This document shows positions 1 through 64,000 of a stretch of 64,000 nucleotides of DNA, one piece after another. The notes below the pieces were generated by a model. That model did not search any database. It saw only the letters and a program-made list of their open reading frames with translations, and was not told where the DNA came from. Source of the stretch: Rhodobacterales bacterium (GTDB lineage Bacteria; Pseudomonadota; Alphaproteobacteria; Rhodobacterales; CAZPXZ01); assembly GCA_965217995.1 (NCBI GenBank), contig CBDCKB010000004.1, forward strand, positions 323,788 to 387,787, in the 5' to 3' direction. Numbering within the stretch: the first letter of the stretch is position 1; each line of letters opens with the position of its first letter. The translations under genes were made by a program, and so were the position numbers.

Positions 1-86
1 GCAATCTCTGCCGGTGCACCGGCTACGACAAGATCGTGCGCGCCGTGCAGGCCGCGGCGCAGCAAATGCAGGAGGCGAAGAAATGA
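1..86 (+). CDS. 3' end of a [2Fe-2S]-binding small subunit of a xanthine dehydrogenase/CO dehydrogenase-family molybdoenzyme (5' part lies outside the window)
   Basis: Frame 3 reads NLCRCTGYDKIVRAVQAAAQQMQEAKK-stop. CRCTGY is the typical second Fe-S motif of CoxS/XdhA-type subunits. The stop overlaps the next start as ATGA at 83-86. Confidence 0.75.
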   Translation, partial: NLCRCTGYDKIVRAVQAAAQQMQEAKK

Positions 87-2320
87 GCACCCGGATGCCG
101 GAATTCCGCGTCGTTGGAACCCGCCCGCTGCGCCCGGACGGCGTCGACAAGGTGACCGGACGGGCGCGCTTCGGGGCCGACACATTCGCGCCGGGCATGC
201 TGGTCGGCAAGATCCTGCGCAGCCCCCATCCCCATGCCCGGATCCGCTCGATCACCACCCACCGGGCGGCGGCGGCCCCCGGCGTCAAGGCGGTGATCAC
301 ACGGGCGGATTTCGACTCCGACCCGGGCCGCGATCTGGCCGATGTGCTCGACAATGTGATGGCCGGTGACCGGGCCTTCTATGACGGACATGCCATCGCG
401 GCGGTGGCGGCAATCGGCGAACGCGAGGCACGCGAAGCGCTCGAGCTGATCGATGTCGACTACGAGCCCCTGCCGCATGTCACCGATGTCGATGCCGCCC
501 TGATGCCGGATGCGCCGGTGCTGCGGGAGGGTGTCGCGGATGATTCGGTGCCCGCGGGCAGCCCAGGAAATCTCACCCGCCGCTATCAATTCGGCCATGG
601 CGATGTCGAGGCCGGATTCGCGGAAGCGGATGAGATCCTCGAGCGGTCCTTCCGCACCGAGGCCGCACATCAGGGTTACATCGAGCCGCATGCCTGTCTG
701 GCAACCCTCGGGCCGGATGGAAGGGGCGAACTCTGGTGCTGCACGCAGGGGCATTTCATGGTCCGCAACGCCTGTGCCGCCCTGCTCGGCATCAATGCCA
801 GCCAGCTGCGGGTGACCGCCTCCGAGATCGGTGGCGGGTTCGGCGGCAAGACCGTCGTATTCATCGAGCCGGTGGCACTGGCACTGGCCCGCAAATCCGG
901 GCGGCCGGTAAAAATCGTCATGACCCGCGAGGAGGTGTTCCGGGCGACGGGGCCGACTTCCTCGACCAGCATGGATATCAAAATCGGGATGCGGCGCGAC
1001 GGCACCCTCACCGCCGGGCAGGCCGAACTGCGCTATCAGGGCGGTGCCTGGCCGGGCGCGCGGGTGCATCTCGGGGCCATGGCGGGATTCGCGCCCTACG
1101 ATCTGTCGAATGTGAAGACCATCGGCTGGGACGTGATCTGCAACCGGCCGAGGGAGGCCGCCTATCGGGCGCCGGGGGCACCGATGGCCGCATTCGCCAT
1201 CGAGAGCACGATCGACGAGCTCTGCACACGGCTGGGCCTGGACCCACTGGAAGTCCGGATCCGCAACGCCGCCCGGGACGGGACGCGGGCGACCTACGGC
1301 CCGAAATTCGGGACCATCGGTCTGCTCGCAACACTGGAGGCGGCCCGGGATCATCCCCATCACCAGGCGCCGCTCGGCCCGAACCAGGGACGGGGAATCG
1401 CCTGCGGCTTCTGGTTCAATTTTGGCGGCGAAACCTGCGTCTCGCTCAATGTCAATGCTGACGGAACCGTCGGACTGTCCGTCGGCACACCGGATATCGG
1501 GGGTTCGCGGGCTTCCCTCTCGCAAATCGCGGCGGAGGAGCTCGGCATCCCCTATCACCAGATCCGCACCATCGTCGCCGACACCGCCTCCCTCGGCTAC
1601 AACGACGTCACCGAAGGTTCCCGCGCCACTTTCGCGAGCGGCCTCGCGGCCATCGAAGCCGCGCGCATGGCGGTCACCAAACTCTGCGCCCGCGCCGCCC
1701 GGATCTGGGGAATCCCGGAGGATGCCGTCGAATGGGTCGACGGCCATGCCCGCCCGGCCGGTGCCAATGCCGGCGACCACCCGCCGATGTCGCTTGCCGA
1801 GATCGCGGCCGAGACATCGCGCACCGGAGGCCCGGTTGCCGGCCACCACGAGATCAACGCCGACGGCGCCGGAGTGAGTTTTGCGACCCACATGGCCGAT
1901 GTCGAGGTCGACCCCGAAACCGGGGCCGTCAAGGTCCTGCGCTACACCGTCTTCCAGGATGCCGGCAAGGCCGTGCATCCGAGCTATGTGGAGGGGCAGT
2001 ATCAGGGGGGAGCCGTACAGGGCATCGGCTGGGCGCTGAACGAAGGCTATGTCTACGGGGAAGACGGCCGGTTGCAGAATCCGGGCTTTCTGGACTACCG
2101 GATCCCGGTGGCCTCCGACCTGCCGATGATTGATGCGGTGATCGTTGAAGTGCCGAATCCGGGCCATCCCTACGGGGTGCGCGGGGTGGGCGAGACCTCC
2201 ATCGTGCCTCCGCTGGCCACGATCGGAAACGCAATATCTGCGGCTGTGGGGGTGCGTCTGACCGAAGTGCCGATGTCCCCGCCGCGAATCCTGGCCGCGC
2301 TGGAAGCTGCAGCACAGTAG
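83..2320 (+). CDS. Xanthine dehydrogenase/aldehyde oxidase-family molybdopterin-binding large subunit (CoxL-like)
   Basis: The ORF 14..2320 has an internal ATG at 83 (MSTRMPEFRVVGTRPLRPDGVDKVTGRARFGAD) preceded by ggagg. The N-terminus is a/b-hammerhead-like and the C-terminus carries GVRGVGETS. It is coupled to the upstream Fe-S subunit. Confidence 0.9.
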   Translation: MSTRMPEFRVVGTRPLRPDGVDKVTGRARFGADTFAPGMLVGKILRSPHPHARIRSITTHRAAAAPGVKAVITRADFDSDPGRDLADVLDNVMAGDRAFYDGHAIAAVAAIGEREAREALELIDVDYEPLPHVTDVDAALMPDAPVLREGVADDSVPAGSPGNLTRRYQFGHGDVEAGFAEADEILERSFRTEAAHQGYIEPHACLATLGPDGRGELWCCTQGHFMVRNACAALLGINASQLRVTASEIGGGFGGKTVVFIEPVALALARKSGRPVKIVMTREEVFRATGPTSSTSMDIKIGMRRDGTLTAGQAELRYQGGAWPGARVHLGAMAGFAPYDLSNVKTIGWDVICNRPREAAYRAPGAPMAAFAIESTIDELCTRLGLDPLEVRIRNAARDGTRATYGPKFGTIGLLATLEAARDHPHHQAPLGPNQGRGIACGFWFNFGGETCVSLNVNADGTVGLSVGTPDIGGSRASLSQIAAEELGIPYHQIRTIVADTASLGYNDVTEGSRATFASGLAAIEAARMAVTKLCARAARIWGIPEDAVEWVDGHARPAGANAGDHPPMSLAEIAAETSRTGGPVAGHHEINADGAGVSFATHMADVEVDPETGAVKVLRYTVFQDAGKAVHPSYVEGQYQGGAVQGIGWALNEGYVYGEDGRLQNPGFLDYRIPVASDLPMIDAVIVEVPNPGHPYGVRGVGETSIVPPLATIGNAISAAVGVRLTEVPMSPPRILAALEAAAQ

Positions 2321-2322
2321 GC

Positions 2323-2568
2323 ATGGCGAAGGTACTGATCTGGGGATCGCTCCAGGAAGCCGCCGGCAGCGGGGCGGAGACCGAAATCGAGGCCCGGAAC
2401 GTCCGGGAATTGCTCGAACGGTTGGTGAAGGCCCATCCCGGACTGAAACCGCAGATCGAGCGGGGGATATCGATCTCGGTGGACGGCACGATCTACCATG
2501 ATTCATGCCTGGCCCCGGTCGGACCCGAGAGCGAGGTTGTTCTGCTGCCGCGCCTGGCGGGCGGGTGA
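2323..2568 (+). CDS. MoaD/ThiS-family ubiquitin-like small sulfur-carrier protein
   Basis: The 81-aa protein ends in the diagnostic C-terminal Gly-Gly (LPRLAGG). It starts 2 nt after the coxL-like stop. Confidence 0.7.
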   Translation: MAKVLIWGSLQEAAGSGAETEIEARNVRELLERLVKAHPGLKPQIERGISISVDGTIYHDSCLAPVGPESEVVLLPRLAGG

Positions 2569-2925
2569 ACCCGCCAGAAACAGAGGTTGCCATCTGAACC
2601 CGGGGTGTGGCCAGCGGCTATGCCGGCCCGGGCGGGGTCACGCAGTCCAGGAGCACCGTCGGCAGACCGACAGAAATTGTTCTCAAGTGCCGGATTTCGG
2701 TTCAAGCCAGCATCCGAGCCAAAACGAAACTCTGGCTGCGGCCGACGCCGGTTGCGATCTCGCGCATATCAGCTTTCCGGTCCGTGGATACCGAACCGGA
2801 CTGCCGCCTGGAAGTCAGGGGTGAGGTGCCGGAGAAATGCAATCCTGCCGCTGGCAATTTCGACATCTTCGGGAATGGGGCCGCGGTTCCGGTCCACCCC
2901 CGAAACGCTCCGGGCCGTATCCGGC

Positions 2926-5553
2926 TCAGAACGAGAAGTGATAGCCGGCCATCAGCGCAAGCTCCGGGCTCCGGCCCGCCTCATGCCCCGGCTCGAGCGA
3001 CAGCGCGGCTCCCAGCCGCAGCTCGCCGCCTTCCACCCCCACCGGCTGGCGCCATTTTGCACCGAGGTCCAGCTGCCGCCCGGAGGGCACGAGCGAGGTG
3101 TCGACTGTTTCATGCTGGACATTGCGCTGCTTGTCGCGACTGGTTGCCACTTTGAGCTGCAACCGGCCGCGCTCGACGCGCAAGGGCCATGCCGCCGACA
3201 GATGGAGCTGCCCGCCGCCCTTGAAACTGCGCTCGCCAGAGACGGAAAAGGCCGAGCTGGCAAGCCCCGAGACCTCCTGCACCGAACCCGGGGAGGCCTG
3301 GGGCGTGGAACGCCCCAATTCGGCGGCGGCCGACCATTCCCAGCCTCCCGCCTCGGCACGCAACCCGACCCCGGCGAAGGCAAGATCGGATGCGAACTCT
3401 CCAAACGCTCCCGTCGCCTCCATGCCGAGCGAACCTCCGAACTCGTGGAGCGCCCCAACGCGGAAGCCAAGCGGACCGTTTGCCGGATTCCAGGACAGCA
3501 TGGCACCTGCCGTCTGTGGGGGGCCCTGTCCGGCATCGGCAAATTTTGGCGATGTCGCAAAAGCGGAAAAATGAAGCGCACTGTTCCCGAAGGTCAGTGA
3601 GGCGCCGCCATCGGAAAGCGGGATGAGCGAGGCATGCCCGGTGGCCCATGCGGAATCCGGGCCTTCCCAGCTGGAATGGTTGATGCCGAAGCGCAGACGC
3701 GCAGATGCCAACGGCATGTCGACAAGGCCTCCGGGCGTGCCCGGTTTGACCGCCACGCGGACACCGCCCCCGGTTTCATAAAATTCGGTTTCCGGCTCCA
3801 GGAAGCGGACCAGCCGATAGCCGATGGCCGGCATCGCCGCCGGCGCAACGAACCGGTCCAGATCAACCCGAAATGGAAAATCGAATTCATCAAATACGGT
3901 GATTGCGCGCCCCCGAAGACCGGCAGTCAGGGCATTTCCGAAGGCCGCCCCGCCCCGAAAGCCGCTTGATGCGGCCGGCACCCGCAGGTCGTAAAGAGTA
4001 TCTCCGAGTGCGATCGTCATCGGCCCATCCGGCCGGGTGGCCGCATCGAGATCCATCCGCCCCCTCCCAAAAACCGAGGACAGTTCACAATCGTCCAGGT
4101 CACCGTCCGTGTCGAGATGATCCGGGCATTGTCCGCCCGTAGCGGCCGGATCATCCGGGGCGGCGGCACCGGACTGGTCGGCAGTCCTGTAGAGAAGCAT
4201 CAGAATGTCATGATTTCCCACGGTGGGGAAACGTTGCATCAGCAACGCGAGCCCGCCCGCTACATACGGTGCCGAGAAGGATGTCCCGCGGACCTTCAGG
4301 TAGGAACGATCCCCTAATGAACCCAACAGCATCCCGGGACTAAACCGAGCGACCAGGATATCCTCGCCTGGAGCTGCAATGCACCATTTTGCGGCAATGC
4401 CACAGCGGTTCGAGAAGATGGCGATGTTGCCGTTTCTCTGCGTTGCGACGACCGCGACCACATGGCTTTTGAGATCATCAAAAAACACCTGGAGGGCGGC
4501 ATCGACGGCCGGCGAGGTCGCATCAAGTCGCCCATCTATGCCGCAACTGGCACTTCCCGGCGTGCATTGATGGTTGTGATCGTTTCCGGCGGCAATCACG
4601 ATAAGTGTCTTGTCCCTGTCCATCTTGCCAGTTTGCGCGCGGAGATCGATGTCATCCGCCAGTGCCGTTGTGATCTGGGTCCTATCGTAATTCTCGGCCA
4701 GCCCCGGCCCGCCGAAACTTATACTGATAATGTCGGGTTCCTCAGTCGGATCTGTAAGTACCGTGTCAATCCATTCATCAGTCTGGCTTTGTGATGCCTC
4801 CAACTCGTCTATGGAAAACGGGCTATAGGGGGAGGTTGCGCGGATGTCTCCTACAGGCGCCAAAATTGCCCCCACATTCGCTGAAAAAAATCTCATCCTG
4901 GCCCGCCAGGCGATGCCATGAAAATTATGATCGCGCGTGTCCTTCATTTTCGTCATGCTGTCTAGAAGAGGACCGCCGCTACTGCCACGCTGGGCCAGAA
5001 TGATGCTCGCAACCGCAGTTCCATGACTGCTTTCGTCAGCGGTGGCCCCGCCCCCCGGCCCATCTCCATTTCCTCCGAAAGCTGTTGGTATTTCCTCCGT
5101 AACATCAGCCCCCGTAAACTCCCAATGATCCAGATCAATGCCGGAGTCGATGACAGCAATCGTGACCCCCTCGCCGGGAGCCAGGTCAGCGGCCGAGTCC
5201 CCCTCCTCCTGCGCAATTCGGGCATAGGCCGCCGCCGTGCCTGTGGCGTCCAAGGCCCAATTCTCAGCGTTGCCCAAAGCATCCCGGAGGCCGTGATATT
5301 CCTCAGCGTCCTCAAACTCTTCAGTCAACTCTGCAACCGTGGGCCCCGATGGTGATGGAGTGGGTGGTGGAGTGGGTGGTGGAGTGGATGGTGGAGCAGG
5401 CGGTGGAGTGGATGGAGGATTGCCGCCACCAGAACCGCCGCCCCCGCCACCACATGAGGCAAGTGCCAAAAACCCGGCACAGCACACAGCAAGGATAAAA
5501 CCGGAGGTGCGCAACGGGCCGCATCCCATACGAAACCGGCTCAAGGGAGTCAT
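2926..5553 (-). CDS. Subtilisin-like (S8) serine protease autotransporter, probably a lipoprotein (NalP/SphB1-type)
   Basis: Catalytic triad contexts are AVIDSGID (Asp), SHGTAVASI (His) and GTSFSAPYVAGG (Ser). There is a lipobox LALASC followed by a Gly run and a Pro/Thr/Ser linker. The C-terminal roughly 280 aa look beta-barrel-like and end in aromatic GYHFSF. The start was chosen at ATG 5553 (MTPLSRF...); 5529 is an alternative. Confidence 0.85.
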   Translation of the reverse strand: MTPLSRFRMGCGPLRTSGFILAVCCAGFLALASCGGGGGGSGGGNPPSTPPPAPPSTPPPTPPPTPSPSGPTVAELTEEFEDAEEYHGLRDALGNAENWALDATGTAAAYARIAQEEGDSAADLAPGEGVTIAVIDSGIDLDHWEFTGADVTEEIPTAFGGNGDGPGGGATADESSHGTAVASIILAQRGSSGGPLLDSMTKMKDTRDHNFHGIAWRARMRFFSANVGAILAPVGDIRATSPYSPFSIDELEASQSQTDEWIDTVLTDPTEEPDIISISFGGPGLAENYDRTQITTALADDIDLRAQTGKMDRDKTLIVIAAGNDHNHQCTPGSASCGIDGRLDATSPAVDAALQVFFDDLKSHVVAVVATQRNGNIAIFSNRCGIAAKWCIAAPGEDILVARFSPGMLLGSLGDRSYLKVRGTSFSAPYVAGGLALLMQRFPTVGNHDILMLLYRTADQSGAAAPDDPAATGGQCPDHLDTDGDLDDCELSSVFGRGRMDLDAATRPDGPMTIALGDTLYDLRVPAASSGFRGGAAFGNALTAGLRGRAITVFDEFDFPFRVDLDRFVAPAAMPAIGYRLVRFLEPETEFYETGGGVRVAVKPGTPGGLVDMPLASARLRFGINHSSWEGPDSAWATGHASLIPLSDGGASLTFGNSALHFSAFATSPKFADAGQGPPQTAGAMLSWNPANGPLGFRVGALHEFGGSLGMEATGAFGEFASDLAFAGVGLRAEAGGWEWSAAAELGRSTPQASPGSVQEVSGLASSAFSVSGERSFKGGGQLHLSAAWPLRVERGRLQLKVATSRDKQRNVQHETVDTSLVPSGRQLDLGAKWRQPVGVEGGELRLGAALSLEPGHEAGRSPELALMAGYHFSF

Positions 5554-5828
5554 GTCCGCCTTCGGTTCCGGGGACGGCATGTGCCACCCGCCCGGATCCT
5601 GCAATTTCCCAGCAACCGCATGCAACCAACTCCCTCTATGACCCTCTCGCCGGCCACCGCAAGAACAACACCCATGACGCCGGAACGAATTTCGTAGCCC
5701 AAATCCTTGCAATCCACATGGCCGATGTCGAGTCGGCTCTGACGGATGCTGCGTTCTCTTGCAGCAACACGCGGCCCCCCTCTATGCCCGATCGCGGCCC
5801 GCAAAACCCTGATTCCGGCATTCCCCTA

Positions 5829-7580
5829 TCATTTTCTGGCCTCCGACGGATCTTCCGCTGTGTCCAGGATCGGTTTGCGCAACCAGTCCAGAATTCTGTC
5901 CTCTCCCGCAATCGCCAGGTGAACCCGGGCCCTCGACATGGCTACATAGGGAAGTTCCCTTTTGTCCACCAGACTCTGGTCGGCGGCAAGCAGCACCACA
6001 GGACGCTCGAGACCCTTGAATCTCCGGATGCTGTCCACCACGATCGCGCCCTCGCACGGCTTCTCGCATCGGGTCGTTTCGCACCCGCCAAAGCGACCGT
6101 CCGATGTGAGGGCCTCGATGGCTTTCTCGCTGGGGACGAGAACGGCAATATCACCCGGCGGCACCCCCTGATCCGCAATCAGGCGACCGGCATATTCGGA
6201 AAGCACACGCCCGGTTGCCGCAAGCCCCTCCGCAGGCACCGGAAGCCATTCCACCTCGGTGCCCTCGGTGCCGGATGCCTCAATTTCGGAACCGACATAG
6301 AACCGGTGGACGGCGGCGTGGATCTGCAGCGTATTGCGCAGGTTCTTCACAAGACGAAAGCTGGATGCCTCCACATCTTTCGGCAGTTCTCCCGCCTCCT
6401 GATGGACCTGCTGGTTGCTGTCGTAGAACACCCGCAGGACACCCCCCGATTTGAGTCCGGTGTCGAGCGCAATCCACCAGAGTTTCCGGAAATCCTGTCC
6501 CTCATCCACGATGATCGCGTCATACCGCACATCCGGCAGGCGTTCGAACGCGGTCATCAGCACGTCCGGAGCCTGGTCGTACCATTCCCGGGACACCCGG
6601 GCGGGGTCATCCGGCGGCGTCCGGGACGTGGCATCCGACGGCGGATCGAGCCCGGCGCACTTTTTCATATATGCGCACAGACTGTGGAAGGTTCTGACCT
6701 CGAAGGCCGCATCTTCCCCCAGCCCCCGCTGCGCCCAGGCCGAAAGCGCGCGGTTGAAGCAGACAAACAGCACCCGCCGCCCCCCTTCGGCCTGTCTCGC
6801 CGCCTCCTCGAGGGCCAGCATGGTCTTGCCCGTGCCGGCCGCGCCGCTGATGGCCACCCGCGATTGCTCCCGGATCGACTCCAGGACCCAGAACTGGTTC
6901 CGGGTCAGAACCTCCAGCCTGCGGTCATCCGCCGACAGCAAATTCTGCAGCGGCATCCGGAAATGCACCGGGTTCGCCAGAATCTTCTCCAGCGCACGAA
7001 TGCCGTCATTGCCCAGCGCCTTCTCCCGGTCTTCCGCTTTCGGCGCCACGCCCATGCGGTTCCCGATCCACTCCCCGCTCCCGTCGCGACGGAAATCCTC
7101 ACAGCTCCAGAAGATCTCCCGCGGCCTGTCCGCCCCCAGAACCCCCTCGGGCAGGGAAGCGTCCGGCAGGACGACACCGTGCCGCATCCGGATATACCGC
7201 TGGTGCCAATCCGGGGTTGCCTTCAGCTTCGCAAGCAACTGATGCTTCGACGACCGCGCCTGCGAGACGGGATCCTTGATCCGATGCTCGACCCCGGCCC
7301 GGTCCCGGCTGGTCCACTGGTCGCTTTCCGGATCAAACGCAACCGCGCCACCCTTGACCTCCAGGACAAGAATCCCCCGCCGGGGATGCGCGACCACAAA
7401 ATCACATTCGCCGTCGACTTCTCCGCCATCCGGGCCGACCCCGAGCCACGGACACGCATAAAACACATGGAACGAACCGTCCAGAATCTGCTTCAGCCGC
7501 TCATAGACCTCGCATTCCGCCCGCCGCAGCGGGTCCCCCGCGACCTCCTGCGGCAACGATCTCGGCCACATGTTCGCCAT
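5829..7580 (-). CDS. NERD-domain protein fused to a UvrD-like (SF1) helicase/ATPase
   Basis: This is the real part of the 1751-aa track ORF, with ATG at 7580 (MANMWPRS...). The N-terminus is NERD-like (ECDFVVAHPRRGILVLEVKGG). It has Walker A (GAAGTGKT), IIVDEGQDF and a C-terminal FKGLERPVVLL motif. Confidence 0.8.
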   Translation of the reverse strand: MANMWPRSLPQEVAGDPLRRAECEVYERLKQILDGSFHVFYACPWLGVGPDGGEVDGECDFVVAHPRRGILVLEVKGGAVAFDPESDQWTSRDRAGVEHRIKDPVSQARSSKHQLLAKLKATPDWHQRYIRMRHGVVLPDASLPEGVLGADRPREIFWSCEDFRRDGSGEWIGNRMGVAPKAEDREKALGNDGIRALEKILANPVHFRMPLQNLLSADDRRLEVLTRNQFWVLESIREQSRVAISGAAGTGKTMLALEEAARQAEGGRRVLFVCFNRALSAWAQRGLGEDAAFEVRTFHSLCAYMKKCAGLDPPSDATSRTPPDDPARVSREWYDQAPDVLMTAFERLPDVRYDAIIVDEGQDFRKLWWIALDTGLKSGGVLRVFYDSNQQVHQEAGELPKDVEASSFRLVKNLRNTLQIHAAVHRFYVGSEIEASGTEGTEVEWLPVPAEGLAATGRVLSEYAGRLIADQGVPPGDIAVLVPSEKAIEALTSDGRFGGCETTRCEKPCEGAIVVDSIRRFKGLERPVVLLAADQSLVDKRELPYVAMSRARVHLAIAGEDRILDWLRKPILDTAEDPSEARK

Positions 7581-7820
7581 TGCACCCGCCCCTTCCTGTT
7601 GCGCATGGCAGCCGGTCCCGACCCGCCACCTGCCGCCGCGCAGCCCTGCCGGGTACCGATATCCTGCTGATCGGAGGGCAGTATAGGATGGGCAGTGTGG
7701 TATACAGCCCGAACGGCAACGACCCGTCATCCGCGGGTCGTGCGACCCCGGATTTCCGGCCAACCTCTTGCGCCGTTTCGGGCTATGGTATGCCGCTTTT
7801 ATCGTGCGACGGGAGGAACC

Positions 7821-9374
7821 ATGCCGAGACCAGCCCGCAACCGACAGAGACAGGGCGGCCATGGTGCCAACACCCGCGCCGCGGGGCCGGCTGTCGTGCA
7901 GCGCCCCTGGGGGCAGCCCGTCAACAACGACCGGTGCATCGAACCCCTCGACGAAGAGGGCGTGCACACCATCCATGACGGTGCCATGCGGATGCTCGAG
8001 GAGGTCGGCCTCGAAATCCTCCATGACGAGGCACTCGGTCTCCTGCGGGATGCCGGCGCCATCGTCGATGCCGACCGCCATCACGTGCGCATCGGCCGCG
8101 ACATTATCGAGAGCGCGATCGCGGATGCCCCCGAGGCGTTCGATGTCGTGCCCCGCAACCCCGAGCGCAAGATCCGGATCGGCGACCGGCATCTCGCCTT
8201 CTCGCCGGTCGGCAGCGCACCCAACGTGCAGGACATCGACCGCGGACGGCGCACCGGCAACCGGGAGGACTATCGCAACCTCATCCGCCTCGGCCAGTAT
8301 TTCAACTGCATCCACCTGATCGGCGGCTATCCGGTCGAGCCCATCGACCTGCACCCCTCCACCCGCCATCTCGAGGCGCATCTCGACAAGATGCTGATCT
8401 CCGACAAGGTCACCCACGCCTACAGTCTCGGCAAGGAGCGCGTGGCCGATGTGATCGAGATGGTGCGCATCGGCTCGCAGGTCAGCGAAACGGAATTCGA
8501 AGAGACCGCCCGGATGTTCACCAACATCAACACCAACTCGCCCATGAAGATCGACGGGCCGATGATGGACGGTGCCATGCGCTGCGCCGAGCGCGGCCAG
8601 GCGGTGGTGGTGACCCCCTTCACGCTGGCCGGCGCGATGGCGCCGATCACCCTCGCCGGGGCGGTGACCCAGCAGACCGCCGAGGGGCTCGCCGGAATCA
8701 CGGTCTGCCAGCTGCTCCGCCCCGGCGCGCGCTGCGTCTATGGAGGGTTCGTCTCCAATGTCGACATGAAGTCCGGGGCCCCGGCCTTCGGCACGCCGGA
8801 ATACATGCGCGGCGCGCAGATGGGCGGACAGATGGCCCGCTTCTACGGCCTGCCCTACCGGGCCTCGAACGTCAATGCCTCGAACATCCCGGACACGCAG
8901 AGTGTCTGGGAGTCGGCCTTCGCCCTCTGGGGGGTGGTCACGGGCGGCGTCAACATGATGTTCCATGCCGCCGGCTGGCTCGAGGGCGGGCTGTCGGCGA
9001 GCTATGAAAAATACGTGATCGACGTCGAGATGCTGAACTGGATCGGAGCCTATTTCGACCCGATCGAGATCAGCGAGGATGCCCTCGGCATCGAGGCCGT
9101 TCGGGAAGTCGGGCCGGGCGGGCATTTCTTCGGTTGCGAGCATACCCAGGCGCGCTACGAAAACGCCTTCCACGCGCCGTTTCTCAGCGACTGGCGGAAC
9201 TACGAGACCTGGGCCGAGGACGGGGCCGCCGACGCGACCCAGCGCGCCAATGGAATCTGGAAGAAAATCCTCCGGGAATTCGAGCCGGCGCCGATCGACC
9301 CGGCCGTGCGTGAGGAGCTCGAGGCCTTCGTCGCCCGACGGATCGAAGAAGGCGGCGCACCGACCGACTTCTGA
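7821..9374 (+). CDS. Trimethylamine methyltransferase (MttB) superfamily protein, non-pyrrolysine type
   Basis: ATG at 7821 follows gggagga. The sequence PLDEEGVHTIHDGAMRMLEEVGLEI...DAGAIVD is typical of MttB-family N-termini. There is no in-frame TAG. Confidence 0.85.
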   Translation: MPRPARNRQRQGGHGANTRAAGPAVVQRPWGQPVNNDRCIEPLDEEGVHTIHDGAMRMLEEVGLEILHDEALGLLRDAGAIVDADRHHVRIGRDIIESAIADAPEAFDVVPRNPERKIRIGDRHLAFSPVGSAPNVQDIDRGRRTGNREDYRNLIRLGQYFNCIHLIGGYPVEPIDLHPSTRHLEAHLDKMLISDKVTHAYSLGKERVADVIEMVRIGSQVSETEFEETARMFTNINTNSPMKIDGPMMDGAMRCAERGQAVVVTPFTLAGAMAPITLAGAVTQQTAEGLAGITVCQLLRPGARCVYGGFVSNVDMKSGAPAFGTPEYMRGAQMGGQMARFYGLPYRASNVNASNIPDTQSVWESAFALWGVVTGGVNMMFHAAGWLEGGLSASYEKYVIDVEMLNWIGAYFDPIEISEDALGIEAVREVGPGGHFFGCEHTQARYENAFHAPFLSDWRNYETWAEDGAADATQRANGIWKKILREFEPAPIDPAVREELEAFVARRIEEGGAPTDF

Positions 9375-9398
9375 AGCCAACCCAAAAGGAGAGCAGGA

Positions 9399-11825
9399 AT
9401 GAAGACACATGCGCAGGTAGTGGTCATCGGGGGCGGCGTGGTCGGCTGCTCGGTTCTCTACCATCTCGCCAAGAAAGGCTGCACGGACTCCCTTCTGATC
9501 GAGCGGCGGGAGCTGACCGCCGGCTCCTCCTGGCATGCCGCCGGGGGCATGCACATGCTCAACGGCGATCCGAATGTCGCCGGGCTGCAGAAATACACCA
9601 TGGATGTGATGGCCGAGATCGAGGAACTCTCGGGGCAGAGCTGCGGCGTCCACAAGACCGGCGGCGTGCTGCTGGCCGGGGACGAGAACCGCCTCGACTG
9701 GCTGCGGATGATGGCCGCCCGGGCGCGCTTCCACGGGGTCGAGCACCGCATCATCACCCCGGCCGAGGCGAAGGAACTGTTTCCGCTCGTCGACCCCTCG
9801 CATTTCGTAGGCGCCCTGCACGACACCACCACCGGCCATGTCGACCCGTCGGGAACGACCATCGCCTACGCCAAGGCCGCCCAGAAACTCGGGGCCGACA
9901 TCGTGCTCCGCAACCCGGTGGTCGATCTCCAGCCCCGCAGCGATGGCAGCTGGGATGTGGTCACCGAAGAAGGCACCGTCATCGCCGGGGCCGTGGTCAA
10001 TGCCGGCGGGCTGTGGGCGCGTGAGATCGGCCGCATGACCGGGCTGGAACTGCCGATCCTGGCCATGGAACACCACTACATCCTGACCGACACCATGCCG
10101 GAGGTTGTCGAACACACCGAAAAAACCGGCCGGGAGCTGCTCCACGCGACCGATTTCAGCGGCAACCTCTATCTGCGCCAGGAGCGCGACGGAATGCTGC
10201 TCGGCACCTACGAACAGGCCTGCGTGCCCTGGTCGCCGCAGGAGACCCCGGCGGATTTCGGCCCCGAACTGCTGCCCCCCGATATGGAACGCATCGCCCC
10301 CTCGCTCGAGGTCGGCTTCGAGCACTTCCCGGCCTTCGCCGGGGCCGGCATCCGGGAGGCGATCAACGGCCCCTTCACCTTTGCCCCGGACGGCAACCCG
10401 CTGATCGGGCCGGTGCGGGGGTTGCGCAATTACTGGTGCGCGGTCGGGGTGATGGCCGGGTTCTCGCAGGGCGGCGGGGTCGGCTTCGCACTCGCCAACT
10501 GGATGCTTGATGGAGATCCGGGCGCCGATATCTGGGGCATGGATATCGCCCGCTACGGCGACTGGACGACCATGGCCTACACCAACGCCAAGGTCCGGGA
10601 GAATTATTCGCGGCGCTTCCAGATCCGCTTCCCGAACGAGGAACTGCCCGCCGCCCGCATGCTGAGAACCAGCCCGCTCCACGACCGGCTGGAAGCGGCC
10701 GGGGCGGTCATGGGGGTCTCGGCCGGCATGGAGACCGCGCTGTGGTATGCGCCCGAGGGGGTGGAGGATGTCCTCTCCTTCCACCGTTCGACGGATTTCG
10801 AGCATGTCGGCGCGGAATGCCGGGCCGTGCGGGAATCGGTCGGCCTCGCGGACATCTCGATGTTCGCCAAATACGAGGTCACCGGCGAGGGCGCGCGCGG
10901 CTGGCTCGACCGGATGCTGGCCGGCCGCCTGCCGGAGCCCGGCCGGATGGCCCTGACGCCGATGCTCGACCGGCGCGGCAAGCTGATCGGCGACTTCACC
11001 ACCGCCAATCTCGGCGGCGAGCGGTATTTCCTGGTCGGATCGGGTGCCGCCGAGGAATACCACATGCGCTGGTTCACCGACCATGTGCCGCAGCAGGAAG
11101 ACGCGCAGATCACCTCCCTCGGCCTCGGCCTCACCGGGCTCTCCATTGCCGGGCCGAAGTCACGCGCCGTGCTGGAGGCGCTGGTCACCGAGGATGTTTC
11201 CTCCAAGGCCTTCCGCTTCTTCGATATCCGCGAGATGGCGGTGGGGACCGCACCCTGCCGCGTCGGCCGGGTCAGTTTCACCGGCGATCTCGGCTTCGAG
11301 ATCTGGTGCCAGGCCGAGTTCCACCGCAACCTCCACCTCCAATTGCTCGAGGCCGGCGCGGAGCAGGACATCCAGCACTATGGTCTGCGGGCACTCAACG
11401 CGCTCCGGCTCGAGAAGGGTTTTGGCTCCTGGGCGACCGAATACCGGCCGCTCTACGGGCCCGTCGAAGCCGGACTCGACCGCTTCGTCGCCTACGACAA
11501 GAACGCCGATTTCATCGGCCGCGAAGGAGCCCTGGCCGAGCGCGAAAACGGCGGAAGCCAGCGGCTGAAGCTGTTTGTCATCGATGCCGCCAATACCGAC
11601 GTGCTCGGCGACGAGCCGATCTGGCGAGACGGGAAGGTGTGCGGGCGGGTGACCTCCGGCGGCTACGCCCATGCCTCCGGAAAATCCGTGGCGCTTGGAT
11701 ACATTCCGAAGGAACTCGCGGATCAGGAAGAGGGCTGGCAGATCGAGATTCTCGACGATCTGCGCCCGGCCAGCATCCAGCAGAAGCCGCTCTTCGACCC
11801 GAAAAGCGAGCGCATGCTCGGCTGA
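9399..11825 (+). CDS. FAD-dependent dimethylglycine/sarcosine dehydrogenase-like oxidoreductase with a C-terminal GcvT-type aminomethyltransferase domain
   Basis: It has a dinucleotide-binding N-terminus (VVVIGGGVVGCSVLYHLAK) and SSWHAAGG. At about 800 aa its length fits a DAO+GCV_T architecture. An RBS aaaggagag lies upstream. Confidence 0.85.
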   Translation: MKTHAQVVVIGGGVVGCSVLYHLAKKGCTDSLLIERRELTAGSSWHAAGGMHMLNGDPNVAGLQKYTMDVMAEIEELSGQSCGVHKTGGVLLAGDENRLDWLRMMAARARFHGVEHRIITPAEAKELFPLVDPSHFVGALHDTTTGHVDPSGTTIAYAKAAQKLGADIVLRNPVVDLQPRSDGSWDVVTEEGTVIAGAVVNAGGLWAREIGRMTGLELPILAMEHHYILTDTMPEVVEHTEKTGRELLHATDFSGNLYLRQERDGMLLGTYEQACVPWSPQETPADFGPELLPPDMERIAPSLEVGFEHFPAFAGAGIREAINGPFTFAPDGNPLIGPVRGLRNYWCAVGVMAGFSQGGGVGFALANWMLDGDPGADIWGMDIARYGDWTTMAYTNAKVRENYSRRFQIRFPNEELPAARMLRTSPLHDRLEAAGAVMGVSAGMETALWYAPEGVEDVLSFHRSTDFEHVGAECRAVRESVGLADISMFAKYEVTGEGARGWLDRMLAGRLPEPGRMALTPMLDRRGKLIGDFTTANLGGERYFLVGSGAAEEYHMRWFTDHVPQQEDAQITSLGLGLTGLSIAGPKSRAVLEALVTEDVSSKAFRFFDIREMAVGTAPCRVGRVSFTGDLGFEIWCQAEFHRNLHLQLLEAGAEQDIQHYGLRALNALRLEKGFGSWATEYRPLYGPVEAGLDRFVAYDKNADFIGREGALAERENGGSQRLKLFVIDAANTDVLGDEPIWRDGKVCGRVTSGGYAHASGKSVALGYIPKELADQEEGWQIEILDDLRPASIQQKPLFDPKSERMLG

Positions 11826-12018
11826 CGGGCGAACCGCTCCCCAGCCTGCCCGCCCAGACACCCATGTCCTGCCATCCCCGCACCGGGAGCGCGGCCGCAC
11901 GCGCCTGCGGAACGACCGGGTTTTCTGCCGGAACCCGCCGCAAAGACAGACCCGCCCGGAGTCACCCCCCTTCGGAAGCGGAGACACCGACGCGTCCGGA
12001 GATTGGATCCAGGACCAC

Positions 12019-14325
12019 ATGAAATTCGGAATCGGTCAGAGCGTGCGGCGCTTCGAGGACCCGCGTCTGCTCCGCGGCGAAGGAGCCTATCTCGACGATG
12101 CGAAGATTGGCGGTGCCTTGCGGGCTGTCTTCCTGCGCTCGCCCGTCGCGCATGCGCGGATCCGCGGGATTGACGCCGAAGCCGCACGGACGGCACCGGG
12201 GGTCGCGGCGGTGATTCTGGGGGCGGAGCTTGACGAGGCCGGAGTCAATGACCTCGGCGCGATGACCGTCCCCGACCGCAACGGCACACCCGGCTCTCGT
12301 CCCCCGCACCCGGTCATCGCCAGCGACCGGGTCCGCTATGTCGGCGACCCCGTCGCCCTGGTGCTGGCCGAATCCCTCGCCGAAGCCCGGGACGCCGCCG
12401 AGCGGATCGAGGTCGATTACGAGGAACTGCCGGCCATCGCCGACACCGCCCGGGCGGAACAGGGCCCGGTGCTGCATGACGAGATGCCGGGAAACCTCGC
12501 CTTCCACTGGGTTCTCGGCGACGAGAACGCCGTCGGGAAGCAGCTCGCAACGGCCGCGCACCGGGTCGAGCTGGAACTCATCAACAACCGCGTCGCCGCC
12601 TGCGCGCTCGAGCCGCGCTCCGCCATCGGAGAGTGGGACGCAGCGGCGGGAAAACTGCATCTCGAGGTCGGCACCCAGAATGCCTGGCGCGTGCAGGCGG
12701 AGCTGGCCGAGCGTTTTGGCCTGGCCGCGGAGCAGGTGCGCATCACCACCGGCGATGTCGGCGGCGGCTTCGGCTCCAAGGCCATGGCCCATCCGGAATA
12801 CACCGCGATCGCCTTCGCCGCCCGCCGGACCGGACGCCCGGTGCGCTGGGTCTCGGACCGGTCGGAAGCCTTCCTGTCGGATGTGATGGGGCGCGATCAT
12901 GTCACCCGGGCCGTGGCCGGTTTCGACGCCGAACTCCGCCTGCTCGCGCTCCGCGTCGACAACATCGCGGCGATGGGGGCCTATCTCTCCCCGCTGGGTG
13001 CCAGCATCCCCTCGGTGCTCATGGCCAAGATCCTGCCCGGGGCCTACGATTTCGAGCATCTGTTCTTCTCGGTCCGGGGGGTCTACACCAACACCCCGCC
13101 CGTCGATGCCTATCGCGGGGCCGGCCGACCGGAGGGGATCTACGTCATCGAACGCGTCATGGATCTCGCCGCACGGCAACTGGGCACCGATCCGTTCACA
13201 CTCCGCGAACGCAATTTCATCCCCCCGGACCGGTTTCCATATCGTTCCGCCTCCGGTGAGGTGATCGATATCGGCAATTTCCCGCAGGTGCTGGCACGGG
13301 CCCGGAAAGAAGCCGACACCGACGGCTTCCCGGCCCGGAGGGAGGAATCCGCCCGCCGCGGGCGGCTGCGCGGACTCGGCGTCAGCTACTACACAGAGAT
13401 CATCCTCGGCGCGATGGACGAGCGCGCGGTGCTGATGCCCGCCGGTGGCGGCATGTGGGAGCTGCGGGTGGGCACCCAGGCCCAGGGCCAGGGGCACGAG
13501 ACCGCCTACCGGCAGATCCTGCACGGGCAGACCGGGTTGCCGCCGGACCGGATCCGCATCGTGCACGGCGATACCGATCTCATCCCCAAAGGCGGTGGCA
13601 CCGGCGGGTCGCGGTCGGTGACGGCCCAGGGAACCGCCATCCGTGCCGCCGGCGACCGCCTGATCGAGCGGTTGCGGGAGGATGCCGGGGACGCCCTTGA
13701 GGCCGGAACCGCGGACATCGAATTCGAAGCCGGCAGCTTCCGGATTGTCGGCACCGACCGCGCCATCGATCTCCCGTCGCTCGCCGATACAGTTCTCGCC
13801 CGCGGGGATGGAGAAAAGCTGAAGGTGGACGCGCACACCACCCTTCCGGGACGCTCCTTCCCGAATGGCTGCCATGTCTGCGAGATCGAGATCGACCCCG
13901 AAACCGGAGCGGCGGCCGTACTCCGCTACACGGCGGTCGATGATTTCGGCGTGCTCATCAACCCGATGCTTGTCGAAGGCCAAGTCCAGGGCGGGGTCGC
14001 GCAGGGCATCGGCCAGGCCATCCTCGAACACGCCACCTATGACGATGCCGGGCAGCCGCAGGCGGGATCCTTCATGGACTACGCGCTGCCACGCGCAACC
14101 GACATTCCGCCGGTGGCCTTCCACAGCGAGCCACTGCCCTCGACCGCCAACCAAATCGGCATGAAAGGCTGCGGAGAGGCTGGCACTGTGGGCGCCCTGC
14201 CCTCTGTTGCCAACGCTGCGCTCGACGCACTCTGGCCGTTAGGGGTCCGCCGGGTTGACATGCCGCTGACTCCAGCCCGGATCTGGGGCTGGATTGAGGG
14301 TGCCCGAAAACGGGGTACGGATTAG
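12019..14325 (+). CDS. Xanthine dehydrogenase-family molybdopterin-binding subunit (second, orphan CoxL-like)
   Basis: ATG at 12019 (MKFGIGQSVRRFEDPRLLRGEGAYLDD). GGGFG and the C-terminal GCGEAGTVGA motif are present. No adjacent small or medium subunit genes. Confidence 0.85.
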   Translation: MKFGIGQSVRRFEDPRLLRGEGAYLDDAKIGGALRAVFLRSPVAHARIRGIDAEAARTAPGVAAVILGAELDEAGVNDLGAMTVPDRNGTPGSRPPHPVIASDRVRYVGDPVALVLAESLAEARDAAERIEVDYEELPAIADTARAEQGPVLHDEMPGNLAFHWVLGDENAVGKQLATAAHRVELELINNRVAACALEPRSAIGEWDAAAGKLHLEVGTQNAWRVQAELAERFGLAAEQVRITTGDVGGGFGSKAMAHPEYTAIAFAARRTGRPVRWVSDRSEAFLSDVMGRDHVTRAVAGFDAELRLLALRVDNIAAMGAYLSPLGASIPSVLMAKILPGAYDFEHLFFSVRGVYTNTPPVDAYRGAGRPEGIYVIERVMDLAARQLGTDPFTLRERNFIPPDRFPYRSASGEVIDIGNFPQVLARARKEADTDGFPARREESARRGRLRGLGVSYYTEIILGAMDERAVLMPAGGGMWELRVGTQAQGQGHETAYRQILHGQTGLPPDRIRIVHGDTDLIPKGGGTGGSRSVTAQGTAIRAAGDRLIERLREDAGDALEAGTADIEFEAGSFRIVGTDRAIDLPSLADTVLARGDGEKLKVDAHTTLPGRSFPNGCHVCEIEIDPETGAAAVLRYTAVDDFGVLINPMLVEGQVQGGVAQGIGQAILEHATYDDAGQPQAGSFMDYALPRATDIPPVAFHSEPLPSTANQIGMKGCGEAGTVGALPSVANAALDALWPLGVRRVDMPLTPARIWGWIEGARKRGTD

Positions 14326-14359
14326 CTGCCGGCAAAATCTCCTGTTCGCAGACCACTCT
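14276..14359. repeat. Left copy of an approximately 84-bp direct repeat (coxL 3' end plus downstream spacer)
   Basis: cccggatctggggctggattgagggtgcccgaaaacggggtacggattagctgccggcaaaatctcctgttcgcagaccactc recurs at 15180-15263 with about 7 mismatches. Confidence 0.85.
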
Positions 14360-14423
14360 ATCCCGCACAGGCGACAGACAGGCAGTTGCGGTTCCTCTCT
14401 CGAAACGCTCCGAACCGTAGAAG

Positions 14424-14714
14424 ATGGGCGGATGCAAAAAGGGCGATGATGTCGAGATGCTGATGAAGATCACCGTACCGAAGGGAACCCCGATAGTCGT
14501 TCATAATGCCGAGGAAATGGAACTACTGCTGAAGCAAGGCTTCCGATGGCGGATCGACCGGATCGATCCCGATGTTCGGCTACACGAGTATGACAAGGAG
14601 CAGGGGATAGTTTGTAAGGTCATCCAGGCACGGTCCTTCTGGGAAAGAGCAAGTAAAACCTGCCCCAGAAAAGATTGGGATTCTACGATGACATTGAGCA
14701 TAATCACGCCATGA
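14424..14714 (+). CDS. Hypothetical small protein (possibly a gene remnant) inside the repeat-flanked insertion
   Basis: 96-aa ORF in a visibly lower-GC segment, with an in-frame stop immediately upstream of the ATG. I recognised no family. Confidence 0.3.
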   Translation: MGGCKKGDDVEMLMKITVPKGTPIVVHNAEEMELLLKQGFRWRIDRIDPDVRLHEYDKEQGIVCKVIQARSFWERASKTCPRKDWDSTMTLSIITP

Positions 14715-15109
14715 TGGCGGACCTCCCGAACTTCCCTCGTGCACCCGGCGATACCCGCACAGACGAAGAACGAGCGGCCGTCGCCGAGCGATTCTCGTAT
14801 GATCCTTCCAGGGGATTGGTAGCCTTCAATCCCGATGGCTCGTTCGACTGGCCGAGTGGCTGGTCTCTCGACCGGAAAGTTCGCGCAATCGATCTCTCTC
14901 GTCGCGGTGGCGACCCGAACGAGCCAGCCGCACCACTTGGGGAGGGCGATCTCGTCGATAGAATGGTCGAGAAGCTTCGAGCAGAATTCGGCAACCGGAT
15001 TGATGCAGAGATCGAAGCCATGAAACGAAAGAACGATGCGGAGATCGAAGACTTTCTCGAGTGGGAAACCAACGAAATGGAGATGCTCGAGACAAAAATT
15101 ACTTCTTAA
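14675..15109 (+). CDS. Hypothetical protein with an acidic helical C-terminus
   Basis: 144-aa ORF in the same lower-GC insertion. An alternative start is MMADLP at 14711. No recognisable domain. Confidence 0.35.
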   Translation: MGFYDDIEHNHAMMADLPNFPRAPGDTRTDEERAAVAERFSYDPSRGLVAFNPDGSFDWPSGWSLDRKVRAIDLSRRGGDPNEPAAPLGEGDLVDRMVEKLRAEFGNRIDAEIEAMKRKNDAEIEDFLEWETNEMEMLETKITS

Positions 15110-15179
15110 TCACCTCGTTCGTTGGGATCTCGCTCGCCGTGGCTACGTGTGAACTGCAGATAGGTTGTTGTCCATTCGG

Positions 15180-15263
15180 CCCGGATCTGGGGCTGGATTG
15201 AGGATGCCCGCAAACGGGGTGCGGATTAGCTGTCGGCGAAATCTCCTATTCGCAGACCACTCC
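15180..15263. repeat. Right copy of the approximately 84-bp direct repeat
   Basis: See 14276-14359. This copy contains the genuine stop and 3' end of the convergent Excalibur-domain gene. Confidence 0.85.
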
Positions 15264-16037
15264 ATCGCCATCGCCATCCCGCATGAACCGATAGGCCGGA
15301 TGGCTGCGCGATACAGGCGCAATGCCATGGTGCCTCGCTTCACGACAGGTAATCCGGCCATTGCCGTCATCGTCCCAGAGGCCGAGAGCACCACCGGCTT
15401 CGGATCCTGCGGGTGCTGCAGGCGCAGTGGGAACCGGGGCTGCCCCAGCCTGAAAGACCATCTCGGTGGAATCGCACCCCGAAAGCACGTGCTCCAAGGC
15501 ATCAGCCTCGCGACGATCAACGGTCAGGCGGTAGTGGCGGCGCACTTCGACACTCCGGGCGGCGAACCAGCAGCGGTTGATTGTCGGCATCCATTCGGCG
15601 GCATCCTTGCCGCATTTGCCCGACCGGCCACAGCGGTTCACCTGCGGGCTGGCCAGGGTGATGTTGAGCAGGTCGCCGGCAAACTGGCGCCGGGTTGATA
15701 CGGAGGCAGCACAGAGCCCGCTGTCATGGGCTTCGGAGCGGGCGACAATGTGCTCGATATCAGTCTGGCGCGGGCTGGCAAAACTGCTCCCGGTATAAGG
15801 GCCGTAGATCCTGCCACCCATGGCCGCCACGGCCCGCGTCTCAAGCGACTGCGAATAGCGGTAGTCCCGGCTGCTATAGGGCGAGCAGCGATACTCGGGA
15901 GCGACGACGAGGCCCCGCCATTCCTCGGCGGCAGCCGACGAAAGGCCTCCGGAAAACGTAAGAATCACGCAGATCAAAACGAACCGGGCCCCGAGCCGGG
16001 CCGTTCGTTCAATCAGGTGGGTCTTGCTGGTTTCCAT
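15246..16037 (-). CDS. Secreted DUF1524/HNH-like nuclease-domain protein with a C-terminal Excalibur calcium-binding motif
   Basis: ATG at 16037 (METSKTH...) is followed by a hydrophobic signal-like segment. TDIEHIVARSEAHDSGLC resembles the DUF1524 (GmrSD C-terminal) His-Me motif. The C-terminal DGDGDGVVCE matches the Excalibur DxDxDGxxCE motif. Confidence 0.65.
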   Translation of the reverse strand: METSKTHLIERTARLGARFVLICVILTFSGGLSSAAAEEWRGLVVAPEYRCSPYSSRDYRYSQSLETRAVAAMGGRIYGPYTGSSFASPRQTDIEHIVARSEAHDSGLCAASVSTRRQFAGDLLNITLASPQVNRCGRSGKCGKDAAEWMPTINRCWFAARSVEVRRHYRLTVDRREADALEHVLSGCDSTEMVFQAGAAPVPTAPAAPAGSEAGGALGLWDDDGNGRITCREARHHGIAPVSRSHPAYRFMRDGDGDGVVCE

Positions 16038-16226
16038 ACCGAATCCTGCCACGGTTACAGTCTGCAAATTTCACGGGCCGCATCTGGGAGGATTTCTGCA
16101 CATCAGCCTCCACCGGACAGTCCCAACCATCAAATATTCTTTCTACAAATACACTATTCGGGGCAACAGCACGGCAAGGTCACCCGATAATTGCCAAAAT
16201 CTGGCACCCACAAAACCCGAAACGAT

Positions 16227-17258
16227 CTAGCAAAACCGGAGTCGCTGTCCGATCCCGAGGCGGGCCGCCTTCCCGAGCATCGCATGGCCGAGGGCGATGT
16301 CGGAGAGCGACATGCCGCGGTGCCAGAACAGGATCGTCTCTTCCTCGCGCTCGCGGCCAGACTTGCGACCGGCGGCGATCTCGCCAAGCTCCGCATGCAG
16401 GGTCTCCTCGCTGAGCCGACCCGAATCGACATGGGCGCGGAGTGCCCCGAGACTTCCGGCCCGCGCCTGCCCCCAGTCATCGACCACGATCTTGTCCATG
16501 ATGTCGGTGAGGTCGTCCTCCAGCGCGCTCTTGGTCCCATAGGGGATCACCAGCGCCCCTTTCCGGATCCAGGCGGTCTTCAGAAGCGGCTCCGGCCGGG
16601 CGAGACGCGACGCCTCGACCACGATATCGGCACCCTCCACACAGCTCCGCCAGTCCTCCGTCACCGCAACCGGTTTGCCGAGATCGGCTTCAAGGCGGGC
16701 GGCAAATGCCTCCCGGCTCTCCGCACGACGGGAATGCACGCGAATCTCCTCAAAACCGAACAGCCCGTCGAGGAGACGGACATTCCAGTAGCTTGAGCCG
16801 CGTGCGCCGATATGGCCGAGAATTTTTGCCCCCCGCGGTGCCAGATACCGGGCCCCGAGTGCGGTCACCGCGCCGGTGCGCATATCGGTGATGCCGGAAG
16901 CGTCGAGCACCGCCCGGGGAGCGCCCGTGCGCGGGTCGAACAGGGCCAGCAGACCGTATTCCGACGGCCGGTTCTCCCGGTAATTGTCGTAGAAATCGCC
17001 GACCACCTTTACACCGGCCTGGGCCACATCACCACCGAGCCAGCCACGCAGCACGTTGAAATGGCCCTCAACCCCGGCCTCCGGATGCAGATGCGTGCGT
17101 TCCCCGATGACGCTCCGGCCCTCGCCCTGCATGACCAGTGCTTCGCCGACCGCATCAAGGATTTCGCTGTCGGTCAGTGCCAGTTTTTCGATATCGGACC
17201 GGTTCAGAAAATCGATATGGACCGCCGGCCGCTCCGGGCGTGGTTTTTCTGTCTCCAT
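16227..17258 (-). CDS. Ornithine cyclodeaminase/mu-crystallin family protein
   Basis: 343 aa with a Rossmann segment ILGHIGARGSSYW. Overall layout is typical of the OCD family. ATG at 17258. Confidence 0.8.
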   Translation of the reverse strand: METEKPRPERPAVHIDFLNRSDIEKLALTDSEILDAVGEALVMQGEGRSVIGERTHLHPEAGVEGHFNVLRGWLGGDVAQAGVKVVGDFYDNYRENRPSEYGLLALFDPRTGAPRAVLDASGITDMRTGAVTALGARYLAPRGAKILGHIGARGSSYWNVRLLDGLFGFEEIRVHSRRAESREAFAARLEADLGKPVAVTEDWRSCVEGADIVVEASRLARPEPLLKTAWIRKGALVIPYGTKSALEDDLTDIMDKIVVDDWGQARAGSLGALRAHVDSGRLSEETLHAELGEIAAGRKSGREREEETILFWHRGMSLSDIALGHAMLGKAARLGIGQRLRFC

Positions 17259-17283
17259 CCTGTCGCTCCCGGACTCGACCCGT

Positions 17284-18225
17284 CTAGACGGTAGCCGTGT
17301 CGATCAGGCCCTGGCCGGCGAGCGTCTGGAATGCCTCGATGGTGATCCGCACGCCTTCGCCCAGGGGCACATGCGGCCAGTCACCGACCCGTGCCCGCAG
17401 GGAAGTGTCGTCCTGGTCGAGCGGAAATACCACCGTCTGGTCGCCGATCCCGATTTCGGCATCGGGCAGGACAGCGCGGATCGCTTCTGCGATTTCGTCT
17501 GACGTGGCCCTGGATCCTGCAAGATCATGCACATGGGCGCCGTCGAAACCGGCTCCGGCACAGGCGATAAAGGCATCCGCCACTTCGTGCACATGCTGCA
17601 TCATGAATGTGCTGTTGAGGGAGATGGTGCAGGGCCTGCCCAAGGCCGCATCGCGCATCGCGGCCGTCGGAGCGGAGGTCAGACCCTGGTCGCGGCCGGG
17701 TCCATAGACCGTGTGCGGACGCACGCCGATACTCGCCACCCCCCAATCCTGCCAGTAGATCCGTGCCACACCCTCATCGGCATATTTGAAGATGCCGTAG
17801 AGCGTATCGGGACCGGGACGCCCCGGGACTGCCTGGGCCGCGGCCGAACTCGCATAGATCACGCGGCCGATGCCCGCCTGGCGGGCCGCTTCCAGCACAT
17901 GCACATGGCCGACGACATTGACCCGTGCTCCGGCGGAAGGATCAGCGGCACAGAACGGTATCTGCAAAGCCGCCAGATGGATGATTCCGCCGATGCCGCA
18001 ACGCCCGACAATCTCCGCCACCGATGCCGGCTCCGTGATATCGGCGATCTCCCAGGGAACCGCCCCAGCGGCTTCCGCTCCCGCCGCCAGAACCAGCCGC
18101 CGGCGGTCCGGCGTGCGGTCCAGCGCAACCACCGCCTGCCCGCGCGCCATCAGGCGCGCGACCACCCAGGCACCGATACATCCCCCGGCTCCGGTCACGA
18201 GAATCGGTTGCTGCGAATCGACCAT
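17284..18225 (-). CDS. NAD-dependent epimerase/dehydratase family protein
   Basis: ATG at 18225 (MVDSQQPILVTGAGGCIGAWVVARL) carries the GxxGxxG motif. A YxxxK-type region follows (YGIFKYADE). Confidence 0.8.
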   Translation of the reverse strand: MVDSQQPILVTGAGGCIGAWVVARLMARGQAVVALDRTPDRRRLVLAAGAEAAGAVPWEIADITEPASVAEIVGRCGIGGIIHLAALQIPFCAADPSAGARVNVVGHVHVLEAARQAGIGRVIYASSAAAQAVPGRPGPDTLYGIFKYADEGVARIYWQDWGVASIGVRPHTVYGPGRDQGLTSAPTAAMRDAALGRPCTISLNSTFMMQHVHEVADAFIACAGAGFDGAHVHDLAGSRATSDEIAEAIRAVLPDAEIGIGDQTVVFPLDQDDTSLRARVGDWPHVPLGEGVRITIEAFQTLAGQGLIDTATV

Positions 18226-18284
18226 GATTTTCTCCCCCGGCAATGGCGGAGAAGCCTCCACCACCATGTAAACCGAATCGCTTC

Positions 18285-19067
18285 TTAAGCGTGATCCAGC
18301 CTGTCGAGAAGTGCCGGGAGGTCGGCCACGGTGTCGATCACATGACCGACACCGGCCATCCGCAACCGGTCCGCCGCTCCGGCACGCAATGCTTCGACTT
18401 CGCCCGCCGACATCGCCGCCAGCTCCTCGACCGTCCGGCCGACATAATTGCCGGAGAGTGCAACCCCAACGGTGACGCAACCGACGGCCACACCCTCGCC
18501 GATTCCGGGTGCCGTGTCATCCACCTTGATCACCGCTGAGGGATCATCCACACCCAGCTCCTGGAAACACCGCTGCATCGCGGCCGGATTGGGCCGCGCC
18601 CGGGGAACGTCATCCGCACAGACTAGGCAGTCGGGTTCAAGACCCTGGGCAGCGGCGGCCGGAAGGACGCGCTCCATCACCGCGCGCGGATAGCCCGTGG
18701 TGGAGCCGATTTTGAGGCCCCGGGTGCGTAATTCCGTCACCATCTCCGCCGTCCCGGGGACCAGGCACGCCGCCTCCGCCGCGGCCTCCGCGCTCAGAGG
18801 AATGAAAATCTGCAGGATCTCGTCGATTTCGGCATCGCCCGCCTCCGCGCCATGCGCAGCACTCCACTGCCCGGCGATCCGGGGCATCTGCAGTATGGCC
18901 CGGATATGGTCCCGCTTGCCCAGTCCCATAGGTGCCCGCGCTTCCTCGATCGTGACCTCGACACCCGATGCGGCAAAAGCCTTTACAAACGCAACGGTCG
19001 GCGCGAAAGATCCGAAATCCACAAGGGTGCCCGCCCAGTCGAACACCACCATCCTGAATTTGCTCAT
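18285..19067 (-). CDS. phnX: Phosphonoacetaldehyde hydrolase (HAD superfamily)
   Basis: VVFDWAGTLVDFGSFAPTVAFVKAF...EEARAPMGLGKRDHIRAILQMPRIAGQW closely follows the PhnX N-terminal signature. Confidence 0.85.
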   Translation of the reverse strand: MSKFRMVVFDWAGTLVDFGSFAPTVAFVKAFAASGVEVTIEEARAPMGLGKRDHIRAILQMPRIAGQWSAAHGAEAGDAEIDEILQIFIPLSAEAAAEAACLVPGTAEMVTELRTRGLKIGSTTGYPRAVMERVLPAAAAQGLEPDCLVCADDVPRARPNPAAMQRCFQELGVDDPSAVIKVDDTAPGIGEGVAVGCVTVGVALSGNYVGRTVEELAAMSAGEVEALRAGAADRLRMAGVGHVIDTVADLPALLDRLDHA

Positions 19068-19548
19068 CCGGTCACCTTCAGCCTTGCAACCTGTCCGTTC
19101 GCACGAGAATGCACCTGATTTTCGTCCATGCCATGCACCCCGGTCAGTCTACCTTTCCTGCCAGTATTGCGCCCGTCGCGGCTGCGGATGCCCGTGGCAG
19201 GGCGGTGGCCAAGAACGGGGAGAACGCTCGGGGCAATGAAATTGGACCGACGCCCAGACCGATGTGCATGTGGTCGGCAGTGCCGCCTGAAGCGGTATGG
19301 ATGCACCGGAACTGGCCCCCTTCGAAAACTGCGCTATGGCCAAAACGCTCCAGGCATAGATCGGCGAATTCTGGTGCGTCTGCGGAAATTCCACCGGCAA
19401 CGGTACTAAGGTAACCTAAGATAGCCCCGGACGAGAAGAAAACTGATCATGCTCGGTCATTGGCCAGCACATGCTCGTTACCACCTAATAGAATTGTCAC
19501 CAAAAATACACCAATTCTGACTTCCAGATAGGTGTTTACCTTTCTCAC

Positions 19549-21651
19549 GTGCTATATTACGCTCTGGTGTTTCTATACTCTCATTGCATTGATGAAAGGC
19601 AGGATCTCGTGCGATATCTTCAGCAGATTATCTCCTTTGCAGCTCGCATTTTTTCGCCGAAATCGGTCATTGTCGATCGTGACACAAATTTTGAAACCGA
19701 GTTGGATGCATATAAGCAAGGCCGCTACGAAGTAGCCAAAAATATATGGAAAGCAGTCGCTGAGCAAGGACATGCTAGAGCCCAATTTCAATTGGGGATG
19801 ATGTACCACAACGGTAAAGGTGCACCCCAAAACTACAAAGAGGCCGCAAAATGGTACCAAAAAGCGGCCGAGCAAGGGAACCCAAAAGCGCAAAACAACC
19901 TAGGACTAATGTACGGTAGCGGCGAAGGCGTTCCCAAAAATTGCACAGAAGCCAAAGAGTGGCTTCTAAAAGCGGCCGAGCAAGGGAACCCTGAAGCTCA
20001 ATATAACCTAGGGACGATGTACCGCAACGGTGAAGGTATACCCACAAACTACAAAGAAGCCAAAAAATGGTACCAAAAAGCGGCTGAACAAGGAATCGCA
20101 AACGCTCAATATAACTTGGGAGTGATGTACACAAACGGAAAAGGCGTACCCCAAAACTGTACAAAAGCTGCAGAATGGTACCGAAAAGCGGCCGAGCAAG
20201 GAGATTCATCAGCTCAATATAACTTGGGGCTGGTGTATCACAGAGGTGAAGGCATACCCCAAAACTACCTAGAAGCCGAAAAATGGTATCGAAAAGCGAT
20301 CGAACAAGGGCACATAAAAGCTCAAAACAACCTGGGAGTGATGTACAAAAACGGTGAAGGTGTAACTCAAAACTACGCAATGGCCGAAAAATGGTACCGA
20401 AAAGCGGCCGAGCAAGGGCTCGCAGGAGCTCAATTTAACCTAGGATTGATATACACAAGTGGTGAAAGCGTAACTCCAAACCACACAGAAGCCGCAACAT
20501 GGTTCCAAAAAGCGGCCAAACAAGGGCACATAAAAGCCCAAAACAACCTAGGAGTAATGCACAACAACGGTGAAGGCGTAACTCAAAACTACGCAGAAGC
20601 CGAAGCGTGGTTTCTAAAAGCCGTCAAGCAAGGACTTGCAGAAGCTCAAAACAACCTGGGGATGATGTACAAAAACGGCGAAGGTGTGGCCCAAAACCAC
20701 GCAGACGCCGAAGCGTGGCTTTTAAAAGCAGCCGAGCAAGGACTTGCAGAAGCTCAAAACAACCTGGGGATGATGTGCAAAAACGGCGAAGGTGTGACCC
20801 AAAGCCACGCAAACGCCGAAGTGTGGTTTCTAAAAGCGGCCGAGCAAGGATTCGCAGAAGCTCAAAGCAACCTAGGGATGATGTACAAAAACGGTGAAGG
20901 TGTGACCCAAAGCCACGCAGACGCCGTAGAATGGATCCGAAAAGCGGCCGAGCAAGGATTCGCAGAAGCTCAAAGCAACCTAGGGATGATGTACAAAAAC
21001 GGTGAAGGTGTGACCCAAAGCCACGCAGACGCCGTAGAATGGATCCGAAAAGCGGCCGAGCAAGGGTTCGCAGAAGCTCAAAGCAACCTAGGGATGATGT
21101 ACAAAAACGGTGAAGGTGTGACCCAAAGCCACGCAGACGCCGTAGAATGGATCCGAAAAGCAGCCGATCAAGGACTCGCAGAAGCTCAATTTAACTTGGG
21201 ACGGATGTACGAAGACGGTGACGGCGTACCCAGAAACTACATCAAAGCCGCATCATGGTACCAAAAAGCGGCCGAGCAAAGGCATACAGAAGCTCAATTT
21301 CTATTATCACATATATATGCCAAACACCACGTTGTGCTGAAGGCCAAGCACCGCGCTGTGCGCGCTTTATCCCCACTACTTTGGATAGGCGGTATAATCG
21401 GCACTCAAGTTGTATTAAGATATATGAAAAAACCCCCTAAATTCCTTCAAAATCAATTATCTATGTATGCCAAGGGCCATAACCCTAGAAACTACATACG
21501 CGCCTATGCGTGGTGCAATCTCGCGGCCGCTGACAACTACGAAGATGCAAAAATACGCCTGTCAAAAATGGAAAAACGCATGACATCTGCCCAGATTGAA
21601 AAAGGCCAGGAGTCTAGCGAAGAAATGCTCACGCAAACCTCGCGTAAATAA
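19549..21651 (+). CDS. Sel1-repeat (SLR/TPR-like) protein, about 16 repeats
   Basis: It has reiterated 36-aa units of the form AQxNLGxMYxNGEGVxQNYxEAxKWYxKAAEQG. The track start is GTG 19549. The position homologous to the starts of the paralogs is GTG 19609 (RYLQQI...). Confidence 0.85.
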   Translation: MLYYALVFLYSHCIDERQDLVRYLQQIISFAARIFSPKSVIVDRDTNFETELDAYKQGRYEVAKNIWKAVAEQGHARAQFQLGMMYHNGKGAPQNYKEAAKWYQKAAEQGNPKAQNNLGLMYGSGEGVPKNCTEAKEWLLKAAEQGNPEAQYNLGTMYRNGEGIPTNYKEAKKWYQKAAEQGIANAQYNLGVMYTNGKGVPQNCTKAAEWYRKAAEQGDSSAQYNLGLVYHRGEGIPQNYLEAEKWYRKAIEQGHIKAQNNLGVMYKNGEGVTQNYAMAEKWYRKAAEQGLAGAQFNLGLIYTSGESVTPNHTEAATWFQKAAKQGHIKAQNNLGVMHNNGEGVTQNYAEAEAWFLKAVKQGLAEAQNNLGMMYKNGEGVAQNHADAEAWLLKAAEQGLAEAQNNLGMMCKNGEGVTQSHANAEVWFLKAAEQGFAEAQSNLGMMYKNGEGVTQSHADAVEWIRKAAEQGFAEAQSNLGMMYKNGEGVTQSHADAVEWIRKAAEQGFAEAQSNLGMMYKNGEGVTQSHADAVEWIRKAADQGLAEAQFNLGRMYEDGDGVPRNYIKAASWYQKAAEQRHTEAQFLLSHIYAKHHVVLKAKHRAVRALSPLLWIGGIIGTQVVLRYMKKPPKFLQNQLSMYAKGHNPRNYIRAYAWCNLAAADNYEDAKIRLSKMEKRMTSAQIEKGQESSEEMLTQTSRK
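20857..21180 (+). repeat. Three near-identical tandem 108-bp units (one Sel1 repeat each) inside the Sel1 gene
   Basis: Unit starts are at 20857, 20965 and 21073. The encoded peptide EAQSNLGMMYKNGEGVTQSHADAVEWIRKAAEQGFA appears three times. More diverged copies lie upstream from about 20590. Confidence 0.9.
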
Positions 21652-21859
21652 TTATAGCCGCTTGATTTCAAATTTGATTGCATGCAGTCATTCCTATTAT
21701 TACCCCGCCCGCTTTTGCACCCCCACATCCAAGCGAAGCATATTTCGATAGACTCAGCCGCATTTCATATTCCTACGCGTGGAAATCCATCAAATTGCCC
21801 CATCCAGGGCCAATCGCCTGACGGGTGTCTGTTTTTCAGAACTGCTGTAAGCTCAGTGC

Positions 21860-22051
21860 CTATTGTGGCATCTGCCACAAGGTCCGGACCATTTCCCGCC
21901 TACCGAGTTCCGTCGGTGCCCGCGCTTCCCTGATCGTGACCTCGACACCGGAGACAACACCGGCCTTCACAAATGCACCACCCAGCGCGAGCGACCCGAA
22001 ATCCACGAGAGCCCCCACCCCGTCAAAACCCGTGACCTGAAACCGCCCCAT
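21860..22051 (-). pseudogene. phnX 5' fragment (copy A)
   Basis: It encodes MGRFQVTGFDGVGALVDFGSLALGGAFVKAGVVSGVEVTIREARAP..., alignable to PhnX residues 1-63, and then ends. Confidence 0.7.
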
Positions 22052-22098
22052 CTTTCCCTTCTGGATCTCCGCGACCCGCCCGTCATCGCAGAGTTCAC

Positions 22099-22112
22099 TT
22101 GACCATTGTCAA
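22099..22112 (+). promoter_or_regulatory. FNR/Dnr/NnrR-type box TTGACCATTGTCAA (copy A)
   Basis: A perfect TTGAC-N4-GTCAA dyad centred about 80 bp upstream of the nosR-like ATG. It is identical in all three module copies. Confidence 0.5.
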
Positions 22113-22184
22113 TGCCCTGCGGCCCGGCCCACCTACCGTCTCTGTTGGTGTTGCACCCGAAAGCCGGCCGCAAATGGAACTCCG

Positions 22185-23042
22185 ATGCCTGTGATGTCCG
22201 ACATCCTGCGCCGTTCCGCCTGGTGCGCTGCCGCGCTGGCAGCCTGCATCGGCCTTGCCGCCAGCTCCGCCCCCGCCCAGCCAACCGGCCTCAACGCCTC
22301 CTAGCTTGCCCGCTACCTGCCGGAGGTCGAACCCGGCGAGCTGGTCCCCGAAGCCGATGCCTATGGCGCCATCCGCGAGGATCTGCCGGTCGCACCGGTC
22401 CTGCGCGGTGGCAGGATCATCGCCTGGGCGTTCCTCACCTCCGATCTCGTCGGCACGGTCGGCTATTCGGGCAAGCCCATCCATGTACTTGCCGCCGTCA
22501 GTCCCGATGCCCGCCTGGCGGGTGCCCGGCTGGTCGGCCATTCCGAGCCCATTGTCCTGGTCGGTATTCCGGAATCGAAAATCCAAGCCCTAACCGCACG
22601 CTATACCGGCTTCGACCTAACCCAAGCGAATGCCGAACGCGAACCCGACATCATCTCCGGAGCGACCGTCACGGTCGTGGTGATCGACGATTCGATCCTG
22701 CGCTCCGGCATCCGGGTCGCCCGGCTACTCGGTCTCGGCGGCATGGCACCCGAAGCCGATGCGGAGAGCGGGCCGGGCTATCGGCTGGCTTCCGATTCCG
22801 GCGCGGTGGAAAGCTGGATGGATCTGCTCGGCGACGGATCCATCCGCCGTCTCCATCTCGATCTCGAGCAGATCAACTCGGCTTTCGCTACCTCCAGAGA
22901 TGCGCAGGCTGCGGCCCGGCCGGAACGGGGCGCGCCGGAAGAGACCTTCATCGACCTCTGTGCAACCCTAGTCACCGCCCCCGCCATCGGTCGCAGCCTT
23001 GTAAACCATCAAACACATATGGCACTCCCGACAGGCGGGTGA
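22185..23042 (+). pseudogene. NosR/NirI-like regulator, 5' fragment with a premature stop (copy A)
   Basis: It has a signal-like N-terminus (MPVMSDILRRSAWCAAALAACIG) and GYSGKPIHVLAAV...GHSEPIVLVGIPE...DIISGATVTV (FMN-binding domain). An in-frame TAG lies at 22302-22304. The fragment is truncated at about 23042, next to the IS remnant. Confidence 0.7.
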
Positions 23043-23099
23043 AAGGCGCAAGAAAAGGCTGAAGGCAGGAAGGAAGCGAGCTGTCCGTTCGGGACACGG

Positions 23100-23570
23100 G
23101 GGATGGACTGACCTTGTCGGGTAGGTCAGCTGACGGTCTGCTACCCGGTCTCGAGACTGACCGCTACCGAACTCGTCACCACCCCTTCGGTGCGCAACAT
23201 GCGGGCGGCCTTCGAGCGCATCCTCAAGACCTTCCCAGTCGTCATCCGAGGGACCAGACCGACACCGGCTCCGAGTTCCGCAGTGCCTTCAAGGAACTCC
23301 TCTAAGAGCGCGGTATGGCCATGCAGGTCATCCCGCCACGCAGTCCCAAACAGAATGGCTGCGTCGAGTGGCACCGGCGCACCTAGCGCAAAGGGCTCTA
23401 CGAAATCCCTCCATCGCAACCACCCTTGACGAGTACAGGCGAGATGCTCGGCACTTCGTGGTTCACCACAACCGTGTCCGGCCCCATGCCGTACTTGGCA
23501 AAAGGGCACCCATCGGGTATCTACGCGAACATCACGGAGAGAGCAGAGCCTCCGCCGCAACCTGACCGCC
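23100..23570 (+). mobile_element. Degenerate IS481/IS3-like transposase (rve integrase core) remnant
   Basis: Split across frames it reads ...TDTGSEFRSAFKELL / ERGMAMQVIPPRSPKQNGCVEW / DEYRRDARHFVVHHNRVRPHAVLGKRAPIGYL. This matches the TDNGxEF ... PxTNGxVER ... YNxxRPHxALG pattern but contains stops and frameshifts. Confidence 0.55.
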
Positions 23571-23640
23571 ACCGACCCCGGTGGAAAAACCAACGCCGAC
23601 AAGGCCCGCTAGGAATGCTAGATGTAGTGATTGCGTGCAG

Positions 23641-23709
23641 GGGATTGGCCTTGCTCGCATGCTATATTATACATCGGTTTCCGTTTGCACTGATGAAAGG
23701 CAATATCTC
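23641..23709 (+). promoter_or_regulatory. Conserved 5' leader of the Sel1 cassette (copy 2)
   Basis: gggattggccttgctcgcatgctatattatacatcggtttccgtttgcactgatgaaaggcaatatctc-ATG is shared with 26692-26759 and partly with 19546-19608. It contains a TATATT element and an aaagg SD-like element. Confidence 0.35.
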
Positions 23710-25497
23710 ATGCGATATTTTCAGATCATAGCCCTTGTGGCCTGCATTTTGCTTCCGGCATCGGCCCTTGCCGGTGATGATGCAGATTATGAGACCGGCT
23801 TAAATGCATATAAGCAAGGCCACTACAAAACAGCCAAGGATATATGGCAAGCAGTAGCCGGCAAGGGGCATGCCGGAGCTCAATTTCACCTAGGGGTGAT
23901 ATACGACAAAGGCGAAGGCGTGCCCCAAGACTATGCAGAAGCCGCAGCATGGTTCCAAAAGGCGGCCGAGCAAGGACACGCAGAAGCTCAAAATTACCTA
24001 GGTGCGATGTACCTCATAGGTCAAGGCGTGCCCCAAAACTATGCAAAAGCCACAGCATGGTTCCAAAAAGCGACCGAGCAAGGACACGCAGAAGCTCAAC
24101 TTAACCGCGGAATAATGTACCTCACAGGTCAAGGTATGCCCCAAGACTATGCAGAAGCCGCAGCATGGTTCCGAAAAGCGGCCGAGCAAGGGCAGCCACA
24201 AGCTCAACTTAACCTAGGGGTGAGGTACGAAAAAGGCGAAGGCGTACCCCAAGACTATGCAGAAGCCGCAGCATGGTACCGAAAAGCGGCCAAGCAAGGG
24301 CGCCCACAAGCTCAACTTAACCTAGGGATGAGGTACGAAAAAGGCGAAGGCGCACCCCAAGATTATGCAAAAGCCGTAGCATGGTACCGAAAAGCGGCCG
24401 AGCAAAGACACCCAAAATCTCAATTTTACCTAGGGCTGATGTACTACAAAGGCGACGGCGTACCCCAAAACTATGCAGAAGCCACAGCGTGGTTCCGAAA
24501 AGCGGCCGAGCAAGAATACTCAGAATCTCAATTTTACCTAGGGTTGATATACGACGAAGGCGAAGGCAGGCCCCAAGACTATGCAGAAGCCGCAGCATGG
24601 TACCGAAAAGCGGCCGAGCAAGGGCACCCACAATCTCAACTTAACCTAGGGCTGATGTACCACAACGGTAAAGGCGTGACCCAGGACCATACAGAAGCCG
24701 CAGCATGGTTCCGAAAAGCGGCCGAGCAAAGGCACCCACAAGCTCAACTTAACCTAGGGGTGATGTACGATAACGGCGAAGGCGTTCCCCAAAATTATGC
24801 AAAAGCCGCAGCATGGTTCCGAAAAGCGGCCGAGCAAGGAGATCCTGACGGTCAATTTAACTTAGGGGTGAGGTACGAAAAAGGCAAAGGCGTGACCCAA
24901 GATCACAAAGAAGCCACGGTATGGTACCAAAAAGCGGCCAAGCAAGGGAACCCTAACGGTCAACTTAACCTAGGGGTGATGTACTACTACGGTTACGGCA
25001 GGCCCCAAGACTATGCAGAAGCCGCAGCATGGTTCCGAAAAGCGGCCGAGCAAAGACACCCAAAATCTCAACTTTACCTAGGGGTGATGTACTGCAAAGG
25101 CGAAGGCGTGGCCCAAAGTTACATCAAAGCAGCAGAATGGCACCGAAAAGCGGCCGAACAAGGATATGCAGAAGCTCAATCTGAACTAGGGCTGATGTAC
25201 TACAACAGTAAAGGTGTGACCCAAAATTATATCAAAGCGGCAGAATGGTTCCAAAAAGCGGCAGGGCAAGGACATGCCAAAGCTCAATATCTCCTAGGAA
25301 CGGCGTACTACCACGGTGAAGGCGTACCCCAGAGCAACATCTCCGCATATGCGTGGTGCAATCTCGCTGCTGATCAAAACCACGAGCACGCAAAAGAATG
25401 CCGCTCAAGCATTCAGAAGCGCATGACACCTGCCCAGATTGCTGAGGGGAAAGTTCTTAGTGAAGAGCTTTTTCGACAAATCCTACGCGATAATTAA
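23710..25497 (+). CDS. Secreted Sel1-repeat protein (about 14 repeats)
   Basis: ATG at 23710. The signal peptide is MRYFQIIALVACILLPASALAG. SLR units follow, and the C-terminal module is AYAWCNLAADQNHEHAKECRSSIQKRMTPAQIAEG. Confidence 0.9.
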   Translation: MRYFQIIALVACILLPASALAGDDADYETGLNAYKQGHYKTAKDIWQAVAGKGHAGAQFHLGVIYDKGEGVPQDYAEAAAWFQKAAEQGHAEAQNYLGAMYLIGQGVPQNYAKATAWFQKATEQGHAEAQLNRGIMYLTGQGMPQDYAEAAAWFRKAAEQGQPQAQLNLGVRYEKGEGVPQDYAEAAAWYRKAAKQGRPQAQLNLGMRYEKGEGAPQDYAKAVAWYRKAAEQRHPKSQFYLGLMYYKGDGVPQNYAEATAWFRKAAEQEYSESQFYLGLIYDEGEGRPQDYAEAAAWYRKAAEQGHPQSQLNLGLMYHNGKGVTQDHTEAAAWFRKAAEQRHPQAQLNLGVMYDNGEGVPQNYAKAAAWFRKAAEQGDPDGQFNLGVRYEKGKGVTQDHKEATVWYQKAAKQGNPNGQLNLGVMYYYGYGRPQDYAEAAAWFRKAAEQRHPKSQLYLGVMYCKGEGVAQSYIKAAEWHRKAAEQGYAEAQSELGLMYYNSKGVTQNYIKAAEWFQKAAGQGHAKAQYLLGTAYYHGEGVPQSNISAYAWCNLAADQNHEHAKECRSSIQKRMTPAQIAEGKVLSEELFRQILRDN

Positions 25498-25704
25498 ACC
25501 ATCTGGTTACAGATTTTAATCGAGCTCAACCGATCCCATTGTTCTCCGCCCGCTTTTGTACATTTCGCCCAAGGCAGGTATATTTCGGTGAACCCAACCG
25601 CGTTTCACATTCCTATGTGTGGAAGTTTATTTGGTTGCCCCCGCCCAGAGTCCAGCCGACTGACGAGAATCTGCTTTTTTTTGAAATCGCTGTAAGACCG
25701 GTGC

Positions 25705-25896
25705 CCATTGTGGCACCTGCCGCAAAGTCCGGACCGGTTCCCGCCTGCCCATTCCCGTCGGTGCCCGCACTTCCCCGATTGTGACCTCGACGCCGGAGAC
25801 AACATCGGCCTTCACAAACGCACCGCCCAGCGCGAACGACTCGAAATCCACGAGAATCCCCGCCCCATCAAAACCCGCGATCTGAAACTGCCCCAT
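25705..25896 (-). pseudogene. phnX 5' fragment (copy B)
   Basis: MGQFQIAGFDGAGILVDFESFALGGAFVKADVVSGVEVTIGEVRAPTGMGRREP... is alignable to the PhnX N-terminus. Confidence 0.7.
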
Positions 25897-25942
25897 CCTT
25901 CCCTTCTGGATCTCCGCGACCCGCTGTCATCGCCGAATTCAC

Positions 25943-25956
25943 TTGACCATTGTCAA
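25943..25956 (+). promoter_or_regulatory. FNR/Dnr/NnrR-type box TTGACCATTGTCAA (copy B)
   Basis: Same 14-mer and flanks (ttcacTTGACCATTGTCAAtgcc) as copy A. Confidence 0.5.
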
Positions 25957-26028
25957 TGCCCTGCGGCCCGGCCTGTCTACCGTCCCTGTCGGTGTTGCGC
26001 CCGAAAGCCGGCCGCAAATGGAACTCCG

Positions 26029-26688
26029 ATGCCTGTGATGTCCGACATCCTGCGTCGTTCCGCCTGGTGCGCTGCCGCGCTGGCAGCCTGCATCGGTCTT
26101 ATCGCCAGCTCCGCCTCCGCCCAGCCAACCGGCCTCAACGCTTCCTGGCTTGCCCGCTACCTGCCGGAGGTCGAGCCCGGCGAGCTAGTCCCCGGGGCAG
26201 ATGCCTATGGCGCCATCCACGAGGACCTGCCGGTCGCGCCGGTGCTACGCGGTAGCAAGACCATCGCCTGAGCGTTCCTCACCTTCGATCTCGTCGGCAC
26301 CGTCGGCTATTCGGGCAAACCCATCCATGTGCTTGCCGCCGTCAGTCCCGATGCCCGCTTTGCGGGTGTCCAGCTGCTCGGCCATTCCGAGCCCATTGTC
26401 CTAGTCGGCATTCCGAAATCAAAAATCCAGGCCCTGACCGCACGCTATACTGGCTTCGACCTGACCCAAGCGAATGCCGAACGCGAACCCGACATCATCT
26501 CCGGAGCGACCGCCACGGTCGTGGTGATCGACGATTCGATCCTGCGCTCCGGCATCCGGGTCGCCCGGCTGCTCGGTCTCGGCGACATGGCACCCGAAGC
26601 CGATGCGGGAAGCGGACCGGGCTACCGACTGGCTCCCGATTCCAGCACGGCGGAAAGCTGGATGGATCTGCTCGGCGATAGATCCATC
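26029..26688 (+). pseudogene. NosR/NirI-like 5' fragment with a premature stop (copy B), truncated by the Sel1 cassette
   Basis: It has the same reading frame as copy A. A TGA at 26269-26271 replaces the Trp codon of copy A (atcgccTGAgcg versus atcgccTGGgcg). Homology ends at ...LLGDRSIQ, where the Sel1 leader begins. Confidence 0.7.
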
Positions 26689-26691
26689 CAA

Positions 26692-26759
26692 GGGGTTGGC
26701 CTTGCTCGCATGTTATATTATACTTTGGCTTCCGTTTGGTCGATGAAGGGTAGCGAATC
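26692..26759 (+). promoter_or_regulatory. Conserved 5' leader of the Sel1 cassette (copy 3)
   Basis: ggggttggccttgctcgcatgttatattatactttggcttccgtttggtcgatgaagggtagcgaatc-ATG. Confidence 0.35.
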
Positions 26760-27710
26760 ATGCGATATTTTCAAATTATAGCCCTTGCGGCTTGCATTTT
26801 GCTTCCGGCATCGGCCATTGCCGGTGATGATGCAGATTATGAGGTCGGCTTGGATGCATATGGGCAAGGCTACTACAACACAGCCAAGGATATATGGCAA
26901 CCAATAGCCGACAAGGGGCATGCCGGAGCTCAATTTCACTTGGGGGGGATGTACTACTACGGTTACGGTGTGCCCCAAGACTATGCACAAGCCGCAAAAT
27001 GGATCGGAAAAGCGGCCGAACAAGAGTTCGTAAAAGCTCAATATAGCCTGGGGCTGATGTACTACCACGGTTACGGTGTGCCCCAAGACTATGCAGAAGC
27101 CGCAAAATGGTACCGAAAAGCGGACGAGCAAGGGTCCGCAAAAGCTCAATATAGCCTAGGGGTGATGTACTCCGAAGGCGACGGCGTGCCCCAAGACTAT
27201 GCACAAGCCGTAGCATGGTACCGAAAAGCGGCCGAGCAAGGGTTCGCAAAAGCTCAATATAACCTGGGGGTGATGTCCTACCACGGTTACGGTGTGCCCC
27301 AAGACTATGCACAAGCCGCAAAATGGTACCGAAAAGCGGCCGGGCAGAAGCACGCAGAAGCTCAATATAGCCTGGGGGTGATATACGACTACGGTCGGGG
27401 CATGCCCCAAGACTATGCACAAGCCGCAAAATGGTACCGAAAAGCGGCCGAGCAAGGGTACGGGGAAGCACAACTGAACCTCGGATGGATGTACGCCACA
27501 GGTCGAGGCGTGCCCCCGAGCATCAAACACGCCTATGCGTGGTGTGATCTCGCTACTGCTTATAACTACAACCTCGCACAAGAATGCCATTCAGGCTTTC
27601 GGAAGCTCCTGACACCTGCCATCATTGCCGAAGGACAAGCTCTTAGTAAAAAGCTTTCGGAAGAAATTTCACGTAAACAATTAAAACCATCTGGTTTGAA
27701 ATTTGATTGA
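26760..27710 (+). CDS. Secreted Sel1-repeat protein (about 7 repeats)
   Basis: The signal peptide is MRYFQIIALAACILLPASAIAG. SLR units have the form AQYSLGxMYxxGxGVPQDYAQAAKWYRKAAEQG. The C-terminal AYAWCDLA module is shared with the paralogs. Confidence 0.9.
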   Translation: MRYFQIIALAACILLPASAIAGDDADYEVGLDAYGQGYYNTAKDIWQPIADKGHAGAQFHLGGMYYYGYGVPQDYAQAAKWIGKAAEQEFVKAQYSLGLMYYHGYGVPQDYAEAAKWYRKADEQGSAKAQYSLGVMYSEGDGVPQDYAQAVAWYRKAAEQGFAKAQYNLGVMSYHGYGVPQDYAQAAKWYRKAAGQKHAEAQYSLGVIYDYGRGMPQDYAQAAKWYRKAAEQGYGEAQLNLGWMYATGRGVPPSIKHAYAWCDLATAYNYNLAQECHSGFRKLLTPAIIAEGQALSKKLSEEISRKQLKPSGLKFD

Positions 27711-27879
27711 GTGCCGCCAACCCCACTACCTCTCCACCTGCTTTTGTACCCTGCACTCAAGGCAGGTATATTTCGGCGGACCCAACCGTGTTTCACATTC
27801 CTATGTGTGAAAATCCATTAAATTGCCCCCGTTTAGGTCCAATCGGCTGATGGGTGTCTATTTTTAAAGACTGCTATAA

Positions 27880-28080
27880 GATCGATGCTCGTTGTGGCGT
27901 CTACCTCAGAGCCCGAACCGCTGACCGCCTGCCCATTTCCGTCGGTGCCCGCACTGCCCCGATCGTGACCTCGATGCCATAAGCGGCAACGGCCTTTCAC
28001 AAATGCATTACCCGGCGCGAACGACCCGAAATCCACGACAGTCCCACCCCGTCAAATACCCTGACCTGAAACCGCCCCAT
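27880..28080 (-). pseudogene. phnX 5' fragment (copy C, most degraded)
   Basis: The DNA aligns to copies A and B (ccgtcggtgcccgcac...gtgacctcga...gaaatccacga). Translation needs frameshifts (MDFGSFAPGNAFVKG...). Confidence 0.5.
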
Positions 28081-28128
28081 TCCGTCCTCCATAGATCTCC
28101 GCGACCCGCCCGTCATCGCAGAATTCAC

Positions 28129-28142
28129 TTGACCATTGTCAA
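28129..28142 (+). promoter_or_regulatory. FNR/Dnr/NnrR-type box TTGACCATTGTCAA (copy C)
   Basis: Identical 14-mer. Confidence 0.5.
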
Positions 28143-28222
28143 TGCCTGCGGCCCGGCCCGTCTACCGTCCCTGTCGGTGTTGCGCCCGAAAGCCGGCCGC
28201 AAATGGAACTCCGAAGCCTGTG

Positions 28223-29310
28223 ATGTCCGACATCCTGCGCCGTTCCGCCTGGTGCGTTGCTGTGCTGGCAGCCTGCATCGGTCTTGCCGCCAGCTCTCCG
28301 CCCCCGCCCAACCAACCGGCCTCAACGCTTCCTGGCTTGCCCGCTACCTGCCGGAGGTTGAGCCCGGCGAGCTGGTCCCCGAGGCCGAGGCCGATGGCGC
28401 CATTCGCGAGGATCTGCCGGTCGCGCCGGTGCTGCGCGGTGGCAGGATCATCGCCTGAGCGTTCCTCACCTCCGATCTCGTCAGCACGGTCGGCTATTCG
28501 GGCAAGCCCATCCATGTGCTTGCCGCCGTCAGTCCCGATGCCCGCCTGGCAGGTGTCCGGCTGGTCGGCCATTCCGAGCCCATTGTCCTGGTCGGCATTC
28601 CGGAATCGAAAATCCAGGCCCTGACCGCACGCTATACCGGCTTCGACCTGACCCAGGCGAATGCCGAACGCGAACCCGACATCATCTCCGGAGCGATCGT
28701 CACGGTCGTGGTGATCGACGATTCGATCCTCCGCTCCAGCATCCGAGTCGCTCGGCTGCTCGGTCTCGGCGGCATGGCTCCCGAAGCCGATGCGGAGAGC
28801 GGGCCGGGCTATCGGCGGGCTCTCGATTCCGGCGCGGCGGAAAGCGGGATGGAACTGCTCGGCGACGGATCCATCCGCCGCCTCCATCTCGATCTCGAGC
28901 AGGTCAACTCGGCTTTCGCTACCTCCAGCGATGCCCGGGCCGCGCGCGGCCCGGCCGGAACGGGGCGCGCCGGAAGAGACCTTCATCGACCTCTATGCAA
29001 CCCTCGCCACCGCTCCTGCCATCGGCTGTAGCCTGCTTGGCCAAGCCGAGCTCGATCGCCTCGATTCCTGGCTTGAGCCCAGCGAGCACGCGCTCCTAAT
29101 CGCCGCTCGGGGCCGCTACTCCTTCAAGGGATCCGGCTATGTGCGGGGGGGGGTATTTTCGATCGCATCCATCTCGTCCAGGGAGACCGCAGTGTGCGCT
29201 TCCGCGACCGCCAGCACCGGCGGCTGGGCGCCCTAGCCACAGCGGATTCGCCACGCCTCTCCGAAATCGACCTGTTCCGGATTCCTCCTGATTCGGGCTT
29301 CGACCCGGCC
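28223..29310 (+). pseudogene. NosR/NirI-like gene fragment (copy C, the longest) with a nonsense codon and several frameshifts
   Basis: There is a 2-nt insertion near 28290 and the same TGA as copy B at 28456-28458. A frameshift lies near 28935 and another in a G9 run at 29145-29153. It extends further than A and B into ...RGRYSFKGSGYVRGG / IFDRIHLVQGDRSVRFRD...EIDLFRIPPDSGFDP. Confidence 0.65.
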
Positions 29311-29547
29311 CTGGCGGTCTCCGTGTCTCTCGGCACGCGTTTCAGCGAATCCGGAGAACAGGGGTATATCCTCGACCCCCGCAGCGGTCGCCCGGGTGGA
29401 AAATGGCGGCAGGTTGCAGTCATGGCACCGGGGGCGGCCTTAGCCGACGCGCTCTCGACCGCGCTCTGCCTGCTTCCGGAAGAGAAAATCTTACATATCC
29501 GGCAGGTCTGGCCGGATGCCAAAAATCGGCTACTGCCGGTCGTATAG
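29311..29547 (+). pseudogene. ApbE/NosX-family flavin transferase, C-terminal remnant fused in frame to the nosR-like fragment
   Basis: AVSVSLGTRFSESGEQGYILDPRSGRPGGKWRQVAVMAPGAALADALSTALCLL fits the ApbE C-terminal pattern (TSGdY...H.iDPrtG.P...V.V.a....ADAlsTA). Confidence 0.5.
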
Positions 29548-29695
29548 GGACCCACCCGAGAGCACGCAGCACCTCCCTGGTCCAGCAAACGCAACCCCTT
29601 TCACCGGACTGAGAGGTCGGGCGGGCCGCCGATGGCTTTGGATTTCCGAAATCTTGTTGCAAATTGCCTATGGTGTTCGATATTCAAACAGCATG

Positions 29696-29848
29696 CTGAA
29701 ATCACTTTCAATATTCATGATATATGCTGAAATTACTTTCAATTTTCAGGCTATACCATGAAATTGCTTTCAATATTCATAGTATAAATGGCACACTTTC
29801 AATATTCAGACTATATACTGAAATTACTTTCAATATTCACTATACAGG
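29696..29848 (+). repeat. Five tandem approximately 31-bp iteron-like repeats
   Basis: The core CTGAAATTACTTTCAATATTCA starts at about 29696, 29727, 29758, 29790 (partial) and 29818. The array ends 8 bp before the ATG of the ATPase gene. Confidence 0.85.
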
Positions 29849-29855
29849 TAAAACC

Positions 29856-31016
29856 ATGATCCCCCGCAACAACTTTATCAAGCGGCTGAATGCGGCTCTA
29901 GAACGGAACCGGGTGGTGGTCCTCACCGGCCCGCGCCAAAGCGGCAAGACCACGCTCGCACGCCAACTGGTCCAAAAAAATACGCCCAACTACTTCGACC
30001 TGGAGGATCCGATCAGCCTAGATCGGCTGGATCAACCGATGACCGCGCTGGCACCGCTACGCGGACTCGTCGTGGTGGACGAGGTGCAGCGACGGCCGGA
30101 TCTGTTCCCCATCCTCCGGGTGCTTGCGGACCGTGAGAACGAGCCCGCCAAATTCCTTATCCTCGGAAGTGCGTCGGGAGACCTGCTGCGCCAATCCTCC
30201 GAAAGCCTGGCGGGACGGGCCGCGCGCCTGACACTGAACGGCTTTCATCTGAGCGAAGTTGGTACTGAGCAGAGCACGACCCTATGGCTTCGTGGCGGGT
30301 TACCGCAGTCACATCTGGCACGGGATGATGACGAAAGCTTCCTGTGGCGCGAGCAGTATGTGCAGGATCTGCTGGAACGCGATTTCCCCCAATGGGGCGT
30401 GCGCACTTCCGCGACCGCTCTACGCCGCTTCTGGAACATGCTCGCCCACTATCACGGACAGGTCTGGAACGCCTCCCCGCCGGCCCGGGCAATGGAGGTG
30501 AGCCCGCCTACCATACGCCGCTATCTGGATCTTCTGACCGATGCGTTCATGATCCGGCAACTGCCGCCCTACCATACAAATCTCGGGAAGCGGCAGATCA
30601 AGTCGCCGAAAATCTACATCCGGGACAGTGGAATCCTGCACCAGCTTCTCACCATCAAAACCGAGGGCGACCTGCTCACCCATCCCGCTCTGGGGGTATC
30701 ATGGGAAGGATTTGTCATCGAACAACTGCTTGCGCAACTCGAACCGGATGAGGCGTATTTCTGGGGCATCCATCAGGGCGCCGAAATCGATCTCGTGCTC
30801 CATAGGGGGGGCCGCTGGATTGGCGTGGAATGCAAGCGCAAGGATGCACCGCGCATAACGCGCTCCATCCAAACCGCCCTCGATGATCTGGGCCTCGAAC
30901 GTGTCGTGATCGTGTATCCCGGTGAGAAGTCGTACCCCCTGAACGAACAGGTCCATGTCATGCCGTTCCACATGCTGGGGTCGGCGCAGGAAACCTTCGC
31001 ACAATTCAGATTCTGA
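29856..31016 (+). CDS. AAA-domain ATPase with a DUF4143-like C-terminus
   Basis: ATG at 29856 (MIPRNNFIKRL...). It has Walker A (GPRQSGKTT), VVVDEVQ, LGSASGDLLRQSSESLAGR and the C-terminal GAEIDLVLHRGGRWIGVECK. Confidence 0.8.
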   Translation: MIPRNNFIKRLNAALERNRVVVLTGPRQSGKTTLARQLVQKNTPNYFDLEDPISLDRLDQPMTALAPLRGLVVVDEVQRRPDLFPILRVLADRENEPAKFLILGSASGDLLRQSSESLAGRAARLTLNGFHLSEVGTEQSTTLWLRGGLPQSHLARDDDESFLWREQYVQDLLERDFPQWGVRTSATALRRFWNMLAHYHGQVWNASPPARAMEVSPPTIRRYLDLLTDAFMIRQLPPYHTNLGKRQIKSPKIYIRDSGILHQLLTIKTEGDLLTHPALGVSWEGFVIEQLLAQLEPDEAYFWGIHQGAEIDLVLHRGGRWIGVECKRKDAPRITRSIQTALDDLGLERVVIVYPGEKSYPLNEQVHVMPFHMLGSAQETFAQFRF

Positions 31017-31204
31017 TTCACATGCTGCCGCCCGGTAGAGCTTATGACGGATCACCAGAACTAGCGGCAAGGCCGAGTGCTGCATACAAGCTACCATCGG
31101 AGAATGGGCTTATGTGGTCACCCACAGGTCACCACGCAATAAATAATGCGGTCAGTTTTCAACCTAGCTTCATCGCCACAATTGGCACCGACCTCACGGT
31201 GGTC

Positions 31205-31300
31205 TAAAAAAGCAGACACCCATCAGCCGGTTGGGCATCGACAGAAACAACCTATTAAGCTTCCACAACCAAGAAATACCGCTCCGATGTTCCTGGCCTC
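31205..31300 (-). repeat. Inverted, diverged copy of the Sel1 3'-flank segment
   Basis: aaaaaagcagacacccatcagccggttggg is the reverse complement of ccaatcggctgatgggtgtctattttt (27838-27866; similar at about 21808-21838 and about 25653-25682). Weaker similarity continues for about 60 bp. Confidence 0.45.
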
Positions 31301-31683
31301 ATGATGCCCAATCAGATTGTCGATACACAGACCCTCGGCAGGAAATTTTCTGCGAACTTTCTGCGAACGTAGAGGTCGGTCACCAACCCACACCTTATTC
31401 TATCCGAGGCCTTGCTTTGCTGACTGTTTTCGCCTATACGGGATCATACAGCACACTGCATGGCAGTGATTCGAGGTAGCATCACATGCGGTATTCCCAT
31501 ATAACCGCCCGTGCCGACCGGGTTTCTTCCCCGAAACCCGTGATGGCCTGCTATGATGCAGATATTGAAGCAGGTTTGATTGCAATGAGCCGACCATTGG
31601 ATATCCACAACAAATGCATGGCGAACAGCCGTCATGCAAAGAAAGGAAATAACTCAATTTAACCCGGAGGTGGATATACTCCA

Positions 31684-33126
31684 ATGCGTAAGAATAGAAA
31701 ACACAGAATAAAAAAAGCCCGCGACAAACTCGTCACGGCAATCGTAGCACACTACCGAACAGGTGCCGAGCAAGGGGAAGCAGAAGCTCAACTTCACCTT
31801 GGGGCGCTGTACTGTGTCGGGGAGGGTGTCCCCAAAGATTACAAAAAAGCCGCGATATGGCTTCGAAAATCGGCCGAGCAAGGAGAGCCGCAAGCTCAAT
31901 CTCGCCTGGGGTCGCTGTACCTTTATGGAAACGGTGTCCCCCAGGACCATGCGGAAGCCTTGGCATGGTTCCGAAAATCGGCCGAGCAAGGGGAGCCTGA
32001 CGGCCAACATGGCCTGGCGGGGATGTACCTTGCCGGGGTGGGTGTCCCCCGGGACCCTGCAAAAGCCATCGCGTGGCTCCGAAAAGCGGCCGAGCAAGGG
32101 CACCCCAACTCTCAATGTGGTTTAGGGGTCCTGTTCAATTTCGGTGAGGGCGTGCCCCAAGACCATGCAGAAGCCGCAATATGGCTCCGGAAAGCGGCCG
32201 AGCAAGGACATCCCGAAGCTCAAACTCGCCTGGCGGAGATGTACCATCTCGGTAACGGCGTGCCCCAAGATGACGCAGAAGTCACAGCATGGCTCCGAAA
32301 AGCGGCCCAGCAAGGGCACCCCGAGGCTCAAACTCGCTTGAGAGAGATGAACCATCCCGGTAACGGTGTACCCCCCCAAGATCACGCAGCAGCCGTAGCA
32401 CGATGCCGAACAGCGGCCAAGCTAGGAGACCCTGACGGTCAACATAACCTGGCGAAGATGTACCTTTTCGGACAGGGTGTTCCCGAAGACCCCGCAAAAG
32501 CCATAGCATGGTTCCAAAAAGCGGCAGAGCAAGGACACCCCGAAGCTCAGTCTCACTTGGGGGAGATATACTATTTCGGTAGGGGCGTGCCTCAAGACTA
32601 CGCAAAAGCCCTGACATGGGTCCGAAAAGCGGCCGAACAAAATCTGCCGGCAGCTCAAGGTGTCTTGGCGGCGATGTACGGTAACGGTGAGGGCGTGCCC
32701 CAAGACCTGGCAAAAGCCGTGGCATGGGCACAAAAAGCGGCCAGCCAGGGGAACTGCGAATCCCAATACAACCTGGGGCAGACATACAGGAACGGTAATG
32801 GCGTCCCTCAGGACCCCGCAAAAGCCGCGGCATGGTTCCGGAAAGCGGCCGAGCAAGGGCACCCCCAAGCTCAAGGTATCCTGTCGGCGATGTACCATGT
32901 CGGCGAAGGCGTGCCCCAGGATTACGGAGAAGCCATGGCATGGTGCAAAAAATCAGCCGAGCAAGGGGATCCACAAGCTCAATTCAACATGGGGGTGATG
33001 TACTACAAAGGTGAGGGCGTGCTCCAGGATTACGAAACAGCCACAGTATGGTTCAAAAAAGCGGCCCAGCAGGGGCATTCCCAGGCGCAAGAGACTCTGA
33101 CTTTCGTCAGCAGTGGATACCGCTAG
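31684..33126 (+). CDS. Sel1-repeat protein (about 12 repeats), no obvious signal peptide
   Basis: An RBS ggagg lies upstream of ATG 31684. Repeats have the form AQxxLGxxYxxGxGVPQDxAKAxAWxRKAAEQGHP. GC is higher than in the other three Sel1 genes. Confidence 0.85.
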   Translation: MRKNRKHRIKKARDKLVTAIVAHYRTGAEQGEAEAQLHLGALYCVGEGVPKDYKKAAIWLRKSAEQGEPQAQSRLGSLYLYGNGVPQDHAEALAWFRKSAEQGEPDGQHGLAGMYLAGVGVPRDPAKAIAWLRKAAEQGHPNSQCGLGVLFNFGEGVPQDHAEAAIWLRKAAEQGHPEAQTRLAEMYHLGNGVPQDDAEVTAWLRKAAQQGHPEAQTRLREMNHPGNGVPPQDHAAAVARCRTAAKLGDPDGQHNLAKMYLFGQGVPEDPAKAIAWFQKAAEQGHPEAQSHLGEIYYFGRGVPQDYAKALTWVRKAAEQNLPAAQGVLAAMYGNGEGVPQDLAKAVAWAQKAASQGNCESQYNLGQTYRNGNGVPQDPAKAAAWFRKAAEQGHPQAQGILSAMYHVGEGVPQDYGEAMAWCKKSAEQGDPQAQFNMGVMYYKGEGVLQDYETATVWFKKAAQQGHSQAQETLTFVSSGYR

Positions 33127-33720
33127 AATTGCATACACCCTGTGCTTTCCGGATGTTCATGGCTGTTCGCAAAGACGGCCACACAGAGAATTCCTTTTGG
33201 ATATCCGGAAAGCCAGGGCATCCGCGTGGATTGCTGAGGGGCAATATCTTGGCAATAACCCCTGAGCATCCTGCAAGTGGCAATTGCAGCTATCGTTTTT
33301 AAATTTTGTCGGGTCCAACCCAGGCCACTGCTTTGTTCACTTGATTTCATGCATTTTTTCGATGCAGGTATATTGTGGCTGACTCAATTGTTCATCGTGT
33401 TACCGGGCGTGATCCAAATCAAGCTGCCCAACCCTCAGACTGCTGCCCAAGAAACATTTCCGGAAATCCCCATACGCTCTGCAGGCAACCCAGGCCTTGA
33501 AATTTCCCCGGAGAGCCGACCGTCGCCCTCGCCCGCACGAAAGCGCCCATGCAGATCCATCGCCGGTCTGCCGGGATACAGGCTTCCCGGCCAGACGGTG
33601 GTTTCGTGCGTTCCCCTGCCGGATGGCGTAAAACCCTGCCATGGCCGCCCGCTGCACCGACATTCCGTTACGCACCGTCTCTGGCGGCCATTCCGCATCG
33701 TTCCCCGGAAAGGCACAGTC

Positions 33721-35334
33721 ATGACCGACTCTTCCGAGCAGGCACGCAAGATGCTGGCCGATCATGCGCATTCACTCGCCGACCGCACACTCCGCCAGCT
33801 CTTCGACAACGATCCGGGCCGGTTTGCCGACCTCTCCCTGACACAGGACGACATGCTGCTCGATTTCTCGCGCAACCGACTCACCACGGAAACGCTTGAC
33901 CTGTTTGTCGATCTCGCCCGCGCCTGCAATCTCGAGAAAGCCCGCGATGCGATGTTTGTCGGCATGCCGGTCAACAGCACCGAGAGGCAACCTGCCCTGC
34001 ACACATCGCTGCGCCATCCCGAAGGCGGGAACACGAAATATGCGGGGGCAATTCGTGATGCACGCGAGCGCATGCTCGATTTTGCCGAAGGGGTGCGAAC
34101 CGGTGCTTTTACCACCGTCGAGGGCAGCCCCTATACGGATGTCATAAATATCGGCATCGGCGGCTCTGCCCTGGGCCCGGCGATGGCAATTCGTGCCCTT
34201 GCACCCCGGCATGACGGCCCCCGCATCCACATCCTCTCGAATATCGACAGCGCAGAAGCTGTGGATGTGCTCACCGGGCTTGACCCCGCACGCACGCTGG
34301 CGGTTGTGATCTCAAAGACATTCACCACTCCGGAGACCCTGGCAAACGCCCACGCCACCCGTGCCTGGCTCACAAAATCTCTGGGAGAAGACGGTGCGCG
34401 GCGACAGATGGTGGCGGCGACTGCCTATCCGGACCGGGCCGCCGGTTGGGGAATTCAAGAATCACAGATTTTTACGTTCAGCGAATGGGTCAGCGGCCGG
34501 CTGTCGGTCTGGTCGGCAGCCGGGCTGACGCTCGCCATCGCCATCGGCCGCACAGACTTCGAGTCGATGCTGGCGGGTGCCGCCGAGATGGACCGGCATT
34601 TCTGCTCCGCCCCCTTGCCCGAAAACCTTCCTGTAATTCTTGGCCTCACCGGAATATGGAACCGTGACTTCTGCGGCCATGCCGCACGTGCGGTGTTTCC
34701 CTATGGCCGGCGCCTTGCATTGCTCCCCGACTACCTCCAGCAACTCGAGATGGAGTCCAACGGAAAATCGGTGACCGCCGAAGGCATCCCGCTCACCGGA
34801 CCGAGTGCCCCACTAGTCTGGGGTGGTGTCGGCACCGACGCACAGCACGCGGTTTTCCAGTTTCTCCACCAGGGAAGCGACCCGATGCTCTGTGAATTCC
34901 TGATTGCCGCAAACGGCGACGACACCGGCCCCGAACAGCATCACTCCATGCTCATCGCCAATTGCCTGGCGCAATGTGAAGCGCTGGCGCGCGGACGCAC
35001 CCTCCAGGAAGCCCGCGACTCACTCCTCTCCGAAGGCGCCGACGAAGAGACCGCCGATCGCCTTGCGCCGCACAAGATCATGCCCGGCAACCGCCCTTCA
35101 ACGCTGATTGCCTACCAACAACTTGATCCGTTCACACTAGGGCGAATTCTTGCGCTCTACGAGCACCGGGTATTCGTTGAAGCCACAATTCGGGGCACCA
35201 ATCCGTTTGACCAGATGGGTGTGGAACTCGGCAAGGAGCTCGCGCATGCACTCCTGCCCGTGCTCAAAGTCGGTGGAGAGGGTTCTACGATGATTTCCGG
35301 TGCATTAGCGCATCTTTTTTGTCTCCAAAAATGA
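33721..35334 (+). CDS. pgi: Glucose-6-phosphate isomerase
   Basis: ATG at 33721 (MTDSSEQARKML...DRTLRQLFDNDPGRF...). IGIGGSALGP and GVELGK motifs are present. The upstream 148 codons of the track ORF are not pgi-like. Confidence 0.9.
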   Translation: MTDSSEQARKMLADHAHSLADRTLRQLFDNDPGRFADLSLTQDDMLLDFSRNRLTTETLDLFVDLARACNLEKARDAMFVGMPVNSTERQPALHTSLRHPEGGNTKYAGAIRDARERMLDFAEGVRTGAFTTVEGSPYTDVINIGIGGSALGPAMAIRALAPRHDGPRIHILSNIDSAEAVDVLTGLDPARTLAVVISKTFTTPETLANAHATRAWLTKSLGEDGARRQMVAATAYPDRAAGWGIQESQIFTFSEWVSGRLSVWSAAGLTLAIAIGRTDFESMLAGAAEMDRHFCSAPLPENLPVILGLTGIWNRDFCGHAARAVFPYGRRLALLPDYLQQLEMESNGKSVTAEGIPLTGPSAPLVWGGVGTDAQHAVFQFLHQGSDPMLCEFLIAANGDDTGPEQHHSMLIANCLAQCEALARGRTLQEARDSLLSEGADEETADRLAPHKIMPGNRPSTLIAYQQLDPFTLGRILALYEHRVFVEATIRGTNPFDQMGVELGKELAHALLPVLKVGGEGSTMISGALAHLFCLQK

Positions 35335-35752
35335 TACGTAATTTCTACATTTCCACATATCACCTCAGGCCTTCTCCCATCAAAACTATATCACTGCATA
35401 TTGTGATTTCACTGCGCTAGATCGGTATTGTGATGCGCGCAAAATTGTCAGGAACTAACCATCCGAAAACTTCGCATCTTAGCATTCTATCAGAGATAGG
35501 CCATCGTCAGAAATCGCAAAATAGCAGAATCGAAACGCTCCATCAAATTTGAATCACACCTATCGAACTCACTCCAATTGATACGTCACCGCCGAACCCA
35601 TGAGTCAAATGTTAAGCATAATTGCCAGTTGTCGATTTCCAAGAGTACAAAAATCATACTAAGTTATGCTGTTTTTGTTATCTAATTTTAGCATATTTTT
35701 GTATAACAGCAGTAATATCACGCTAATAATACCTTCGTGCATCGTTAAATTT

Positions 35753-35772
35753 TGATCAATAAATATTGATCA
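35753..35772. repeat. 20-bp near-perfect palindrome TGATCAATAAATATTGATCA in an AT-rich non-coding tract
   Basis: It has 9-bp arms with 2 central bases and contains two GATC sites. Confidence 0.6.
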
Positions 35773-35888
35773 CAAATAATAATAAAATAGCTATTCGGAG
35801 ATTCTTTTAATCAACAAATTCCGCAGTCCACACCACAAAATAACCATGCAATATCCACAGGTATGTTCACGCTTGATCGCCACATATA

Positions 35889-37808
35889 TTACGTGCCGTG
35901 TAATAGAGAAGAAAAAAATCCTATTTCCGGTTGGTCCGGCAATCCCACTAATACAGATCTATCCAAGAACTGATTATACTGCTCGCAAGCTGTCTCAGGG
36001 GCGAAAACACAGGCATGGCATGCCGCAAGGGACAGTCTGTCGGAATCGTCAACTCCATAATTTTCCAAGATGCACAAGGGATCCGATGAGCACCATTGCA
36101 TCATCTGTATAGCCGATTTGATTACCTGTTGAATGCGAGTAGCTTCGCCCTGCCTTTGCAACCCCCCGAGTGTTCCGTCCGAGTCAGAGGTTGCAGTATA
36201 GATCAGAAGCCCCGCCATGTCAAGGTTCCCATTGCACACATATAGACGCTCACGTAAGGAGGCCGTCGAGTATCCACATTCCAGTGCAAGTCGGCGCATG
36301 AGTGCGTGTGCAAATGTGTGGACTAGCAAATAGCGGGCGGTTATCTTCTGCGCGGGCTTGCCTTCTTTATAGCGTCGCGCCCACTCTCTTTGCCACGCTT
36401 GGTCAACACCATCTGCGCGTTTCTTAATGTCACTGTTCGTTTCCCAAACGTGCAGCTGGTCATGATTAAATTCCAAGAAAATTCCTTCGCCACGAACTTC
36501 AATCGCCGGAAGCCAATTACGCCGAGAGGACGAAAGCGGAGCCATATACAAACTCTCTTCATCACCCGGGGGATTTATTCTAGTAAAACCCACCAATGCA
36601 CGCACTTCACGCAACCGCACAACACGCACCACGCGGCTTAAGAAAGGTTGCAGGCTACTAGGCAAGTTTTTTTCTACTCGTATTTCAAATTCGCCATGCG
36701 ATGTTTTTCCTTCCGTATCAGTGGTATTCTCTACTAGCTTGCGGTACTCTTCTTCGCGGATACTCAAACTAACTCTATCATTTTCCCTCTTAATTTGGTT
36801 TTCGATACGTTCTACAAGCTGTTCCGTAGTAGAAATACCATACTTTAAATATATCAATTCAATTTTTTTCTTTTGGTCGCCTTCTGCAAGCATAGAAATG
36901 ATTATTGCTCGATTTTCCGGTTTAACACTGACGATTGATGACCAAGAATCTCCGAGATCTTCCTTGAGCGTATCTGACCAAGGTGGAATGCTTAGAGCCG
37001 ACCGGATCACCGGAAAATATAAATTCGAAGCGGCGCGTTGCAACACACGCGGCTCTGAGTTACAGCTTTCATTCTTTGAAATTAACCATGGCCGCCGCCC
37101 TCTGCATGTGATTTTCCGTAAGATCAAAGCCTCGGCGCCAAAAATACCTTCCATGGATTGCTGTGCGCGACATTCACGACATTCTAGAATCAATCCAGCC
37201 AACCCAGCGCCTTTTGATATAAGATAAAGACTGCCTTGCTCCCCATTGTTATTGCAATCGGGCTTGTGCCTCACCCACCAATGCCACGGAAACTCATCCA
37301 AATGTCCCTTTTCGCATGCAACTACAAAGGGGCACGGGACTACAAAAACGTTACGCTTACCCGGAGCTCGATACGTGCATTGTGGGCAGAGCCGATAGGC
37401 ATGGCTGGAGGATTTATCCCATTCGGATGCAAGTGCAATGCGTTTGCATTCCGGACATTGTAACCATTCTGGAAATCGTACAGCAACGAGTGATCTGTCA
37501 TCAGACTTACCATCTTTATGGTCCCACTTGCGCTCATACACGACGGGCGGCAGGCGAAATCCTTGTACTGACAATTGCTTCTCCAAACGAGGTTCACTAA
37601 TTTTTTGTGGATTGTTTAGCCCCGCCGGAGGAAAAGCTGTGTCCCATTGCTCAAGCCCCGATACAACGGCAGACACGGGGCCGTCATCAACACGAAAGTC
37701 TACCACCGACCCTGGACCTCCCGTCATGATCACAGTGCTTCTGCGTAGTTTGCCCAAATTGTTATCTACCATTATCGTTCCTGCAGTAACCTTTCTTAAA
37801 GAATTCAC
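35889..37808 (-). CDS. DUF1998-domain protein, DrmB-like
   Basis: The GTG start overlaps the upstream stop (GTGA). The C-terminal Cys signature is WCSSDPLC...LAACHACVFAPETACEQYNQFLDRSVL. The N-terminus contains LRRSTVIMTGGPGSVVDF...LEQW. Confidence 0.7.
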   Translation of the reverse strand: MNSLRKVTAGTIMVDNNLGKLRRSTVIMTGGPGSVVDFRVDDGPVSAVVSGLEQWDTAFPPAGLNNPQKISEPRLEKQLSVQGFRLPPVVYERKWDHKDGKSDDRSLVAVRFPEWLQCPECKRIALASEWDKSSSHAYRLCPQCTYRAPGKRNVFVVPCPFVVACEKGHLDEFPWHWWVRHKPDCNNNGEQGSLYLISKGAGLAGLILECRECRAQQSMEGIFGAEALILRKITCRGRRPWLISKNESCNSEPRVLQRAASNLYFPVIRSALSIPPWSDTLKEDLGDSWSSIVSVKPENRAIIISMLAEGDQKKKIELIYLKYGISTTEQLVERIENQIKRENDRVSLSIREEEYRKLVENTTDTEGKTSHGEFEIRVEKNLPSSLQPFLSRVVRVVRLREVRALVGFTRINPPGDEESLYMAPLSSSRRNWLPAIEVRGEGIFLEFNHDQLHVWETNSDIKKRADGVDQAWQREWARRYKEGKPAQKITARYLLVHTFAHALMRRLALECGYSTASLRERLYVCNGNLDMAGLLIYTATSDSDGTLGGLQRQGEATRIQQVIKSAIQMMQWCSSDPLCILENYGVDDSDRLSLAACHACVFAPETACEQYNQFLDRSVLVGLPDQPEIGFFSSLLHGT

Positions 37809-40800
37809 TTGTTAAGTTTAAAACGCGTTGAAGCCTCAACGTCGCGCATGCTGTTCAATGTTGGCCAAGCCTCCCCTATGCTACGTCCCATCGCGCTAAG
37901 CGTAGCGGCCCTTTCTGCATCTTGGAGCAGTGAATCTGTTTTTGCCATCTTCCAATAACTTTGAGGATTACGAGTCTTCCAGTTGTCTAGGAGATCATTC
38001 AATTTTTCTCGTACAGACTCTCCTTCCTGTGAATCAATTTCTTTAGATCTTTCAACAATGTAGTTGATGATATTCTCGGTATCTTTAATAGCTTTATTGT
38101 TTAGTACCGGACGATCAAGCATTCCGGGCACTAAATGCCGCACTAGTGCTACTAACACGGCGTGTAGCGCTTTGTCTAGTGCCCTCGGCGCAAACGGAGT
38201 AACGCTAGCCGGCTCAACATCTCGATACAGCGTCTCATGCCACGCCGGGAAGGTTTCATAGTGTGAGCGGTCGCGTGCTTTCGCATTGTTAAATACGGTA
38301 ACCACCAAACCCGGGTCCTCGCCACGTCCGACACGACTTGTTGCTTGGATATATTCAGCAATTCCCTTTGGCTGACCAAACACCAGCATTAAACCAAGGC
38401 GAGGAATATCTACCCCAACACTCAGCATGTTGGTCGCGAGAACAACATCAAGTGCGTTTTGCTTATCATCCACAGGAATTGAGAGCTTGTCCAGCATCTC
38501 CCTAACTTCGGCTTGTGTACGTCGAGATGTCAACTCTGCTATCCATTTAGGCTTCCGGCGTGCACATTCCTCGCCTCGCCGTTTTGCAAGCATTTCAATG
38601 CTACGGTTTACATCATCATGCATTAAAACAAGAGCACCACCTAACTCCCGTAATGAGTTGAAATAAGAAACTAGCGTCCAATAGGAATCTCGTATCTTAT
38701 CATCAGTGGTAGCACCAGAGGCAGACTGGAGCAGTGACGCAGCCACTGCCTGGTATGTAAATTTTGCCGACCGGCCCGCTGTTGTTACACCCGTATAGCT
38801 TCTACCAGGATCCTTTCGGTCTACAACTGCAAAAGCAGAATCTTTAGCATCAATACCTGATGGAGGAAACTGTTCTGTCGTGCGGTTAAACAGAGATTTT
38901 ACCTGTTCGGGTGCCCGCTTGATTGTTGCTGTGGACCCAATAATTTTGGGAACCGCACCTCCACATGAAAACATGCGATCGATCGCAACTTCGTAAAGAC
39001 CAGCAACAGTTCCTAATGGCCCGGCAATAAGGTGAAGTTCATCTTGAAGAATAAGATCTGGTGGTTTTCGGTTACTTAGGTTAAACAGGTTGCTAATTTC
39101 TTTGCGCTTAACAATTTGTGCAAATTTATCAATTGTTCCAATCAGCAAGGTAGGCCTCTCCCGATATACGTCCTCGTCGACAGTCCAAACCGGAAGAGGA
39201 TTTTCGTGACAAAATAGAAGGCATTCTTTATTATGACACCGCACATGAATGGCAGAAGGTGGGTTCTCGTAAGGATTGCAAGTCAACTCCTCATGACATG
39301 CAGGACAATTCACAAGTTGCTTTGGTGTCGGTCGATCAGGGGCAGAAGGCTGTCTCAAGGCTGCGGCCGCATCGCACACTTTGTTTGGCACTGCATCACT
39401 TCCAACCCAGAGACCTATAGAGAAGGGAGTACTACCTAATTCATCCCTAGAACTCGACACACCTGCTTCGCATATGCGCCCTCGGCGAATTGCCTCACAG
39501 GCGAGTATAACTGATGCAGCGCGTGAGAACTGTTGCGTGGTCAGCAACCGAAGTGTGTACCTCATTATCGCAGCAACGCCACCGCCTTCGTCAGGATCAT
39601 CTCCGGCAGATAGCCTTCGATAGAAAGCAAGAAAGGCAATCAGTGCAAGATATGCCTCCGTCTTGCCACCGCCCGTAGGAAACCAAAGCAGATCCATAAT
39701 CTCTCTATCGGGATGTTCTCGATCAACTACAGAAGCCGCCGCAAGAAGAATAAAGCCAAGCTGGAACGGTCTCCACTCAAGCGGCTCACGCACTCCCTTT
39801 TTTAGATGATCCCACCCATACTGCTTTTCCATGGCAAGATTGGCCAAACTAAAAGCTCGCAACATCGTATCATCATTAGCAATCCACTCCGCGCCACTGG
39901 TCATTCGTGAATGAACCCGCTCGCAGGTTTCTATGTTTTCTGCGGCCTGATTTTGAAAAAATTCGGGAAGGGACGCCATTTCAGTTTTCTTAGCTCCGAT
40001 CCACTTCTTGTACGCCATCGGCAATTTTTGAAGGGCCTCTCCTAGTGCTGTCGGCTTTGCAGTCGCTAGCCATTGAGCTGAAAGTGGCTTATGCTTTGTA
40101 GAGTCACGCAATGCGTGAAAAACCTCATGCCCATGCCCGCTTGTCCTTGGAACCGCTGTGTTGGGAATCCAGCTCGTACCCACCATGCTGGCTATTCCTT
40201 GCTCTGAATTTGTTGCCTCCCACATGGCCGAGCAAGTATGCCCGGTTGCAAATTCATGAGCGTTTCGATACAATATATCTGCAATGGGACCGCTTTTATC
40301 CGACACAACATGCCGCACAGGTCGTGCAATTAGCTCCGTTCCTCCACCTCCGCTTGGCCAAATTTCTGTACAAACTTGAAACAACATCAACTTTTCTATA
40401 TCATCACGCTTCCTACTGTCATTAAGTCCCAAGCTTGCATTCACCAGAGTAACCGTTCCAAACGTTCGCTTTATATCATCCAAACATGATACAGCACGGA
40501 TATGCAGATTGACACCTGGAGGGCTCCCATGTTCTTCAAGATGAATATACCCTGAAGATTTCTTAAGTAGCACATCTTTTACGCTAATACTGTATGCGCG
40601 GCGTGTCCATTTCTTTTTTGCTTGTACATAACCATTGTTGCCCTCAGCGTGCTCAACTCTAGATACATCCGATTGGATATAGGTTGCGAAGCGAACCTTT
40701 ACATCTATTTTGGCATCCCCCGTTGTCGATTTTGTAGCGAAAGAAACTCCCGCAGAGCATGGCCGATTCAAGTGTAAGAGAGAAACACCTTCTTCGTTGC

Positions 40801-40996
40801 CGCTGCTTGCTGCGCTATCACTCTCTCCTGAAAGGCCTATCTGATCATCTTCTTCAGCCCCCACGCTGATTCTGCCCGGCCACAACATGCCCGTCAGATA
40901 CACATCCGATGGACGCCAGAACAAAATTTCGTTTTCTTCATATGGCCCCACCAAATCTTCTTTCAGACGGCTCAATACAATATCGCCAAAGGTCAT
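37805..40996 (-). CDS. Large SF2 (DEAD/DEAH-like) helicase, DrmA-like
   Basis: It carries motif I (FPTGGGKTEAYL), motif II (DELHLIAGPLG) and motifs V/VI (VLATNMLSVGVDIPRL, QATSRVGRG). The ATG overlaps the upstream stop (ATGA at 40993-40996). Confidence 0.7.
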   Translation of the reverse strand: MTFGDIVLSRLKEDLVGPYEENEILFWRPSDVYLTGMLWPGRISVGAEEDDQIGLSGESDSAASSGNEEGVSLLHLNRPCSAGVSFATKSTTGDAKIDVKVRFATYIQSDVSRVEHAEGNNGYVQAKKKWTRRAYSISVKDVLLKKSSGYIHLEEHGSPPGVNLHIRAVSCLDDIKRTFGTVTLVNASLGLNDSRKRDDIEKLMLFQVCTEIWPSGGGGTELIARPVRHVVSDKSGPIADILYRNAHEFATGHTCSAMWEATNSEQGIASMVGTSWIPNTAVPRTSGHGHEVFHALRDSTKHKPLSAQWLATAKPTALGEALQKLPMAYKKWIGAKKTEMASLPEFFQNQAAENIETCERVHSRMTSGAEWIANDDTMLRAFSLANLAMEKQYGWDHLKKGVREPLEWRPFQLGFILLAAASVVDREHPDREIMDLLWFPTGGGKTEAYLALIAFLAFYRRLSAGDDPDEGGGVAAIMRYTLRLLTTQQFSRAASVILACEAIRRGRICEAGVSSSRDELGSTPFSIGLWVGSDAVPNKVCDAAAALRQPSAPDRPTPKQLVNCPACHEELTCNPYENPPSAIHVRCHNKECLLFCHENPLPVWTVDEDVYRERPTLLIGTIDKFAQIVKRKEISNLFNLSNRKPPDLILQDELHLIAGPLGTVAGLYEVAIDRMFSCGGAVPKIIGSTATIKRAPEQVKSLFNRTTEQFPPSGIDAKDSAFAVVDRKDPGRSYTGVTTAGRSAKFTYQAVAASLLQSASGATTDDKIRDSYWTLVSYFNSLRELGGALVLMHDDVNRSIEMLAKRRGEECARRKPKWIAELTSRRTQAEVREMLDKLSIPVDDKQNALDVVLATNMLSVGVDIPRLGLMLVFGQPKGIAEYIQATSRVGRGEDPGLVVTVFNNAKARDRSHYETFPAWHETLYRDVEPASVTPFAPRALDKALHAVLVALVRHLVPGMLDRPVLNNKAIKDTENIINYIVERSKEIDSQEGESVREKLNDLLDNWKTRNPQSYWKMAKTDSLLQDAERAATLSAMGRSIGEAWPTLNSMRDVEASTRFKLNK

Positions 40997-43017
40997 AACT
41001 TCTGTCCTTTATATTGGTACTGAAAACACACCGCGCTGTACCCTAGCACTAGCGGTGCCAGCATGATACCGCTACTTCTCCATGGCTCGTGTAGATTTTG
41101 CCTTCTTTCTTCCGCCATATCCGATGGCACGACGATGGTGCGTACGCCCAACACATGCAAGTGGCAAATTTTGTTGGGCAAAGTTAATTTGTATCCAGAA
41201 AATTTCTTTTTATTGCTAATAATATCTTTTATACAGAACAAATCACTATTCACCTTCTTTGACAACACGGCAAGAAATTTACCTTGCCCTTCTTCTTTTA
41301 GTAAGTACGAAAAATTCATTTTACTATTAAGCTCGACAACCAAGGATACAACCTTTCCCGCGAAGCTGCTAATTCGCTCCTGGCTGACGTGTACATCACT
41401 CGAGTGCTCAAAAAAACCCTTTCCTGCCAAGCCGCCAACATTAATGTCACCGTCATGTCCGATTTCGACCTGTGCGCACAGATAGTTTCCCTTTCTCAAA
41501 TTGTTGTCCTTTACATGGTGATAAGCTCGACCGGATTTTTTAACTTTCTTAAACAATGGGCTATTTCCCTCACCGATCAGTAGCTGCGACCGCCCACGTG
41601 TCGCACCAACGAATATAACCCGCGCCTCTTCATCCTGGTTGCTATCGTTGGGTCGCATTTTAGGTAGCACAAGATGTACAATATCTGCCTCACGCCCCTT
41701 AGATGCATGGATCGTGCCTATGATGAACCCACACTGCCCCATCTCAGCATGGCACAATTCCGGTGGCGGGTTCTTTCTGCCTAGGTGCTTTCGTAATTTA
41801 TGCATATCCACGATTGTTGCCTCACAACCTGCAATACTAACTAGCTGCTCCCATGCGTGGTCACGTTCGCATGATAGAAAGGGCGAACCTTGTATTCTAT
41901 CTTCCCATAATTCTCCAAATCTCTTCTCACTTAGAATGGATCCCGTGTGCTCCGCAAGTGCTGCGCCGATCCAAGGTGCAAGGCACACGGGCAGTCCCGA
42001 CATTCGCACTCGATGCTGAATGCCTTCTCCCATCAGAAGCGAACTTCGAAGTAGCACATCGCCTCGCATGCGATACAAGATCAAGGCATCATTCTGATCG
42101 GGTGGTGTAAGAATTTCTTGTCCATTGTGACGCACCGCAATTTTGCCATGGGCGTGTCTTTTAATGTCTTCTCGAATTTCATCTAATTCTTTACTATCCG
42201 ATTCCTTCGTAACGGTCAGCACTTTGCGACGAGTGCTTGAAAAAATTTCCTGCAATTGTGGAGAGTCAGTACGATGCACACAGGTTAAGTTACATTCGTT
42301 GAATTCACCTGCTTCCCTTCCACGAATTTTGTCAGAAAATGACAGCTTCCAAAATCTGTCTTCACCACGAATATACGGCACATCAATAAATCCATGAATG
42401 GCTTGGGCTTCATCTGAGAATATGGTCACGCCGCATTTCGAGGATAGTCTTAAAATAAACTCAACAACAAAATCCGCGCGCATTCCAACAAAATCCTGAG
42501 CTTCATCAACTATCAGATGTTCGATGTCTTTAAGATAATTGGAAACTCTTTGATTCTGGTCATCGCGAATTAGATCAAGTGCACTTTTAATATTTTCTTC
42601 ATAGGACCTTTGTGCTTTTTCTTCATAGGACCTTTGTGCTTTTTCTTCCCCATCGAATCTTGAGCAAATGTCCCAAGCATGCGAATCTAGTGTGCCGATT
42701 TTTACCGCATAGGCAGCATATGTATCTTCAAGGTGGGTTCTAATTCGATTACGAATTTCTCGCACGGCAGCGCGCGTGAAACTTATCATCAAAATTCGAT
42801 TAGGCTTAACCAATTTTTTGCCAATCAATTGAGACACACGACCACAAGCGACCGCTGTCTTGCCCGTCCCCGGCCCCGCATCAACTAACAAGCGTCCCTC
42901 GTGACAAGAATCAATAACACTTCTTTGCGATTGATCCCACTCAATGCGATTAGGAGATATGATTTCAGGCCCGTTCATGGATTGGTTCTCATACTTTCTA
43001 CTGCTTGCCCTCATCAT
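40993..43017 (-). CDS. UvrD/Rep-like SF1 helicase with an unassigned approximately 200-aa C-terminal domain
   Basis: It has Walker A (DAGPGTGKTAV), LIVDEAQDF, GTIHASKGREADIVHL and VIFVGATRGRSQL. The start is uncertain: ATG 43017, GTG 43044 or ATG 42978. Confidence 0.7.
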   Translation of the reverse strand: MMRASSRKYENQSMNGPEIISPNRIEWDQSQRSVIDSCHEGRLLVDAGPGTGKTAVACGRVSQLIGKKLVKPNRILMISFTRAAVREIRNRIRTHLEDTYAAYAVKIGTLDSHAWDICSRFDGEEKAQRSYEEKAQRSYEENIKSALDLIRDDQNQRVSNYLKDIEHLIVDEAQDFVGMRADFVVEFILRLSSKCGVTIFSDEAQAIHGFIDVPYIRGEDRFWKLSFSDKIRGREAGEFNECNLTCVHRTDSPQLQEIFSSTRRKVLTVTKESDSKELDEIREDIKRHAHGKIAVRHNGQEILTPPDQNDALILYRMRGDVLLRSSLLMGEGIQHRVRMSGLPVCLAPWIGAALAEHTGSILSEKRFGELWEDRIQGSPFLSCERDHAWEQLVSIAGCEATIVDMHKLRKHLGRKNPPPELCHAEMGQCGFIIGTIHASKGREADIVHLVLPKMRPNDSNQDEEARVIFVGATRGRSQLLIGEGNSPLFKKVKKSGRAYHHVKDNNLRKGNYLCAQVEIGHDGDINVGGLAGKGFFEHSSDVHVSQERISSFAGKVVSLVVELNSKMNFSYLLKEEGQGKFLAVLSKKVNSDLFCIKDIISNKKKFSGYKLTLPNKICHLHVLGVRTIVVPSDMAEERRQNLHEPWRSSGIMLAPLVLGYSAVCFQYQYKGQKL
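42597..42644 (-). repeat. Perfect 24-bp tandem duplication inside the UvrD-like gene
   Basis: cttcataggacctttgtgcttttt occurs twice, encoding EEKAQRSY EEKAQRSY. Confidence 0.9.
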
Positions 43018-43206
43018 CGTTTTTCTGCTTCTCACAGCAGACACTGCATTGTCAATACACGCTTTACCAACACGGGTCAGCAGATTCGTGCGTGAAACAA
43101 TTCCGTTCCTCTTTCCGTCCCCCTTGGCATGCCATACATGATGACCCCTGCGATTTTTTATAGCTACCCAAAATGACTCTCGTGTATCTTTTTCAACTAG
43201 CTAATT

Positions 43207-43794
43207 TTAATTTCCTTGCCTAGAGTGCTCATCAGCTGATTCAAATTTTTGCTTCAACCATGCTAGAGCTACCTGTTGGTCTGCACGCGTTGCGCGGCGC
43301 AACTGTGCCAGCAACCATGTCCATGAAGGAGGCTCGATTGCCAGATTTTTTGCACCCTGATTGCAAGTGCTGCACAATGCCCGCAAATTCGACTGCTCAT
43401 CCTTCCCGCCATGGCTTCGGTCCACGATATGCCCAATATGTAAACGCACTTTACGACCCTCATCATCTTTGTCGCCGGCACCCATGCCACACATCTGACA
43501 TGTACACCCGTTCCTTGTCAAAACTAGAGCCCGGAGGCGGTGAGATATAGGGGAAGCGAACTTATAAGCCTTTCCGGTCGGTGGTGATTTTTCGAGAATA
43601 TATTGACCTGGTGCAAGATCCGCACGATCATTATGAGAGCTGATATCCCAGCCCTCTGCACGAAGGTCGCGCAAGCGCCGTGCCCACTCCACCGCACCAT
43701 TTGCAGCTTTTTGCAGTTCACTACTGTTGACCACAATGCCCACCTTACCCTCCAAATACGCCGCAAGGGCGGCTTTTGAACCTACGCGAGGCAT
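43207..43794 (-). CDS. HNH endonuclease (candidate restriction component)
   Basis: CTCQMCG...HIGHIVDRSHGGKDEQSNLRALCSTCNQ is a CxxC...HH...N...CxxC HNH zinc-finger. The ATG at 43794 overlaps the methyltransferase stop by 13 nt. Confidence 0.7.
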   Translation of the reverse strand: MPRVGSKAALAAYLEGKVGIVVNSSELQKAANGAVEWARRLRDLRAEGWDISSHNDRADLAPGQYILEKSPPTGKAYKFASPISHRLRALVLTRNGCTCQMCGMGAGDKDDEGRKVRLHIGHIVDRSHGGKDEQSNLRALCSTCNQGAKNLAIEPPSWTWLLAQLRRATRADQQVALAWLKQKFESADEHSRQGN

Positions 43795-44705
43795 TTGGCA
43801 ATGGCACGCGCCATGGCGTGCCCGAGATCAACAGGTAGGGCGTTTCCAACTTGCCTGTATCGTTGCGTTTTGCTTCCTGCCAATGTCCAATTCGTCGGCA
43901 GGCTCTGAAGGCGGGCTGCCATTTCGACGGTAAGCCTTGGTACACCAGAGAATTTTTTTGGAGGAGATGAATCCGCTATGCCAAGACCATCAACGCCAAG
44001 TGCTGCCCAAGCCGCACGCGCACGTGTAGGGCCAAGATCGGGGCCGCCATGCTTGCGCGAGCCACCTACAAGCGTCGGTGCCGGACGGTTTGCCTGTGCG
44101 GCCCAGTCCTTTGCTCGTTCCCATCCATTTTCCGCCATCAGTGATACCAAAGCCTCGCCAACCGTAGCGCCCTTCTTCCCGTTCGGCTTCGGCCACTCAA
44201 ATGCCAACGAGCTATCAATGGCGACCAGAAATGAACGAGTGCGGTGTTGTGCTGCACCATAATCGTGAGCGTCCAGCATCCTCCAATCGACCCAATATCC
44301 CATATCCTCCAATTGGTGCCGAATGTCCTCCCGATATGTAGCAAACCGCTTCGTCATCAGGCCGCGCACATTTTCGATCAGCACCGCGCGGGGTTCGGTT
44401 TCCATAACGATCTGCAACAGAACCGGAAATAGATCGCGCTCATCGGCGGCTCCATGTTGCTTGCCTGCAACAGAGAACGGCGGGCACGGTAGTCCCGCCG
44501 CCACAACATCTACAGCTCCACGCCAATACGTAGCGTCGAACCGATTTAGATCTGCTTCGATAACATTCCAATAAGGACGGTTTATGCGCAATGTAGCGCA
44601 GGCGTGGGGATCGCTATCAATCAATGCCGCATGATCAAAGCCCGCCTGCTCAAAGCCAAGGGCCTGGCCACCAGCACCAGCGCAGAGTTCAAGGGTAGTC
44701 GGCAT
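43782..44705 (-). CDS. DNA (cytosine-5)-methyltransferase
   Basis: It has motif I (ELCAGAGGQALG), motif IV (GLPCPPFSVAG), motif VI (ENVRGL), motif VIII (QHRTR) and motif X (GNALPV). ATG at 44705. Confidence 0.85.
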   Translation of the reverse strand: MPTTLELCAGAGGQALGFEQAGFDHAALIDSDPHACATLRINRPYWNVIEADLNRFDATYWRGAVDVVAAGLPCPPFSVAGKQHGAADERDLFPVLLQIVMETEPRAVLIENVRGLMTKRFATYREDIRHQLEDMGYWVDWRMLDAHDYGAAQHRTRSFLVAIDSSLAFEWPKPNGKKGATVGEALVSLMAENGWERAKDWAAQANRPAPTLVGGSRKHGGPDLGPTRARAAWAALGVDGLGIADSSPPKKFSGVPRLTVEMAARLQSLPTNWTLAGSKTQRYRQVGNALPVDLGHAMARAIAKCLA

Positions 44706-44880
44706 TAGACAATTAGATCTCGAGAGCACAACCGGTTGCCAATCATGCCCTCAAGCATGCCTGCCATTTCGCCGATGGTATCACGCAATCGATCATTGTG
44801 ACAATAGACGAATTCGCCCGCATAGCGATCAAGGCACTTCTCGGGACAGTGACGAGAAGTATCCTGCGTCATCCGATCGC
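44705..44880 (-). pseudogene. IS1595-family (ISXO2-like) transposase C-terminal remnant
   Basis: HCPEKCLDRYAGEFVYCHNDRLRDTIGEMAGMLEGMIGNRLCSRDLIV resembles the conserved IS1595 C-terminus (H.s.khL.rY..EF.fR.N.R..dt...m......g.rL.Y.dLi). The N-terminal DDE part is absent. Confidence 0.45.
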
Positions 44881-44911
44881 CTTGCGGCACAAACACAGCC
44901 CACAGCATCCC

Positions 44912-46243
44912 CTACCCCTCCAGCGGCAATCCCACCTCCACCGCGCCATTGCGATGCGTGGCAAAGAAATCCCGGATCCGCCCGTCCGCGCGAATCGAAC
45001 TCCGCTGGATCGGCCGCCGTAGCCAGATCCCCTCGAAAGTCGTGCACCGGCTGAGCGCCACATAGGTCTGGCCGGCGGCAAAGGCACCCCGCTCGAGGTC
45101 TATCACCACCCGATCGAAGGTTTTCCCCTGGCTCTTGTGGATGGTCACCGCCCAGGCCAGGCGGAAGGGAAGCTGGGTGAACTCCCCGACAGGCTCGCTC
45201 ACAATGCTGCCATCCACGAGGGAGAAGCGGATCACGTTCCAGGTATGGCGGCGCACCTCGACCGGATTTCCCACATCCCGCAGTCGTACCTGCAGATTGG
45301 CTCCGCCCCCCGCATCGGGTGCAACCGACTCGATCACGCCGATGCTGCCATTCACCCAGCGGCCGCCAGAATCGTTGTTGAGCATCATGATCTGCGCACC
45401 TTCCTTGAAGGTGAGCTGATCCGCGGTCGGATACTGCTCTCGCCCGAAATCCTTCGAGATTTCGGCTCGGGAAACCCATTTCTGGCCCGACAGCCCGGCA
45501 AGTTTCCGGTCATTGATCTGGTCGGCATTCCGGTTGGTCGCGGTCAGATGGATCGTGAAGCCGTCCTCCGGAGGTTCGAATTCCGGTGCCAGACGCTCGT
45601 TCAGGCGGTCGATATCCTCCTCCTTCACCGAGGCATCACGGACCCGGTTGAGGAGTTCGACAAAGCCGGCGTCCTGCTGCCGGTAGACCTTCTTCAATTC
45701 GACAATCTCCAGCCCGATGCGGTTCAGCGCCTTGGCACTGAAAAAATACGGGGTCTCGTAGACACTGCTAAAGATCTCACGCTCATCCTTGGTAACCACC
45801 GGTGGGAGCTGGTAGAGATCGCCGACAAACACCATCCGCACGCCACCGAACGGCACCTTGCCCCGCGGCCCGTACCTGCGCAGAAAGATGTCCACGCAAT
45901 CGAGCAGATCAGCCCGCAGCATCGAGACCTCATCGATGATGACGGTCGAAAGCCGCTTGTAGAGATCCGGATCCCGCGGCTTGCGCCCGCTATTGCGCAC
46001 CCGGTCCGGTGTCACCTCGATGCCAAAACCGAAAAACCGGTGCACCGTCTGCCCGTGCACGTTCAGTGCCGCCACTCCGGTGGGTGCGAGAATCACCGGC
46101 GAATCCTTCGCGGTTTCCCGGAAATGCTCGAGCAGCGTCGACTTCCCGGTACCCGCCTTGCCGGTCACGAACAACGAGCCCCAGCCGGATGCCATCAGAT
46201 CCAGGGCACGACGGAATTCGGGGTTGATCTCGATCTCGGCCAT
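44912..46243 (-). CDS. Pif1/RecD-like SF1B helicase (AAA_30 type)
   Basis: ATG at 46243 (MAEIEINPEFRRALD...). It has Walker A (GKAGTGKST), IIDEVSM and the C-terminal AWAVTIHKSQGKTFDRVVID. Confidence 0.8.
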   Translation of the reverse strand: MAEIEINPEFRRALDLMASGWGSLFVTGKAGTGKSTLLEHFRETAKDSPVILAPTGVAALNVHGQTVHRFFGFGIEVTPDRVRNSGRKPRDPDLYKRLSTVIIDEVSMLRADLLDCVDIFLRRYGPRGKVPFGGVRMVFVGDLYQLPPVVTKDEREIFSSVYETPYFFSAKALNRIGLEIVELKKVYRQQDAGFVELLNRVRDASVKEEDIDRLNERLAPEFEPPEDGFTIHLTATNRNADQINDRKLAGLSGQKWVSRAEISKDFGREQYPTADQLTFKEGAQIMMLNNDSGGRWVNGSIGVIESVAPDAGGGANLQVRLRDVGNPVEVRRHTWNVIRFSLVDGSIVSEPVGEFTQLPFRLAWAVTIHKSQGKTFDRVVIDLERGAFAAGQTYVALSRCTTFEGIWLRRPIQRSSIRADGRIRDFFATHRNGAVEVGLPLEG

Positions 46244-46404
46244 GGATCCCGTCCCCTGCCGGGCCGGCTCCGGCACAGGATGGCGGAAGCCCGAAGCGGC
46301 ACCGGCAAATATACACTGCCTTCCAGACCCGACACGGCATTGCGGCCTCCCGCCGCTCCCCGTATTCCTGCCCGTGGTCACACCGGCCGACAGGGAAGCA
46401 GCGC

Positions 46405-47898
46405 ATGGATTCCACCCCCGTCGACCTCGCGATCATCGGTGGCGGTGTGAACGGATGCGGAATCGCGCGCGACGCGGCCGGCCGGGGCCTCTCGGTGCTG
46501 CTGGTCGAACGCGGGGATCTCGGCGGCGGCACGTCCTCGGCCTCCACCAAACTCGTCCATGGCGGGCTTCGCTATCTCGAAAGCCTGGAATTCCGCCTGG
46601 TCCGCGAATCCCTGCGCGAGCGCAGGATCCTCCGGCGCATCGCGCCCCATATCATCCGCCCGCTCCGCTTCATCCTGCCCTGCCAGAAGGACGGACGCCC
46701 GGAGTTCATGATCCGTGCCGGTCTCTGGCTCTATGACCGGCTCGACGGACACAGGGACCTGCCACCCACCCGATCCCTCGACCTCCGCCACGACGAAGCG
46801 GGCCCCCCCCTGCAGCCGGGATACCGGCGCGGCTACGAATACTCCGATTGCTGGGTGGACGACGCCCGGCTCGTGGTCCTCAACGCCCTGGACGCCGCCG
46901 GTCACGGTGCTCGCATCCACACGCGCACCGAATTGATGACCGCCACCCCGGCCGGCGATCACTGGCAGCTGCAATTCCGTGACCTTCGCAGCGGCCGCAC
47001 CGATCAGGCCTCCGCGCGGATCCTGGTCAACGCAACCGGCCCCTGGATCGGAGAAGTGATCCGCGACCGCCTCCACCGCCCGGAACCCCGCCAGACCCGC
47101 CTCGTCCGGGGCAGCCATATCGTCCTGCCCCGCCTCTTCGATCACGACCGGGCCTATATCTTCCAGAACCCCGACCGCCGGATTCTTTTCGCCCTTCCCT
47201 ATGAGCGGGATTTCACCCTGATCGGCACCACCGAGAGTGAATTCACCGGCGACCCCGCCACCGCCACGGCGGATCCAGCAGAGATTGCCTATCTCTGTGA
47301 CATGGCCAGCCGCCACTTCGCCCGCCCCGTGCGCCCCGAGGAGGTGACCGCCACCTTCTCCGGCGTGCGGCCTCTCCATGAAAAAGCCGACGTCCCGGCA
47401 CGGGAGGCGAGTCGGGGCTACACGCTCGAACACGAAACCGTCGGCGAGGCCGCTCTCCTGCATGTGTTCGGAGGCAAGATCACCACCTACCGGCAGCTCG
47501 CCGAAACCGCCCTCGACCGGCTGGCCGGTCTTCTCCCGCAGACGGGCGGGGCCTGGACGGCGGATGCGCCCCTGCCCGGCGGCGATCTGCCGGAAGGCGG
47601 CATTCCGGCACTCGCGGGCGAACTCCGGAACGCGTCGGTCGATCCGCCCCTCGCGCTGCGCCTCGCCCAGGCCTACGGGACCCGGGCCCGGGAGATCGCC
47701 ACCGCCCTCACCGGCCCCACGGGCCCGGGCCAGTGTTTCGGTGCCGGTTTCCACGAGCGGGAAGCCGAATATCTGGTACAGCATGAATGGGCCGAAACCG
47801 CAGAGGACATCCTCTGGCGGCGGACCAAGCTCGGCCTCCATATGGACGAAGCCGGCCGCGACCGGCTGCAGCAATGGCTGCAACACAGGAGCGCATGA
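46405..47898 (+). CDS. glpD: Aerobic glycerol-3-phosphate dehydrogenase
   Basis: [29 protein letters not shown]...[17 protein letters not shown]. The gene is adjacent to glpK. Confidence 0.9.
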
Positions 47899-47899
47899 C

Positions 47900-49387
47900 A
47901 TGGCCGGCTACGCTCTGGCACTGGATCAGGGAACGACCTCCTCCCGGGCCATCCTCTTCGACTCCGAAGCCCGGATCGCGGCCGTCGCGCAGGAGGAATT
48001 TCCCCAGCATTTTCCGCGCTCGGGCTGGGTCGAGCATGACCCCGAGGATATCTGGCAGAGCACCCTGGCGACGGCCCGGGAGGCCATCGCCCGGGCCGGG
48101 ATCGATGCCGGCGGGATCGCGGCCATCGGCATCGCCAACCAGCGCGAGACCACCGTGCTCTGGGAGCGGGCCACCGGCCGCCCGGTGCATCGCGCGATCG
48201 TCTGGCAGGACCGGCGCACCGCGGAGGCCTGCGCCGGACTCCGCGCCGCCGGCCTCGAGCCGCAGGTGCGCGAACGCACCGGCCTGCTGCTTGATCCGTA
48301 TTTTTCGGCCACCAAGATCGGCTGGATCCTCGATGCGGTGGAGGGGGCCCGCGAAGCCGCCGAGCGCGGCGAACTCGCCTTCGGGACGATCGACAGTTTC
48401 CTGCTCTGGCGCCTGACCGGAGGCCGGGTGCATGCCACCGACGCCACCAATGCCAGCCGGACCCTGCTCTGCGACCTCCGCACCGGCGACTGGTGCGACG
48501 AGATGCTCGACGCCTTCCGCGTGCCCCGGGCGTTGCTGCCGGAAATCCGCGACTGCTCGACCGGATACGGCACCACCGATCCCGCCCTGCTGGGAGCCGC
48601 GATCCCGATCGCCGGCATCGCCGGCGACCAGCAGGCGGCGGCCATCGGCCAGGCCTGCTTCCACCCCGGCATGATCAAGGCCACCTACGGGACCGGCGGC
48701 TTTGCCCTCCTCCATACCGGCAGCGAACCGGTGCAGTCGGAAAACCGCCTGCTGGCCACCATCGCCTGCCAGCTCGACGGCCGGCGCAGCTACGCGCTCG
48801 AAGGCTCCATCTTCACCGCCGGGGCCGCCGTGCAGTGGCTCCGGGACGGTCTCGGAATCCTCGACTCGGCGGCCGAATCCGGTCCCCTCGCCGCCGAGGC
48901 CGATCCCGGCCAGCAGGTCTATCTGGTGCCGGCCTTCACCGGCCTCGGGGCCCCCCATTGGGATGCCGACTGCCGGGGTGCGCTCTACGGCCTGACCCGC
49001 GCCACCTCACCCCGGGAGCTCGCCCGGGCCGCCCTCGAAAGCGTCTGCTACCAGACCCGGGACCTGCTCGAGGCGATGCGCGGGGACTGGCCGGGCGGGG
49101 ATGATTTCGTGCTGCGGGTGGATGGCGGCATGGTCGCCTCGGACTGGACCCTGCAACGCCTCGCCGACCTCCTCGACACCCCCATCGACCGGCCTGCCAT
49201 CCTCGAGACCACGGCACTCGGAGCGGCCTATCTCGCCGGTTTGCATGCCGGCCTCTACCCGGCCCCGGAGGTCTTCGCCGACAGCTGGGCCCTGGAGCGG
49301 CGCTTCACCCCAAACCTGGAGGCGGCCACCCGCGAGGCACTCTGCGCCGGCTGGAAGGATGCCGTGCGGCGCACGCTGAGCGCATGA
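47900..49387 (+). CDS. glpK: Glycerol kinase
   Basis: ATG at 47900 ([21 protein letters not shown]...[11 protein letters not shown]...[10 protein letters not shown]). Confidence 0.9.
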
Positions 49388-49456
49388 TTCCGGAGGACGC
49401 CGGAAGCGGGCCTGCCTACCCTGCTGTCTGTGAATCCGACCGCCCGAGCCCTCCCC

Positions 49457-50386
49457 ATGCGCCACAGTATCGACCTCATCAGCTGGCTCCTGCTGCTCAC
49501 CCTCGCCGCACTCTGGTCGATGAGTTTTCTCTTCAACGAGATCGCGCTGGAGGAGCTGGACCCGTTCACCATCGTCCTCGGCCGGGTGGCGACCGGCGCG
49601 GTGGCGATCTGGCTCTATGTGCTCGTCCGGGGCATCCGGGTTCCCACCGGATTCCGCATCTGGGCCGGCTTCGCCCTGATCGGCCTCCTCAACAACGTGC
49701 TCCCCTTCTCGCTGATTGTCTGGGGACAGAGCCATATCCTGGGCGGTGAGGCCGCGATCCTGCACGCCACCACGCCGATCTTCGCGGTCATGATCGGCCA
49801 TTTTGTGACCCAGGATGACCGTCTGACCCGCAACCGCGCCATCGGCATCCTGCTCGGCATCCTCGGCGCTGCCGTGATGGTCGGCGTCGAGACGGCCGAT
49901 CTCGGAGCCCGGGTCAGCTGGGGCTATCTGGCAGTGATCGGCGCGTCGGTCGCCTACGCCTGCGCGGTGCATTCCACACGCCGGGTGACGGTCGGCATCC
50001 CCGGCCCGGTGGCGGCCGCCGGGATGCTGAGCATGAGCACACTGTGGATGATCCCTGTGGCCGTGCTGCTCGGCGACCCGCTGCCCGTCTCGGTCCGACC
50101 CTCCACCCTCGGCGCGGTGCTCATCCTCGGCGTATTTGGCTCGGCGATCGCGTATATCGCCTATTTCGCCATCCTGAAGCGGGCGGGTCCCACCAACCTG
50201 ACGCTGGTGGCGATGATGATTCCACCGAGCGCGCTGATCCTCGGAGCGGTGTTTCTGGGCGAGCGGTTCGGGGCCAATGATTTTGCCGGCCTCGCCCTGA
50301 TCGTCGCGGCACTGGCCATCCTTGACGGACGCATCCTGCATCTATATCCCGGCCGCAGGAACGCCAAGCCACCGACCCGATCCTGA
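49457..50386 (+). CDS. DMT-superfamily (EamA-like) transporter, copy 1
   Basis: It has about 10 hydrophobic segments. The start was chosen at MRHSIDLISWLLLL by analogy with copy 2; the track start is 49430. Confidence 0.8.
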   Translation: MRHSIDLISWLLLLTLAALWSMSFLFNEIALEELDPFTIVLGRVATGAVAIWLYVLVRGIRVPTGFRIWAGFALIGLLNNVLPFSLIVWGQSHILGGEAAILHATTPIFAVMIGHFVTQDDRLTRNRAIGILLGILGAAVMVGVETADLGARVSWGYLAVIGASVAYACAVHSTRRVTVGIPGPVAAAGMLSMSTLWMIPVAVLLGDPLPVSVRPSTLGAVLILGVFGSAIAYIAYFAILKRAGPTNLTLVAMMIPPSALILGAVFLGERFGANDFAGLALIVAALAILDGRILHLYPGRRNAKPPTRS

Positions 50387-50396
50387 ACCCTCCCCC

Positions 50397-51326
50397 ATGC
50401 GCCACAGTATCGACCTCATCAGCTGGCTCCTGCTGCTCACCCTCGCCTCACTCTGGTCGCTGAGTTTCATCTTCCAGGAGGTCGCGCTGGAGGAGCTGGA
50501 CCCGTTCACCACCGTCCTCGGCCGGGTGGGATGCGGGGCGGTTGTGATCTGGCTCTATGTGCTCGCCCGCGGCCTGCCCGTCCCTTCCAGTGCCCGCATC
50601 TGGGCCCGCTTCGCCCTGCTCGGCCTCCTCACCAATGTGATCCCCTTCTCGCTGATTGTCTGGGGACAGAGCCACATCCTGGGCGGCGAGGCCGCAATCC
50701 TGAATGCCACCACGCCAATCTTCACCGTGCTGATCGGCCATTTTGCAACCCAGGATGACCGCCTGACCCGCAACCGCGCCATCGGCATCCTGCTCGGCAT
50801 CCTCGGCGCTGCCGTGATGGTCGGCGTCGAGACGGCCGGGGTCGGAGCCCGGGTCAGCTGGGGCTATCTCGCGATCATCGGAGCCTCGATCTCCTACGGC
50901 TTCGCCGCGCATGCGGCCCGCCGGGTGGCCGCAGATATCCCCGGTCCGGTCGCAGCCGCCTGCATGCTGACCATGAGCAGCATGTGGATGATCCCGATCG
51001 TATTGCTGCTCGGCGACCCGCTGCCCGTCTCGCCCCGGATCTCCACCCTCACCGCCATCCTCATCCTCGGAGCCCTGTGCTCGGCGCTGGCCTATATCGT
51101 CTATTTCGCCATCCTGCGGCGGGCGGGTGCCACAACCCTGATGCTGGTGACGATGATCATTCCACCCGGCACGCTGATCCTCGGAGCGGTGTTTCTGGGC
51201 GAGCGGTTCGGGGCCAATGATTTTGCCGGCCTCGCCCTGATCATCGCGGCACTGGCCATCATTGACGGACGCATCCTGCATCTATACCCCGGTCGCAGGA
51301 ACGCCAAGCCACGGACCCGATCATGA
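50397..51326 (+). CDS. DMT-superfamily (EamA-like) transporter, copy 2 (tandem paralog)
   Basis: The N-terminus (MRHSIDLISWLLLLTLA) and C-terminus (FLGERFGANDFAGLALI..ALAI.DGRILHLYPGRRNAKP) are nearly identical to copy 1. Confidence 0.8.
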   Translation: MRHSIDLISWLLLLTLASLWSLSFIFQEVALEELDPFTTVLGRVGCGAVVIWLYVLARGLPVPSSARIWARFALLGLLTNVIPFSLIVWGQSHILGGEAAILNATTPIFTVLIGHFATQDDRLTRNRAIGILLGILGAAVMVGVETAGVGARVSWGYLAIIGASISYGFAAHAARRVAADIPGPVAAACMLTMSSMWMIPIVLLLGDPLPVSPRISTLTAILILGALCSALAYIVYFAILRRAGATTLMLVTMIIPPGTLILGAVFLGERFGANDFAGLALIIAALAIIDGRILHLYPGRRNAKPRTRS

Positions 51327-52264
51327 ACCCTCCCCCTCCCGAAGATCCGATGCGTTACGCCTTCATCGGCCTCGGCCATCTCGGCAAGTATCTCGCAGCC
51401 AACCTCCTTCGCGGCGGCTTCCCGCTCGCGGTCCATGATCTCGATCCCGCCGCCTGCGAGAGGCTCGCCGCGGCCGGAGCCCGGGTCGCCGACAGCGCCG
51501 CCGATGCCGCCCGGGGCGCGGATGCCGCGATCACCTGCCTCCCCTCGCCCGCCGCGACGCGGGAGGTGCTGGAAAGCGGAGACGGCGTGCTTGCCGGACT
51601 TGCGGAAGGCACCACCTGGATCGAGATGAGCACCAACGACCCGGCCGAGATCCAGTCCCTGGCCGAGATCGCGGGCCGGGCCGGAATCCGCACCCTGGAG
51701 GCGCCGGTCACCGGCGGCGTGCACCGGGCCGCGACCGGCGAGATCACCGTGCTGGCCGGCGGTCCGCAGGAACTGTTCGAGGCACACCGCCCGGCCCTCG
51801 CCGCGATGGGCGGTCTGGTGTTCCATATCGGAGAGCTCGGCAAGGCGTCGGTGATCAAGGTGATCACCAACATGCTTGCCTTCCTGCATCTGGTCGGGGC
51901 CGGGGAAGCGCTGGCCCTGGCAAAACAATCCGGAATCGATCTGGGGATTGCCTTCGAGGCGATCCGGGCGAGTTCCGGCAACAGCTTTGTCCACGAGACC
52001 GAAAGCCAGGTGATCCTCAACGGCAGCTACGATATCGGCTTCACCCTGGACCTGGCCTGCAAGGATGCCGGGCTCGCAGCCATGATCGGCGAACGCAGCG
52101 GCGTGCCGCTGGTCCTCGCCAGCAAGGTCCGGGAGCTTCTCGAGGAAGCGCGCCGGTGCTATGGCGGGGATGCGTGGTCGCCGGAGGTGGTGCGGCTCCT
52201 CGAGGAGAAAATCGGCGCCGAATTGCGGGCACCGGGATTTCCGGCGACCCTGGAAGAAGAATAG
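51323..52264 (+). CDS. NAD(P)-dependent oxidoreductase of the 3-hydroxyisobutyrate/6-phosphogluconate dehydrogenase family
   Basis: YAFIGLGHLGKYLAANL is a Rossmann motif. ATG 51323 overlaps the upstream stop (ATGA); ATG 51350 is an alternative. Confidence 0.8.
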   Translation: MNPPPPEDPMRYAFIGLGHLGKYLAANLLRGGFPLAVHDLDPAACERLAAAGARVADSAADAARGADAAITCLPSPAATREVLESGDGVLAGLAEGTTWIEMSTNDPAEIQSLAEIAGRAGIRTLEAPVTGGVHRAATGEITVLAGGPQELFEAHRPALAAMGGLVFHIGELGKASVIKVITNMLAFLHLVGAGEALALAKQSGIDLGIAFEAIRASSGNSFVHETESQVILNGSYDIGFTLDLACKDAGLAAMIGERSGVPLVLASKVRELLEEARRCYGGDAWSPEVVRLLEEKIGAELRAPGFPATLEEE

Positions 52265-52321
52265 CTGTCTGCAGGAATTCCCGCCCGGCGTTTCTGACGG
52301 GCGCGGATTGCCCCCCGGATC

Positions 52322-53611
52322 TCAGATGCCGCCGGCCGCCTCCAGCGTGTCATCCCAGGTGCGCAACCCGGTGGTCGGGGCCGAGACCAGCACCGCCATA
52401 TTGCCTGGCTTGTGCACATTCTCGAGCATTTTCATATGTGCCCGGGGGATGTCGGTCCATGGGAAGACCTCCGACATGCAGGGGTCGATCCGGCGCTCGA
52501 GCATCAGCTGGTTGGCCTGGCTCGCCTGCTTGAGATTGGCGAAATGGGATCCCTGGATCCGCTTCTGGTGCATCCAGACATAGCGTGCATCGAAGGTGAG
52601 GTTGTAGCCCGTCGTGCCGGCACAGAAGACCACCATGCCGCCGCGCTTGACCACAAAGGTCGAGACGGGGAAGGTCGCCTCCCCCGGATGCTCGAACACC
52701 ACATCGACATTCACACCCTTGCCGGTGATCTCCCAGATCGCCTTGCCGAAACGGCGCGCATCGGCAAACCATTTTGTGTATTCGGGTGTGTTGACCGTCG
52801 GCAGCCGGCCCCAGCATTCGAATTCGGTGCGGTTGATCACCCCCTTGGCGCCGAGTTCCAGCACGAAGTCGCGCTTGCCCTCGTCGGAGATCACACCGAT
52901 CGCATTGGCCCCGGCGGTGTTGACCAGCTGGATCGCGAAAGAACCCAGCCCGCCGGACGCGCCCCATACCAGCACATTGTGGCCGGGACGCAGGATGTGC
53001 GGCCGGTGGCCGAACAGCATCCGGTAGGCGGTCGCCAGGGTCAGCGTGTAGCAGGCTGATTCCTCCCAGGTCAGATGCGGCGGCCGACGCATCAATTGCT
53101 GGGCCTGGACACGGGCGAACTGCGCGAAAGACCCGTCCGGCGTCTCATAGCCCCAGATCCGCTGCGAGGCGGAAAACATCGGGTCGCCGCCATTGCATTC
53201 CTCGTCATCGCCATCGTCCTGGTTGCAATGCACGACGACCTCGTCGCCGACCCGGAAGCGGCGCACCTTCTCACCGACCTTCCAGACAATTCCGGCCGCG
53301 TCCGAGCCTGCGACATGGTAGGGGGCGCCATGCACGTCGAACGGGGAGATGGGCTTGCCGAGCGCGGCCCAGACGCCGTTGTAGTTCACCCCCGCCGCCA
53401 TCACGAGCACCAGCACCTCCCCGGAAGCGATCTCCGGGACATCCACCACCTCGAGCTGCATCGCGGAGTCGGGATTGCCATGCCGCTCGCGGCGGATCGC
53501 CCAGGCATACATCTGTTTCGGAACATGCCCGAGAGGCGGAAACCGTCCGACCTCATACAGGTCCTCGCCTGGCGGCGGCGGTGCCTCGGCGGCGGCGGCA
53601 ATGGCGGCCAT
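52322..53611 (-). CDS. ccr: Crotonyl-CoA carboxylase/reductase
   Basis: ATG at 53611. GHVPKQMYAWAIRRERHG...VLVLVMAAGVNYNGVWA...YHVAGSDAAGIVWKVG is typical of Ccr. The gene is divergent from an ecm-like mutase. Confidence 0.85.
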   Translation of the reverse strand: MAAIAAAAEAPPPPGEDLYEVGRFPPLGHVPKQMYAWAIRRERHGNPDSAMQLEVVDVPEIASGEVLVLVMAAGVNYNGVWAALGKPISPFDVHGAPYHVAGSDAAGIVWKVGEKVRRFRVGDEVVVHCNQDDGDDEECNGGDPMFSASQRIWGYETPDGSFAQFARVQAQQLMRRPPHLTWEESACYTLTLATAYRMLFGHRPHILRPGHNVLVWGASGGLGSFAIQLVNTAGANAIGVISDEGKRDFVLELGAKGVINRTEFECWGRLPTVNTPEYTKWFADARRFGKAIWEITGKGVNVDVVFEHPGEATFPVSTFVVKRGGMVVFCAGTTGYNLTFDARYVWMHQKRIQGSHFANLKQASQANQLMLERRIDPCMSEVFPWTDIPRAHMKMLENVHKPGNMAVLVSAPTTGLRTWDDTLEAAGGI

Positions 53612-53721
53612 CCTCAAGCTCCCATTCTCTGTGGAATTTGTGCATTGCAAGATATCGGCCCGACCGACCGGCGGCAAATAATGATTTATGATGCACTGCG
53701 GCAACTGGCGCGGACCCCCCT

Positions 53722-55701
53722 ATGAACACGAGCCCTGCGAACCGGGAGCGCGACCGGCCCTGGATTTTCCGCACCTATGCCGGGCATTCCAGCGCCGCGG
53801 AGTCGAACGCGCTCTACCGGGCCAATCTCGCCAAGGGACAGACCGGCCTGTCGGTGGCCTTCGACCTGCCGACCCAGACCGGCTACGACCCCGATCATCC
53901 CCTCGCCGCCGGCGAGGTCGGACGCGTGGGAGTGCCGGTGGCGCATCTGGGCGACATGCGGGTGCTGCTCGAAGGCATCCCGCTCGACCGCATGAACACC
54001 TCGATGACCATCAATGCCACCGCCCCCTGGCTGCTGGCGCTCTACACCGCGCTCGCCGATGAGGCCGGAATCTCCCGGACCGAATTGCGGGGCACGACGC
54101 AGAACGACATCCTCAAGGAGTATCTCTCGCGGGGCACCTACATCCTGCCCCCGGCGGCGTCGCTCCGGCTCGCCGCCGACATCGCCGCCTGGACGGCGGT
54201 GGAGATGCCGCACTGGAATCCGACCAATGTCTGCTCGTACCACCTGCAGGAAGCCGGCGCGACGCCGGCCCAGGAGATCGCCTACGCCCTCGCCACCGCC
54301 ACCGCGATGCTGGACGAGATCCGCCGGCGGCCGGAGGCGGACGGGGAGGCCTTCCCCGGCATGGTCGGGCAGATGTCCTTTTTCATGAATGCCGGGATCC
54401 GCTTCATCGAGGAGATGTGCAAATTGCGGGCCTTCGCCGAGATCTGGGACGAAATCTGCCACACCCGCTACGGCGTCGAGGACCCCAAACTGCGTCGCTT
54501 CCGCTACGGCGTGCAGGTCAACTCCCTCGGCCTCACCGAACAGCAGCCCGAGAACAACATCGCCCGCATCCTTCTCGAGATGCTGGCCGTCACCCTCTCG
54601 AAGCGCGCCCGCGCCCGCGCCGTGCAGCTCCCGGCCTGGAACGAGGCGCTCGGCCTGCCGACCCGTTGGGACCAGCAATGGTCGCTCCGCCTGCAGCAGA
54701 TTCTGGCCCATGAGACCGACCTGCTCGAATACGAGGATCTGTTCGACGGCTCCCCGGTGGTCGATGCCCGGGTCGCCGAGATCCGGGCCGCGGCGGAAGC
54801 CGAATTCCGCGAGGTCGAAGCTGAGGGCGGTGCGGTCGCGGCCATCGAATACATGAAATCCCGACTGGTCGCCTCCAACGCCGAGCGGATGGCCGAAATC
54901 GAATCGGGCGAACGGACCGTCGTCGGCGTGAACGCCTACACCGAGGCCGAGCCGAGTCCGCTGGCCAGCGGGGATGCCGGCATCGTCGCGGTCGACCCCG
55001 CGGTCGAGGAAAAGGCCCGGGCCGGCATCCGCGCCTGGCGCAAGGCGCGCGACAGCGCGGAAACCGCAAAGGCCCTCGCCGCGCTCGAAGCCGACGCACA
55101 GGCCGGGCGCAACATCATGCCGGCATCGGTGACGGCGGCCCGGGCCGGGGCCACCACCGGCGAATGGGCGGCCGCCCTCCGACGGGTGTTCGGCGAATAC
55201 CGGGCGCCCACCGGCATCAGCCAGGCACCGGTCCGGACCGACCCGGAGACCGAGGTGCTGCGTGCCGAAGTGGAAGCGGTCTCCCGGCGGCTGGGGCGGC
55301 CGGTGACCTTCCTGCTCGGCAAGCCGGGACTCGACGGCCATTCCAACGGCGTCGAGCAGATCGCCGTGCGGGCGCGGGATTGCGGCATGCGCGTCATCTA
55401 TGAGGGCATCCGTTTCGGGCCGGAGGAAATCGCCGGCCGGGCGCGCGACGAGGGCGCGCATCTGGTCGGGCTGTCGGTCCTTTCCGGCTCGCATCTGCCC
55501 CTGGCACGGGCCGTGCTGGCGGAGCTCGAGAAGGCGGGGCGGGGGGACGTGCCGGTGGTCGTCGGCGGCATCATCCCGCCCGAGGATGCGGCAGATCTCA
55601 AGCAGGCAGGCATCGCACGGGTCTATACGCCGAAGGATTTCCGGCTGAACCGGATCATGACCGAACTGGTCGAGCTGGTCGCCGGGAACACGCCCGCCTG
55701 A
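53722..55701 (+). CDS. ecm: Ethylmalonyl-CoA mutase (B12-dependent acyl-CoA mutase with a fused cobalamin-binding domain)
   Basis: RPWIFRTYAGHSSAAESNALYRANLAKGQTGLSVAFDLPTQTGYD is the mutase N-terminus. GKPGLDGHSNGVEQIA is the DxHxxG B12 motif. The assignment as ecm rests on its context with ccr. Confidence 0.8.
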   Translation: MNTSPANRERDRPWIFRTYAGHSSAAESNALYRANLAKGQTGLSVAFDLPTQTGYDPDHPLAAGEVGRVGVPVAHLGDMRVLLEGIPLDRMNTSMTINATAPWLLALYTALADEAGISRTELRGTTQNDILKEYLSRGTYILPPAASLRLAADIAAWTAVEMPHWNPTNVCSYHLQEAGATPAQEIAYALATATAMLDEIRRRPEADGEAFPGMVGQMSFFMNAGIRFIEEMCKLRAFAEIWDEICHTRYGVEDPKLRRFRYGVQVNSLGLTEQQPENNIARILLEMLAVTLSKRARARAVQLPAWNEALGLPTRWDQQWSLRLQQILAHETDLLEYEDLFDGSPVVDARVAEIRAAAEAEFREVEAEGGAVAAIEYMKSRLVASNAERMAEIESGERTVVGVNAYTEAEPSPLASGDAGIVAVDPAVEEKARAGIRAWRKARDSAETAKALAALEADAQAGRNIMPASVTAARAGATTGEWAAALRRVFGEYRAPTGISQAPVRTDPETEVLRAEVEAVSRRLGRPVTFLLGKPGLDGHSNGVEQIAVRARDCGMRVIYEGIRFGPEEIAGRARDEGAHLVGLSVLSGSHLPLARAVLAELEKAGRGDVPVVVGGIIPPEDAADLKQAGIARVYTPKDFRLNRIMTELVELVAGNTPA

Positions 55702-55718
55702 CCCCATCCCTCTCCCCC

Positions 55719-55754
55719 AAACGGCCTTCCGGACATCCCCCGACAGGGGCCGTT
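55719..55754 (+). terminator. Possible stem-loop downstream of ecm
   Basis: aaacggcc-N20-ggccgttt forms 8-bp arms. The loop is large and there is no U-tract, so the call is weak. Confidence 0.2.
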
Positions 55755-55839
55755 TGACCGATATTCCCCGACAGGATCATTACTGACTGGTTTATGGGGT
55801 TATTATCCCAACCGAAGAATTCCCTGTGTCAGGAACTCC

Positions 55840-56859
55840 ATGATTCGCCGCCTTTCCCTTCTGCTGCTTGCGCTTGCGCTTGTCGGCCTCATGCCGACGG
55901 CCGCTACGGCCGACGAAGAGGTCAATGTCTACTCCTACCGGCAGCCGGATCTGATCGAGCCGCTGCTGGAGCGCTTCACTGCCGAGACCGGAATCAAGCC
56001 CAACATCCTCAGCATCCCGAGGGGGCTGCTGGCGCGGATCAAGGAAGAGGGCGAACTCAGCCCCGCGGATGTCCTCCTGGTCGTCGATATCGGACGGCTC
56101 TCGAACGCCGTCACGCAGGGCATCACGCAGCCGGTGCACGATCCGGAGATCGAGGCCCGCGTGCCCGCCAGCCTCCGCGACCCGGAGGGCCATTGGACCG
56201 CCCTGACCACGCGGGCCCGGATTGTCTACACCTCGAGGCAGCGTGTAACCCCGGGCGAAATCACCACCTATGAGGACCTCGCCGACCCCCGCTGGAAGGG
56301 GCGCATCTGCACCCGCTCCGGACGCCACCAGTACAACATCGCCCTGCTCGCGGCGATGATCCACCATCACGGCAGCGGGAAGGCGGAGGCATGGCTGCGC
56401 GGCATCAAGGCCAATCTCGCGCGCCGACCGCAGGGCAACGACCGCGCCCAGATCAAGGCCATCTGGGCCGGCGAATGCGACATCTCGATCGGCAACACCT
56501 ACTACATGGGGAAGATGCTCGAAAACGCCGAGCAGCGTCCCTGGGCTGATTCGGTGCGCGTCACCTTCCCGAAATTCGAGAGCGGCGGCACCCATATCAA
56601 CGTGTCCGGCGTTGCCATGGCGAAGCATGCCCCCAACCCGGAAAACGCCCGCCGGCTGATTCGCTTCCTGGTCTCCGACGCCGCGCAACAGATCTACGCC
56701 GAGGACAATTTCGAATATCCCGTCAACCCCGACGTGCCGGCCTCGGCACGCGTCCGGGCCTGGGGTTCTTTCGACCCCGACCCGATCGCGATGGCCGAGA
56801 TCGCCCGCCGTCGGGCCGAGGCGTTGCGGATTGTTGACCGGGTCGGGTTCGACAACTGA
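55840..56859 (+). CDS. Fe(3+)-type ABC transporter periplasmic substrate-binding protein
   Basis: It has a signal peptide (MIRRLSLLLLALALVGLMPTAATA) and EVNVYSYRQPDLIEPLL...ICTRSGRHQYN...GNTYYMG. No permease or ATPase gene lies adjacent. Confidence 0.75.
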   Translation: MIRRLSLLLLALALVGLMPTAATADEEVNVYSYRQPDLIEPLLERFTAETGIKPNILSIPRGLLARIKEEGELSPADVLLVVDIGRLSNAVTQGITQPVHDPEIEARVPASLRDPEGHWTALTTRARIVYTSRQRVTPGEITTYEDLADPRWKGRICTRSGRHQYNIALLAAMIHHHGSGKAEAWLRGIKANLARRPQGNDRAQIKAIWAGECDISIGNTYYMGKMLENAEQRPWADSVRVTFPKFESGGTHINVSGVAMAKHAPNPENARRLIRFLVSDAAQQIYAEDNFEYPVNPDVPASARVRAWGSFDPDPIAMAEIARRRAEALRIVDRVGFDN

Positions 56860-56895
56860 ACCCACGCGAAATCAGACCACCCGATCCTCACCGCG

Positions 56896-57945
56896 CTAGC
56901 GGTTGCTTTTTTGATACGACCCCCGACACCGTCCGCCATACGCGTGCAGATCTGCGTTGCTGCAACCGCTGAGTAGCTTCTGTCGGTGTGCATCCTCAAG
57001 CGGCAGAAACAGAAGGGTCCCGTTGTTGCGGTGCGTGACCTCCCGCATGAGGGTCACAAACCGGGCCGATGAGGCATTTCCGGAATGCAGACCGATCGCG
57101 TGCACGCGGACCTCGGCCTTGGGATGCTTTGCCCGCCAGCTATCCAAGGTCTGGATCACGACATCATAGCTAAGGCCCGTGTAGTCATCCCCAAATATGT
57201 AGATCGCCACCCGATCTCCCCGGGTGCCGTAGGTCTGTAGCGCGGCTCTAAGACCCTCGATCGGGCTGCTGTTGGAGGCCGCGGTCCAGCCACGCAATGC
57301 TCCCAGCACGTTCCGCCGCAGCCGCGGGGTATCGGGAATCCATTTTCCCTTGTAGGCCGCCAGCAGGTGTTGGCCATTGTCGTTGATGATCTGGAATCCC
57401 TTGACCGTCGGGTGGACATCCAGGACATTCTCCATCTCCGCCAGCACCCGGTCCCAGATCACCTTCATGCTGCCGGACGTATCAAGCAGAAAGATCACAT
57501 ATTCGCTGTCGACCGGAATCCCGCCGACCTCGAGATCCCGCTCCTCGGCCGTGTCCGCCTGCAACGAGGCCTGGTCGAGTGTTTTTTTGACTAGCTCAAG
57601 ACCCCGGGAATCCGCCTTCAGCCGCTCGCTCTCGGCCTGCAATTTCTGGAGCTCCTCCGCCTGTGCCGCCGCCGCCGCCTGCTGCTCGGCAGTCTTCGTC
57701 CCCTGGCCGACAGCCTCAAGAGCCAGCTGCTGGAGTGCGGTGCCCAGACTCTTGATCTCGCGTTCTGCCTCGAAAACCTGGGAGATCAAGGCGCTGGCAT
57801 CGCTGAAATCGGCTTCCCCCGCCTCCGGCTCCTCCACCCCCGTCTTCGAGATCAGCAGAAGGAGGATCATCGCCCCGAAGCCACAGGAGATCGTGTCGAG
57901 AAATGCCATCCCCGACCCGCCGACCTCTTCCCGCCGGGGCCTCAT
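56896..57945 (-). CDS. Single-TM, coiled-coil, vWA-domain protein (paralog 2)
   Basis: ATG at 57945 overlaps the upstream stop (ATGA). The TM segment is FLDTISCGFGAMILLLLI. A coiled coil rich in A/E/Q follows. The MIDAS motif is FLLDTSGSM. Confidence 0.7.
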   Translation of the reverse strand: MRPRREEVGGSGMAFLDTISCGFGAMILLLLISKTGVEEPEAGEADFSDASALISQVFEAEREIKSLGTALQQLALEAVGQGTKTAEQQAAAAAQAEELQKLQAESERLKADSRGLELVKKTLDQASLQADTAEERDLEVGGIPVDSEYVIFLLDTSGSMKVIWDRVLAEMENVLDVHPTVKGFQIINDNGQHLLAAYKGKWIPDTPRLRRNVLGALRGWTAASNSSPIEGLRAALQTYGTRGDRVAIYIFGDDYTGLSYDVVIQTLDSWRAKHPKAEVRVHAIGLHSGNASSARFVTLMREVTHRNNGTLLFLPLEDAHRQKLLSGCSNADLHAYGGRCRGSYQKSNR

Positions 57946-59021
57946 GGCCAACGCGGCGCCGGTGCCAGCATCAGCCCCCCCGTGATGCTGGTCCAGACGC
58001 CGTATTCATAAACCGCTTGCGGATCTCCCTCGAGCGGCAGCAGCACAACATTCGCCCGCGTGGTCGAAAGATCCGGCCCCGCCGCCGCCATCGAATTCCA
58101 GAACAGCTGGAGTCGGCAATCCCCCGAAATAGTCTGACTCCGGTTCGAACAGCCCGATCCGAATTGAAAACTGGCCTTCGCCTGGGTCGGCAATCCGTCG
58201 GTGACAAGATAGAGATCCGTCACGTTGGGGCGGAGCTTCCCCAGTTCGACCAGGCCTGCCTGGAGATTGGTTGGCCCGGACGGAACCAGGGTTCTAAGAT
58301 CGCGAACCAGTGTGTTAATCTGACCCGAGCTGCCTCCTTTCAGCCATCCGCCCGGCCCCAGCTGCCGCGCCTCAGCGCTGAATGCGATGACAGAGACCTG
58401 GCTTCCCTCAGGAACCCGATTGAGCAGCCAGCGCACAGTTCTTTGTGTCCGCTTCCATTTCGGTCCGTCCTTCTTGTGGGCGTCCGACCGGATCTTGCGG
58501 AAAATAATGTCACGCAGTTTCTCATCGGTCATCGAGGCACTGTGATCGACGAGGATGGCGATCCTTTTCCCCTCCACCCGCAGACCGAGCAGATATTCCT
58601 CCTCCCCGACCGAAGGATCCTCAATGACATCGGCGGTTTCTTTCTCCTTGATGCTTTCCACCGCCTTCTTCAATTCCGCGTTCCGCTGGCGAAGCCGATC
58701 GATCTCTTTCCGGAGCGCATCCTCCGCCTCCCGCGAAGCGGCCGACTGCTTCTCCCCTCTTGCCTCTGCCACAGTCTGTTCGGCCTTGCGCCTCACAGCC
58801 TCGACGGTTTGCTCCTCGAGACTCCGCCTCTGCTCTTGAAGGGCTTCCAGCTCCTCCTCCAGCCGCTGTGTCTCGACCACGGGAGATTCTTTTTCCGTCT
58901 CCACATTGTGCTTGATGACCAGAAACAGAAGAATGGTCGCGCCCAGCCCGCAGGCCATGACATCCAGGAAGGCGAGGTTGAATCCTTCAGCGCGGCGGCG
59001 GCGGAGCAAGAGTCGGCCCAC
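57942..59021 (-). CDS. Single-TM, coiled-coil, vWA-domain protein (paralog 1)
   Basis: GTG start at 59021. The TM segment is FLDVMACGLGATILLFLV. The coiled coil reads ETQRLEEELEALQEQRRSLEEQ.... The MIDAS motif is ILVDHSASM. Confidence 0.7.
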   Translation of the reverse strand: MGRLLLRRRRAEGFNLAFLDVMACGLGATILLFLVIKHNVETEKESPVVETQRLEEELEALQEQRRSLEEQTVEAVRRKAEQTVAEARGEKQSAASREAEDALRKEIDRLRQRNAELKKAVESIKEKETADVIEDPSVGEEEYLLGLRVEGKRIAILVDHSASMTDEKLRDIIFRKIRSDAHKKDGPKWKRTQRTVRWLLNRVPEGSQVSVIAFSAEARQLGPGGWLKGGSSGQINTLVRDLRTLVPSGPTNLQAGLVELGKLRPNVTDLYLVTDGLPTQAKASFQFGSGCSNRSQTISGDCRLQLFWNSMAAAGPDLSTTRANVVLLPLEGDPQAVYEYGVWTSITGGLMLAPAPRWP

Positions 59022-59835
59022 TTGTCTCGTTGTTCTCGTCTTTCTTGCCTGTCTTGCTGATGCGCCTCAGCAGGTGCTCCTCGCAATATTCCTGGATCTT
59101 GATCAGCTCCTTGTCCTGCAAATGCTGCAATCTGTGCAGAAACATCATCAGAACGATGCTGGCGAACAGGGCGATGAAGGTCGAATTGAAGGCAGTCCCG
59201 AGATTGGCCGTCATTGAAGCGATATCCCCGGCCAGCGCCTCATCGGCCTCCGACAGGGCTTGGCCGATGCCGCGTACGGTGCCGATAAATCCGATCGAAG
59301 GGATGGCCCAGATCATGTAGCGGATCATCGCGTTATCCGCCTCCACGCGCATTCCCAGCGCCTCGACGCTGGAATTGACCGCATCGGAAGTGTTCTGCAC
59401 GTCATCGGTGATCTGGTAGCGCCGGATGCTTGCCCTGAGCGTATTCGCCAGAGGCGTGTCGCGTTCGGAGGGCTCCAGATTCTCCAGATCCTCCAAGGCG
59501 CTGGACAAAGCGTCCTTGTTGTCCTCCACCTTGTGCAGGAGGTCCACACCATACATGTACCGCCGGGAACGCAGGCTGCGGATCTTGGCCACGATCATCC
59601 AGGCGCAGCACAGAGTGAGGATCACGCAGAACTCCTGCTCCCAATCCTTGAGGATGACCACCAGATCCCGCGGCGCGGACTCCCCCGCCAGACGCGCGGC
59701 TTCGACAGCCCGCTCGGCGGACGGCCGGATGAATAAGTAATAGACCACATGGACCGGAACCGCGATGGACACAACGGTGATGGCATTGCGGAGCCAGTCG
59801 ACCCTCTCAATTATCCGCGTGAAAAATTTGGCCAT
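58987..59835 (-). CDS. MotA/TolQ/ExbB-family proton-channel protein
   Basis: The C-terminal signature is YMIWAIPSIGFIGTVRGIGQAL...ANLGTAFNSTFIALFASIVLMMF. ATG at 59835. Confidence 0.75.
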   Translation of the reverse strand: MAKFFTRIIERVDWLRNAITVVSIAVPVHVVYYLFIRPSAERAVEAARLAGESAPRDLVVILKDWEQEFCVILTLCCAWMIVAKIRSLRSRRYMYGVDLLHKVEDNKDALSSALEDLENLEPSERDTPLANTLRASIRRYQITDDVQNTSDAVNSSVEALGMRVEADNAMIRYMIWAIPSIGFIGTVRGIGQALSEADEALAGDIASMTANLGTAFNSTFIALFASIVLMMFLHRLQHLQDKELIKIQEYCEEHLLRRISKTGKKDENNETSGPTLAPPPPR

Positions 59836-59836
59836 C

Positions 59837-60025
59837 TCAAATATCCACGGGAAAACTTGTCGGGGAATTCAGGCCGATGCCCGGGGATGCGTTCTGCGCG
59901 ACACTCTCCCGCCGGAAATGCAGGAATACCGCCGCCAGAACCAGGAGGACCAGCATCATGGCAAGGAGGCCGCGGGGGCCGCGGGTGCGGATTCGGCTAC
60001 CGGTAAGCCGCATTTTCATCGCCAT
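59837..60025 (-). CDS. Small single-pass membrane protein
   Basis: 62 aa with an Arg-rich N-terminus followed by LLAMMLVLLVLAAVFL. Its stop lies 1 nt before the motA-like ATG, and it overlaps the upstream gene by 29 nt. Confidence 0.4.
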   Translation of the reverse strand: MAMKMRLTGSRIRTRGPRGLLAMMLVLLVLAAVFLHFRRESVAQNASPGIGLNSPTSFPVDI

Positions 60026-62138
60026 ACAGATATCTTACCACCCGAAAGCCGAGATCGTCGCCAGACCCCTCTGATGAATTACGATACGCTGCGCGCAGCT
60101 CCCGAAGTGTTGCCGACCGCCAGCTGGAACCCTTGACGATATGGGCACTAGCCGGCTCGTCCCTTCGCGGGTCGATCTCCTCACCTCCCCCCGCAGGAGG
60201 AATCGCGAAATAGGCATCATGCGTCCATTCGTGGACATTCCCTGCCAGATCGTGGATCCCGGCCCGATTCGGATTGAAACGGCCGACCGGTGCCAGCTCG
60301 GGAAACCCGTCTATATAATTCGGAATGTAGGAGTTGACTTTTCCCTTTCCCTTTACCGATTCATCGGCCAGGTTTCCAGTCCGGCTTGGAACTTTTTCGT
60401 CGTCTCCCCAAGGGAACCGGATCTGGTTCCTGTGCCCGGACTCCTTCCCGGACTTCCGCGCCAGCCATTCCCACTCGGCTTCGGTCGGCAGGCGATAGCC
60501 GTCGGCATCTCCATTGACACCAAGATAGCGGTCGCCGTCCAGCCTGTAGAACACGCCAAAGCCTTCGCGTTTGCTGAGCCAGTTGCAAAACTGGACAGCC
60601 TCGATCCAGGTCACATCCGTTGCCGGAAGATCACCAGAACCGGAAGCCTGTGCAACGCCCGGGAATTCGCCCCGCTGTTTCTGGGTCACCTCATGCACAC
60701 CCACATAGAACGCCCGGACCAGCTGCACAGAGCGGAGAAACTCATTCGGGCCCCTGCCCTTCTCTCCGCGCGGCGAGCCCATCACAAACTTGCCCGGTTC
60801 GATGAACAGACGCAGGGGCATGCCGACGCTGTTTACAACCGTCTTGGGTGCATTCCGGATCCGGAACTCCTTCTCGGTTTCGAGTTGGAGATCCACCCGC
60901 GAAAGTTTGTCCGGCGTCGGCGTCAATTTCCGCTTGACAGCCTCATATCCCTTCCGGGTCACAACGATCTCATGTTCAACTGCGCTCAGTGTCAGCCGCA
61001 GCGGAGTCGTTCCGACTGGCTTCCCGTCAACCAACACATCGGCCGCAGGCTTGGAAACCACCTCCACCTCCCCGACAATCTCCTCCAGCGACATTTCCAG
61101 TGTGGTGCGTTCGCCCGGCTGCAGCTGAAATGTTGCTTCGACCCCGGTATGGCCGTCTTTTCGGTAGATTGCGCGGTGCGCCACCAGTGCCTGTACCGGT
61201 ATTTCGTTGAAATTTTTCTGGATTCGTCCGCCTAGCAACAAAACTCCGCCTTCGGGCCGAAGCTGGAAAGTCACGAATGCATCCTCTTGCAACAAAACAT
61301 AGTTCTTCTGGATTTCAGAATTTTCCTTCGTGACCTGCACGGTTTCGGAGACGCTCTTGTAACCCGGCAGGGTCACCTCGATTTCATGCGTGCCGATATC
61401 AATTTCCCATTTGCCCGGTGCCGGACCCTGCGCCAGGCCATTGACCGAGACTGTTGCGCCGGGCGGTTTGGTGATCACTTCCAGCTGGAAGTGCACCGGC
61501 ACCAGATCCACCACCAGATCACTCTCCTTGCCGCGGAAAATTTCTATCTGGACCGATTCCGTCTGGTGCCGGGGGCTGTCGACAGTCAATGTGTAAGCCC
61601 CAGGTTCGAGCTCAATATCGAGGCGCGCCCCGACCACCACGGGTTTCCCGTCGACGGACCATTCAGCACCAGGGGCAGGCGGACGTGTCTCCGCCCGTAG
61701 CTGCCCCGGCAGTTCACGCAACGTCACCTCAATCGATTTTTCCTGCTGGTCAGGGGACAGATCCACTTCCTCGGGGTGGAAACCCTCCGATTCCACCCGC
61801 AGGACGGTCGGCCCCAAGACCCAAACCTGCCGGTCGGAAAACATAGGCATCTCCCAAGCCCATCCTTCAGTTTGCAGCTGCGCCATAGATTCTGCTTTGG
61901 GGGGCGAAACATGCACAGAGAACACGGCTAAAAAGTGCCCGACTGCAGCACTTACACCGACTACACCGACTACACCGACTACAACGATCACCCACTTTGG
62001 TACGCCGAAAACCCGTGACTGCCCGGCGTGACCCTTCTTGCCCTTATTGAGAGCAGCTTGTGCCTGATTAACTGGTTTCTTATTAGGAGAGGGCTCGGCG
62101 GGAATTTTAAATGCGCCGGTATCGTCAGAGTGGCTCAT
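59997..62138 (-). CDS. Membrane-anchored protein with PEGA-like repeats and a C-terminal FGE-sulfatase (SUMF1/EgtB/PvdO) domain
   Basis: ATG at 62138. The TM segment is WVIVVVGVVGVVGVSAAV. Repeated beta-rich modules appear (GAYTLTVDSPRHQTE, IEVTLPGYKSVSE, HEIVVTRKGYEAVK). FGE motifs are YRLPTEAEWEW, HDLAGNVHEW and LGFRVVR. Confidence 0.8.
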   Translation of the reverse strand: MSHSDDTGAFKIPAEPSPNKKPVNQAQAALNKGKKGHAGQSRVFGVPKWVIVVVGVVGVVGVSAAVGHFLAVFSVHVSPPKAESMAQLQTEGWAWEMPMFSDRQVWVLGPTVLRVESEGFHPEEVDLSPDQQEKSIEVTLRELPGQLRAETRPPAPGAEWSVDGKPVVVGARLDIELEPGAYTLTVDSPRHQTESVQIEIFRGKESDLVVDLVPVHFQLEVITKPPGATVSVNGLAQGPAPGKWEIDIGTHEIEVTLPGYKSVSETVQVTKENSEIQKNYVLLQEDAFVTFQLRPEGGVLLLGGRIQKNFNEIPVQALVAHRAIYRKDGHTGVEATFQLQPGERTTLEMSLEEIVGEVEVVSKPAADVLVDGKPVGTTPLRLTLSAVEHEIVVTRKGYEAVKRKLTPTPDKLSRVDLQLETEKEFRIRNAPKTVVNSVGMPLRLFIEPGKFVMGSPRGEKGRGPNEFLRSVQLVRAFYVGVHEVTQKQRGEFPGVAQASGSGDLPATDVTWIEAVQFCNWLSKREGFGVFYRLDGDRYLGVNGDADGYRLPTEAEWEWLARKSGKESGHRNQIRFPWGDDEKVPSRTGNLADESVKGKGKVNSYIPNYIDGFPELAPVGRFNPNRAGIHDLAGNVHEWTHDAYFAIPPAGGGEEIDPRRDEPASAHIVKGSSWRSATLRELRAAYRNSSEGSGDDLGFRVVRYLYGDENAAYR

Positions 62139-63960
62139 CACACACCACAATCACCTCCACCGGTGCTGTCCTTCCCGCTACGATCGAGAGTTCGACGAGC
62201 TTCGATCGATAGCCTTCCCGCTTTCCCTCGAAGACATAGGTTCCCGGCCGCAACTTGATGACCTTTTCGATGATACGCCCGACCGAGCCGACCCGACGCA
62301 CGGTGATCTCAGTCATATTGTCGGAACGGACCAGCACCTCGATTTCGGTGTGGGCCTGACCGAGTGCAATTTCGAGCTCCTCCACATGTTTCGCAAGCTG
62401 CCTTGCTGAACCGAGCTGCGACAGGCGCGCATCGTCCAACGCATCTTTTGCATTGTCCAACACACCACGGGCGGCCTCTGCGACATTGTCCGATGACAGG
62501 CGATCGGGTCGTTGTAGATAAATAACGATTTGCTCATCTGTGTCAATGATCCGTCCGGCCACATCGGCACCATTCAAGGCATCGGCGTTGGAGGGATCGA
62601 TTGCCAGCACCTTGCGGAACATAGCACGCGCCTGGTGCCAGTCATCCCCGATCGCCTGCGCGTTGGCTTCCGCCAGGAAATTGCGTGAGTCTACCTCCCT
62701 TTGCAGACGCTCAACCGCTACCTCCAGCACTTCGACCTCGTCCCGCCCCGGGGCCAGTTCCCGAGCCCGTTGCAGGGCCCGTCTGGCCACCGGCAGAGCC
62801 TGCTCATCAACGGCATCCAACCCCTCCATGATGATTTCCCCGAACTTCTGCCTGACCAGCTGCCGGTACCGGTCCACCATTTCGACCCGTAGCGAATCAA
62901 GACCCAGGACCCGCTCCAGGGCCGAAAGCTCGGCCCGGAAGTCCTTCTCTGTCCGTGCCCGGTCGGCATCCTTGATCGCCTGCAGAACTTCCGGCAGCAC
63001 ATCAATCCGGCCGCGCAGAGCCTGTCCCTCCGCATCCTCCGGTTTGATCCGCAATGCCTGGTTGATGTGCCGCTTGGCCAGTGCCGGGTCCGATGCCTCC
63101 AAGGCGTCCGATGCCTGATCTAGATGCTCCCGGAAGCGGGTCTCCCCGATCTCCAATGCTTTACGGGCTGATGCTTCGGCCGCCTCCAACAAATCGACTG
63201 CGGTTGCGTAGAGACCGGACGTGAATTCCCGCAAAGCACGATCCCGGTCCTCCTGGATTTCCTGTGCCAACTCCGGATCCCATTGCGCGAGAGAAATGGC
63301 TTCCAATGCCGGGTCGATCTCCTCTTCGAAGCGCTTTGCCCGTGCCAGATAGTCCGACCGCGCCTGCTGCGTGTTCTCTTCTTCCTCGACCGCCGTCAGA
63401 GCACCCTCAGAAGCTTCAGAACGAACTGGATCATCCAACTGCACCTGCTGCGTGTTCTCTTCTTCGACCGCCGTCGGGGCGCGGTCAGAGGCTTCCGAAC
63501 GAACCGAATCATCCGACCCCGCCTCTGCGTGCTCCTTATCTCCCCCTACCCCCGTACGGACATGGTCAAAGTTTTCGGGAAGGAGCAGATAGTCCGCCCC
63601 CGCCTGCGGCGTGATCCCTCCTTCCCCGATCACCGTAGGGGTACGGTCAGAGGCTATAGAACCTGCATCTCTTTCGGTTTCCTCGGAAAGATACGTATAA
63701 TTCTCCTCAGAGAACCAGTTGCAAAAACGGTTCCGCGGATCATTCCAAACCAGACAGGAGAATAATAACCAGACCACGTAGCCAGATATCATGAATAGCA
63801 CGAAGAAGAGTAGGATTCGTAGTATGTTCCACTGCTTCTTACGCGAGTTTTTTTGTTTATCCTCCTCGGGGTCCTTAGCACTCCTCCCCCAAATCTCCTG
63901 AACAAAGGCGTAGAAAAAGCTGAAGGCAACGATGAGGGAAAGAACGAAAACTCCAAACAA
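62125..63960 (-). CDS. Membrane protein with an acidic repeat region, TPR-like helical repeats and a C-terminal PEGA-like module
   Basis: The track start is TTG 63960, but the frame stays open to the window end, so the true start may lie beyond 64000. There are two N-terminal TM segments. The C-terminus reads KLRPGTYVFEGKREGYRSKLVEL. Confidence 0.6.
   Translation of the reverse strand: MFGVFVLSLIVAFSFFYAFVQEIWGRSAKDPEEDKQKNSRKKQWNILRILLFFVLFMISGYVVWLLFSCLVWNDPRNRFCNWFSEENYTYLSEETERDAGSIASDRTPTVIGEGGITPQAGADYLLLPENFDHVRTGVGGDKEHAEAGSDDSVRSEASDRAPTAVEEENTQQVQLDDPVRSEASEGALTAVEEEENTQQARSDYLARAKRFEEEIDPALEAISLAQWDPELAQEIQEDRDRALREFTSGLYATAVDLLEAAEASARKALEIGETRFREHLDQASDALEASDPALAKRHINQALRIKPEDAEGQALRGRIDVLPEVLQAIKDADRARTEKDFRAELSALERVLGLDSLRVEMVDRYRQLVRQKFGEIIMEGLDAVDEQALPVARRALQRARELAPGRDEVEVLEVAVERLQREVDSRNFLAEANAQAIGDDWHQARAMFRKVLAIDPSNADALNGADVAGRIIDTDEQIVIYLQRPDRLSSDNVAEAARGVLDNAKDALDDARLSQLGSARQLAKHVEELEIALGQAHTEIEVLVRSDNMTEITVRRVGSVGRIIEKVIKLRPGTYVFEGKREGYRSKLVELSIVAGRTAPVEVIVVCDEPL
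63364..63516 (-). repeat. Two imperfect tandem repeats of about 72-81 bp (start-to-start spacing 81 bp) encoding an acidic segment
   Basis: ctgctgcgtgttctcttcttc...cgccgtc...gaagcttc.gaacgaac..gatcatcc appears twice, encoding D.VRSEAS..A.TAVEEE.NTQQ. Confidence 0.7.
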
Positions 63961-64000
63961 AAATACCCTATGCTGGACCAGACCCCAAACCGTCGGAGCA

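Follow-up and report, generated by a model that had tools for sequence, protein, structure and literature searches.

A strain-variable, head-to-tail array of Sel1-repeat genes between phnX and pgi in an uncultured alphaproteobacterium

Clustered Sel1-repeat (SLR) genes in variable genomic contexts have already been described in symbionts, and the array reported here is a clear, not an unprecedented, example of SLR family expansion. It is a head-to-tail SLR gene array that runs from phnX to pgi in an uncultured, deep-branching alphaproteobacterium, within the stretch of 64,000 nucleotides that we analyzed (the window; Table 1). The original prediction, made from the sequence of this window, had called four plus-strand SLR genes, and matches to Pfam Sel1 (PF08238, E 1e-59 to 1e-163 for g1-g4) bore this out; the four genes span 19.5-33.1 kb. 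The g1-g3 units lie head to tail, each consisting of a leader of ~70 nt, the SLR ORF, a 3' flank and a phnX'-ig-nosR' fossil that holds 61 phnX codons, the phnX-nosR intergenic region (ig) and 220-340 codons of dead nosR. Co-amplification of pieces of both neighbours, as had been proposed, is supported. At the left border, the intact phnX matches the NCBIfam equivalog TIGR01422 (317 bits, cutoff 220) and Pfam HAD and is 93-97% identical to the copies in related strains. Toward the right, the AAA_14/DUF4143 ATPase is a conserved neighbour outside the repeat unit, found at all related loci, and the nearest named homologues of pgi are just 52-56% identical.

Table 1. Coordinates of features between phnX and pgi (positions in the window).
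Feature	Coordinates	Strand	Remarks
phnX, phosphonoacetaldehyde hydrolase (phosphonatase), intact	18285..19067	-	Left array border
ig0a, old phnX-nosR intergenic copy	19068-19175		18883-19175 vs module copies 70-73%
ig0b spacer	19176-19530		Adjoins ig0a
g1 leader (degenerate) and SLR ORF	19531..21651	+	14 Sel1 repeats, AYAWC module
g1 3' flank	21652..21866	-	Distal ~21813-21869: inverted IS481-type transposase 3'-end remnant
Fossil module M1	21867..22999		phnX' 21867-22051 (-, 61 codons); intergenic copy 22052-22193; nosR' 22194-22999 (+, TAG stop)
IS-B', internally deleted IS481-family element	23000..23639	+	Joins unit 1 to g2
g2 leader and SLR ORF	23640..25497	+	Leader 23640-23709; ATG 23710, 595 aa; 14 Sel1 repeats, AYAWC
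g2 3' flank and fossil module M2	25498..26689		phnX' 25712-25896 (-); intergenic copy; nosR' 26038-26689 (TGA stop common to M3)
g3 leader and SLR ORF	26690..27710	+	ORF 26760-27710, 316 aa; signal peptide, 6 Sel1 repeats, AYAWC
g3 3' flank and fossil module M3	27711..29236		Inverted IS481 remnant 27801-27923; phnX' 27925-28081 (-); intergenic copy; nosR' 28223 to ~29236 (stop and frameshift)
ApbE C-terminal fragment, fused to nosR'	29237..29547	+	Pfam ApbE 4e-9
AAA_14/DUF4143 ATPase	29856..31016	+	Pfam; PADLOC candidate family PDC-S01, 1.5e-88
IS481-type 3'-end remnant, direct orientation	31055..31269	+	~415 nt upstream of g4
g4 SLR gene, leaderless	31684..33126	+	480 aa, 11 repeats
pgi (sugar isomerase)	33721..35334	+	Pfam PGI; right border of variable region

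Self-BLAST confirmed that alignable phnX'-ig-nosR' blocks follow each of the three genes, pairing 21495-22999 with 27524-29034 (84.7% over 1517 nt), 21501-22845 with 25344-26689 (84.7%) and 24741-26689 with 26927-28876 (80.7%), all with E = 0; the cores of the blocks are 90-92% identical. The predicted limits needed correction: similarity begins within the last Sel1 repeat, not 3' of the stop codon, and the units end differently. Unit 1 abuts an IS end at 22999, unit 2 runs straight into the g3 leader at 26689, and unit 3 extends to ~29236, where it is fused to the ApbE fragment. The nosR'::g3-leader junction sequence at 26689 was found in 0 of 90 fetched loci. Repeats abound in the region and the related contigs come from long-read metagenome assembly, in part at low coverage, which could point to an assembler that mis-joined or duplicated repeats; however, the three units are 8-20% different and have three distinct junctions, and independent contigs of 13-53x coverage repeat both the unit anatomy and the IS breakpoint, making such an artefact extremely unlikely.

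The lower GC proposed for the SLR region was also found, with g1-g4 at 0.48-0.58 (GC3 0.47-0.58) compared with 0.61-0.67 (GC3 0.68-0.77) for the neighbours phnX, ocd, epimerase and pgi; the phnX'-ig-nosR' blocks, at 0.65-0.66, resemble the host. As claimed, the copies differ in repeat number and sequence, the 108-nt repeat arrays comprising 13.9, 13.1, 5.0 and 11.3 copies in g1 through g4. The g1 ORF (19549-21651) encodes 700 aa from its first GTG, or 680 aa if read from GTG 19609, the codon homologous to the ATG in g2 and g3; it includes three identical 36-aa repeats, whose 108-nt units are 86-93% identical, and a hydrophobic stretch near the C-terminus that is followed by the AYAWC module. 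The g2 frame is open from 23581 and, read from its ATG to 25497, gives a product one residue shorter than the 596 aa predicted. A conserved 5' leader had been claimed for g1-g3; it begins ~70 nt before the start codon ('AGGGGTTGGCCTTGCTCGCATGCTATATTATAC'), and over the -80 to +170 region g2 and g3 are 85% identical while g1 is ~70% identical to either. These three genes also have in common, as claimed, the 3' flank and the C-terminal AYAWC module. The g3 leader carries a promoter-like TTGGCC-17-TATACT at 26696-26724, and the g1 3' flank has a weak terminator-like hairpin (21815-21827); shuffled sequence yields such promoter- and terminator-like hits at least as often, and promoter activity of the leader is putative.

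Export of the whole family had been predicted, and this part of the claim stood for g2 and g3 but not for the other two genes. By sequence scoring, a good Sec signal peptide is present in two of the four products: that of g2 is MRYFQIIALVACILLPASALA, with G after the cleavage mark, and the Kyte-Doolittle value of the h-region is 3.3-3.5 in g2 and g3, with an ASA/AIA site, compared with 1.66 in g1, where the signal peptide is degenerate as predicted, and 1.12 in g4. g4 has no signal peptide, no AYAWC module and no g1-g3 3' flank, and is a separate subfamily with its own history. The g3 sequence matches PDB entries 6OK3 (2.6e-109), 4BWR, 8SXQ, 6DEH and 1OUV, and the g2 and g3 products are predicted to be Sec-exported alpha-solenoid binding scaffolds.

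Related loci were taken from nine contigs of one long-read metagenome assembly (ERZ25071859), several with only 2-5x coverage, at which sequencing error may account for part of the frameshifts and a few percent of the divergence. Among these co-occurring strains, the phnX-pgi SLR locus is hypervariable, with gene number, size and position all differing. The locus is thus not invariant between strains, the outcome that had been set against the predicted diversification: leader-type SLR-plus-fossil units number one in L090 and L084, two in L083 and three in the window, and SLR proteins range from ~200 to 1771 aa, while divergence in flanking genes is just 0.10-0.18 (dS). Rearranged arrays with extra SLR genes (300, 388, 986 and 1771 aa) occur in L081/L087, L088/L086 and L089. 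Alleles are mosaic: at the 5' end, the leader and signal-peptide region of g2 matches L083_s2 at 98.5% identity, at the 3' end at only 79%, and L083_s2 has ~11 fewer repeats. g4 is 99.7% identical in L081 (dS 0.015 vs 0.15-0.18 in flanking genes; dN = 0), sits at a different position in L084, and appears disrupted in L083 (low coverage) and L086.

The phnX' fragments are ~90% identical among themselves but 70-73% identical to the adjacent intact phnX (pS 0.45), and are no recent copies of it. In their consensus the catalytic DWAGT motif reads DGVGA. nosR' matches NF046105 in its N-terminal half alone, its substitutions fall near evenly over codon positions (62/58/91), and stops are present in every copy. 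In the one-copy state (L090, L084), the SLR gene is already bracketed by a ~290-bp direct duplication of the phnX 5' end and intergenic region, the two copies being only 70-79% identical (pS 0.45). ig0a and ig0b occupy the same place in L083, L084 and L087-L090, 75-92% conserved. On the right, the fusion of nosR' to the ApbE fragment is the scar left by deletion in a former nos gene cluster; it is also present in L081, L083, L088 and L090, and in L084 NosL and ApbE pieces still lie between nosR' and the ApbE-fragment point.

phnX/ig0a and phnX'/ig share 70-79% identity, and their pN/pS of 0.53 suggests a period under selection; both would also suit import of the whole SLR-to-apbE' block from the phnX-nosR locus of a divergent donor, integrated beside the resident phnX. 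The SLR GC3 far under that of the host, phnX-nosR adjacency in 0 of 80 loci of other Alphaproteobacteria and the signs of recent inter-strain transfer of g4 lean the same way. Yet the fossils have host-like GC and are contiguous rightward with apbE', the ATPase and pgi, syntenic in all strains; there is no second, resident-type nosR, and ~71% identity would make homologous integration inefficient. We give import, under which the low phnX'-phnX identity would reflect a different species rather than age, only a slim chance.

We consider it probable that the array is made of IS481-bracketed SLR cassettes, amplified and moved by homologous recombination, fast-evolving and strain-variable, in a decayed phnX/nos-cluster locus. 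IS-B' has both ends (left inverted repeat TGTAAACCATCAAAC, right end GTAGTGATTGCGTGCA) and a fragment of an rve_3 transposase (E 9e-5) but is missing positions ~130-770: against the full IS copy in L085, 22999-23126 aligns with positions 1-129 and 23126-23633 with 771-1271. No target-site duplication was found around IS-B', as expected of a recombinant IS. Inverted IS481 remnants end the 3' flanks of M1 and M3, and more weakly that of M2; the remnant in the g1 3' flank was placed at ISx positions ~945-1005 by tblastx and alignment, and the one upstream of g4 at positions 832-1043 by blastn and tblastx. The nosR'/IS-B breakpoint of the window is identical in L081, L083 and the dispersed L082 copy, and those of L085 are near-identical, shifted by a few nt. 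On the L082 and L085 contigs the unit with this breakpoint lies in a different genomic context, in L082 on the 1.36-Mb contig that also carries the phnX locus, ~150 kb away from it and with IS-B pieces on both sides, which argues that movement is IS-linked and not due to local unequal crossing-over alone.

The original prediction had offered a simpler account, in which a single Sel1 cassette inserted between phnX and nosR and local unequal crossing-over, without mobile elements, produced an exported family. Head-to-tail units holding pieces of both neighbours, the direct nosR'::leader fusion without an IS at 26689 and the variable copy number among strains agree with it, and phnX and a nosR remnant do flank the SLR genes. 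Against it, all units keep the intergenic region contiguous with nosR', and a simple landing of the cassette between the two thus did not take place; the phnX' fragments resemble each other far more than the adjacent phnX; IS481 sequence forms the unit 1/g2 junction and ends each 3' flank; the unit also occurs at other genomic sites; and a good signal peptide is limited to two products. We regard this account as unlikely. The earlier observation is confirmed and its interpretation partly supported. Flanking insertion sequences, the non-recent phnX' copies and the restriction of the signal peptide to g2 and g3 had been missed.

Under the IS481-cassette reading, a cassette would comprise the leader (with a sigma-70-like motif and Shine-Dalgarno), the SLR ORF and a short 3' UTR, bracketed by inward-pointing IS481-family ends. 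The copy next to phnX/nosR would have acquired a fragment of that site (61 phnX codons, the intergenic region and the nosR 5' half), the phnX' and nosR' pieces now being pseudogenes, and the [IS-B, SLR, fossil] unit would since have multiplied. We infer, as the most economical route, that two direct IS-B copies could recombine to yield a circle with IS-B, SLR, 3' flank, phnX', ig and nosR' up to the breakpoint. If one homologous crossover in SLR-to-nosR' returned the circle to a chromosome with one copy, a tandem array without outer IS copies would result, and re-entry at another IS-B copy would leave dispersed copies flanked by IS-B. Later unequal crossing-over and deletions would change unit number, the junction at 26689 being one result, and recombination among the 108-nt Sel1 units would alter repeat number. 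No active transposase or circular intermediate was seen in the window. In the 53x strain (L086 map), the right end of the 31055-31269 remnant is the exact insertion point of the 1771-aa SLR gene. The module copies form a star-like tree (86-93% identity), from which no duplication order can be read, and the unit divergence of 8-10% is about the neutral between-strain divergence, so the three-copy state could be old, with losses elsewhere, and not a new gain. The origin of the ~290-bp duplication around the single-copy cassette is left unaccounted for by this model.

The C-terminal module has a pN/pS of 0.8-1.3, compared with 0.07-0.26 in neighbouring genes, with the SLR ORFs still open. Relaxed constraint would explain a value near 1 equally well, and the SLR genes might be non-functional, neutrally gained and lost in a recombination-prone, IS-rich island; the degenerate g1 signal peptide, the apparent g4 disruptions, and the dead phnX' and nosR', IS remnants and decayed nos cluster all around could be read this way. 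However, ORFs of 316-700 aa (to 1771 aa in relatives) remain open in AT-richer sequence with unique ends 15-30% diverged, whereas every neighbouring nosR' copy, equally old, has stops or frameshifts. Conservation between strains extends to the signal peptide, the leader and the C-terminal module, the variant g1 N-terminus, common to L081_s2 and L084_s1, is itself conserved in three strains, and g4 spread recently between strains with no nonsynonymous change. Neutral decay therefore seems to us doubtful. The fast evolution of the family would suit proteins that act where an interface keeps changing, such as a host, the cell envelope or phage.

The array, at 19.5-33.1 kb, held four long open reading frames on the plus strand (g1-g4), all of which matched the Pfam Sel1 family, defined by tandem repeats of 36-44 residues (PF08238, E 1e-59 to 1e-163), bearing out the four Sel1-repeat (SLR) genes of the original prediction. 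The lengths it had given (700, 596, 316 and 480 aa) held for three of the four; g2 encodes 595 aa from its MRYFQ start codon at 23710, so 596 was one residue too many. The region was also lower in GC than its surroundings, as had been proposed, with SLR genes at GC 0.48-0.58 and GC3 0.47-0.58 versus 0.61-0.67 and 0.68-0.77 for phnX, ocd, epimerase and pgi. A leader, a C-terminal AYAWC module and a 3' flank had been described as shared by three genes. We found that these were g1-g3: the leader common to their units starts some 70 nt ahead of the start codon, and the module and flank are missing from g4. Three of the 36-aa repeats in g1 are identical to one another.

Coordinates of features in the window. 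Sel1 stretches are given with their E value and 108-nt repeat copies with their percentage match.
Feature	Position	Strand	Details
1751-aa ORF	5829-11084	-	
88-nt direct repeat, two copies	14275-14362; 15179-15266		92% identical
GmrSD_C/Excalibur-domain gene	15246-16067		
Intact phnX	18285-19067		TIGR01422
g1	19549-21651	+	700 aa (680/700); 14 Sel1 stretches, 1e-163; 13.9 copies, 79%
IS481 piece within unit	21813-21869		inverted
IS-B'	23000-23639		internally deleted IS481-family element
g2	23581-25497	+	open from 23581; 14 Sel1 stretches, 4e-153; 13.1 copies, 80%
g3	26760-27710	+	316 aa; 6 Sel1 stretches, 2e-59; 5.0 copies, 85%
IS481 piece within unit	27801-27923		inverted
apbE end fused to nosR'	29237-29547		last ~77 codons
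AT-rich 31-nt tandem repeat	29696-29839		4.7 copies, 75%
IS481-type 3'-end remnant	31055-31269		direct orientation
g4	31684-33126	+	480 aa; 11 Sel1 stretches, 3e-127; 11.3 copies, 69%
DISARM-like island	35889-44729	-	GC 0.43-0.51
Adjacent paralogous segments	49443-50396; 50382-51336		87% identical

Each of g1-g3 belongs to a composite unit, which runs from the leader through the SLR reading frame and about 90 nt of 3' UTR to an IS481 remnant, a minus-strand phnX' fragment of 61 codons, an intergenic stretch of about 140 nt and, read on the plus strand, the 5' part of nosR. The IS481 piece is an inverted remnant of 60-125 nt, derived from the 3' end of a transposase gene, and is weaker in unit 2. 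The self-comparison suggested with the original prediction revealed extended module-level similarity of 80.7-84.7% in three long direct BLAST matches that fall outside the Sel1 periodicity: 21495-22999 against 27524-29034 (84.7% over 1517 nt), 21501-22845 against 25344-26689 (84.7%), and 24741-26689 against 26927-28876 (80.7%). The cores of the units (phnX', intergenic copy and nosR') were 90-92% identical in pairwise comparison, and the junction of the 3' flank with phnX' was common to all units.

The neighbour-derived parts of the units are fossils. Intact phnX encodes a phosphonoacetaldehyde hydrolase (317 bits against a cutoff of 220) with an FDWAGT motif; the three phnX' pieces have lost the catalytic motif. 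Against the NosR equivalog NF046105, the conceptual product of nosR' aligned just along its N-terminal half and scored 258 bits, where the cutoff is 1000; it also gave a weak FMN_bind hit. The copies retain the N-terminal 220-390 codons and carry stops or frameshifts: the module after g1 (M1) has TAG where the others have TGG, those after g2 and g3 (M2 and M3) have a TGA in common, and M3 also has a frameshift. Substitutions among ten copies were distributed 62/58/91 over the three codon positions, which is close to neutral. Judged from their sequence, the nosR' copies are pseudogene fragments and not full-length NosR, which would have FMN-binding, transmembrane and 4Fe-4S domains. M3 passes at about 29236 into a fragment of the ApbE C-terminus (Pfam ApbE, 4e-9); this fusion is found in most strains, and one related contig, L084, still keeps NosL and ApbE pieces between nosR' and the ApbE end (5411-6464). 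Because of the fusion and these intermediate pieces, we consider the locus to be what is left of an earlier nos gene cluster. A nosR'-ApbE fusion is encoded on a more distant contig as well (protein P0237; pgi 69% identical), and decay of the cluster may thus date far back.

The original prediction attributed the array to local amplification together with pieces of both neighbours; the co-amplified fragments agree with this, but it missed the role of IS481 elements, which lie at the unit junctions. Unit 1 ends at 22999, abutting 'TGTAAACCATCAAAC...', and is followed by an IS481-family element with an internal deletion (IS-B'), in which 22999-23126 corresponds to positions 1-129, and 23126-23633 to positions 771-1271, of a 1.27-kb copy on contig L085. 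The transposase of IS-B' is reduced to rve-type remnants (rve_3 at 9e-5), and fuller related copies in the relatives have LZ_Tnp_IS481 plus rve; the family was assigned on a DDE (rve) transposase, an N-terminal HTH/LZ_Tnp_IS481 domain and an element length of about 1-1.3 kb. Imperfect terminal inverted repeats of about 36 nt (about 75% identity) bound IS-B', with the ends TGTAAAC...GCGTGCA, and the g2 leader begins on the first base past its right end. No target-site duplication surrounds IS-B' in the window, which is expected of a recombinant copy and proves nothing. Unit 2 ends at 26689 in a direct fusion to the g3 leader; one end of this junction lies at most 1 base from the right terminus of IS-B, and the junction sequence was found in none of the 90 loci fetched. 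A remnant of an IS481-type 3' end also lies about 415 nt upstream of g4. We sought inverted repeats between the cassette ends and found none. Site-specific or DGR-type diversification was ruled out, since the locus has neither a recombinase nor a reverse transcriptase.

Among species-representative genomes there was no close relative: the best PhnX match was 64% identical and the closest named Pgi 52-56%. None of the 80 loci retrieved from these genomes had nosR within 10 kb of phnX, and no ancestral phnX-nosR arrangement turned up among them. Searching with the NosR' conceptual protein returned seven truncated relatives (78-92% identity), and these matches, with members of the phnX and pgi clusters, led to nine contigs, all from the ENA metagenome assembly ERZ25071859 and several of them at a coverage of only 2-5x. 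Their flanking genes differed from those of the window at dS 0.10-0.18, indicating that the nine contigs are sister strains or very close species. Rather than being invariant across these strains, the locus was strongly variable and carried one, two or three units. The L083 allele of g2 was 98.5% identical at its 5' end, had about 11 fewer repeats, and was 79% identical at its 3' end. A phylogeny of ten module copies was star-like and gave no order of duplication; because of this, and because divergence between units (8-10%) is about the same as neutral divergence between strains, gains in the window are indistinguishable from losses elsewhere.

Arrangement of the locus in the window and in related contigs, with coverage (ig, intergenic copy; ig0, stretch between intact phnX and the first SLR gene).
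Source	Order
L090 (15x)	phnX - ig0 - SLR575 - 3' flank - phnX' - ig - nosR' - apbE' - ATPase; one unit
L084 (2x)	one unit; nos remnant longer; g4 elsewhere, beside IS481
L083 (5x)	SLR522 - unit - IS-B' - SLR ~200 aa (198 from ATG) - unit - apbE' - extra SLR388 - ATPase - g4 - pgi
Window	g1 (680/700) - M1 - IS-B' - g2 (595) - M2 - g3 (316) - M3 - apbE' - ATPase - g4 - pgi
L087 and L081 (16x)	SLR566 - IS481 - SLR986 (glycine-zipper C-terminus) - unit - IS-B' - SLR709 - unit - apbE' - SLR300 - ATPase - g4 - pgi
L088 and L086 (53x)	SLR566 - truncated unit - IS-B - SLR ~700 aa - nosR' - apbE' - ATPase - (IS-B end + SLR1771) - g4 - pgi
L089 (13x)	SLR716 - phnX' - IS481 - SLR986 - IS481

Two of the SLR genes in the relatives had other architectures. 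The 986-aa SLR (L081 1592-4552, L087 and L089) ends in a glycine-zipper-like hydrophobic tail (GVAGGVASGVGSVVGSV...), and the 1771-aa SLR (L086 1932-7247) has 35 matches to a GxG motif and is inserted precisely where the IS remnant upstream of g4 stops.

In the one-unit state, the cassette already lies between direct duplicates of about 290 bp, each comprising phnX codons 1-61 and the intergenic region. A simple landing site between phnX and nosR, as originally envisaged, therefore needs correcting. The derivation of phnX' from the adjacent phnX likewise needs a different age: the duplicates are 70-79% identical, and the reconstructed ancestral phnX' differs from intact phnX at pS 0.45 and pN 0.24, with DWAGT changed to DGVGA, so that the duplication is several times older than the strain split or the right-hand copy was imported. 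Head-to-tail amplification with neighbour fragments was upheld by the shared junctions and by the presence of one to three units at a flank dS of 0.10-0.18. As a whole, the original interpretation was right about this amplification and about variability between strains, and needs correcting on the landing site, the part played by IS481, the age of phnX' and the export of every product.

The later steps fit a translocatable-unit scheme with a circular intermediate and homologous recombination, the most probable route to the array. Two direct copies of IS-B, the first within nosR and the second a short way upstream of an SLR leader, would recombine and free a circle carrying IS-B, the SLR gene, its 3' flank, phnX', the intergenic copy and nosR' as far as the breakpoint. 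A single homologous crossover between such a circle and a one-unit chromosome would yield exactly the structure of L083 and the window, in which a single IS-B occupies the inner junction, the outer ends have no copy, and the last nosR' extends past the breakpoint. Were the circle instead to recombine at a different IS-B copy, the outcome would be a dispersed unit with IS-B at either end. Later changes in copy number could come from ordinary unequal crossing-over between units, and changes in Sel1 repeat number from recombination among the 108-nt repeats.

Dispersed copies were observed on two contigs. In L082, whose 1.36-Mb contig also has the phnX locus some 150 kb away, the unit adjoins rubrerythrin and pyruvate kinase genes; in L085 its neighbours are genes for an M78 peptidase and for a product with a faint autotransporter hit. 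Both have pieces of IS-B on either side and thus show the pattern of a composite transposon, in which one cargo recurs at two or more sites between copies of a single IS; their outer ends are rearranged or of low coverage. The breakpoint between nosR' and IS-B was identical in L082, the window, L081 and L083, and was off by a few nucleotides in L085. This shared breakpoint indicates that all those copies descend from a single insertion of IS-B into nosR.

The original prediction described an exported SLR family, which suits only two of the four products. In a heuristic test, the N-termini of g2 and g3 had a positively charged n-region, an h-region with a Kyte-Doolittle value of 3.3-3.5 and an AxA site, laid out as MRYFQ, a hydrophobic core and ASA-(I/L)A|G, and both proteins are probably exported via the Sec pathway. 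The other two failed the test, with h-region values of 1.66 for g1 and 1.12 for g4, whose N-terminus is basic and not hydrophobic. The g1 variant (ISF..RI..RIFSP) recurs in L081 and L084, which argues for a maintained variant and not fresh damage. A lipoprotein signal was considered on account of lipobox-like LAAC/LVAC motifs and rejected, as the Cys falls on residue 12 and relatives do not conserve position -1.

The g3 sequence matched solved SLR structures (6OK3, 2.6e-109; EsiB, 4BWR, 3e-89; 6DEH, 6e-59; HcpC, 1OUV, 3.8e-35), and these matches imply that the SLR products would fold as alpha-solenoids. A single-sequence AlphaFold2 model of g3 had a mean pLDDT of 49, too low to use, with helices recurring at the repeat period. 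The g3 homologue search retrieved generic Sel1 proteins only (identity no higher than 51%, across 78% of the length) and no orthologues; similarity to the best database relatives was driven by the repeats. An exact-protein look-up gave no record for g3 or phnX. Membership in ExoR, AlgK, MotX or MerG was ruled out for g1-g4, the partial hits to these NCBIfam models being far under the curated cutoffs (134/350, 84/700, 58/450 and 50/330).

For the unique ends of the paralogues, pN/pS was 0.3-1.0 at the N-terminus and 0.8-1.3 at the C-terminus, where values of about 1 are rough estimates on 66-codon ends; neighbouring genes gave 0.07-0.26. The SLR reading frames have nevertheless stayed open beside equally old nosR' fragments that carry stops. 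This combination points to functional SLR genes under relaxed or diversifying selection and proves neither. A scan for promoters and terminators gave hits no commoner than in shuffled sequence, the g3 leader alone scoring, with a sigma-70-like motif (TTGGCC-17-TATACT). Neither Rfam (18-36 kb, E <= 0.1) nor a tRNA scan returned anything, and so no riboswitch or tRNA integration site was found there.

Among host-associated bacteria, expanded Sel1 families recur as a signature, and their route of expansion is mostly deduced by counting genes. The Hcp proteins are rich in cysteine, with one disulfide per repeat, and their genes are dispersed and not in tandem units; unlike these, the SLR genes of the window lie in tandem units and their translations have no regularly paired cysteines in the repeats. 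The slr/hcp genes of Helicobacter pylori (HcpA-E and others) form a secreted Sel1-like repeat family expanded in one lineage (PMC1941758, PMC3608669), with eight or nine genes, rapid evolution, lineage-specific alleles and dN/dS > 1 (PMC1941758). Legionella LpnE/EnhC/LidL and E. coli EsiB are SLR alpha-solenoids with signal peptides that bind host molecules, and g3 resembles them in its matches to 4BWR and 6DEH, a likeness confined to the generic repeat. To the periplasmic Sel1-repeat proteins ExoR, AlgK, MotX and MerG, the likeness is limited to partial model hits. Clustered Sel1-repeat genes, encoding eukaryote-like proteins of which some have Sec signal peptides and are LpnE-like, are found in sponge-associated bacterial genomes (PMC12625764). 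The genes of the window are similarly clustered, some with signal peptides, in a strain-variable context; beyond those clusters, they show tandem units carrying a fossil of the first site, IS481 brackets and copy-number differences from strain to strain.

Both translocatable units and the tandem amplification of DNA by IS elements are textbook knowledge. Like IS-bracketed composite transposons and IS26-type units, the locus has cargo between copies of one IS family, an IS at a tandem junction, the same unit flanked by IS at other sites and no target-site duplication at the recombinant IS. Unlike IS26-type units, the family is IS481, the elements in the window are remnants, and the cargo is a repeat-protein gene with pseudogene fragments instead of a resistance gene; movement would probably have been through a circle and homologous recombination. 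Sel1 clusters, fast-evolving SLR families and IS amplification were all known already, and the locus adds resolution and not a new kind of system. Its phnX'/nosR' fossil is a built-in barcode by which every unit, dispersed ones included, can be traced to one site, with IS481 remnants marking the junctions, a shared IS breakpoint linking the dispersed copies to the array, and co-occurring strains in one-, two- and three-unit states. It thereby offers a natural system for rates of cassette gain and loss, change in repeat number and exchange between strains, and could be used to test whether the variation is selected.

A broader reading, which we put forward as doubtful, is that IS481 elements and SLR genes form a self-propagating cassette system, with IS-bracketed units excising, going back into arrays or other IS copies, and moving between co-existing strains; the phnX-pgi interval would in that case be a population-level contingency locus giving each strain its own exported or anchored repeat proteins to cope with a host, phage or neighbouring cells. 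One sign of passage between strains would be the 10-fold lower dS of g4. The presence of many SLR genes together with IS elements and defence islands does no more than hint at a symbiotic lifestyle.

The g4 gene differed from its counterpart in L081 (15286-16728) at 5 of 1443 nt (dS 0.015, dN 0), whereas the ATPase and pgi genes around it were at dS 0.15-0.18. It was also 98% identical in L084, where it sits at another position beside IS481, though the flanks of that contig are 87-89% identical. That g4 is far closer than its flanking genes indicates that g4 alone was recently exchanged between strains. The AAA_14/DUF4143 ATPase matches the PADLOC candidate defence family PDC-S01, and the AT-rich tandem repeat lies directly upstream of its probable start (29856). 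A split NTPase-plus-sensor defence pair of the ATPase and g4 was ruled out, their adjacency not being conserved: in L084 the ATPase is beside pgi, in L090 the fetched interval has no g4, and in L086 the 1771-aa gene stands between them.

The phnX-pgi neighbourhood is a defence-island hot spot. The DISARM-like island (DrmB, DrmA, a UvrD-type helicase, an HNH nuclease and a C5 cytosine methylase) is missing from the sister strains; in L081, pgi is joined to window position 44876 via a different short insert, L086 has DarT-DarG at the site, and L090 has SNF2 and Eco57I genes after the ATPase. Content left of ocd also varies by strain, with further SLR genes there in L087, L088, L083 and L089. The 1751-aa ORF has NERD nuclease-related and UvrD_C_2 domains and, on this domain content, may be another defence or helicase-nuclease gene. 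The 88-nt direct repeats enclose about 0.9 kb in a GC dip (0.60) just upstream of the GmrSD_C/Excalibur-domain gene. Finally, the two adjacent segments of about 950 nt near 50 kb hold tandem paralogous ORFs (318 and 334 aa) unrelated to the SLR array.

Follow-up and report, generated by a model that had tools for sequence, protein, structure and literature searches.

A probable three-gene form of a DISARM-related defence cassette beside a C5-methylase/HNH pair in a Rhodobacterales genome

Class 2 DISARM of Bacillus paralicheniformis, reportedly described by Ofir et al. in 2018, is said to have the gene order drmE-drmA-drmB-drmC-drmMII. Class 1 DISARM, represented by Serratia sp. SCBI and by the DrmAB cryo-EM structures 7S9V and 7S9W, includes the SNF2 helicase DrmD, the N6-adenine methylase DrmMI and a PLD protein. 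In the DISARM systems tested DrmC is dispensable, and class 1 protection is partly independent of methylation (PMC9142583; 10.1101/2021.12.28.474362). In ARMADA type II, for which phage defence has been shown experimentally, one multi-helicase operon unites a methylase with helicases of the YprA family and the UvrD family (GajB-like) (Bell et al. 2025, bioRxiv 10.1101/2025.09.15.676423). SF1 UvrD-type motors likewise serve in defence in Gabija GajB and in NERD-helicase proteins (Nhi; the PADLOC models 'RTasNERD-Hel' and 'NERD+UvrD').

Here we analyse an AT-rich island in a Rhodobacterales genome, lying in a 64,000-nt stretch of DNA that we call the window. In good agreement with the earlier note, which had drawn attention to a sharp drop in composition and to five minus-strand genes between pgi (end at 35334) and a Pif1-like gene (end at 44912), GC falls from ~0.65 to 0.45-0.48 and our five reading frames are identical (Table 1); all are intact, full length relative to their homologues and have preserved catalytic motifs. 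In 500-nt windows, GC is 0.61-0.63 across pgi and drops to 0.37 between 35.5 and 36.0 kb; values of 0.43-0.51 follow up to 43.5 kb, and past 44 kb GC is back at 0.59-0.72. Gene by gene, GC and GC3 are 0.48 and 0.45 for DrmB, 0.48 and 0.41 for DrmA, 0.45 and 0.42 for the UvrD-like gene, 0.52 and 0.47 for the HNH gene and 0.56 and 0.52 for the C5 methylase, against a GC3 of 0.81-0.87 in host genes. Since the GC of the helicase block is below that of the methylase/HNH pair, the island is composite. The three helicase genes are joined by 4-nt start/stop overlaps (40993-40996 and 37805-37808) that follow from the ORF coordinates, which upholds their proposed translational coupling. The helicase operon probably begins in the only gap between them and the pair; scanning the island for consensus promoters gave no more than chance would, and tRNA and Rfam searches gave no match across the whole window.

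Table 1. Features of the island and the related distant gene (positions in the window)
Feature	Position	Strand	Remarks
NERD (PD-(D/E)xK) + SF1 helicase, 583 aa	5829..7580	-	intact; 28.3 kb from DrmB, same strand
AT-rich non-coding spacer, 554 nt	35335..35888		GC ~0.35; between DrmB and pgi
DrmB, OB-CON-DUF1998 (MZB) partner of DrmA, 639 aa	35889..37808	-	assigned by profiles; start overlaps DrmA stop by 4 nt
DrmA, SF2 YprA-family helicase, 1063 aa	37805..40996	-	assigned by PADLOC, NCBIfam, PDB, Pfam
UvrD-like SF1A helicase, 683 aa	40993..43044	-	first gene of cassette; stop overlaps DrmA start by 4 nt
C-terminal domain of UvrD-like protein, residues 495-683 (~190 aa)	40996..41562	-	alpha/beta, family-specific; AF2 model
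Intergenic gap upstream of UvrD-like gene, 162 nt	43045..43206	-	sole gap between R-M pair and helicase genes
HNH endonuclease, 195 aa	43207..43794	-	putative restriction partner; overlaps methylase gene by 13 nt
C5 cytosine DNA methyltransferase, 315 aa	43782..44729	-	Pfam DNA_methylase 1e-61

Judged by sequence, the 1063-aa protein is a DrmA and the 639-aa protein a DrmB, as had been proposed, and every profile tried agrees. The former matches PADLOC DrmA (1.2e-214), the NCBIfam 'short DrmA' model DISARM_DrmAS (903 bits, slightly below the 950-bit cut-off), Serratia DrmA (PDB 7s9v_A, 3.3e-136) and Pfam Helicase_C; its N-terminal part aligns weakly with class 1 DrmA. The latter matches NCBIfam DrmB_fam (523 bits, cut-off 240), PADLOC DrmB (8e-88), PDB 7s9v_B (3.1e-88) and the DUF1998 family PF09369 (1.3e-9). 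The motifs picked out earlier (GGGKTEAYL, DELHLI, QATSRVGRG, WCSSDPLC and AACHACVFAPETACEQYNQFLDR) are all present in the translations. Given this clear homology to the solved DrmAB complex of class 1, the same ssDNA-loading translocase core is expected.

The island resembles class 2 DISARM in its split YprA-type DrmA and DUF1998 DrmB in adjacent overlapping genes, in the C5 cytosine methylase at the locus, in the accessory gene directly upstream of drmA and in the closeness of its DrmA to the short DrmA model. It has no PLD or SNF2 gene, as already pointed out in the earlier note, and no DrmE gene either, so that it lacks both DrmC and DrmE of class 2 and, unlike class 1, DrmD, DrmMI and the PLD protein. 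The gene upstream of drmA instead encodes a UvrD-like helicase of SF1A whose C-terminal domain is an orphan; this helicase has no similarity to an 801-aa protein that occupies the DrmE position in a class-2-like locus of L. plantarum. Also unlike class 2, most members of the cassette family add a NERD + SF1 helicase after DrmB, and their methylase varies in position and strand and is often accompanied by a Vsr or an endonuclease of its own. In our tree the island DrmA falls within a separate clade of UvrD-linked DrmA proteins, apart from class 1 and class-2-like DISARM.

The UvrD-like protein, encoded upstream of drmA in what the earlier note called the DrmE position, matches Pfam UvrD-helicase (1.2e-23), AAA_19 and UvrD_C_2, and its AF2 model (pLDDT 78) finds PcrA, UvrD and Rep in Foldseek (E 1e-14). 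Walker A (GPGTGKT), Walker B (DEAQD) and VGATR are invariant in 22 homologues. The C-terminal domain is modelled confidently (pLDDT 87, pTM 0.81), with nothing significant among PDB folds (best E 0.38, TM <=0.25) or in BFVD (best E 0.12) and no Pfam or PADLOC family over it. A profile of the domain matched 411 clusters (50% identity), C-terminally in every match listed; the full-length proteins among them are mostly 610-870 aa long. Its match to GajB models, a comparison suggested in the earlier note, is mainly N-terminal (~90-190 residues) with a short C-terminal helicase motif, and there is no GajA at the island. The match to the Nhi model is confined to the surroundings of the P-loop (1.5e-5). 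In ARMADA type II, unlike the island, YprA is a single unsplit protein with a Vsr-type nuclease at its C-terminus, the methylase is PglX-like (N6), the helicase BrxHII is included, and the UvrD-like protein ArmD begins with a RelE domain and comes last in the operon.

The trio recurs widely. The UvrD-like, DrmA and DrmB genes are adjacent and colinear in 34 of the 37 genome loci with all three genes and keep this order in 36 of 40 such metagenome loci, the latter seeded with the fourth cassette gene; in these 34 genome and 36 metagenome loci the UvrD-like gene lies immediately 5' of DrmA. The loci are spread over many phyla, and the order is kept in distant members with a DrmA identity of 34-42%; gene junctions in relatives are 1-2 nt gaps or an 11-nt overlap. 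Neighbours include WYL regulators and EcoRII-like, AspBHI-like and HNH_2 endonucleases, in a mobile context of a T4SS coupling protein, recombinases and plasmids. Cultured carriers include Rhizobium leguminosarum TA1, on pRltTA1C, and Azospirillum ramasamyi, likewise on a plasmid. We found no published name or test for this architecture in the literature. The earlier suggestion of an undescribed DISARM subtype stands to the extent that the architecture recurs and that we found no name for it, but the five genes do not form one conserved module, and the conservation of gene order stops short of the HNH gene.

Indeed, none of ~125 related loci contains a homologue of the HNH gene. The 195-aa protein matches Pfam HNH (8e-10) and PADLOC REase_II (1e-9), and its homologues adjoin C5 methylases without DrmAB at three loci (L081, L083, L084). 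The C5 methylase, whose true start is likely the ATG at 44705, scores best with the PADLOC models DruM2 (1e-122) and MTase_II and just 1.6e-36 with DrmMII; in the PDB it matches M.HaeIII (9e-22) and M.HhaI (5e-18). An IS-truncated methylase in L082, next to an HNH gene that is likewise 69% identical to that of the island, shares 69% identity with it. Some homologous HNH genes, in L082 and L085, lack an intact methylase, contrary to what one would expect of a classical restriction enzyme. As in type II R-M systems with a small M.HaeIII/M.HhaI-like methylase and an HNH nuclease, the two genes overlap and run in the same direction. The pair is a separate, mobile restriction-modification-type module outside the conserved cassette. 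Because HNH homologues are missing from related loci, the pair recurs without DrmAB and the GC differs, the alternative offered by the earlier note, a DrmAB pair combined with a type II R-M pair, was right about origin. Probably, then, the island is the three-gene form (UvrD-like, DrmA, DrmB) of a widespread DISARM-related defence cassette, beside a C5-methylase/HNH pair of type II R-M type that was acquired independently.

The two parts could also function apart. With its generic type II/DruM2 affinity, own nuclease partner and different GC, the island methylase may serve its R-M pair alone. The trio would then be a methylation-independent helicase system sensing DNA structure, e.g. free ssDNA ends, rather than missing methylation, a reading that we regard as possible but doubtful. 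Besides the solitary occurrence of the pair, the exclusion of the HNH gene from other cassettes and the GC of 0.52-0.56 against 0.45-0.48, it is favoured by the partial methylation independence of class 1 DISARM and by relatives in which an EcoRII-like or HNH_2 endonuclease often belongs to the methylase. It is also favoured by the nine genome loci out of 34 where neither a C5 methylase nor a Vsr occurs within 10 kb; methylation dependence is therefore not obligatory or not in cis. However, a C5 methylase or Vsr lies near the cassette in 25/34 genome and 31/36 metagenome loci (74-86%), well over what we would expect for one methylase class, no N6-methylase cluster recurs around the cassette loci, and the association holds in the very distant member L178.

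The usual fourth gene, a NERD + SF1 helicase matching NERD-helicase models at 2e-55 to 6e-51, lies directly 3' of DrmB in 22/32 genome loci, and 49 of 54 family members in metagenomes (91%) occupy this position. In the island the gene is absent after DrmB. The earlier note had missed it, and also the family member elsewhere in the window. That protein matches Pfam NERD and UvrD_C_2 and PADLOC RTasNERD-Hel (6e-51), and has conserved nuclease and Walker motifs. Its nearest relatives (53-56% identity) are NERD helicases from just those cassettes that come closest to the island in their DrmA, DrmB and UvrD-like genes. It could function in trans, or it could be left over from an older cassette. That it is the working fourth subunit of a split system is, in our view, unlikely: its intactness, its strand and order relative to DrmB, its nearest relatives, the cassette-bound habit of its family and a divergence that follows the DrmA-versus-NERD-helicase trend seen in true cassettes are in favour, but the intervening 28 kb carry housekeeping-type genes and close relatives commonly have three-gene cassettes with no NERD helicase at all. 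Moreover, with a host-like GC of 0.64 (GC3 0.77) against 0.45-0.48 in the island, whereas all four genes of relatives' cassettes have one common GC, it was probably acquired separately.

Where most cassettes have the NERD-helicase gene, the island has the AT-rich spacer, in which we found no ORF of >=90 aa and, by tblastn, no NERD-helicase remnant. This missing gene and the frameshifted, decayed cassettes at L029 and L047 could point to a decaying remnant that no longer defends, its nuclease gene having gone during insertion or later. Full-length frames with intact motifs, preserved start/stop overlaps and the three-gene form in 10 independent genome loci (near relatives L004, L005, L006, L008 and L010 among them) make this improbable; the three-gene form is a natural variant of the cassette. 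A DNA-repair module, in the manner of MrfA/YprA working with UvrD, is hardly credible: YprA-family helicases do include the repair enzyme MrfA, and UvrD is a repair helicase, but the split into DrmA and DrmB is what marks the DISARM branch, the composition is foreign to that of the host, and carriage is patchy over many phyla, with cassettes found on plasmids and in the company of R-M genes, WYL regulators, recombinases and T4SS genes.

For the three-gene cassette beside an R-M pair we propose the following mechanism. By analogy with class 1 and 2 DISARM, the C5 methylase would mark host DNA with 5-methylcytosine, and DrmA with DrmB, as their homology suggests, would be a YprA-type translocase that loads where incoming unmarked DNA offers single-stranded ends or overhangs. 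The strictly kept gene order and the overlapping genes point to the UvrD-like helicase, presumably made in step with DrmA from the overlapping frames, as an obligate second motor, which its family-specific C-terminal domain may couple to DrmAB or DNA. In about two-thirds of cassettes the NERD-nuclease/SF1-helicase fusion would cleave the DNA, as has been proposed for DrmC, the PLD protein. Having no nuclease gene of the kind found in most family members, this locus could be partly disabled; with that gene absent in cis, interference would proceed via the helicases alone, the neighbouring HNH nuclease or the NERD helicase 28 kb away.

The five minus-strand open reading frames between pgi and the Pif1-like helicase gene, and the sharp drop in composition that accompanies them, lie exactly where the earlier note had placed them, and all of the sequence motifs it quoted were found in the translations (Table). 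GC is about 0.62 in pgi and 0.67-0.72 past 46 kb; the three helicase-type genes of this island have a GC of 0.45-0.48 and a GC3 of 0.41-0.45, compared with a GC3 of 0.81-0.87 in host genes. Since the HNH gene (GC 0.52) and the methylase gene (GC 0.56) fall between the helicase genes and the host, the composition of the island is mixed. The UvrD-like gene overlaps DrmA, and DrmA overlaps DrmB, by 4 nt each, whereas the methylase and HNH genes overlap by 13 nt. The last ~15 codons of pgi (35290-35334) are AT-rich as well. No tRNA, integrase or Rfam match was found at the island borders, and promoter and terminator scans of the island stayed at the level of shuffled sequence. The sole flanking direct repeat, 19 nt with 17/19 positions matching, brackets the island; we rejected it as an att site because such a repeat is about what chance provides in 10 kb and because the left copy is 280 nt into the high-GC pgi gene. 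Elsewhere in the window, the Sel1-repeat genes lie in patches of lower GC (0.46-0.58) whose coding strand is strongly skewed towards A over T (up to 0.47), and the DUF4143/AAA_14 ATPase gene between them lies in a further patch of lower GC. Repeat-protein expansion of this kind is typical of host-associated bacteria.

Features of the island and of the rest of the window
Feature	Coordinates	Strand	Length
ORF without family	23-2593	-	856 aa
Subtilase	2926-5712	-	928 aa
Distal NERD helicase	5829-7580	-	583 aa
Sel1-repeat protein genes (four)	19549-21651, 23581-25497, 26760-27710, 31684-33126	+	316-700 aa
DUF4143/AAA_14 ATPase gene	29724-31016	+	
Direct repeat flanking the island	35054-35072 and 44873-44891		19 nt
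AT-rich non-coding stretch	35335-35888		554 nt
DrmB	35889-37808	-	639 aa
DrmA	37805-40996	-	1063 aa
UvrD-like helicase	40993-43044	-	683 aa
Tandem duplication in the UvrD-like gene	42593-42640		24 nt
HNH endonuclease	43207-43794	-	195 aa
C5 methylase	43782-44729	-	315 aa
Pif1-like SF1B helicase	44912-46381	-	

Profile searches (PADLOC, NCBIfam, Pfam and PDB) placed the 1063-aa and 639-aa proteins with DrmA and DrmB, respectively, as had been proposed from the sequence. The former matches the PADLOC DrmA model at 1.2e-214 and chain A of PDB 7S9V at 3e-136, and carries the Helicase_C domain (pfam00271, 2.5e-9) expected of DrmA in a DISARM core; against the NCBIfam 'short DrmA' model it scores 903 bits, where the cut-off is 950 bits. 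The latter matches PF09369 (DUF1998/MZB) at 1.3e-9, NCBIfam DrmB_fam with 523 bits against a cut-off of 240 bits, and chain B of 7S9V at 3e-88; like DrmB of the DISARM core, it is a DUF1998 protein encoded by its own gene adjoining drmA. In a neighbour-joining tree, built without bootstrap, all of the UvrD-linked DrmA proteins form one clade, which stands apart from class 1 DrmA (taken from three plasmid loci that also encode DrmD and an N6 methylase), from a Bacillus cereus type and from a Lactiplantibacillus class-2-like locus.

The 683-aa protein is an SF1A helicase, with Pfam matches to UvrD-helicase, AAA_19 and UvrD_C_2 and an AF2 model (pLDDT 78) similar to PcrA, UvrD and Rep (E 1e-14). 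Homologues share its ATPase motifs without variation and the family is compact, the best 120 homologues being 45-56% identical over their full length. When it was set against GajB and DrmE profiles, as the earlier note had advised, the GajB profiles matched, mainly in the N-terminal ATPase region, and DrmE did not: neither a DrmE nor a DrmD model was present in its NCBIfam matches, in the 25 listed of its 44 PADLOC matches, or in those obtained with residues 188-683. For comparison, a canonical class 2 locus was sought on plasmids, where most 'drmA' matches belonged to class 1 or other types and one class-2-like locus was obtained (L172; L-numbers denote loci from other genomes, plasmids or metagenomes). 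This locus, on the Lactiplantibacillus plantarum plasmid CP096865.1, has the order DrmMII, 801-aa protein, DrmA, DrmB. A BLASTP comparison of the UvrD-like protein with the 801-aa protein, which occupies the DrmE position (L172 4697-7102), gave an E of 14, and we rejected homology to DrmE on the profiles and BLASTP together, within the reach of sequence methods, which a remote homology may escape. The 801-aa protein itself matches no PADLOC model; the negative result for DrmE is thus only as good as these methods, and current DrmE profiles miss part of the class 2 diversity.

What sets the UvrD-like family apart is its C-terminal domain. Residues 495-683 have a confident fold (pLDDT 87 in a separate AF2 model) with no significant structural neighbour in PDB or BFVD, and belong to no Pfam or PADLOC family. 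A profile of the domain recovered 411 clusters (at 50% identity) among 1.84 billion representatives; in every match listed the domain is C-terminal, and the full-length proteins are mostly of 610-870 aa. The domain is the signature of the family. Separately, the island gene carries a perfect 24-nt tandem duplication that yields the peptide SYEEKAQR-SYEEKAQR, which sits in a low-confidence loop of the model at residues about 133-148.

From 70 loci we defined a UvrD-linked DrmAB cassette. Scanning the family alignment against one genome per species gave 45 loci with substantial matches, of which 37 hold all three genes; in 34 of the 37 the UvrD-like, DrmA and DrmB genes are adjacent and colinear. 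Carriers belong to the Alpha-, Beta- and Gammaproteobacteria, Smithella, Myxococcota, Planctomycetota, Verrucomicrobiota, Bacteroidota and Spirochaetia, with one Synergistota genome. The junctions in annotated relatives are 1-2-nt gaps or an 11-nt overlap, and the gene order is kept in very distant members (L177 and L178, DrmA 34-42% identity). In the island, a UvrD-like helicase with the family-specific C-terminal domain is encoded directly upstream of DrmA on the same strand, and it is near certain that the locus is a member of this conserved cassette family. The cassette clade is natural and widespread: it extends over many phyla and comprises about 400 clusters at 50% identity. It was seen on only five viral contigs, so the cassette is not mainly phage-borne.

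Several variations on this arrangement were observed. The UvrD-like gene is tandemly duplicated upstream of DrmA in L014, L020, L022 and L104, the genome-derived ones being Rhodobacterales; it is placed after the NERD helicase in L094, and it follows the NERD helicase in inverted orientation in L127 and L145, being a second copy in the latter. In six Rhodobacterales loci (L015, L017, L020, L021, L022 and L034) a ~300-aa WYL-domain regulator is encoded directly upstream of the cassette, before the UvrD-like gene, and in L017, L018 and L021 a ~1570-aa ResIII/Helicase_C protein is encoded just upstream of the cassette, preceding the WYL gene in L017 and L021. On the mobilizable Azospirillum ramasamyi plasmid NZ_CP029836.1 (L167), a gene for a DarT ssDNA ADP-ribosyltransferase (L167 15069-15671) directly follows a four-gene cassette, and the UvrD-like protein, 929 aa in total, is extended at its N-terminus by ~300 aa. 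The Pif1-like gene adjoining our island has an intermediate GC of 0.625 (GC3 0.77) and partial PADLOC matches to PDC-S68 and RecD-like; it was not recurrent in the cassette loci searched with it, from the genome and metagenome sets.

The fourth gene of the cassette encodes a ~560-aa protein that joins a NERD (PD-(D/E)xK) nuclease to an SF1 helicase. It lies directly after DrmB in 22 of the 32 genome loci with room downstream, a count in which L009 was included by hand since its NERD-helicase gene overlaps DrmB. The link is reciprocal: DrmB was found directly upstream of the NERD helicase in 49 of 54 metagenome cases with enough sequence, in a scan seeded with an alignment (a single-protein query gave no match). 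Ten genome loci are without the fourth gene, among them several of those placed nearest to the window in the DrmA tree (L004, L005, L006, L008 and L010), which makes the three-gene form a recurrent natural variant. The island is also without a NERD helicase directly downstream of DrmB, where there is an AT-rich non-coding stretch with no gene.

An intact NERD helicase of this family is encoded 28.3 kb away on the same strand, where it makes up the C-terminal end of an ORF whose full length is spurious. The proteins closest to it (53-56% identity) belong to complete cassettes, which are those nearest to the island by DrmA (66%), DrmB (60%) and UvrD-like helicase (55%), and its divergence fits the DrmA-versus-NERD-helicase trend seen in true cassettes. 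Its GC, however, is 0.64, whereas in the relatives all four cassette genes have one common GC, and on this evidence a separate, older acquisition is more likely than a split of the island. A 28-kb insertion parting the cassette from the NERD helicase was rejected, since the two differ in GC by 0.17 and cassette genes elsewhere are uniform. The distal NERD helicase may act in trans with the island cassette. Downstream of it lie a subtilase gene (Pfam Peptidase_S8, with a weak match to the PADLOC 'subtilase' model), which has no counterpart in any cassette locus, and the 856-aa ORF; the three genes (23-7580) may together be another small defence cluster.

Among C5 methylases, the 315-aa protein is a small one of M.HaeIII/M.HhaI type (PF00145, 1e-61); its best PADLOC models are DruM2 and MTase_II, with DrmMII at only 1.6e-36. 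A C5 methylase or Vsr gene is found in the flanks of 25 of 34 genome loci and 31 of 36 metagenome loci (74-86%), on either side and on either strand, and no N6 methylase is recurrent among the neighbour clusters. The island conforms to this pattern of a C5 methylase and/or Vsr within ~10 kb, with the methylase gene 738 nt upstream of the UvrD-like gene and no Vsr gene. The statistical tie between cassette and 5mC methylase suggests that such a methylase may supply the self-mark, by analogy with DrmMII in class 2 DISARM. In several loci the methylase is paired with its own endonuclease, which is EcoRII-like (n=3), HNH_2 (n=3) or AspBHI-like and 5mC-dependent (n=4). The AspBHI-like enzyme (RE_AspBHI_N + Mrr_cat) adjoins the C5 methylase or the NERD helicase in L004, L007, L011 and L016. 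Enzymes of this type cut DNA that carries 5mC, and to find one beside a 5mC methylase is odd.

The 195-aa HNH endonuclease is of the zinc-finger kind; it weakly matches a PADLOC model for type II restriction enzymes and belongs to a large family (2763 homologues at E up to 1e-5). No homologue was found in any cassette locus; in L081, L083 and L084 HNH homologues adjoin a C5 methylase without DrmAB nearby. As adjoining methylase and endonuclease genes that recur as a unit, the pair is a putative type II R-M system and, since HNH pairs with a C5 methylase elsewhere and never with the cassette, it is, on these gene neighbourhoods, an independent mobile module docked beside the helicase cassette. 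In L082 a 69%-identical HNH gene lies beside a 69%-identical methylase gene truncated by an IS element, and in L085 an HNH homologue stands alone beside IS elements, without a methylase; lone HNH genes of this sort are unexpected for a classical restriction enzyme. The five genes do not form one conserved module, one of the two possibilities raised in the earlier note. Its DISARM-like reading held, the real unit being UvrD-like helicase, DrmA and DrmB, with or without the NERD helicase, usually beside a C5 methylase.

How does this unit compare with known systems? DISARM, as the literature summarises it, consists of drmA, drmB and drmC, to which class 1 adds drmD and drmMI, and class 2 adds drmMII, often together with drmE. 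The island shares DrmA, DrmB and a C5 methylase with DISARM, and differs from it in having no PLD, SNF2, N6 methylase or DrmE. The reported absence of PLD and SNF2 genes held up against Pfam and PADLOC: none of the five island proteins matches DrmC (PLD, pfam13091) or, of the class 1 components, DrmD (SNF2, pfam00176) or DrmMI (N6 methylase, pfam13659), and no PLD cluster is recurrent among 47 related loci. As in class 2, a C5 methylase (pfam00145) is present, but the DrmE position is occupied by the UvrD-like helicase. Among tested systems in which a YprA-family and a UvrD-family helicase are paired, ARMADA type II comes nearest, yet its parts and gene order differ: the YprA-type helicase of the island is split into DrmA and DrmB, while that of ARMADA is unsplit with a C-terminal Vsr nuclease, and ARMADA's BrxHII helicase and PglX methylase have no match in the island. 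Gabija is more distant, as the island has no match to GajA (an OLD-type ATPase nuclease) and the likeness to GajB resides mainly in the ATPase region.

In the literature searched we found no published name for the gene set; 'class 3/III DISARM' did not occur there as the name of a defence system, and UvrD, DUF1998 and NERD were nowhere treated together. Bell et al. 2025 (10.1101/2025.09.15.676423) refer to 'many uncharacterized DISARM-like ... classes' within the DISARM-like clade, and the cassette architecture of the island is not described in their text or in the supplements searched. A SAR11 preprint mentions, without analysing it further, a 'DISARM-like operon' that has DrmAB, helicases and a methylase of DrmMII type but no DrmC. 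In the NCBI annotation of cultured carriers the genes have generic names only.

For the cassette the data show homology and synteny, coupled genes, motifs that are intact, and a mobile context of defence type; beyond this, we lean towards a mechanistic reading of the island as DISARM-related defence. Self DNA would be marked by 5mC. DrmAB would load where unmarked invading DNA has single-stranded ends, the behaviour published for class 1 DISARM (PMC9142583), and the co-translated UvrD-like motor would cooperate with it via its C-terminal domain. In cassettes that have one, the NERD helicase-nuclease would then degrade the target; in the island, interference might be nuclease-free, or might be carried out by the HNH enzyme or by the distal NERD helicase. 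It is about as likely as not that the cassette constitutes a third, mechanistically distinct DISARM class, in which an SF1A motor with a structurally orphan C-terminal domain stands in for DrmD or DrmE and a PD-(D/E)xK helicase-nuclease for the PLD effector, the effector here possibly being supplied in trans from 28 kb or dispensed with.

The mode in which DISARM blocks phages is still poorly understood: the proposed nuclease DrmC is dispensable and DrmE is without known function. In the cassette a UvrD-type motor and a NERD nuclease-helicase, both recognisable enzymes, take the place of these two least-understood parts, which offers a direct handle on the roles of the accessory subunits. Cultured carriers, namely Rhizobium leguminosarum TA1, Azospirillum ramasamyi, Pseudomonas fluorescens WCS317 and Chromobacterium, make it tractable. 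Four-gene cassettes are located on R. leguminosarum TA1 pRltTA1C (CP053207.2, ~10.0-19.1 kb), on the A. ramasamyi plasmid (NZ_CP029836.1, ~73.0-82.5 kb) and in P. fluorescens WCS317. While uncharacterised relatives of DISARM are already expected by specialists, this cassette is both widely distributed and sharply delimited. It is without the DrmC, DrmD and DrmE genes on which the published PADLOC definitions of types I and II depend, and its genes carry generic names at NCBI; a name and experimental tests would therefore fill a gap in the annotation of defence systems.

Follow-up and report, generated by a model that had tools for sequence, protein, structure and literature searches.

How DISARM acts once its core, DrmAB, has loaded onto the ssDNA ends of an invading genome (Bravo et al. 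2022) is not settled; the system can do without DrmC, and no role has been assigned to its accessory proteins DrmD and DrmE (PMC9142583). As defined in PADLOC, DISARM I and II need DrmC plus either DrmD/DrmMI or DrmE/DrmMII (PMC9252829), and they contain no UvrD-like helicase, as the preliminary description of this locus had stated. Among YprA-family systems, ARMADA II needs a UvrD-like protein, ArmD, which carries an N-terminal RelE-like domain and is encoded downstream of ArmC, a fused YprA-DUF1998-Vsr protein, together with ArmA (SNF2) and ArmB (PglX) (10.1101/2025.09.15.676423; PMC13463889).

The window, i.e. the whole stretch of 64,000 nucleotides that we analyzed, carries a gene on its minus strand (40993..43044; ORF list, Pfam and AF2 model) for a UvrD-like SF1 helicase, here called Hel, whose C-terminal domain (CTD) is specific to its family. 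We propose, with a probability of roughly 0.6, that Hel serves as the dedicated SF1 ATPase/helicase in a DISARM-like (putative defence) cassette that is distinct and has spread horizontally, and that its CTD would be the link to DrmAB, to DNA or to both.

The ORF at 40993-43044 exists as described earlier, and its strand, which had been left unstated, proves to be minus. The maximal frame has 683 residues from a GTG, while the genome's own record of the protein (P0004) begins at the ATG of residue 23, yielding 661 residues; this ATG, at 42978, is the likely start. All SF1 motifs quoted in the preliminary description were found in this frame, namely GPGTGKT (residues 57-63), LIVDEAQDF (177-185), GTIHASKGREADIVHL (443-458) and FVGATRGRS (478-486), and Pfam recognized UvrD-helicase (1.2e-23, residues 37-160), AAA_19 (to 219) and UvrD_C/UvrD_C_2 (442-490). 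The helicase core spans residues 30-493 (41566..42957, minus strand). In an alignment of 52 family members, its Q motif and motifs I, Ia, II, III, IV, V and VI show little or no variation, with Q40, G59/G61/K62, R91, D180/E181/Q183/D184, D211/Q214, R258, H446 and R483 as invariant columns. The AF2 model of full-length Hel (pLDDT 88, pTM 0.88) had UvrD, PcrA and Rep as its best Foldseek matches, with E values down to 3e-16 and a whole-chain TM of only ~0.4 to known structures. Judging from the secondary structure of the model, the inserts 1B (~119-175) and 2B (~345-435) fall well short of the length of their UvrD counterparts, and the only ~30 residues preceding the Q motif hold no domain by Pfam or in the model. 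By its conserved motifs on two RecA-like domains, by Pfam and by fold, Hel belongs to the UvrD/Rep/PcrA-type SF1 helicases.

Downstream of Hel lie drmA (37805..40996, minus strand, 1063 residues; PADLOC DrmA 1e-214) and drmB (35889..37808, minus strand, DUF1998/MZB; PADLOC DrmB 8e-88, Pfam MZB), whose products match chains A (3e-136) and B (3e-88, full length) of the solved Serratia DrmAB structure, 7S9V. With matches far beyond chance, these genes encode true DrmA and DrmB, and the DISARM core, DrmA with a separately encoded adjacent DrmB, is present in the window. The overlap of the Hel stop with the start of the DrmA-like gene, noted earlier, is an ATGA junction with an AAGGA Shine-Dalgarno sequence upstream; a GTG of drmB likewise overlaps the drmA stop, and an ATG at 37772, preceded by an AGGAA Shine-Dalgarno sequence, is the more likely drmB start. 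Promoter and terminator scans of the window did not rise above shuffled sequence. The island is a composition mosaic, at 46% GC in a host of 62-70%, with a GC3 of 0.41-0.45 for the Hel-drmA-drmB triad.

The coupling of Hel to the DrmA-like gene, claimed in the preliminary description from this locus, extends well beyond it. In an alignment-based scan of reference genomes (a single-sequence scan gave none), Hel was followed directly by drmA and drmB on the same strand in 33 of 34 evaluable loci, across eight phyla, with genes overlapping or nearly abutting, which also bears on the question raised earlier of whether homologs of the C-terminal domain neighbor DrmAB; by comparison, none of 41 generic UvrD loci has drmA-drmB directly downstream. 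The same order recurs on two plasmids and three metagenome contigs, one of them with an AIPR-Hel fusion, and our search of phage genomes found none encoding a Hel relative. Conversely, among 401 genomes of the class, DrmA-like genes occur in 10, but Hel in the genome of the window alone. In the DrmA tree, 29 of 32 triad DrmAs form one clade (support 100/100), and Hel core, CTD, DrmA and DrmB co-diverge with Spearman rho of 0.79-0.96, which shows only that Hel, DrmA and DrmB are inherited as a unit. We found no named UvrD- or NERD-containing DISARM class in the literature searched, and Hel-DrmA-DrmB is a widespread DISARM-like cassette undescribed there.

The CTD, a basic alpha/beta domain, begins at NSPLFKKVKKSGRAYHHV and comprises residues 494-683 (40996..41565, minus strand). 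The preliminary description had seen a tail of about 200 residues belonging to no recognized family, and these 190 residues indeed match nothing among Pfam, PADLOC or PDB sequence profiles. The Foldseek search proposed there, run on the predicted structure, began from a confident model (pLDDT 92.8 for the CTD alone) and yielded no structural relative in PDB (best E 0.56) or BFVD (best E 0.21). It had also been considered that the region might be an ordinary UvrD 2B or C-terminal extension, with the gene placed at random with respect to DrmAB; the CTD has neither a fold nor a sequence match to the Tudor-like C-terminal extension of UvrD/PcrA or to 2B, and 33 of 34 loci do lie beside DrmAB. That the module is specific to this system, as surmised earlier, is borne out by a profile search returning 722 protein clusters, in which the domain is C-terminal in 150 of 150 among the matches listed and every protein checked is a Hel-type helicase. 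A further candidate origin, in which a shifted gene boundary left the N-terminal domain of DrmA on Hel as its CTD, was rejected on comparison with the N-termini of long-form DrmAs and with the DrmA and DrmB of triads, with negative hmmsearch scores and hhalign probabilities of at most 0.2%; short-form DrmAs also occur without Hel, which counts against such a shift. At the other end of the protein, the long, N-terminally extended family members had no additional Pfam domain save for the one AIPR fusion.

In most members the CTD has a pI of ~9-10 and an Arg/Lys-rich tail, in contrast to the acidic core of Hel, and it is the fastest-evolving part of the protein (mean identity 26%). Because the domain is basic and fast-evolving, we favor for it a role as an adaptor to DrmAB or DNA, an assignment based on its position, composition and distribution. 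An alternative is that the CTD is a dimerization domain, joining Hel into homodimers, or into heterodimers where there are two paralogs, with no contact to DrmAB. Three loci (L007, L011 and L015) do carry tandem paralogous Hel copies, with intact motifs and the CTD in both, UvrD-family enzymes unwind DNA in a dimer-dependent manner, and a dimeric structure of M. tuberculosis UvrD1 came up when the fold of Hel was searched. However, dimerization does not account for the position of Hel, strictly adjacent and translationally coupled to drmA, and the fast evolution of the CTD better suits a partner- or target-specific surface, so we consider this alternative unlikely.

Less probable still is a CTD acting as a divergent nuclease, the option offered in the preliminary description alongside partner binding, or another catalytic effector, making Hel a helicase-nuclease like AddA, RecB and AdnB. 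Its C-terminal position on an SF1 helicase resembles the arrangement in RecB, AddA and AdnAB; an alpha-beta-beta-beta-alpha-beta stretch in the AF2 models seems, in our reading, to recall the order of PD-(D/E)xK enzymes; the main clade conserves a polar set (R506, E527, D533, Q555, D601, E653 and S658), of which E527, D533, Q555, D601 and E653 could be read as catalytic; and in 14 cassettes, that of the window among them, drmB is not followed by a cis nuclease gene. Against it, the Foldseek matches of the CTD include no nuclease fold (best E 0.56, TM at most 0.26), no (D/E)xK, HNH, PLD or Toprim signature was found in the domain, and the D...(D/E)xK motif of the RecB/AddA/AdnB type is not conserved there. 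The polar set is gone in the actinobacterial and roseobacter clades despite retained synteny, the window has N at the D573 position, and the alignment gave no catalytic, polar or acidic set common to all CTD clades, while most cassettes have a separate NERD or PLD nuclease. Since the clades share no set of catalytic residues, a nuclease role is unlikely; within the main clade, an enzymatic role is possible given its conserved polar set. As for Hel being an ordinary repair or housekeeping UvrD paralog that merely adjoins DrmAB, the generic name in public records ("UvrD-helicase domain-containing protein") would fit, but the synteny across eight phyla, the separate housekeeping SF1 helicases encoded elsewhere in the genome and the low GC of the island make this highly improbable.

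Besides the triad, several genes may contribute to the cassette. A NERD-helicase gene follows drmB in 20 of 39 cassettes (tblastn), and PLD DrmC does so in 3 related loci only; in the window, no PLD gene was found in the island, the only PLDc_2 matches of the genome being far away. The closest homolog of the post-drmB NERD-helicase in the window is a NERD plus UvrD-type helicase-nuclease encoded 28 kb from drmB (5829..7580, minus strand), recognized by homology to the cis fourth genes (36-53% identity, highest where the triad is nearest to that of the window) and by an intact NERD motif, DGECDF...EVKGG. Its GC3 is 0.77 vs. 0.41-0.45 for the triad. It may be a partner in trans or the relic of an older system. 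Adjoining Hel is a small HNH endonuclease gene (43207..43794, minus strand; Pfam HNH 8e-10, PADLOC REase_II 1e-9), which overlaps the gene of a C5 cytosine DNA methyltransferase (43782..44729, minus strand; Pfam DNA_methylase 1e-61, PADLOC DruM/MTase_II). No HNH homolog was found in the 80 reference-genome loci scanned (L001-L080), and this protein probably forms the nuclease half of a neighboring type II R-M pair rather than a conserved element of the cassette. The methyltransferase matches DrmMII profiles (1.6e-36), yet DruM and type II methyltransferase profiles match better (1e-122), and its GC3 is 0.52 vs. 0.41-0.45 for the triad. Many cassettes have a C5 methyltransferase nearby, and of the 7 members of the window's clade, 6 have one next to the cassette, at an identity of only 24-32%; those of related loci are not orthologous to that of the window, which is a candidate self-marking module.

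Putting these elements together, we envisage a cassette with the gene order Hel, drmA, drmB, often with a nuclease gene next (NERD-helicase in about half, PLD DrmC in few). Hel would be an active ssDNA motor acting jointly with DrmAB, and the basic, fast-evolving and presumably non-catalytic CTD would tether it to DrmAB and/or DNA, placing SF1 and SF2 motors on one substrate. The DNA would be degraded by a nuclease apart from Hel, for which the neighboring HNH/R-M pair and the NERD-helicase 28 kb away are candidates in this genome. A bolder version, in which the CTD is a new fold joining the SF1 motor to the SF2 DrmAB in a dual-motor anti-phage machine and defines a third widespread DISARM-like class (Hel-DrmA-DrmB with or without the NERD-helicase) missed by current catalogs, is one we regard as tentative and would rather doubt than assert.

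The cassette is common, with its CTD found in 722 clusters and its carriers in at least eight phyla and among plasmids, and its public names are only generic. It would fall outside the PADLOC definitions of DISARM I and II and, therefore, censuses of defence systems may miss it or call it incomplete DISARM. The CTD itself is a confidently predicted domain with no structural relative in PDB or BFVD at the sensitivity of Foldseek, and a motif-intact SF1 accessory helicase offers a tractable handle on the job of the DISARM accessory motor.

Compared with other systems using related helicases, Hel shares with GajB of Gabija the UvrD-like SF1 fold, which GajB uses in phage defence, and its best PADLOC matches are GajB profiles (1.8e-20). 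These profiles cover mainly residues ~33-130 plus a weak stretch at ~440-490 (the UvrD_C motif), GajB structures come only at places 36-41 among the fold matches, after UvrD, PcrA and Rep, the GajA partner, an OLD-type ATPase-Toprim nuclease, is absent beside Hel, whose neighbors are HNH and DrmA, and GajB has no such CTD; Hel is not GajB. ARMADA II likewise has a UvrD-family helicase accessory beside a YprA-family helicase, shown to be required in the case of ArmD, but Hel lacks an N-terminal domain, has a novel C-terminal one and lies upstream of split DrmA/DrmB, and the island contains neither an SNF2 nor a PglX gene; Hel is not ArmD. Bell et al. 2024 describe a "DISARM-like cassette associated with McrBC", but its equivalence to the Hel triad was rejected, as their figure legend gives YprA, DUF1998, SWI2/SNF2 and PglX, i.e. 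ARMADA. RecBCD, AddAB and AdnAB provide a possible analogy, with two motors per DNA end, an SF1 helicase with an extra C-terminal domain and a PD-(D/E)xK nuclease (here NERD) within the system, although the second motor of the Hel cassette is the SF2 DrmAB and homology is limited to the SF1 core.

The closest relatives remain the DISARM classes. Like class 1, the Hel cassette combines a DrmAB core with a second accessory motor near drmA (drmD preceding the core triplet in class 1), but Hel is a UvrD-like SF1 protein and DrmD is SF2/SNF2. The window cassette is not class 1: it lacks DrmMI (profile PDLC02640 had no match in the genome) and an SNF2 gene in the island, and an SNF2-like gene does lie near five distant cassettes (L030, L033, L034, L036 and L038). 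In class 2 (DrmE-DrmA-DrmB-DrmC-DrmMII), DrmE is reportedly encoded directly upstream of drmA (Ofir et al. 2018), and the Hel cassette also has its accessory gene just upstream of drmA, together with a split DrmA/DrmB core orthologous to the solved DrmAB, an often adjacent C5 methyltransferase and, in few cassettes, PLD DrmC. The DrmE profile (PDLC02636, one model) had no match to Hel in five cassette-bearing genomes at E <= 1, and residues 209-683 of Hel gave no DrmE match. Unlike class 2, the usual nuclease of the Hel cassette is not DrmC, absent from the window, but the NERD-helicase, and its accessory protein is not DrmE but a UvrD-like helicase of SF1 that bears a new C-terminal domain.

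The helicase gene, here termed Hel, occupies an open reading frame at 40993-43044 on the minus strand of the window, with 683 codons if counted from a GTG; the genome's own record (P0004) takes the ATG at residue 23 as the start, giving a protein of 661 residues. The preliminary description had given this frame without a strand, and the four SF1 motifs it quoted are all found in it. Pfam assigned UvrD-helicase (1.2e-23), AAA_19 and UvrD_C, ending by residue 490, and no domain beyond that residue; the tail begins NSPLFKK and spans residues 494-683 (190 residues). The reported overlap between the Hel stop and the start of the next gene was borne out as an ATGA preceded by an AAGGA Shine-Dalgarno sequence. 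The neighbors, previously called only DrmA- and DrmB-like, are genuine DrmA (37805-40996, minus strand) and DrmB (35889-37808, minus strand), as judged by PADLOC (1e-214 and 8e-88, respectively) and by matches to the solved Serratia DrmAB (7S9V; 3e-136 and 3e-88). This triad of genes forms an island of 46% GC within a genome of 62-70% GC.

When one genome of each GTDB species was scanned with an alignment, 80 loci were retrieved, 37 of which carry a full-core Hel relative. Among the 34 Hel loci with enough downstream DNA, drmA and then drmB directly follow on the same strand in 33, vs. drmA or drmB in none of the 41 loci matching the generic UvrD N-terminus only. These data uphold the proposed coupling of Hel to DrmAB and contradict a random placement of the gene. 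The gap between the end of Hel and drmA is 0-50 nt in nearly all loci, and two further degraded or divergent Hel members (L031 and L039) also have drmA and drmB. The hosts comprise Pseudomonadota (alpha, beta, gamma), Thermodesulfobacteriota, Bacteroidota, Synergistota, Elusimicrobiota, Verrucomicrobiota, Planctomycetota and Actinomycetota; the same gene order recurs on two annotated plasmids (one from Rhizobium rhizogenes, one from Azospirillum ramasamyi), where gene names are only generic, and on three metagenome contigs. A few loci look decayed or odd: L026 has a 512-residue helicase without the C-terminal domain or DrmAB, the Hel copy of L019 is truncated, the Hel, DrmA and DrmB matches of L031 are all fragmentary, and L002 has an in-frame stop 6 bases into the helicase match.

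Conversely, in 401 genomes evenly drawn from the window's class, a DrmA-like gene was present in 10 and this Hel only in the window's genome. A DrmA tree placed 29 of the 32 DrmAs linked to triads in one clade across phyla (support 100/100), with three actinobacterial ones on long branches outside it; all triad DrmAs, these three included, may have one origin. Pairwise identities of the Hel core (residues 30-493), C-terminal domain, DrmA and DrmB were correlated as well (rho 0.79-0.96). Taken together, the clade and the correlations indicate that the cassette moves and diverges as a unit.

A word-indexed search yielded more than 1300 Hel relatives, the best 120 of which align at 45-57% identity across 82-99% of the query (94-98% in most), thus making the tail a part of the Hel family. 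In a 52-sequence alignment with identity down to 22%, the Q motif and motifs I-VI show little or no variation, and Hel is therefore expected to be active as an ATPase or translocase. AF2 modelled the full-length protein confidently (pLDDT 88, pTM 0.88), with UvrD, PcrA and Rep as the closest structural matches (E down to 3e-16) and GajB far behind.

A tail of 141-233 residues is present in every complete family member, and the C-terminal domain modelled alone has a confident predicted fold (pLDDT 92.8, pTM 0.86). Yet, as first suspected, it could be assigned to no family, with no match in Pfam, PADLOC or a PDB-sequence profile search and nothing significant by Foldseek in PDB (best E 0.56, TM <= 0.26) or BFVD (best E 0.21). 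Its profile matched 722 clusters among 1.84 billion representative proteins (474 at E <= 1e-10), lying at the extreme C-terminus in all 150 matches listed. Six short matches were checked: four proved to be fragments in which the domain directly follows the UvrD_C motif, and the other two lack the length to show any Pfam domain. The helicase core is present in all three long matches checked. One of the latter, P0247 (1243 residues, JGI metagenome contig), has an abortive-infection module (AIPR_N + AIPR) fused N-terminal to the Hel protein, with genes for DrmA and DrmB (DrmA-like and DUF1998) directly after.

No part of the cassette evolves faster than this domain (mean identity 26%), and in most members it is basic (pI about 9-10, the end often Arg/Lys-rich), whereas the Hel core is acidic. 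We favor a non-catalytic adaptor to DrmAB, DNA or both. A live rival is a dimerisation domain, because three Paracoccaceae loci (L007:11785-13824, L011:11782-13821, L015:11779-13818) encode a second Hel paralogue between Hel and drmA, in the order Hel-Hel'-DrmA-DrmB-NERD, with its motifs intact and a C-terminal domain on both proteins, an arrangement that hints at a heterodimer. The nuclease role raised in the preliminary description is unlikely, since we found no polar residue kept by every clade: the set conserved in the main clade (R506, E527, D533, Q555, D601, E653, S658) is missing from the actinobacterial and roseobacter clades, where synteny is kept. Lacking any sequence or fold match in the databases above, the domain is neither a UvrD 2B domain, which is an insertion inside 2A, nor the Tudor-like extension of UvrD/PcrA; that it might be a DrmA domain out of place was also tested and ruled out.

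Directly after drmB, a helicase-nuclease of NERD + UvrD type starts within 5-33 nt in 20 of 39 cassettes (tblastn recount), and a PLD protein, DrmC, takes its place in three; neither is present in 14, among them the window's cassette and L083, which resembles it in composition, and in two the contig ends too near drmB to tell. In Gordonia (L039:16629-18233), another gene in this position contains a DNSVDAGA box, a sequence that suggests a GHKL/MORC-type ATPase; it may stand in as the fourth component. C5 methyltransferases, often with Vsr, lie next to many cassettes (6 of 7 in the window's clade). They are not mutually orthologous and differ in nuclease partner, which is HNH in the window, EcoRII-like in both L002 and L083, and a set of McrBC-like genes for the R. 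rhizogenes plasmid pC5.7d. The window's methyltransferase (43782-44729, minus strand) is plausibly an exchangeable self-marking module; its HNH gene (43207-43794, minus strand), with no homologue in any related locus, is read as half of the adjoining type II R-M pair. On pC5.7d (L081, 3051-8516), the block directly upstream of the four-gene cassette comprises CopG, a C5 methyltransferase, a 568-residue P-loop protein, a DUF2357 (McrC-like) gene and Vsr, and is a composite of modification and type IV-like restriction genes. Elsewhere (L008:4218-8924, L035:5284-9993; similar in L010 and L037), a gene of about 1570 codons with a TmtA-like N-terminus and ResIII + Helicase_C at the C-terminus lies upstream, in place of which roseobacter loci have an SNF2-like 979-residue gene and a 928-1017-residue gene of unassigned function.

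The window does encode a NERD + UvrD-type helicase-nuclease at 5829-7580 (minus strand), 28 kb from drmB. Its product, the closest homologue of the cis-encoded fourth genes, keeps the NERD signature and aligns with them from residue 1 over its full length (36-53% identity). The closest relatives are those of L017, L003 and L084, the loci with triads nearest the window's, and its identity ranks correlate with those of Hel, DrmA and DrmB (rank correlation 0.55-0.63, p 0.004-0.014). Within the class, only 4 of 401 genomes carry this family, and the other three copies are just 31-32% identical. However, its GC3 is 0.77 vs. 0.41-0.45 for the triad, unlike cis fourth genes, which deviate from their own triad by about 0.15 at most and usually by less than 0.05, thus setting it apart from the triad's recent transfer. 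The gene could be left over from an older four-gene system that was already resident, and its product could, but need not, act in trans for the new triad. The longer frame at 5829-11084 (minus strand, 1751 codons), with matches confined to its last 583 codons (from MANMWPR) and an upstream part overlapping plus-strand genes, is probably a high-GC open-frame artefact. Another alphaproteobacterium (G014:C1:1385924-1391307) has a more distant NERD-helicase, 32% identical, some 2 kb away from another DrmA-like gene that is not accompanied by this Hel; NERD-helicases and DrmA-type helicases may thus be partners more widely.

In DISARM, DrmAB is an autoinhibited complex that loads onto ssDNA bearing a 5' overhang, DrmC is not essential, and no roles are assigned to the accessory proteins (PMC9142583). 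We surmise that Hel may be the accessory motor of this DISARM-like class: translational coupling would yield Hel in a fixed ratio with DrmA, the C-terminal domain would dock it onto DrmAB and/or DNA, and Hel alongside DrmAB would unwind or strip invading DNA, to be degraded by a separate nuclease. ArmD, the UvrD-like helicase on which ARMADA II depends, is a validated precedent (10.1101/2025.09.15.676423; PMC13463889).

A name for the cassette was not found in the literature searchable here, the coverage of which is incomplete. A 2025 YprA-family preprint mentions "many uncharacterized DISARM-like ... classes" (10.1101/2025.09.15.676423), with this cassette absent from its descriptions, and the "DISARM-like" cassette that Bell et al. 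2024 link to McrBC is, by the components in its figure legend (YprA, DUF1998, SWI2/SNF2 and PglX), ARMADA-like and not this triad. The PADLOC rule for DISARM demands DrmC plus DrmD/DrmMI or DrmE/DrmMII (PMC9252829), and the cassette would therefore go uncalled. Hel is not GajB of Gabija, because GajA is absent and the match is chiefly to N-terminal motifs, nor ArmD of ARMADA II, because it has no RelE domain and a different partner architecture. With DISARM the cassette shares the DrmA and DrmB core, whereas Hel is neither DrmD nor DrmMI and differs from DrmE, with no match to the one DrmE profile used.
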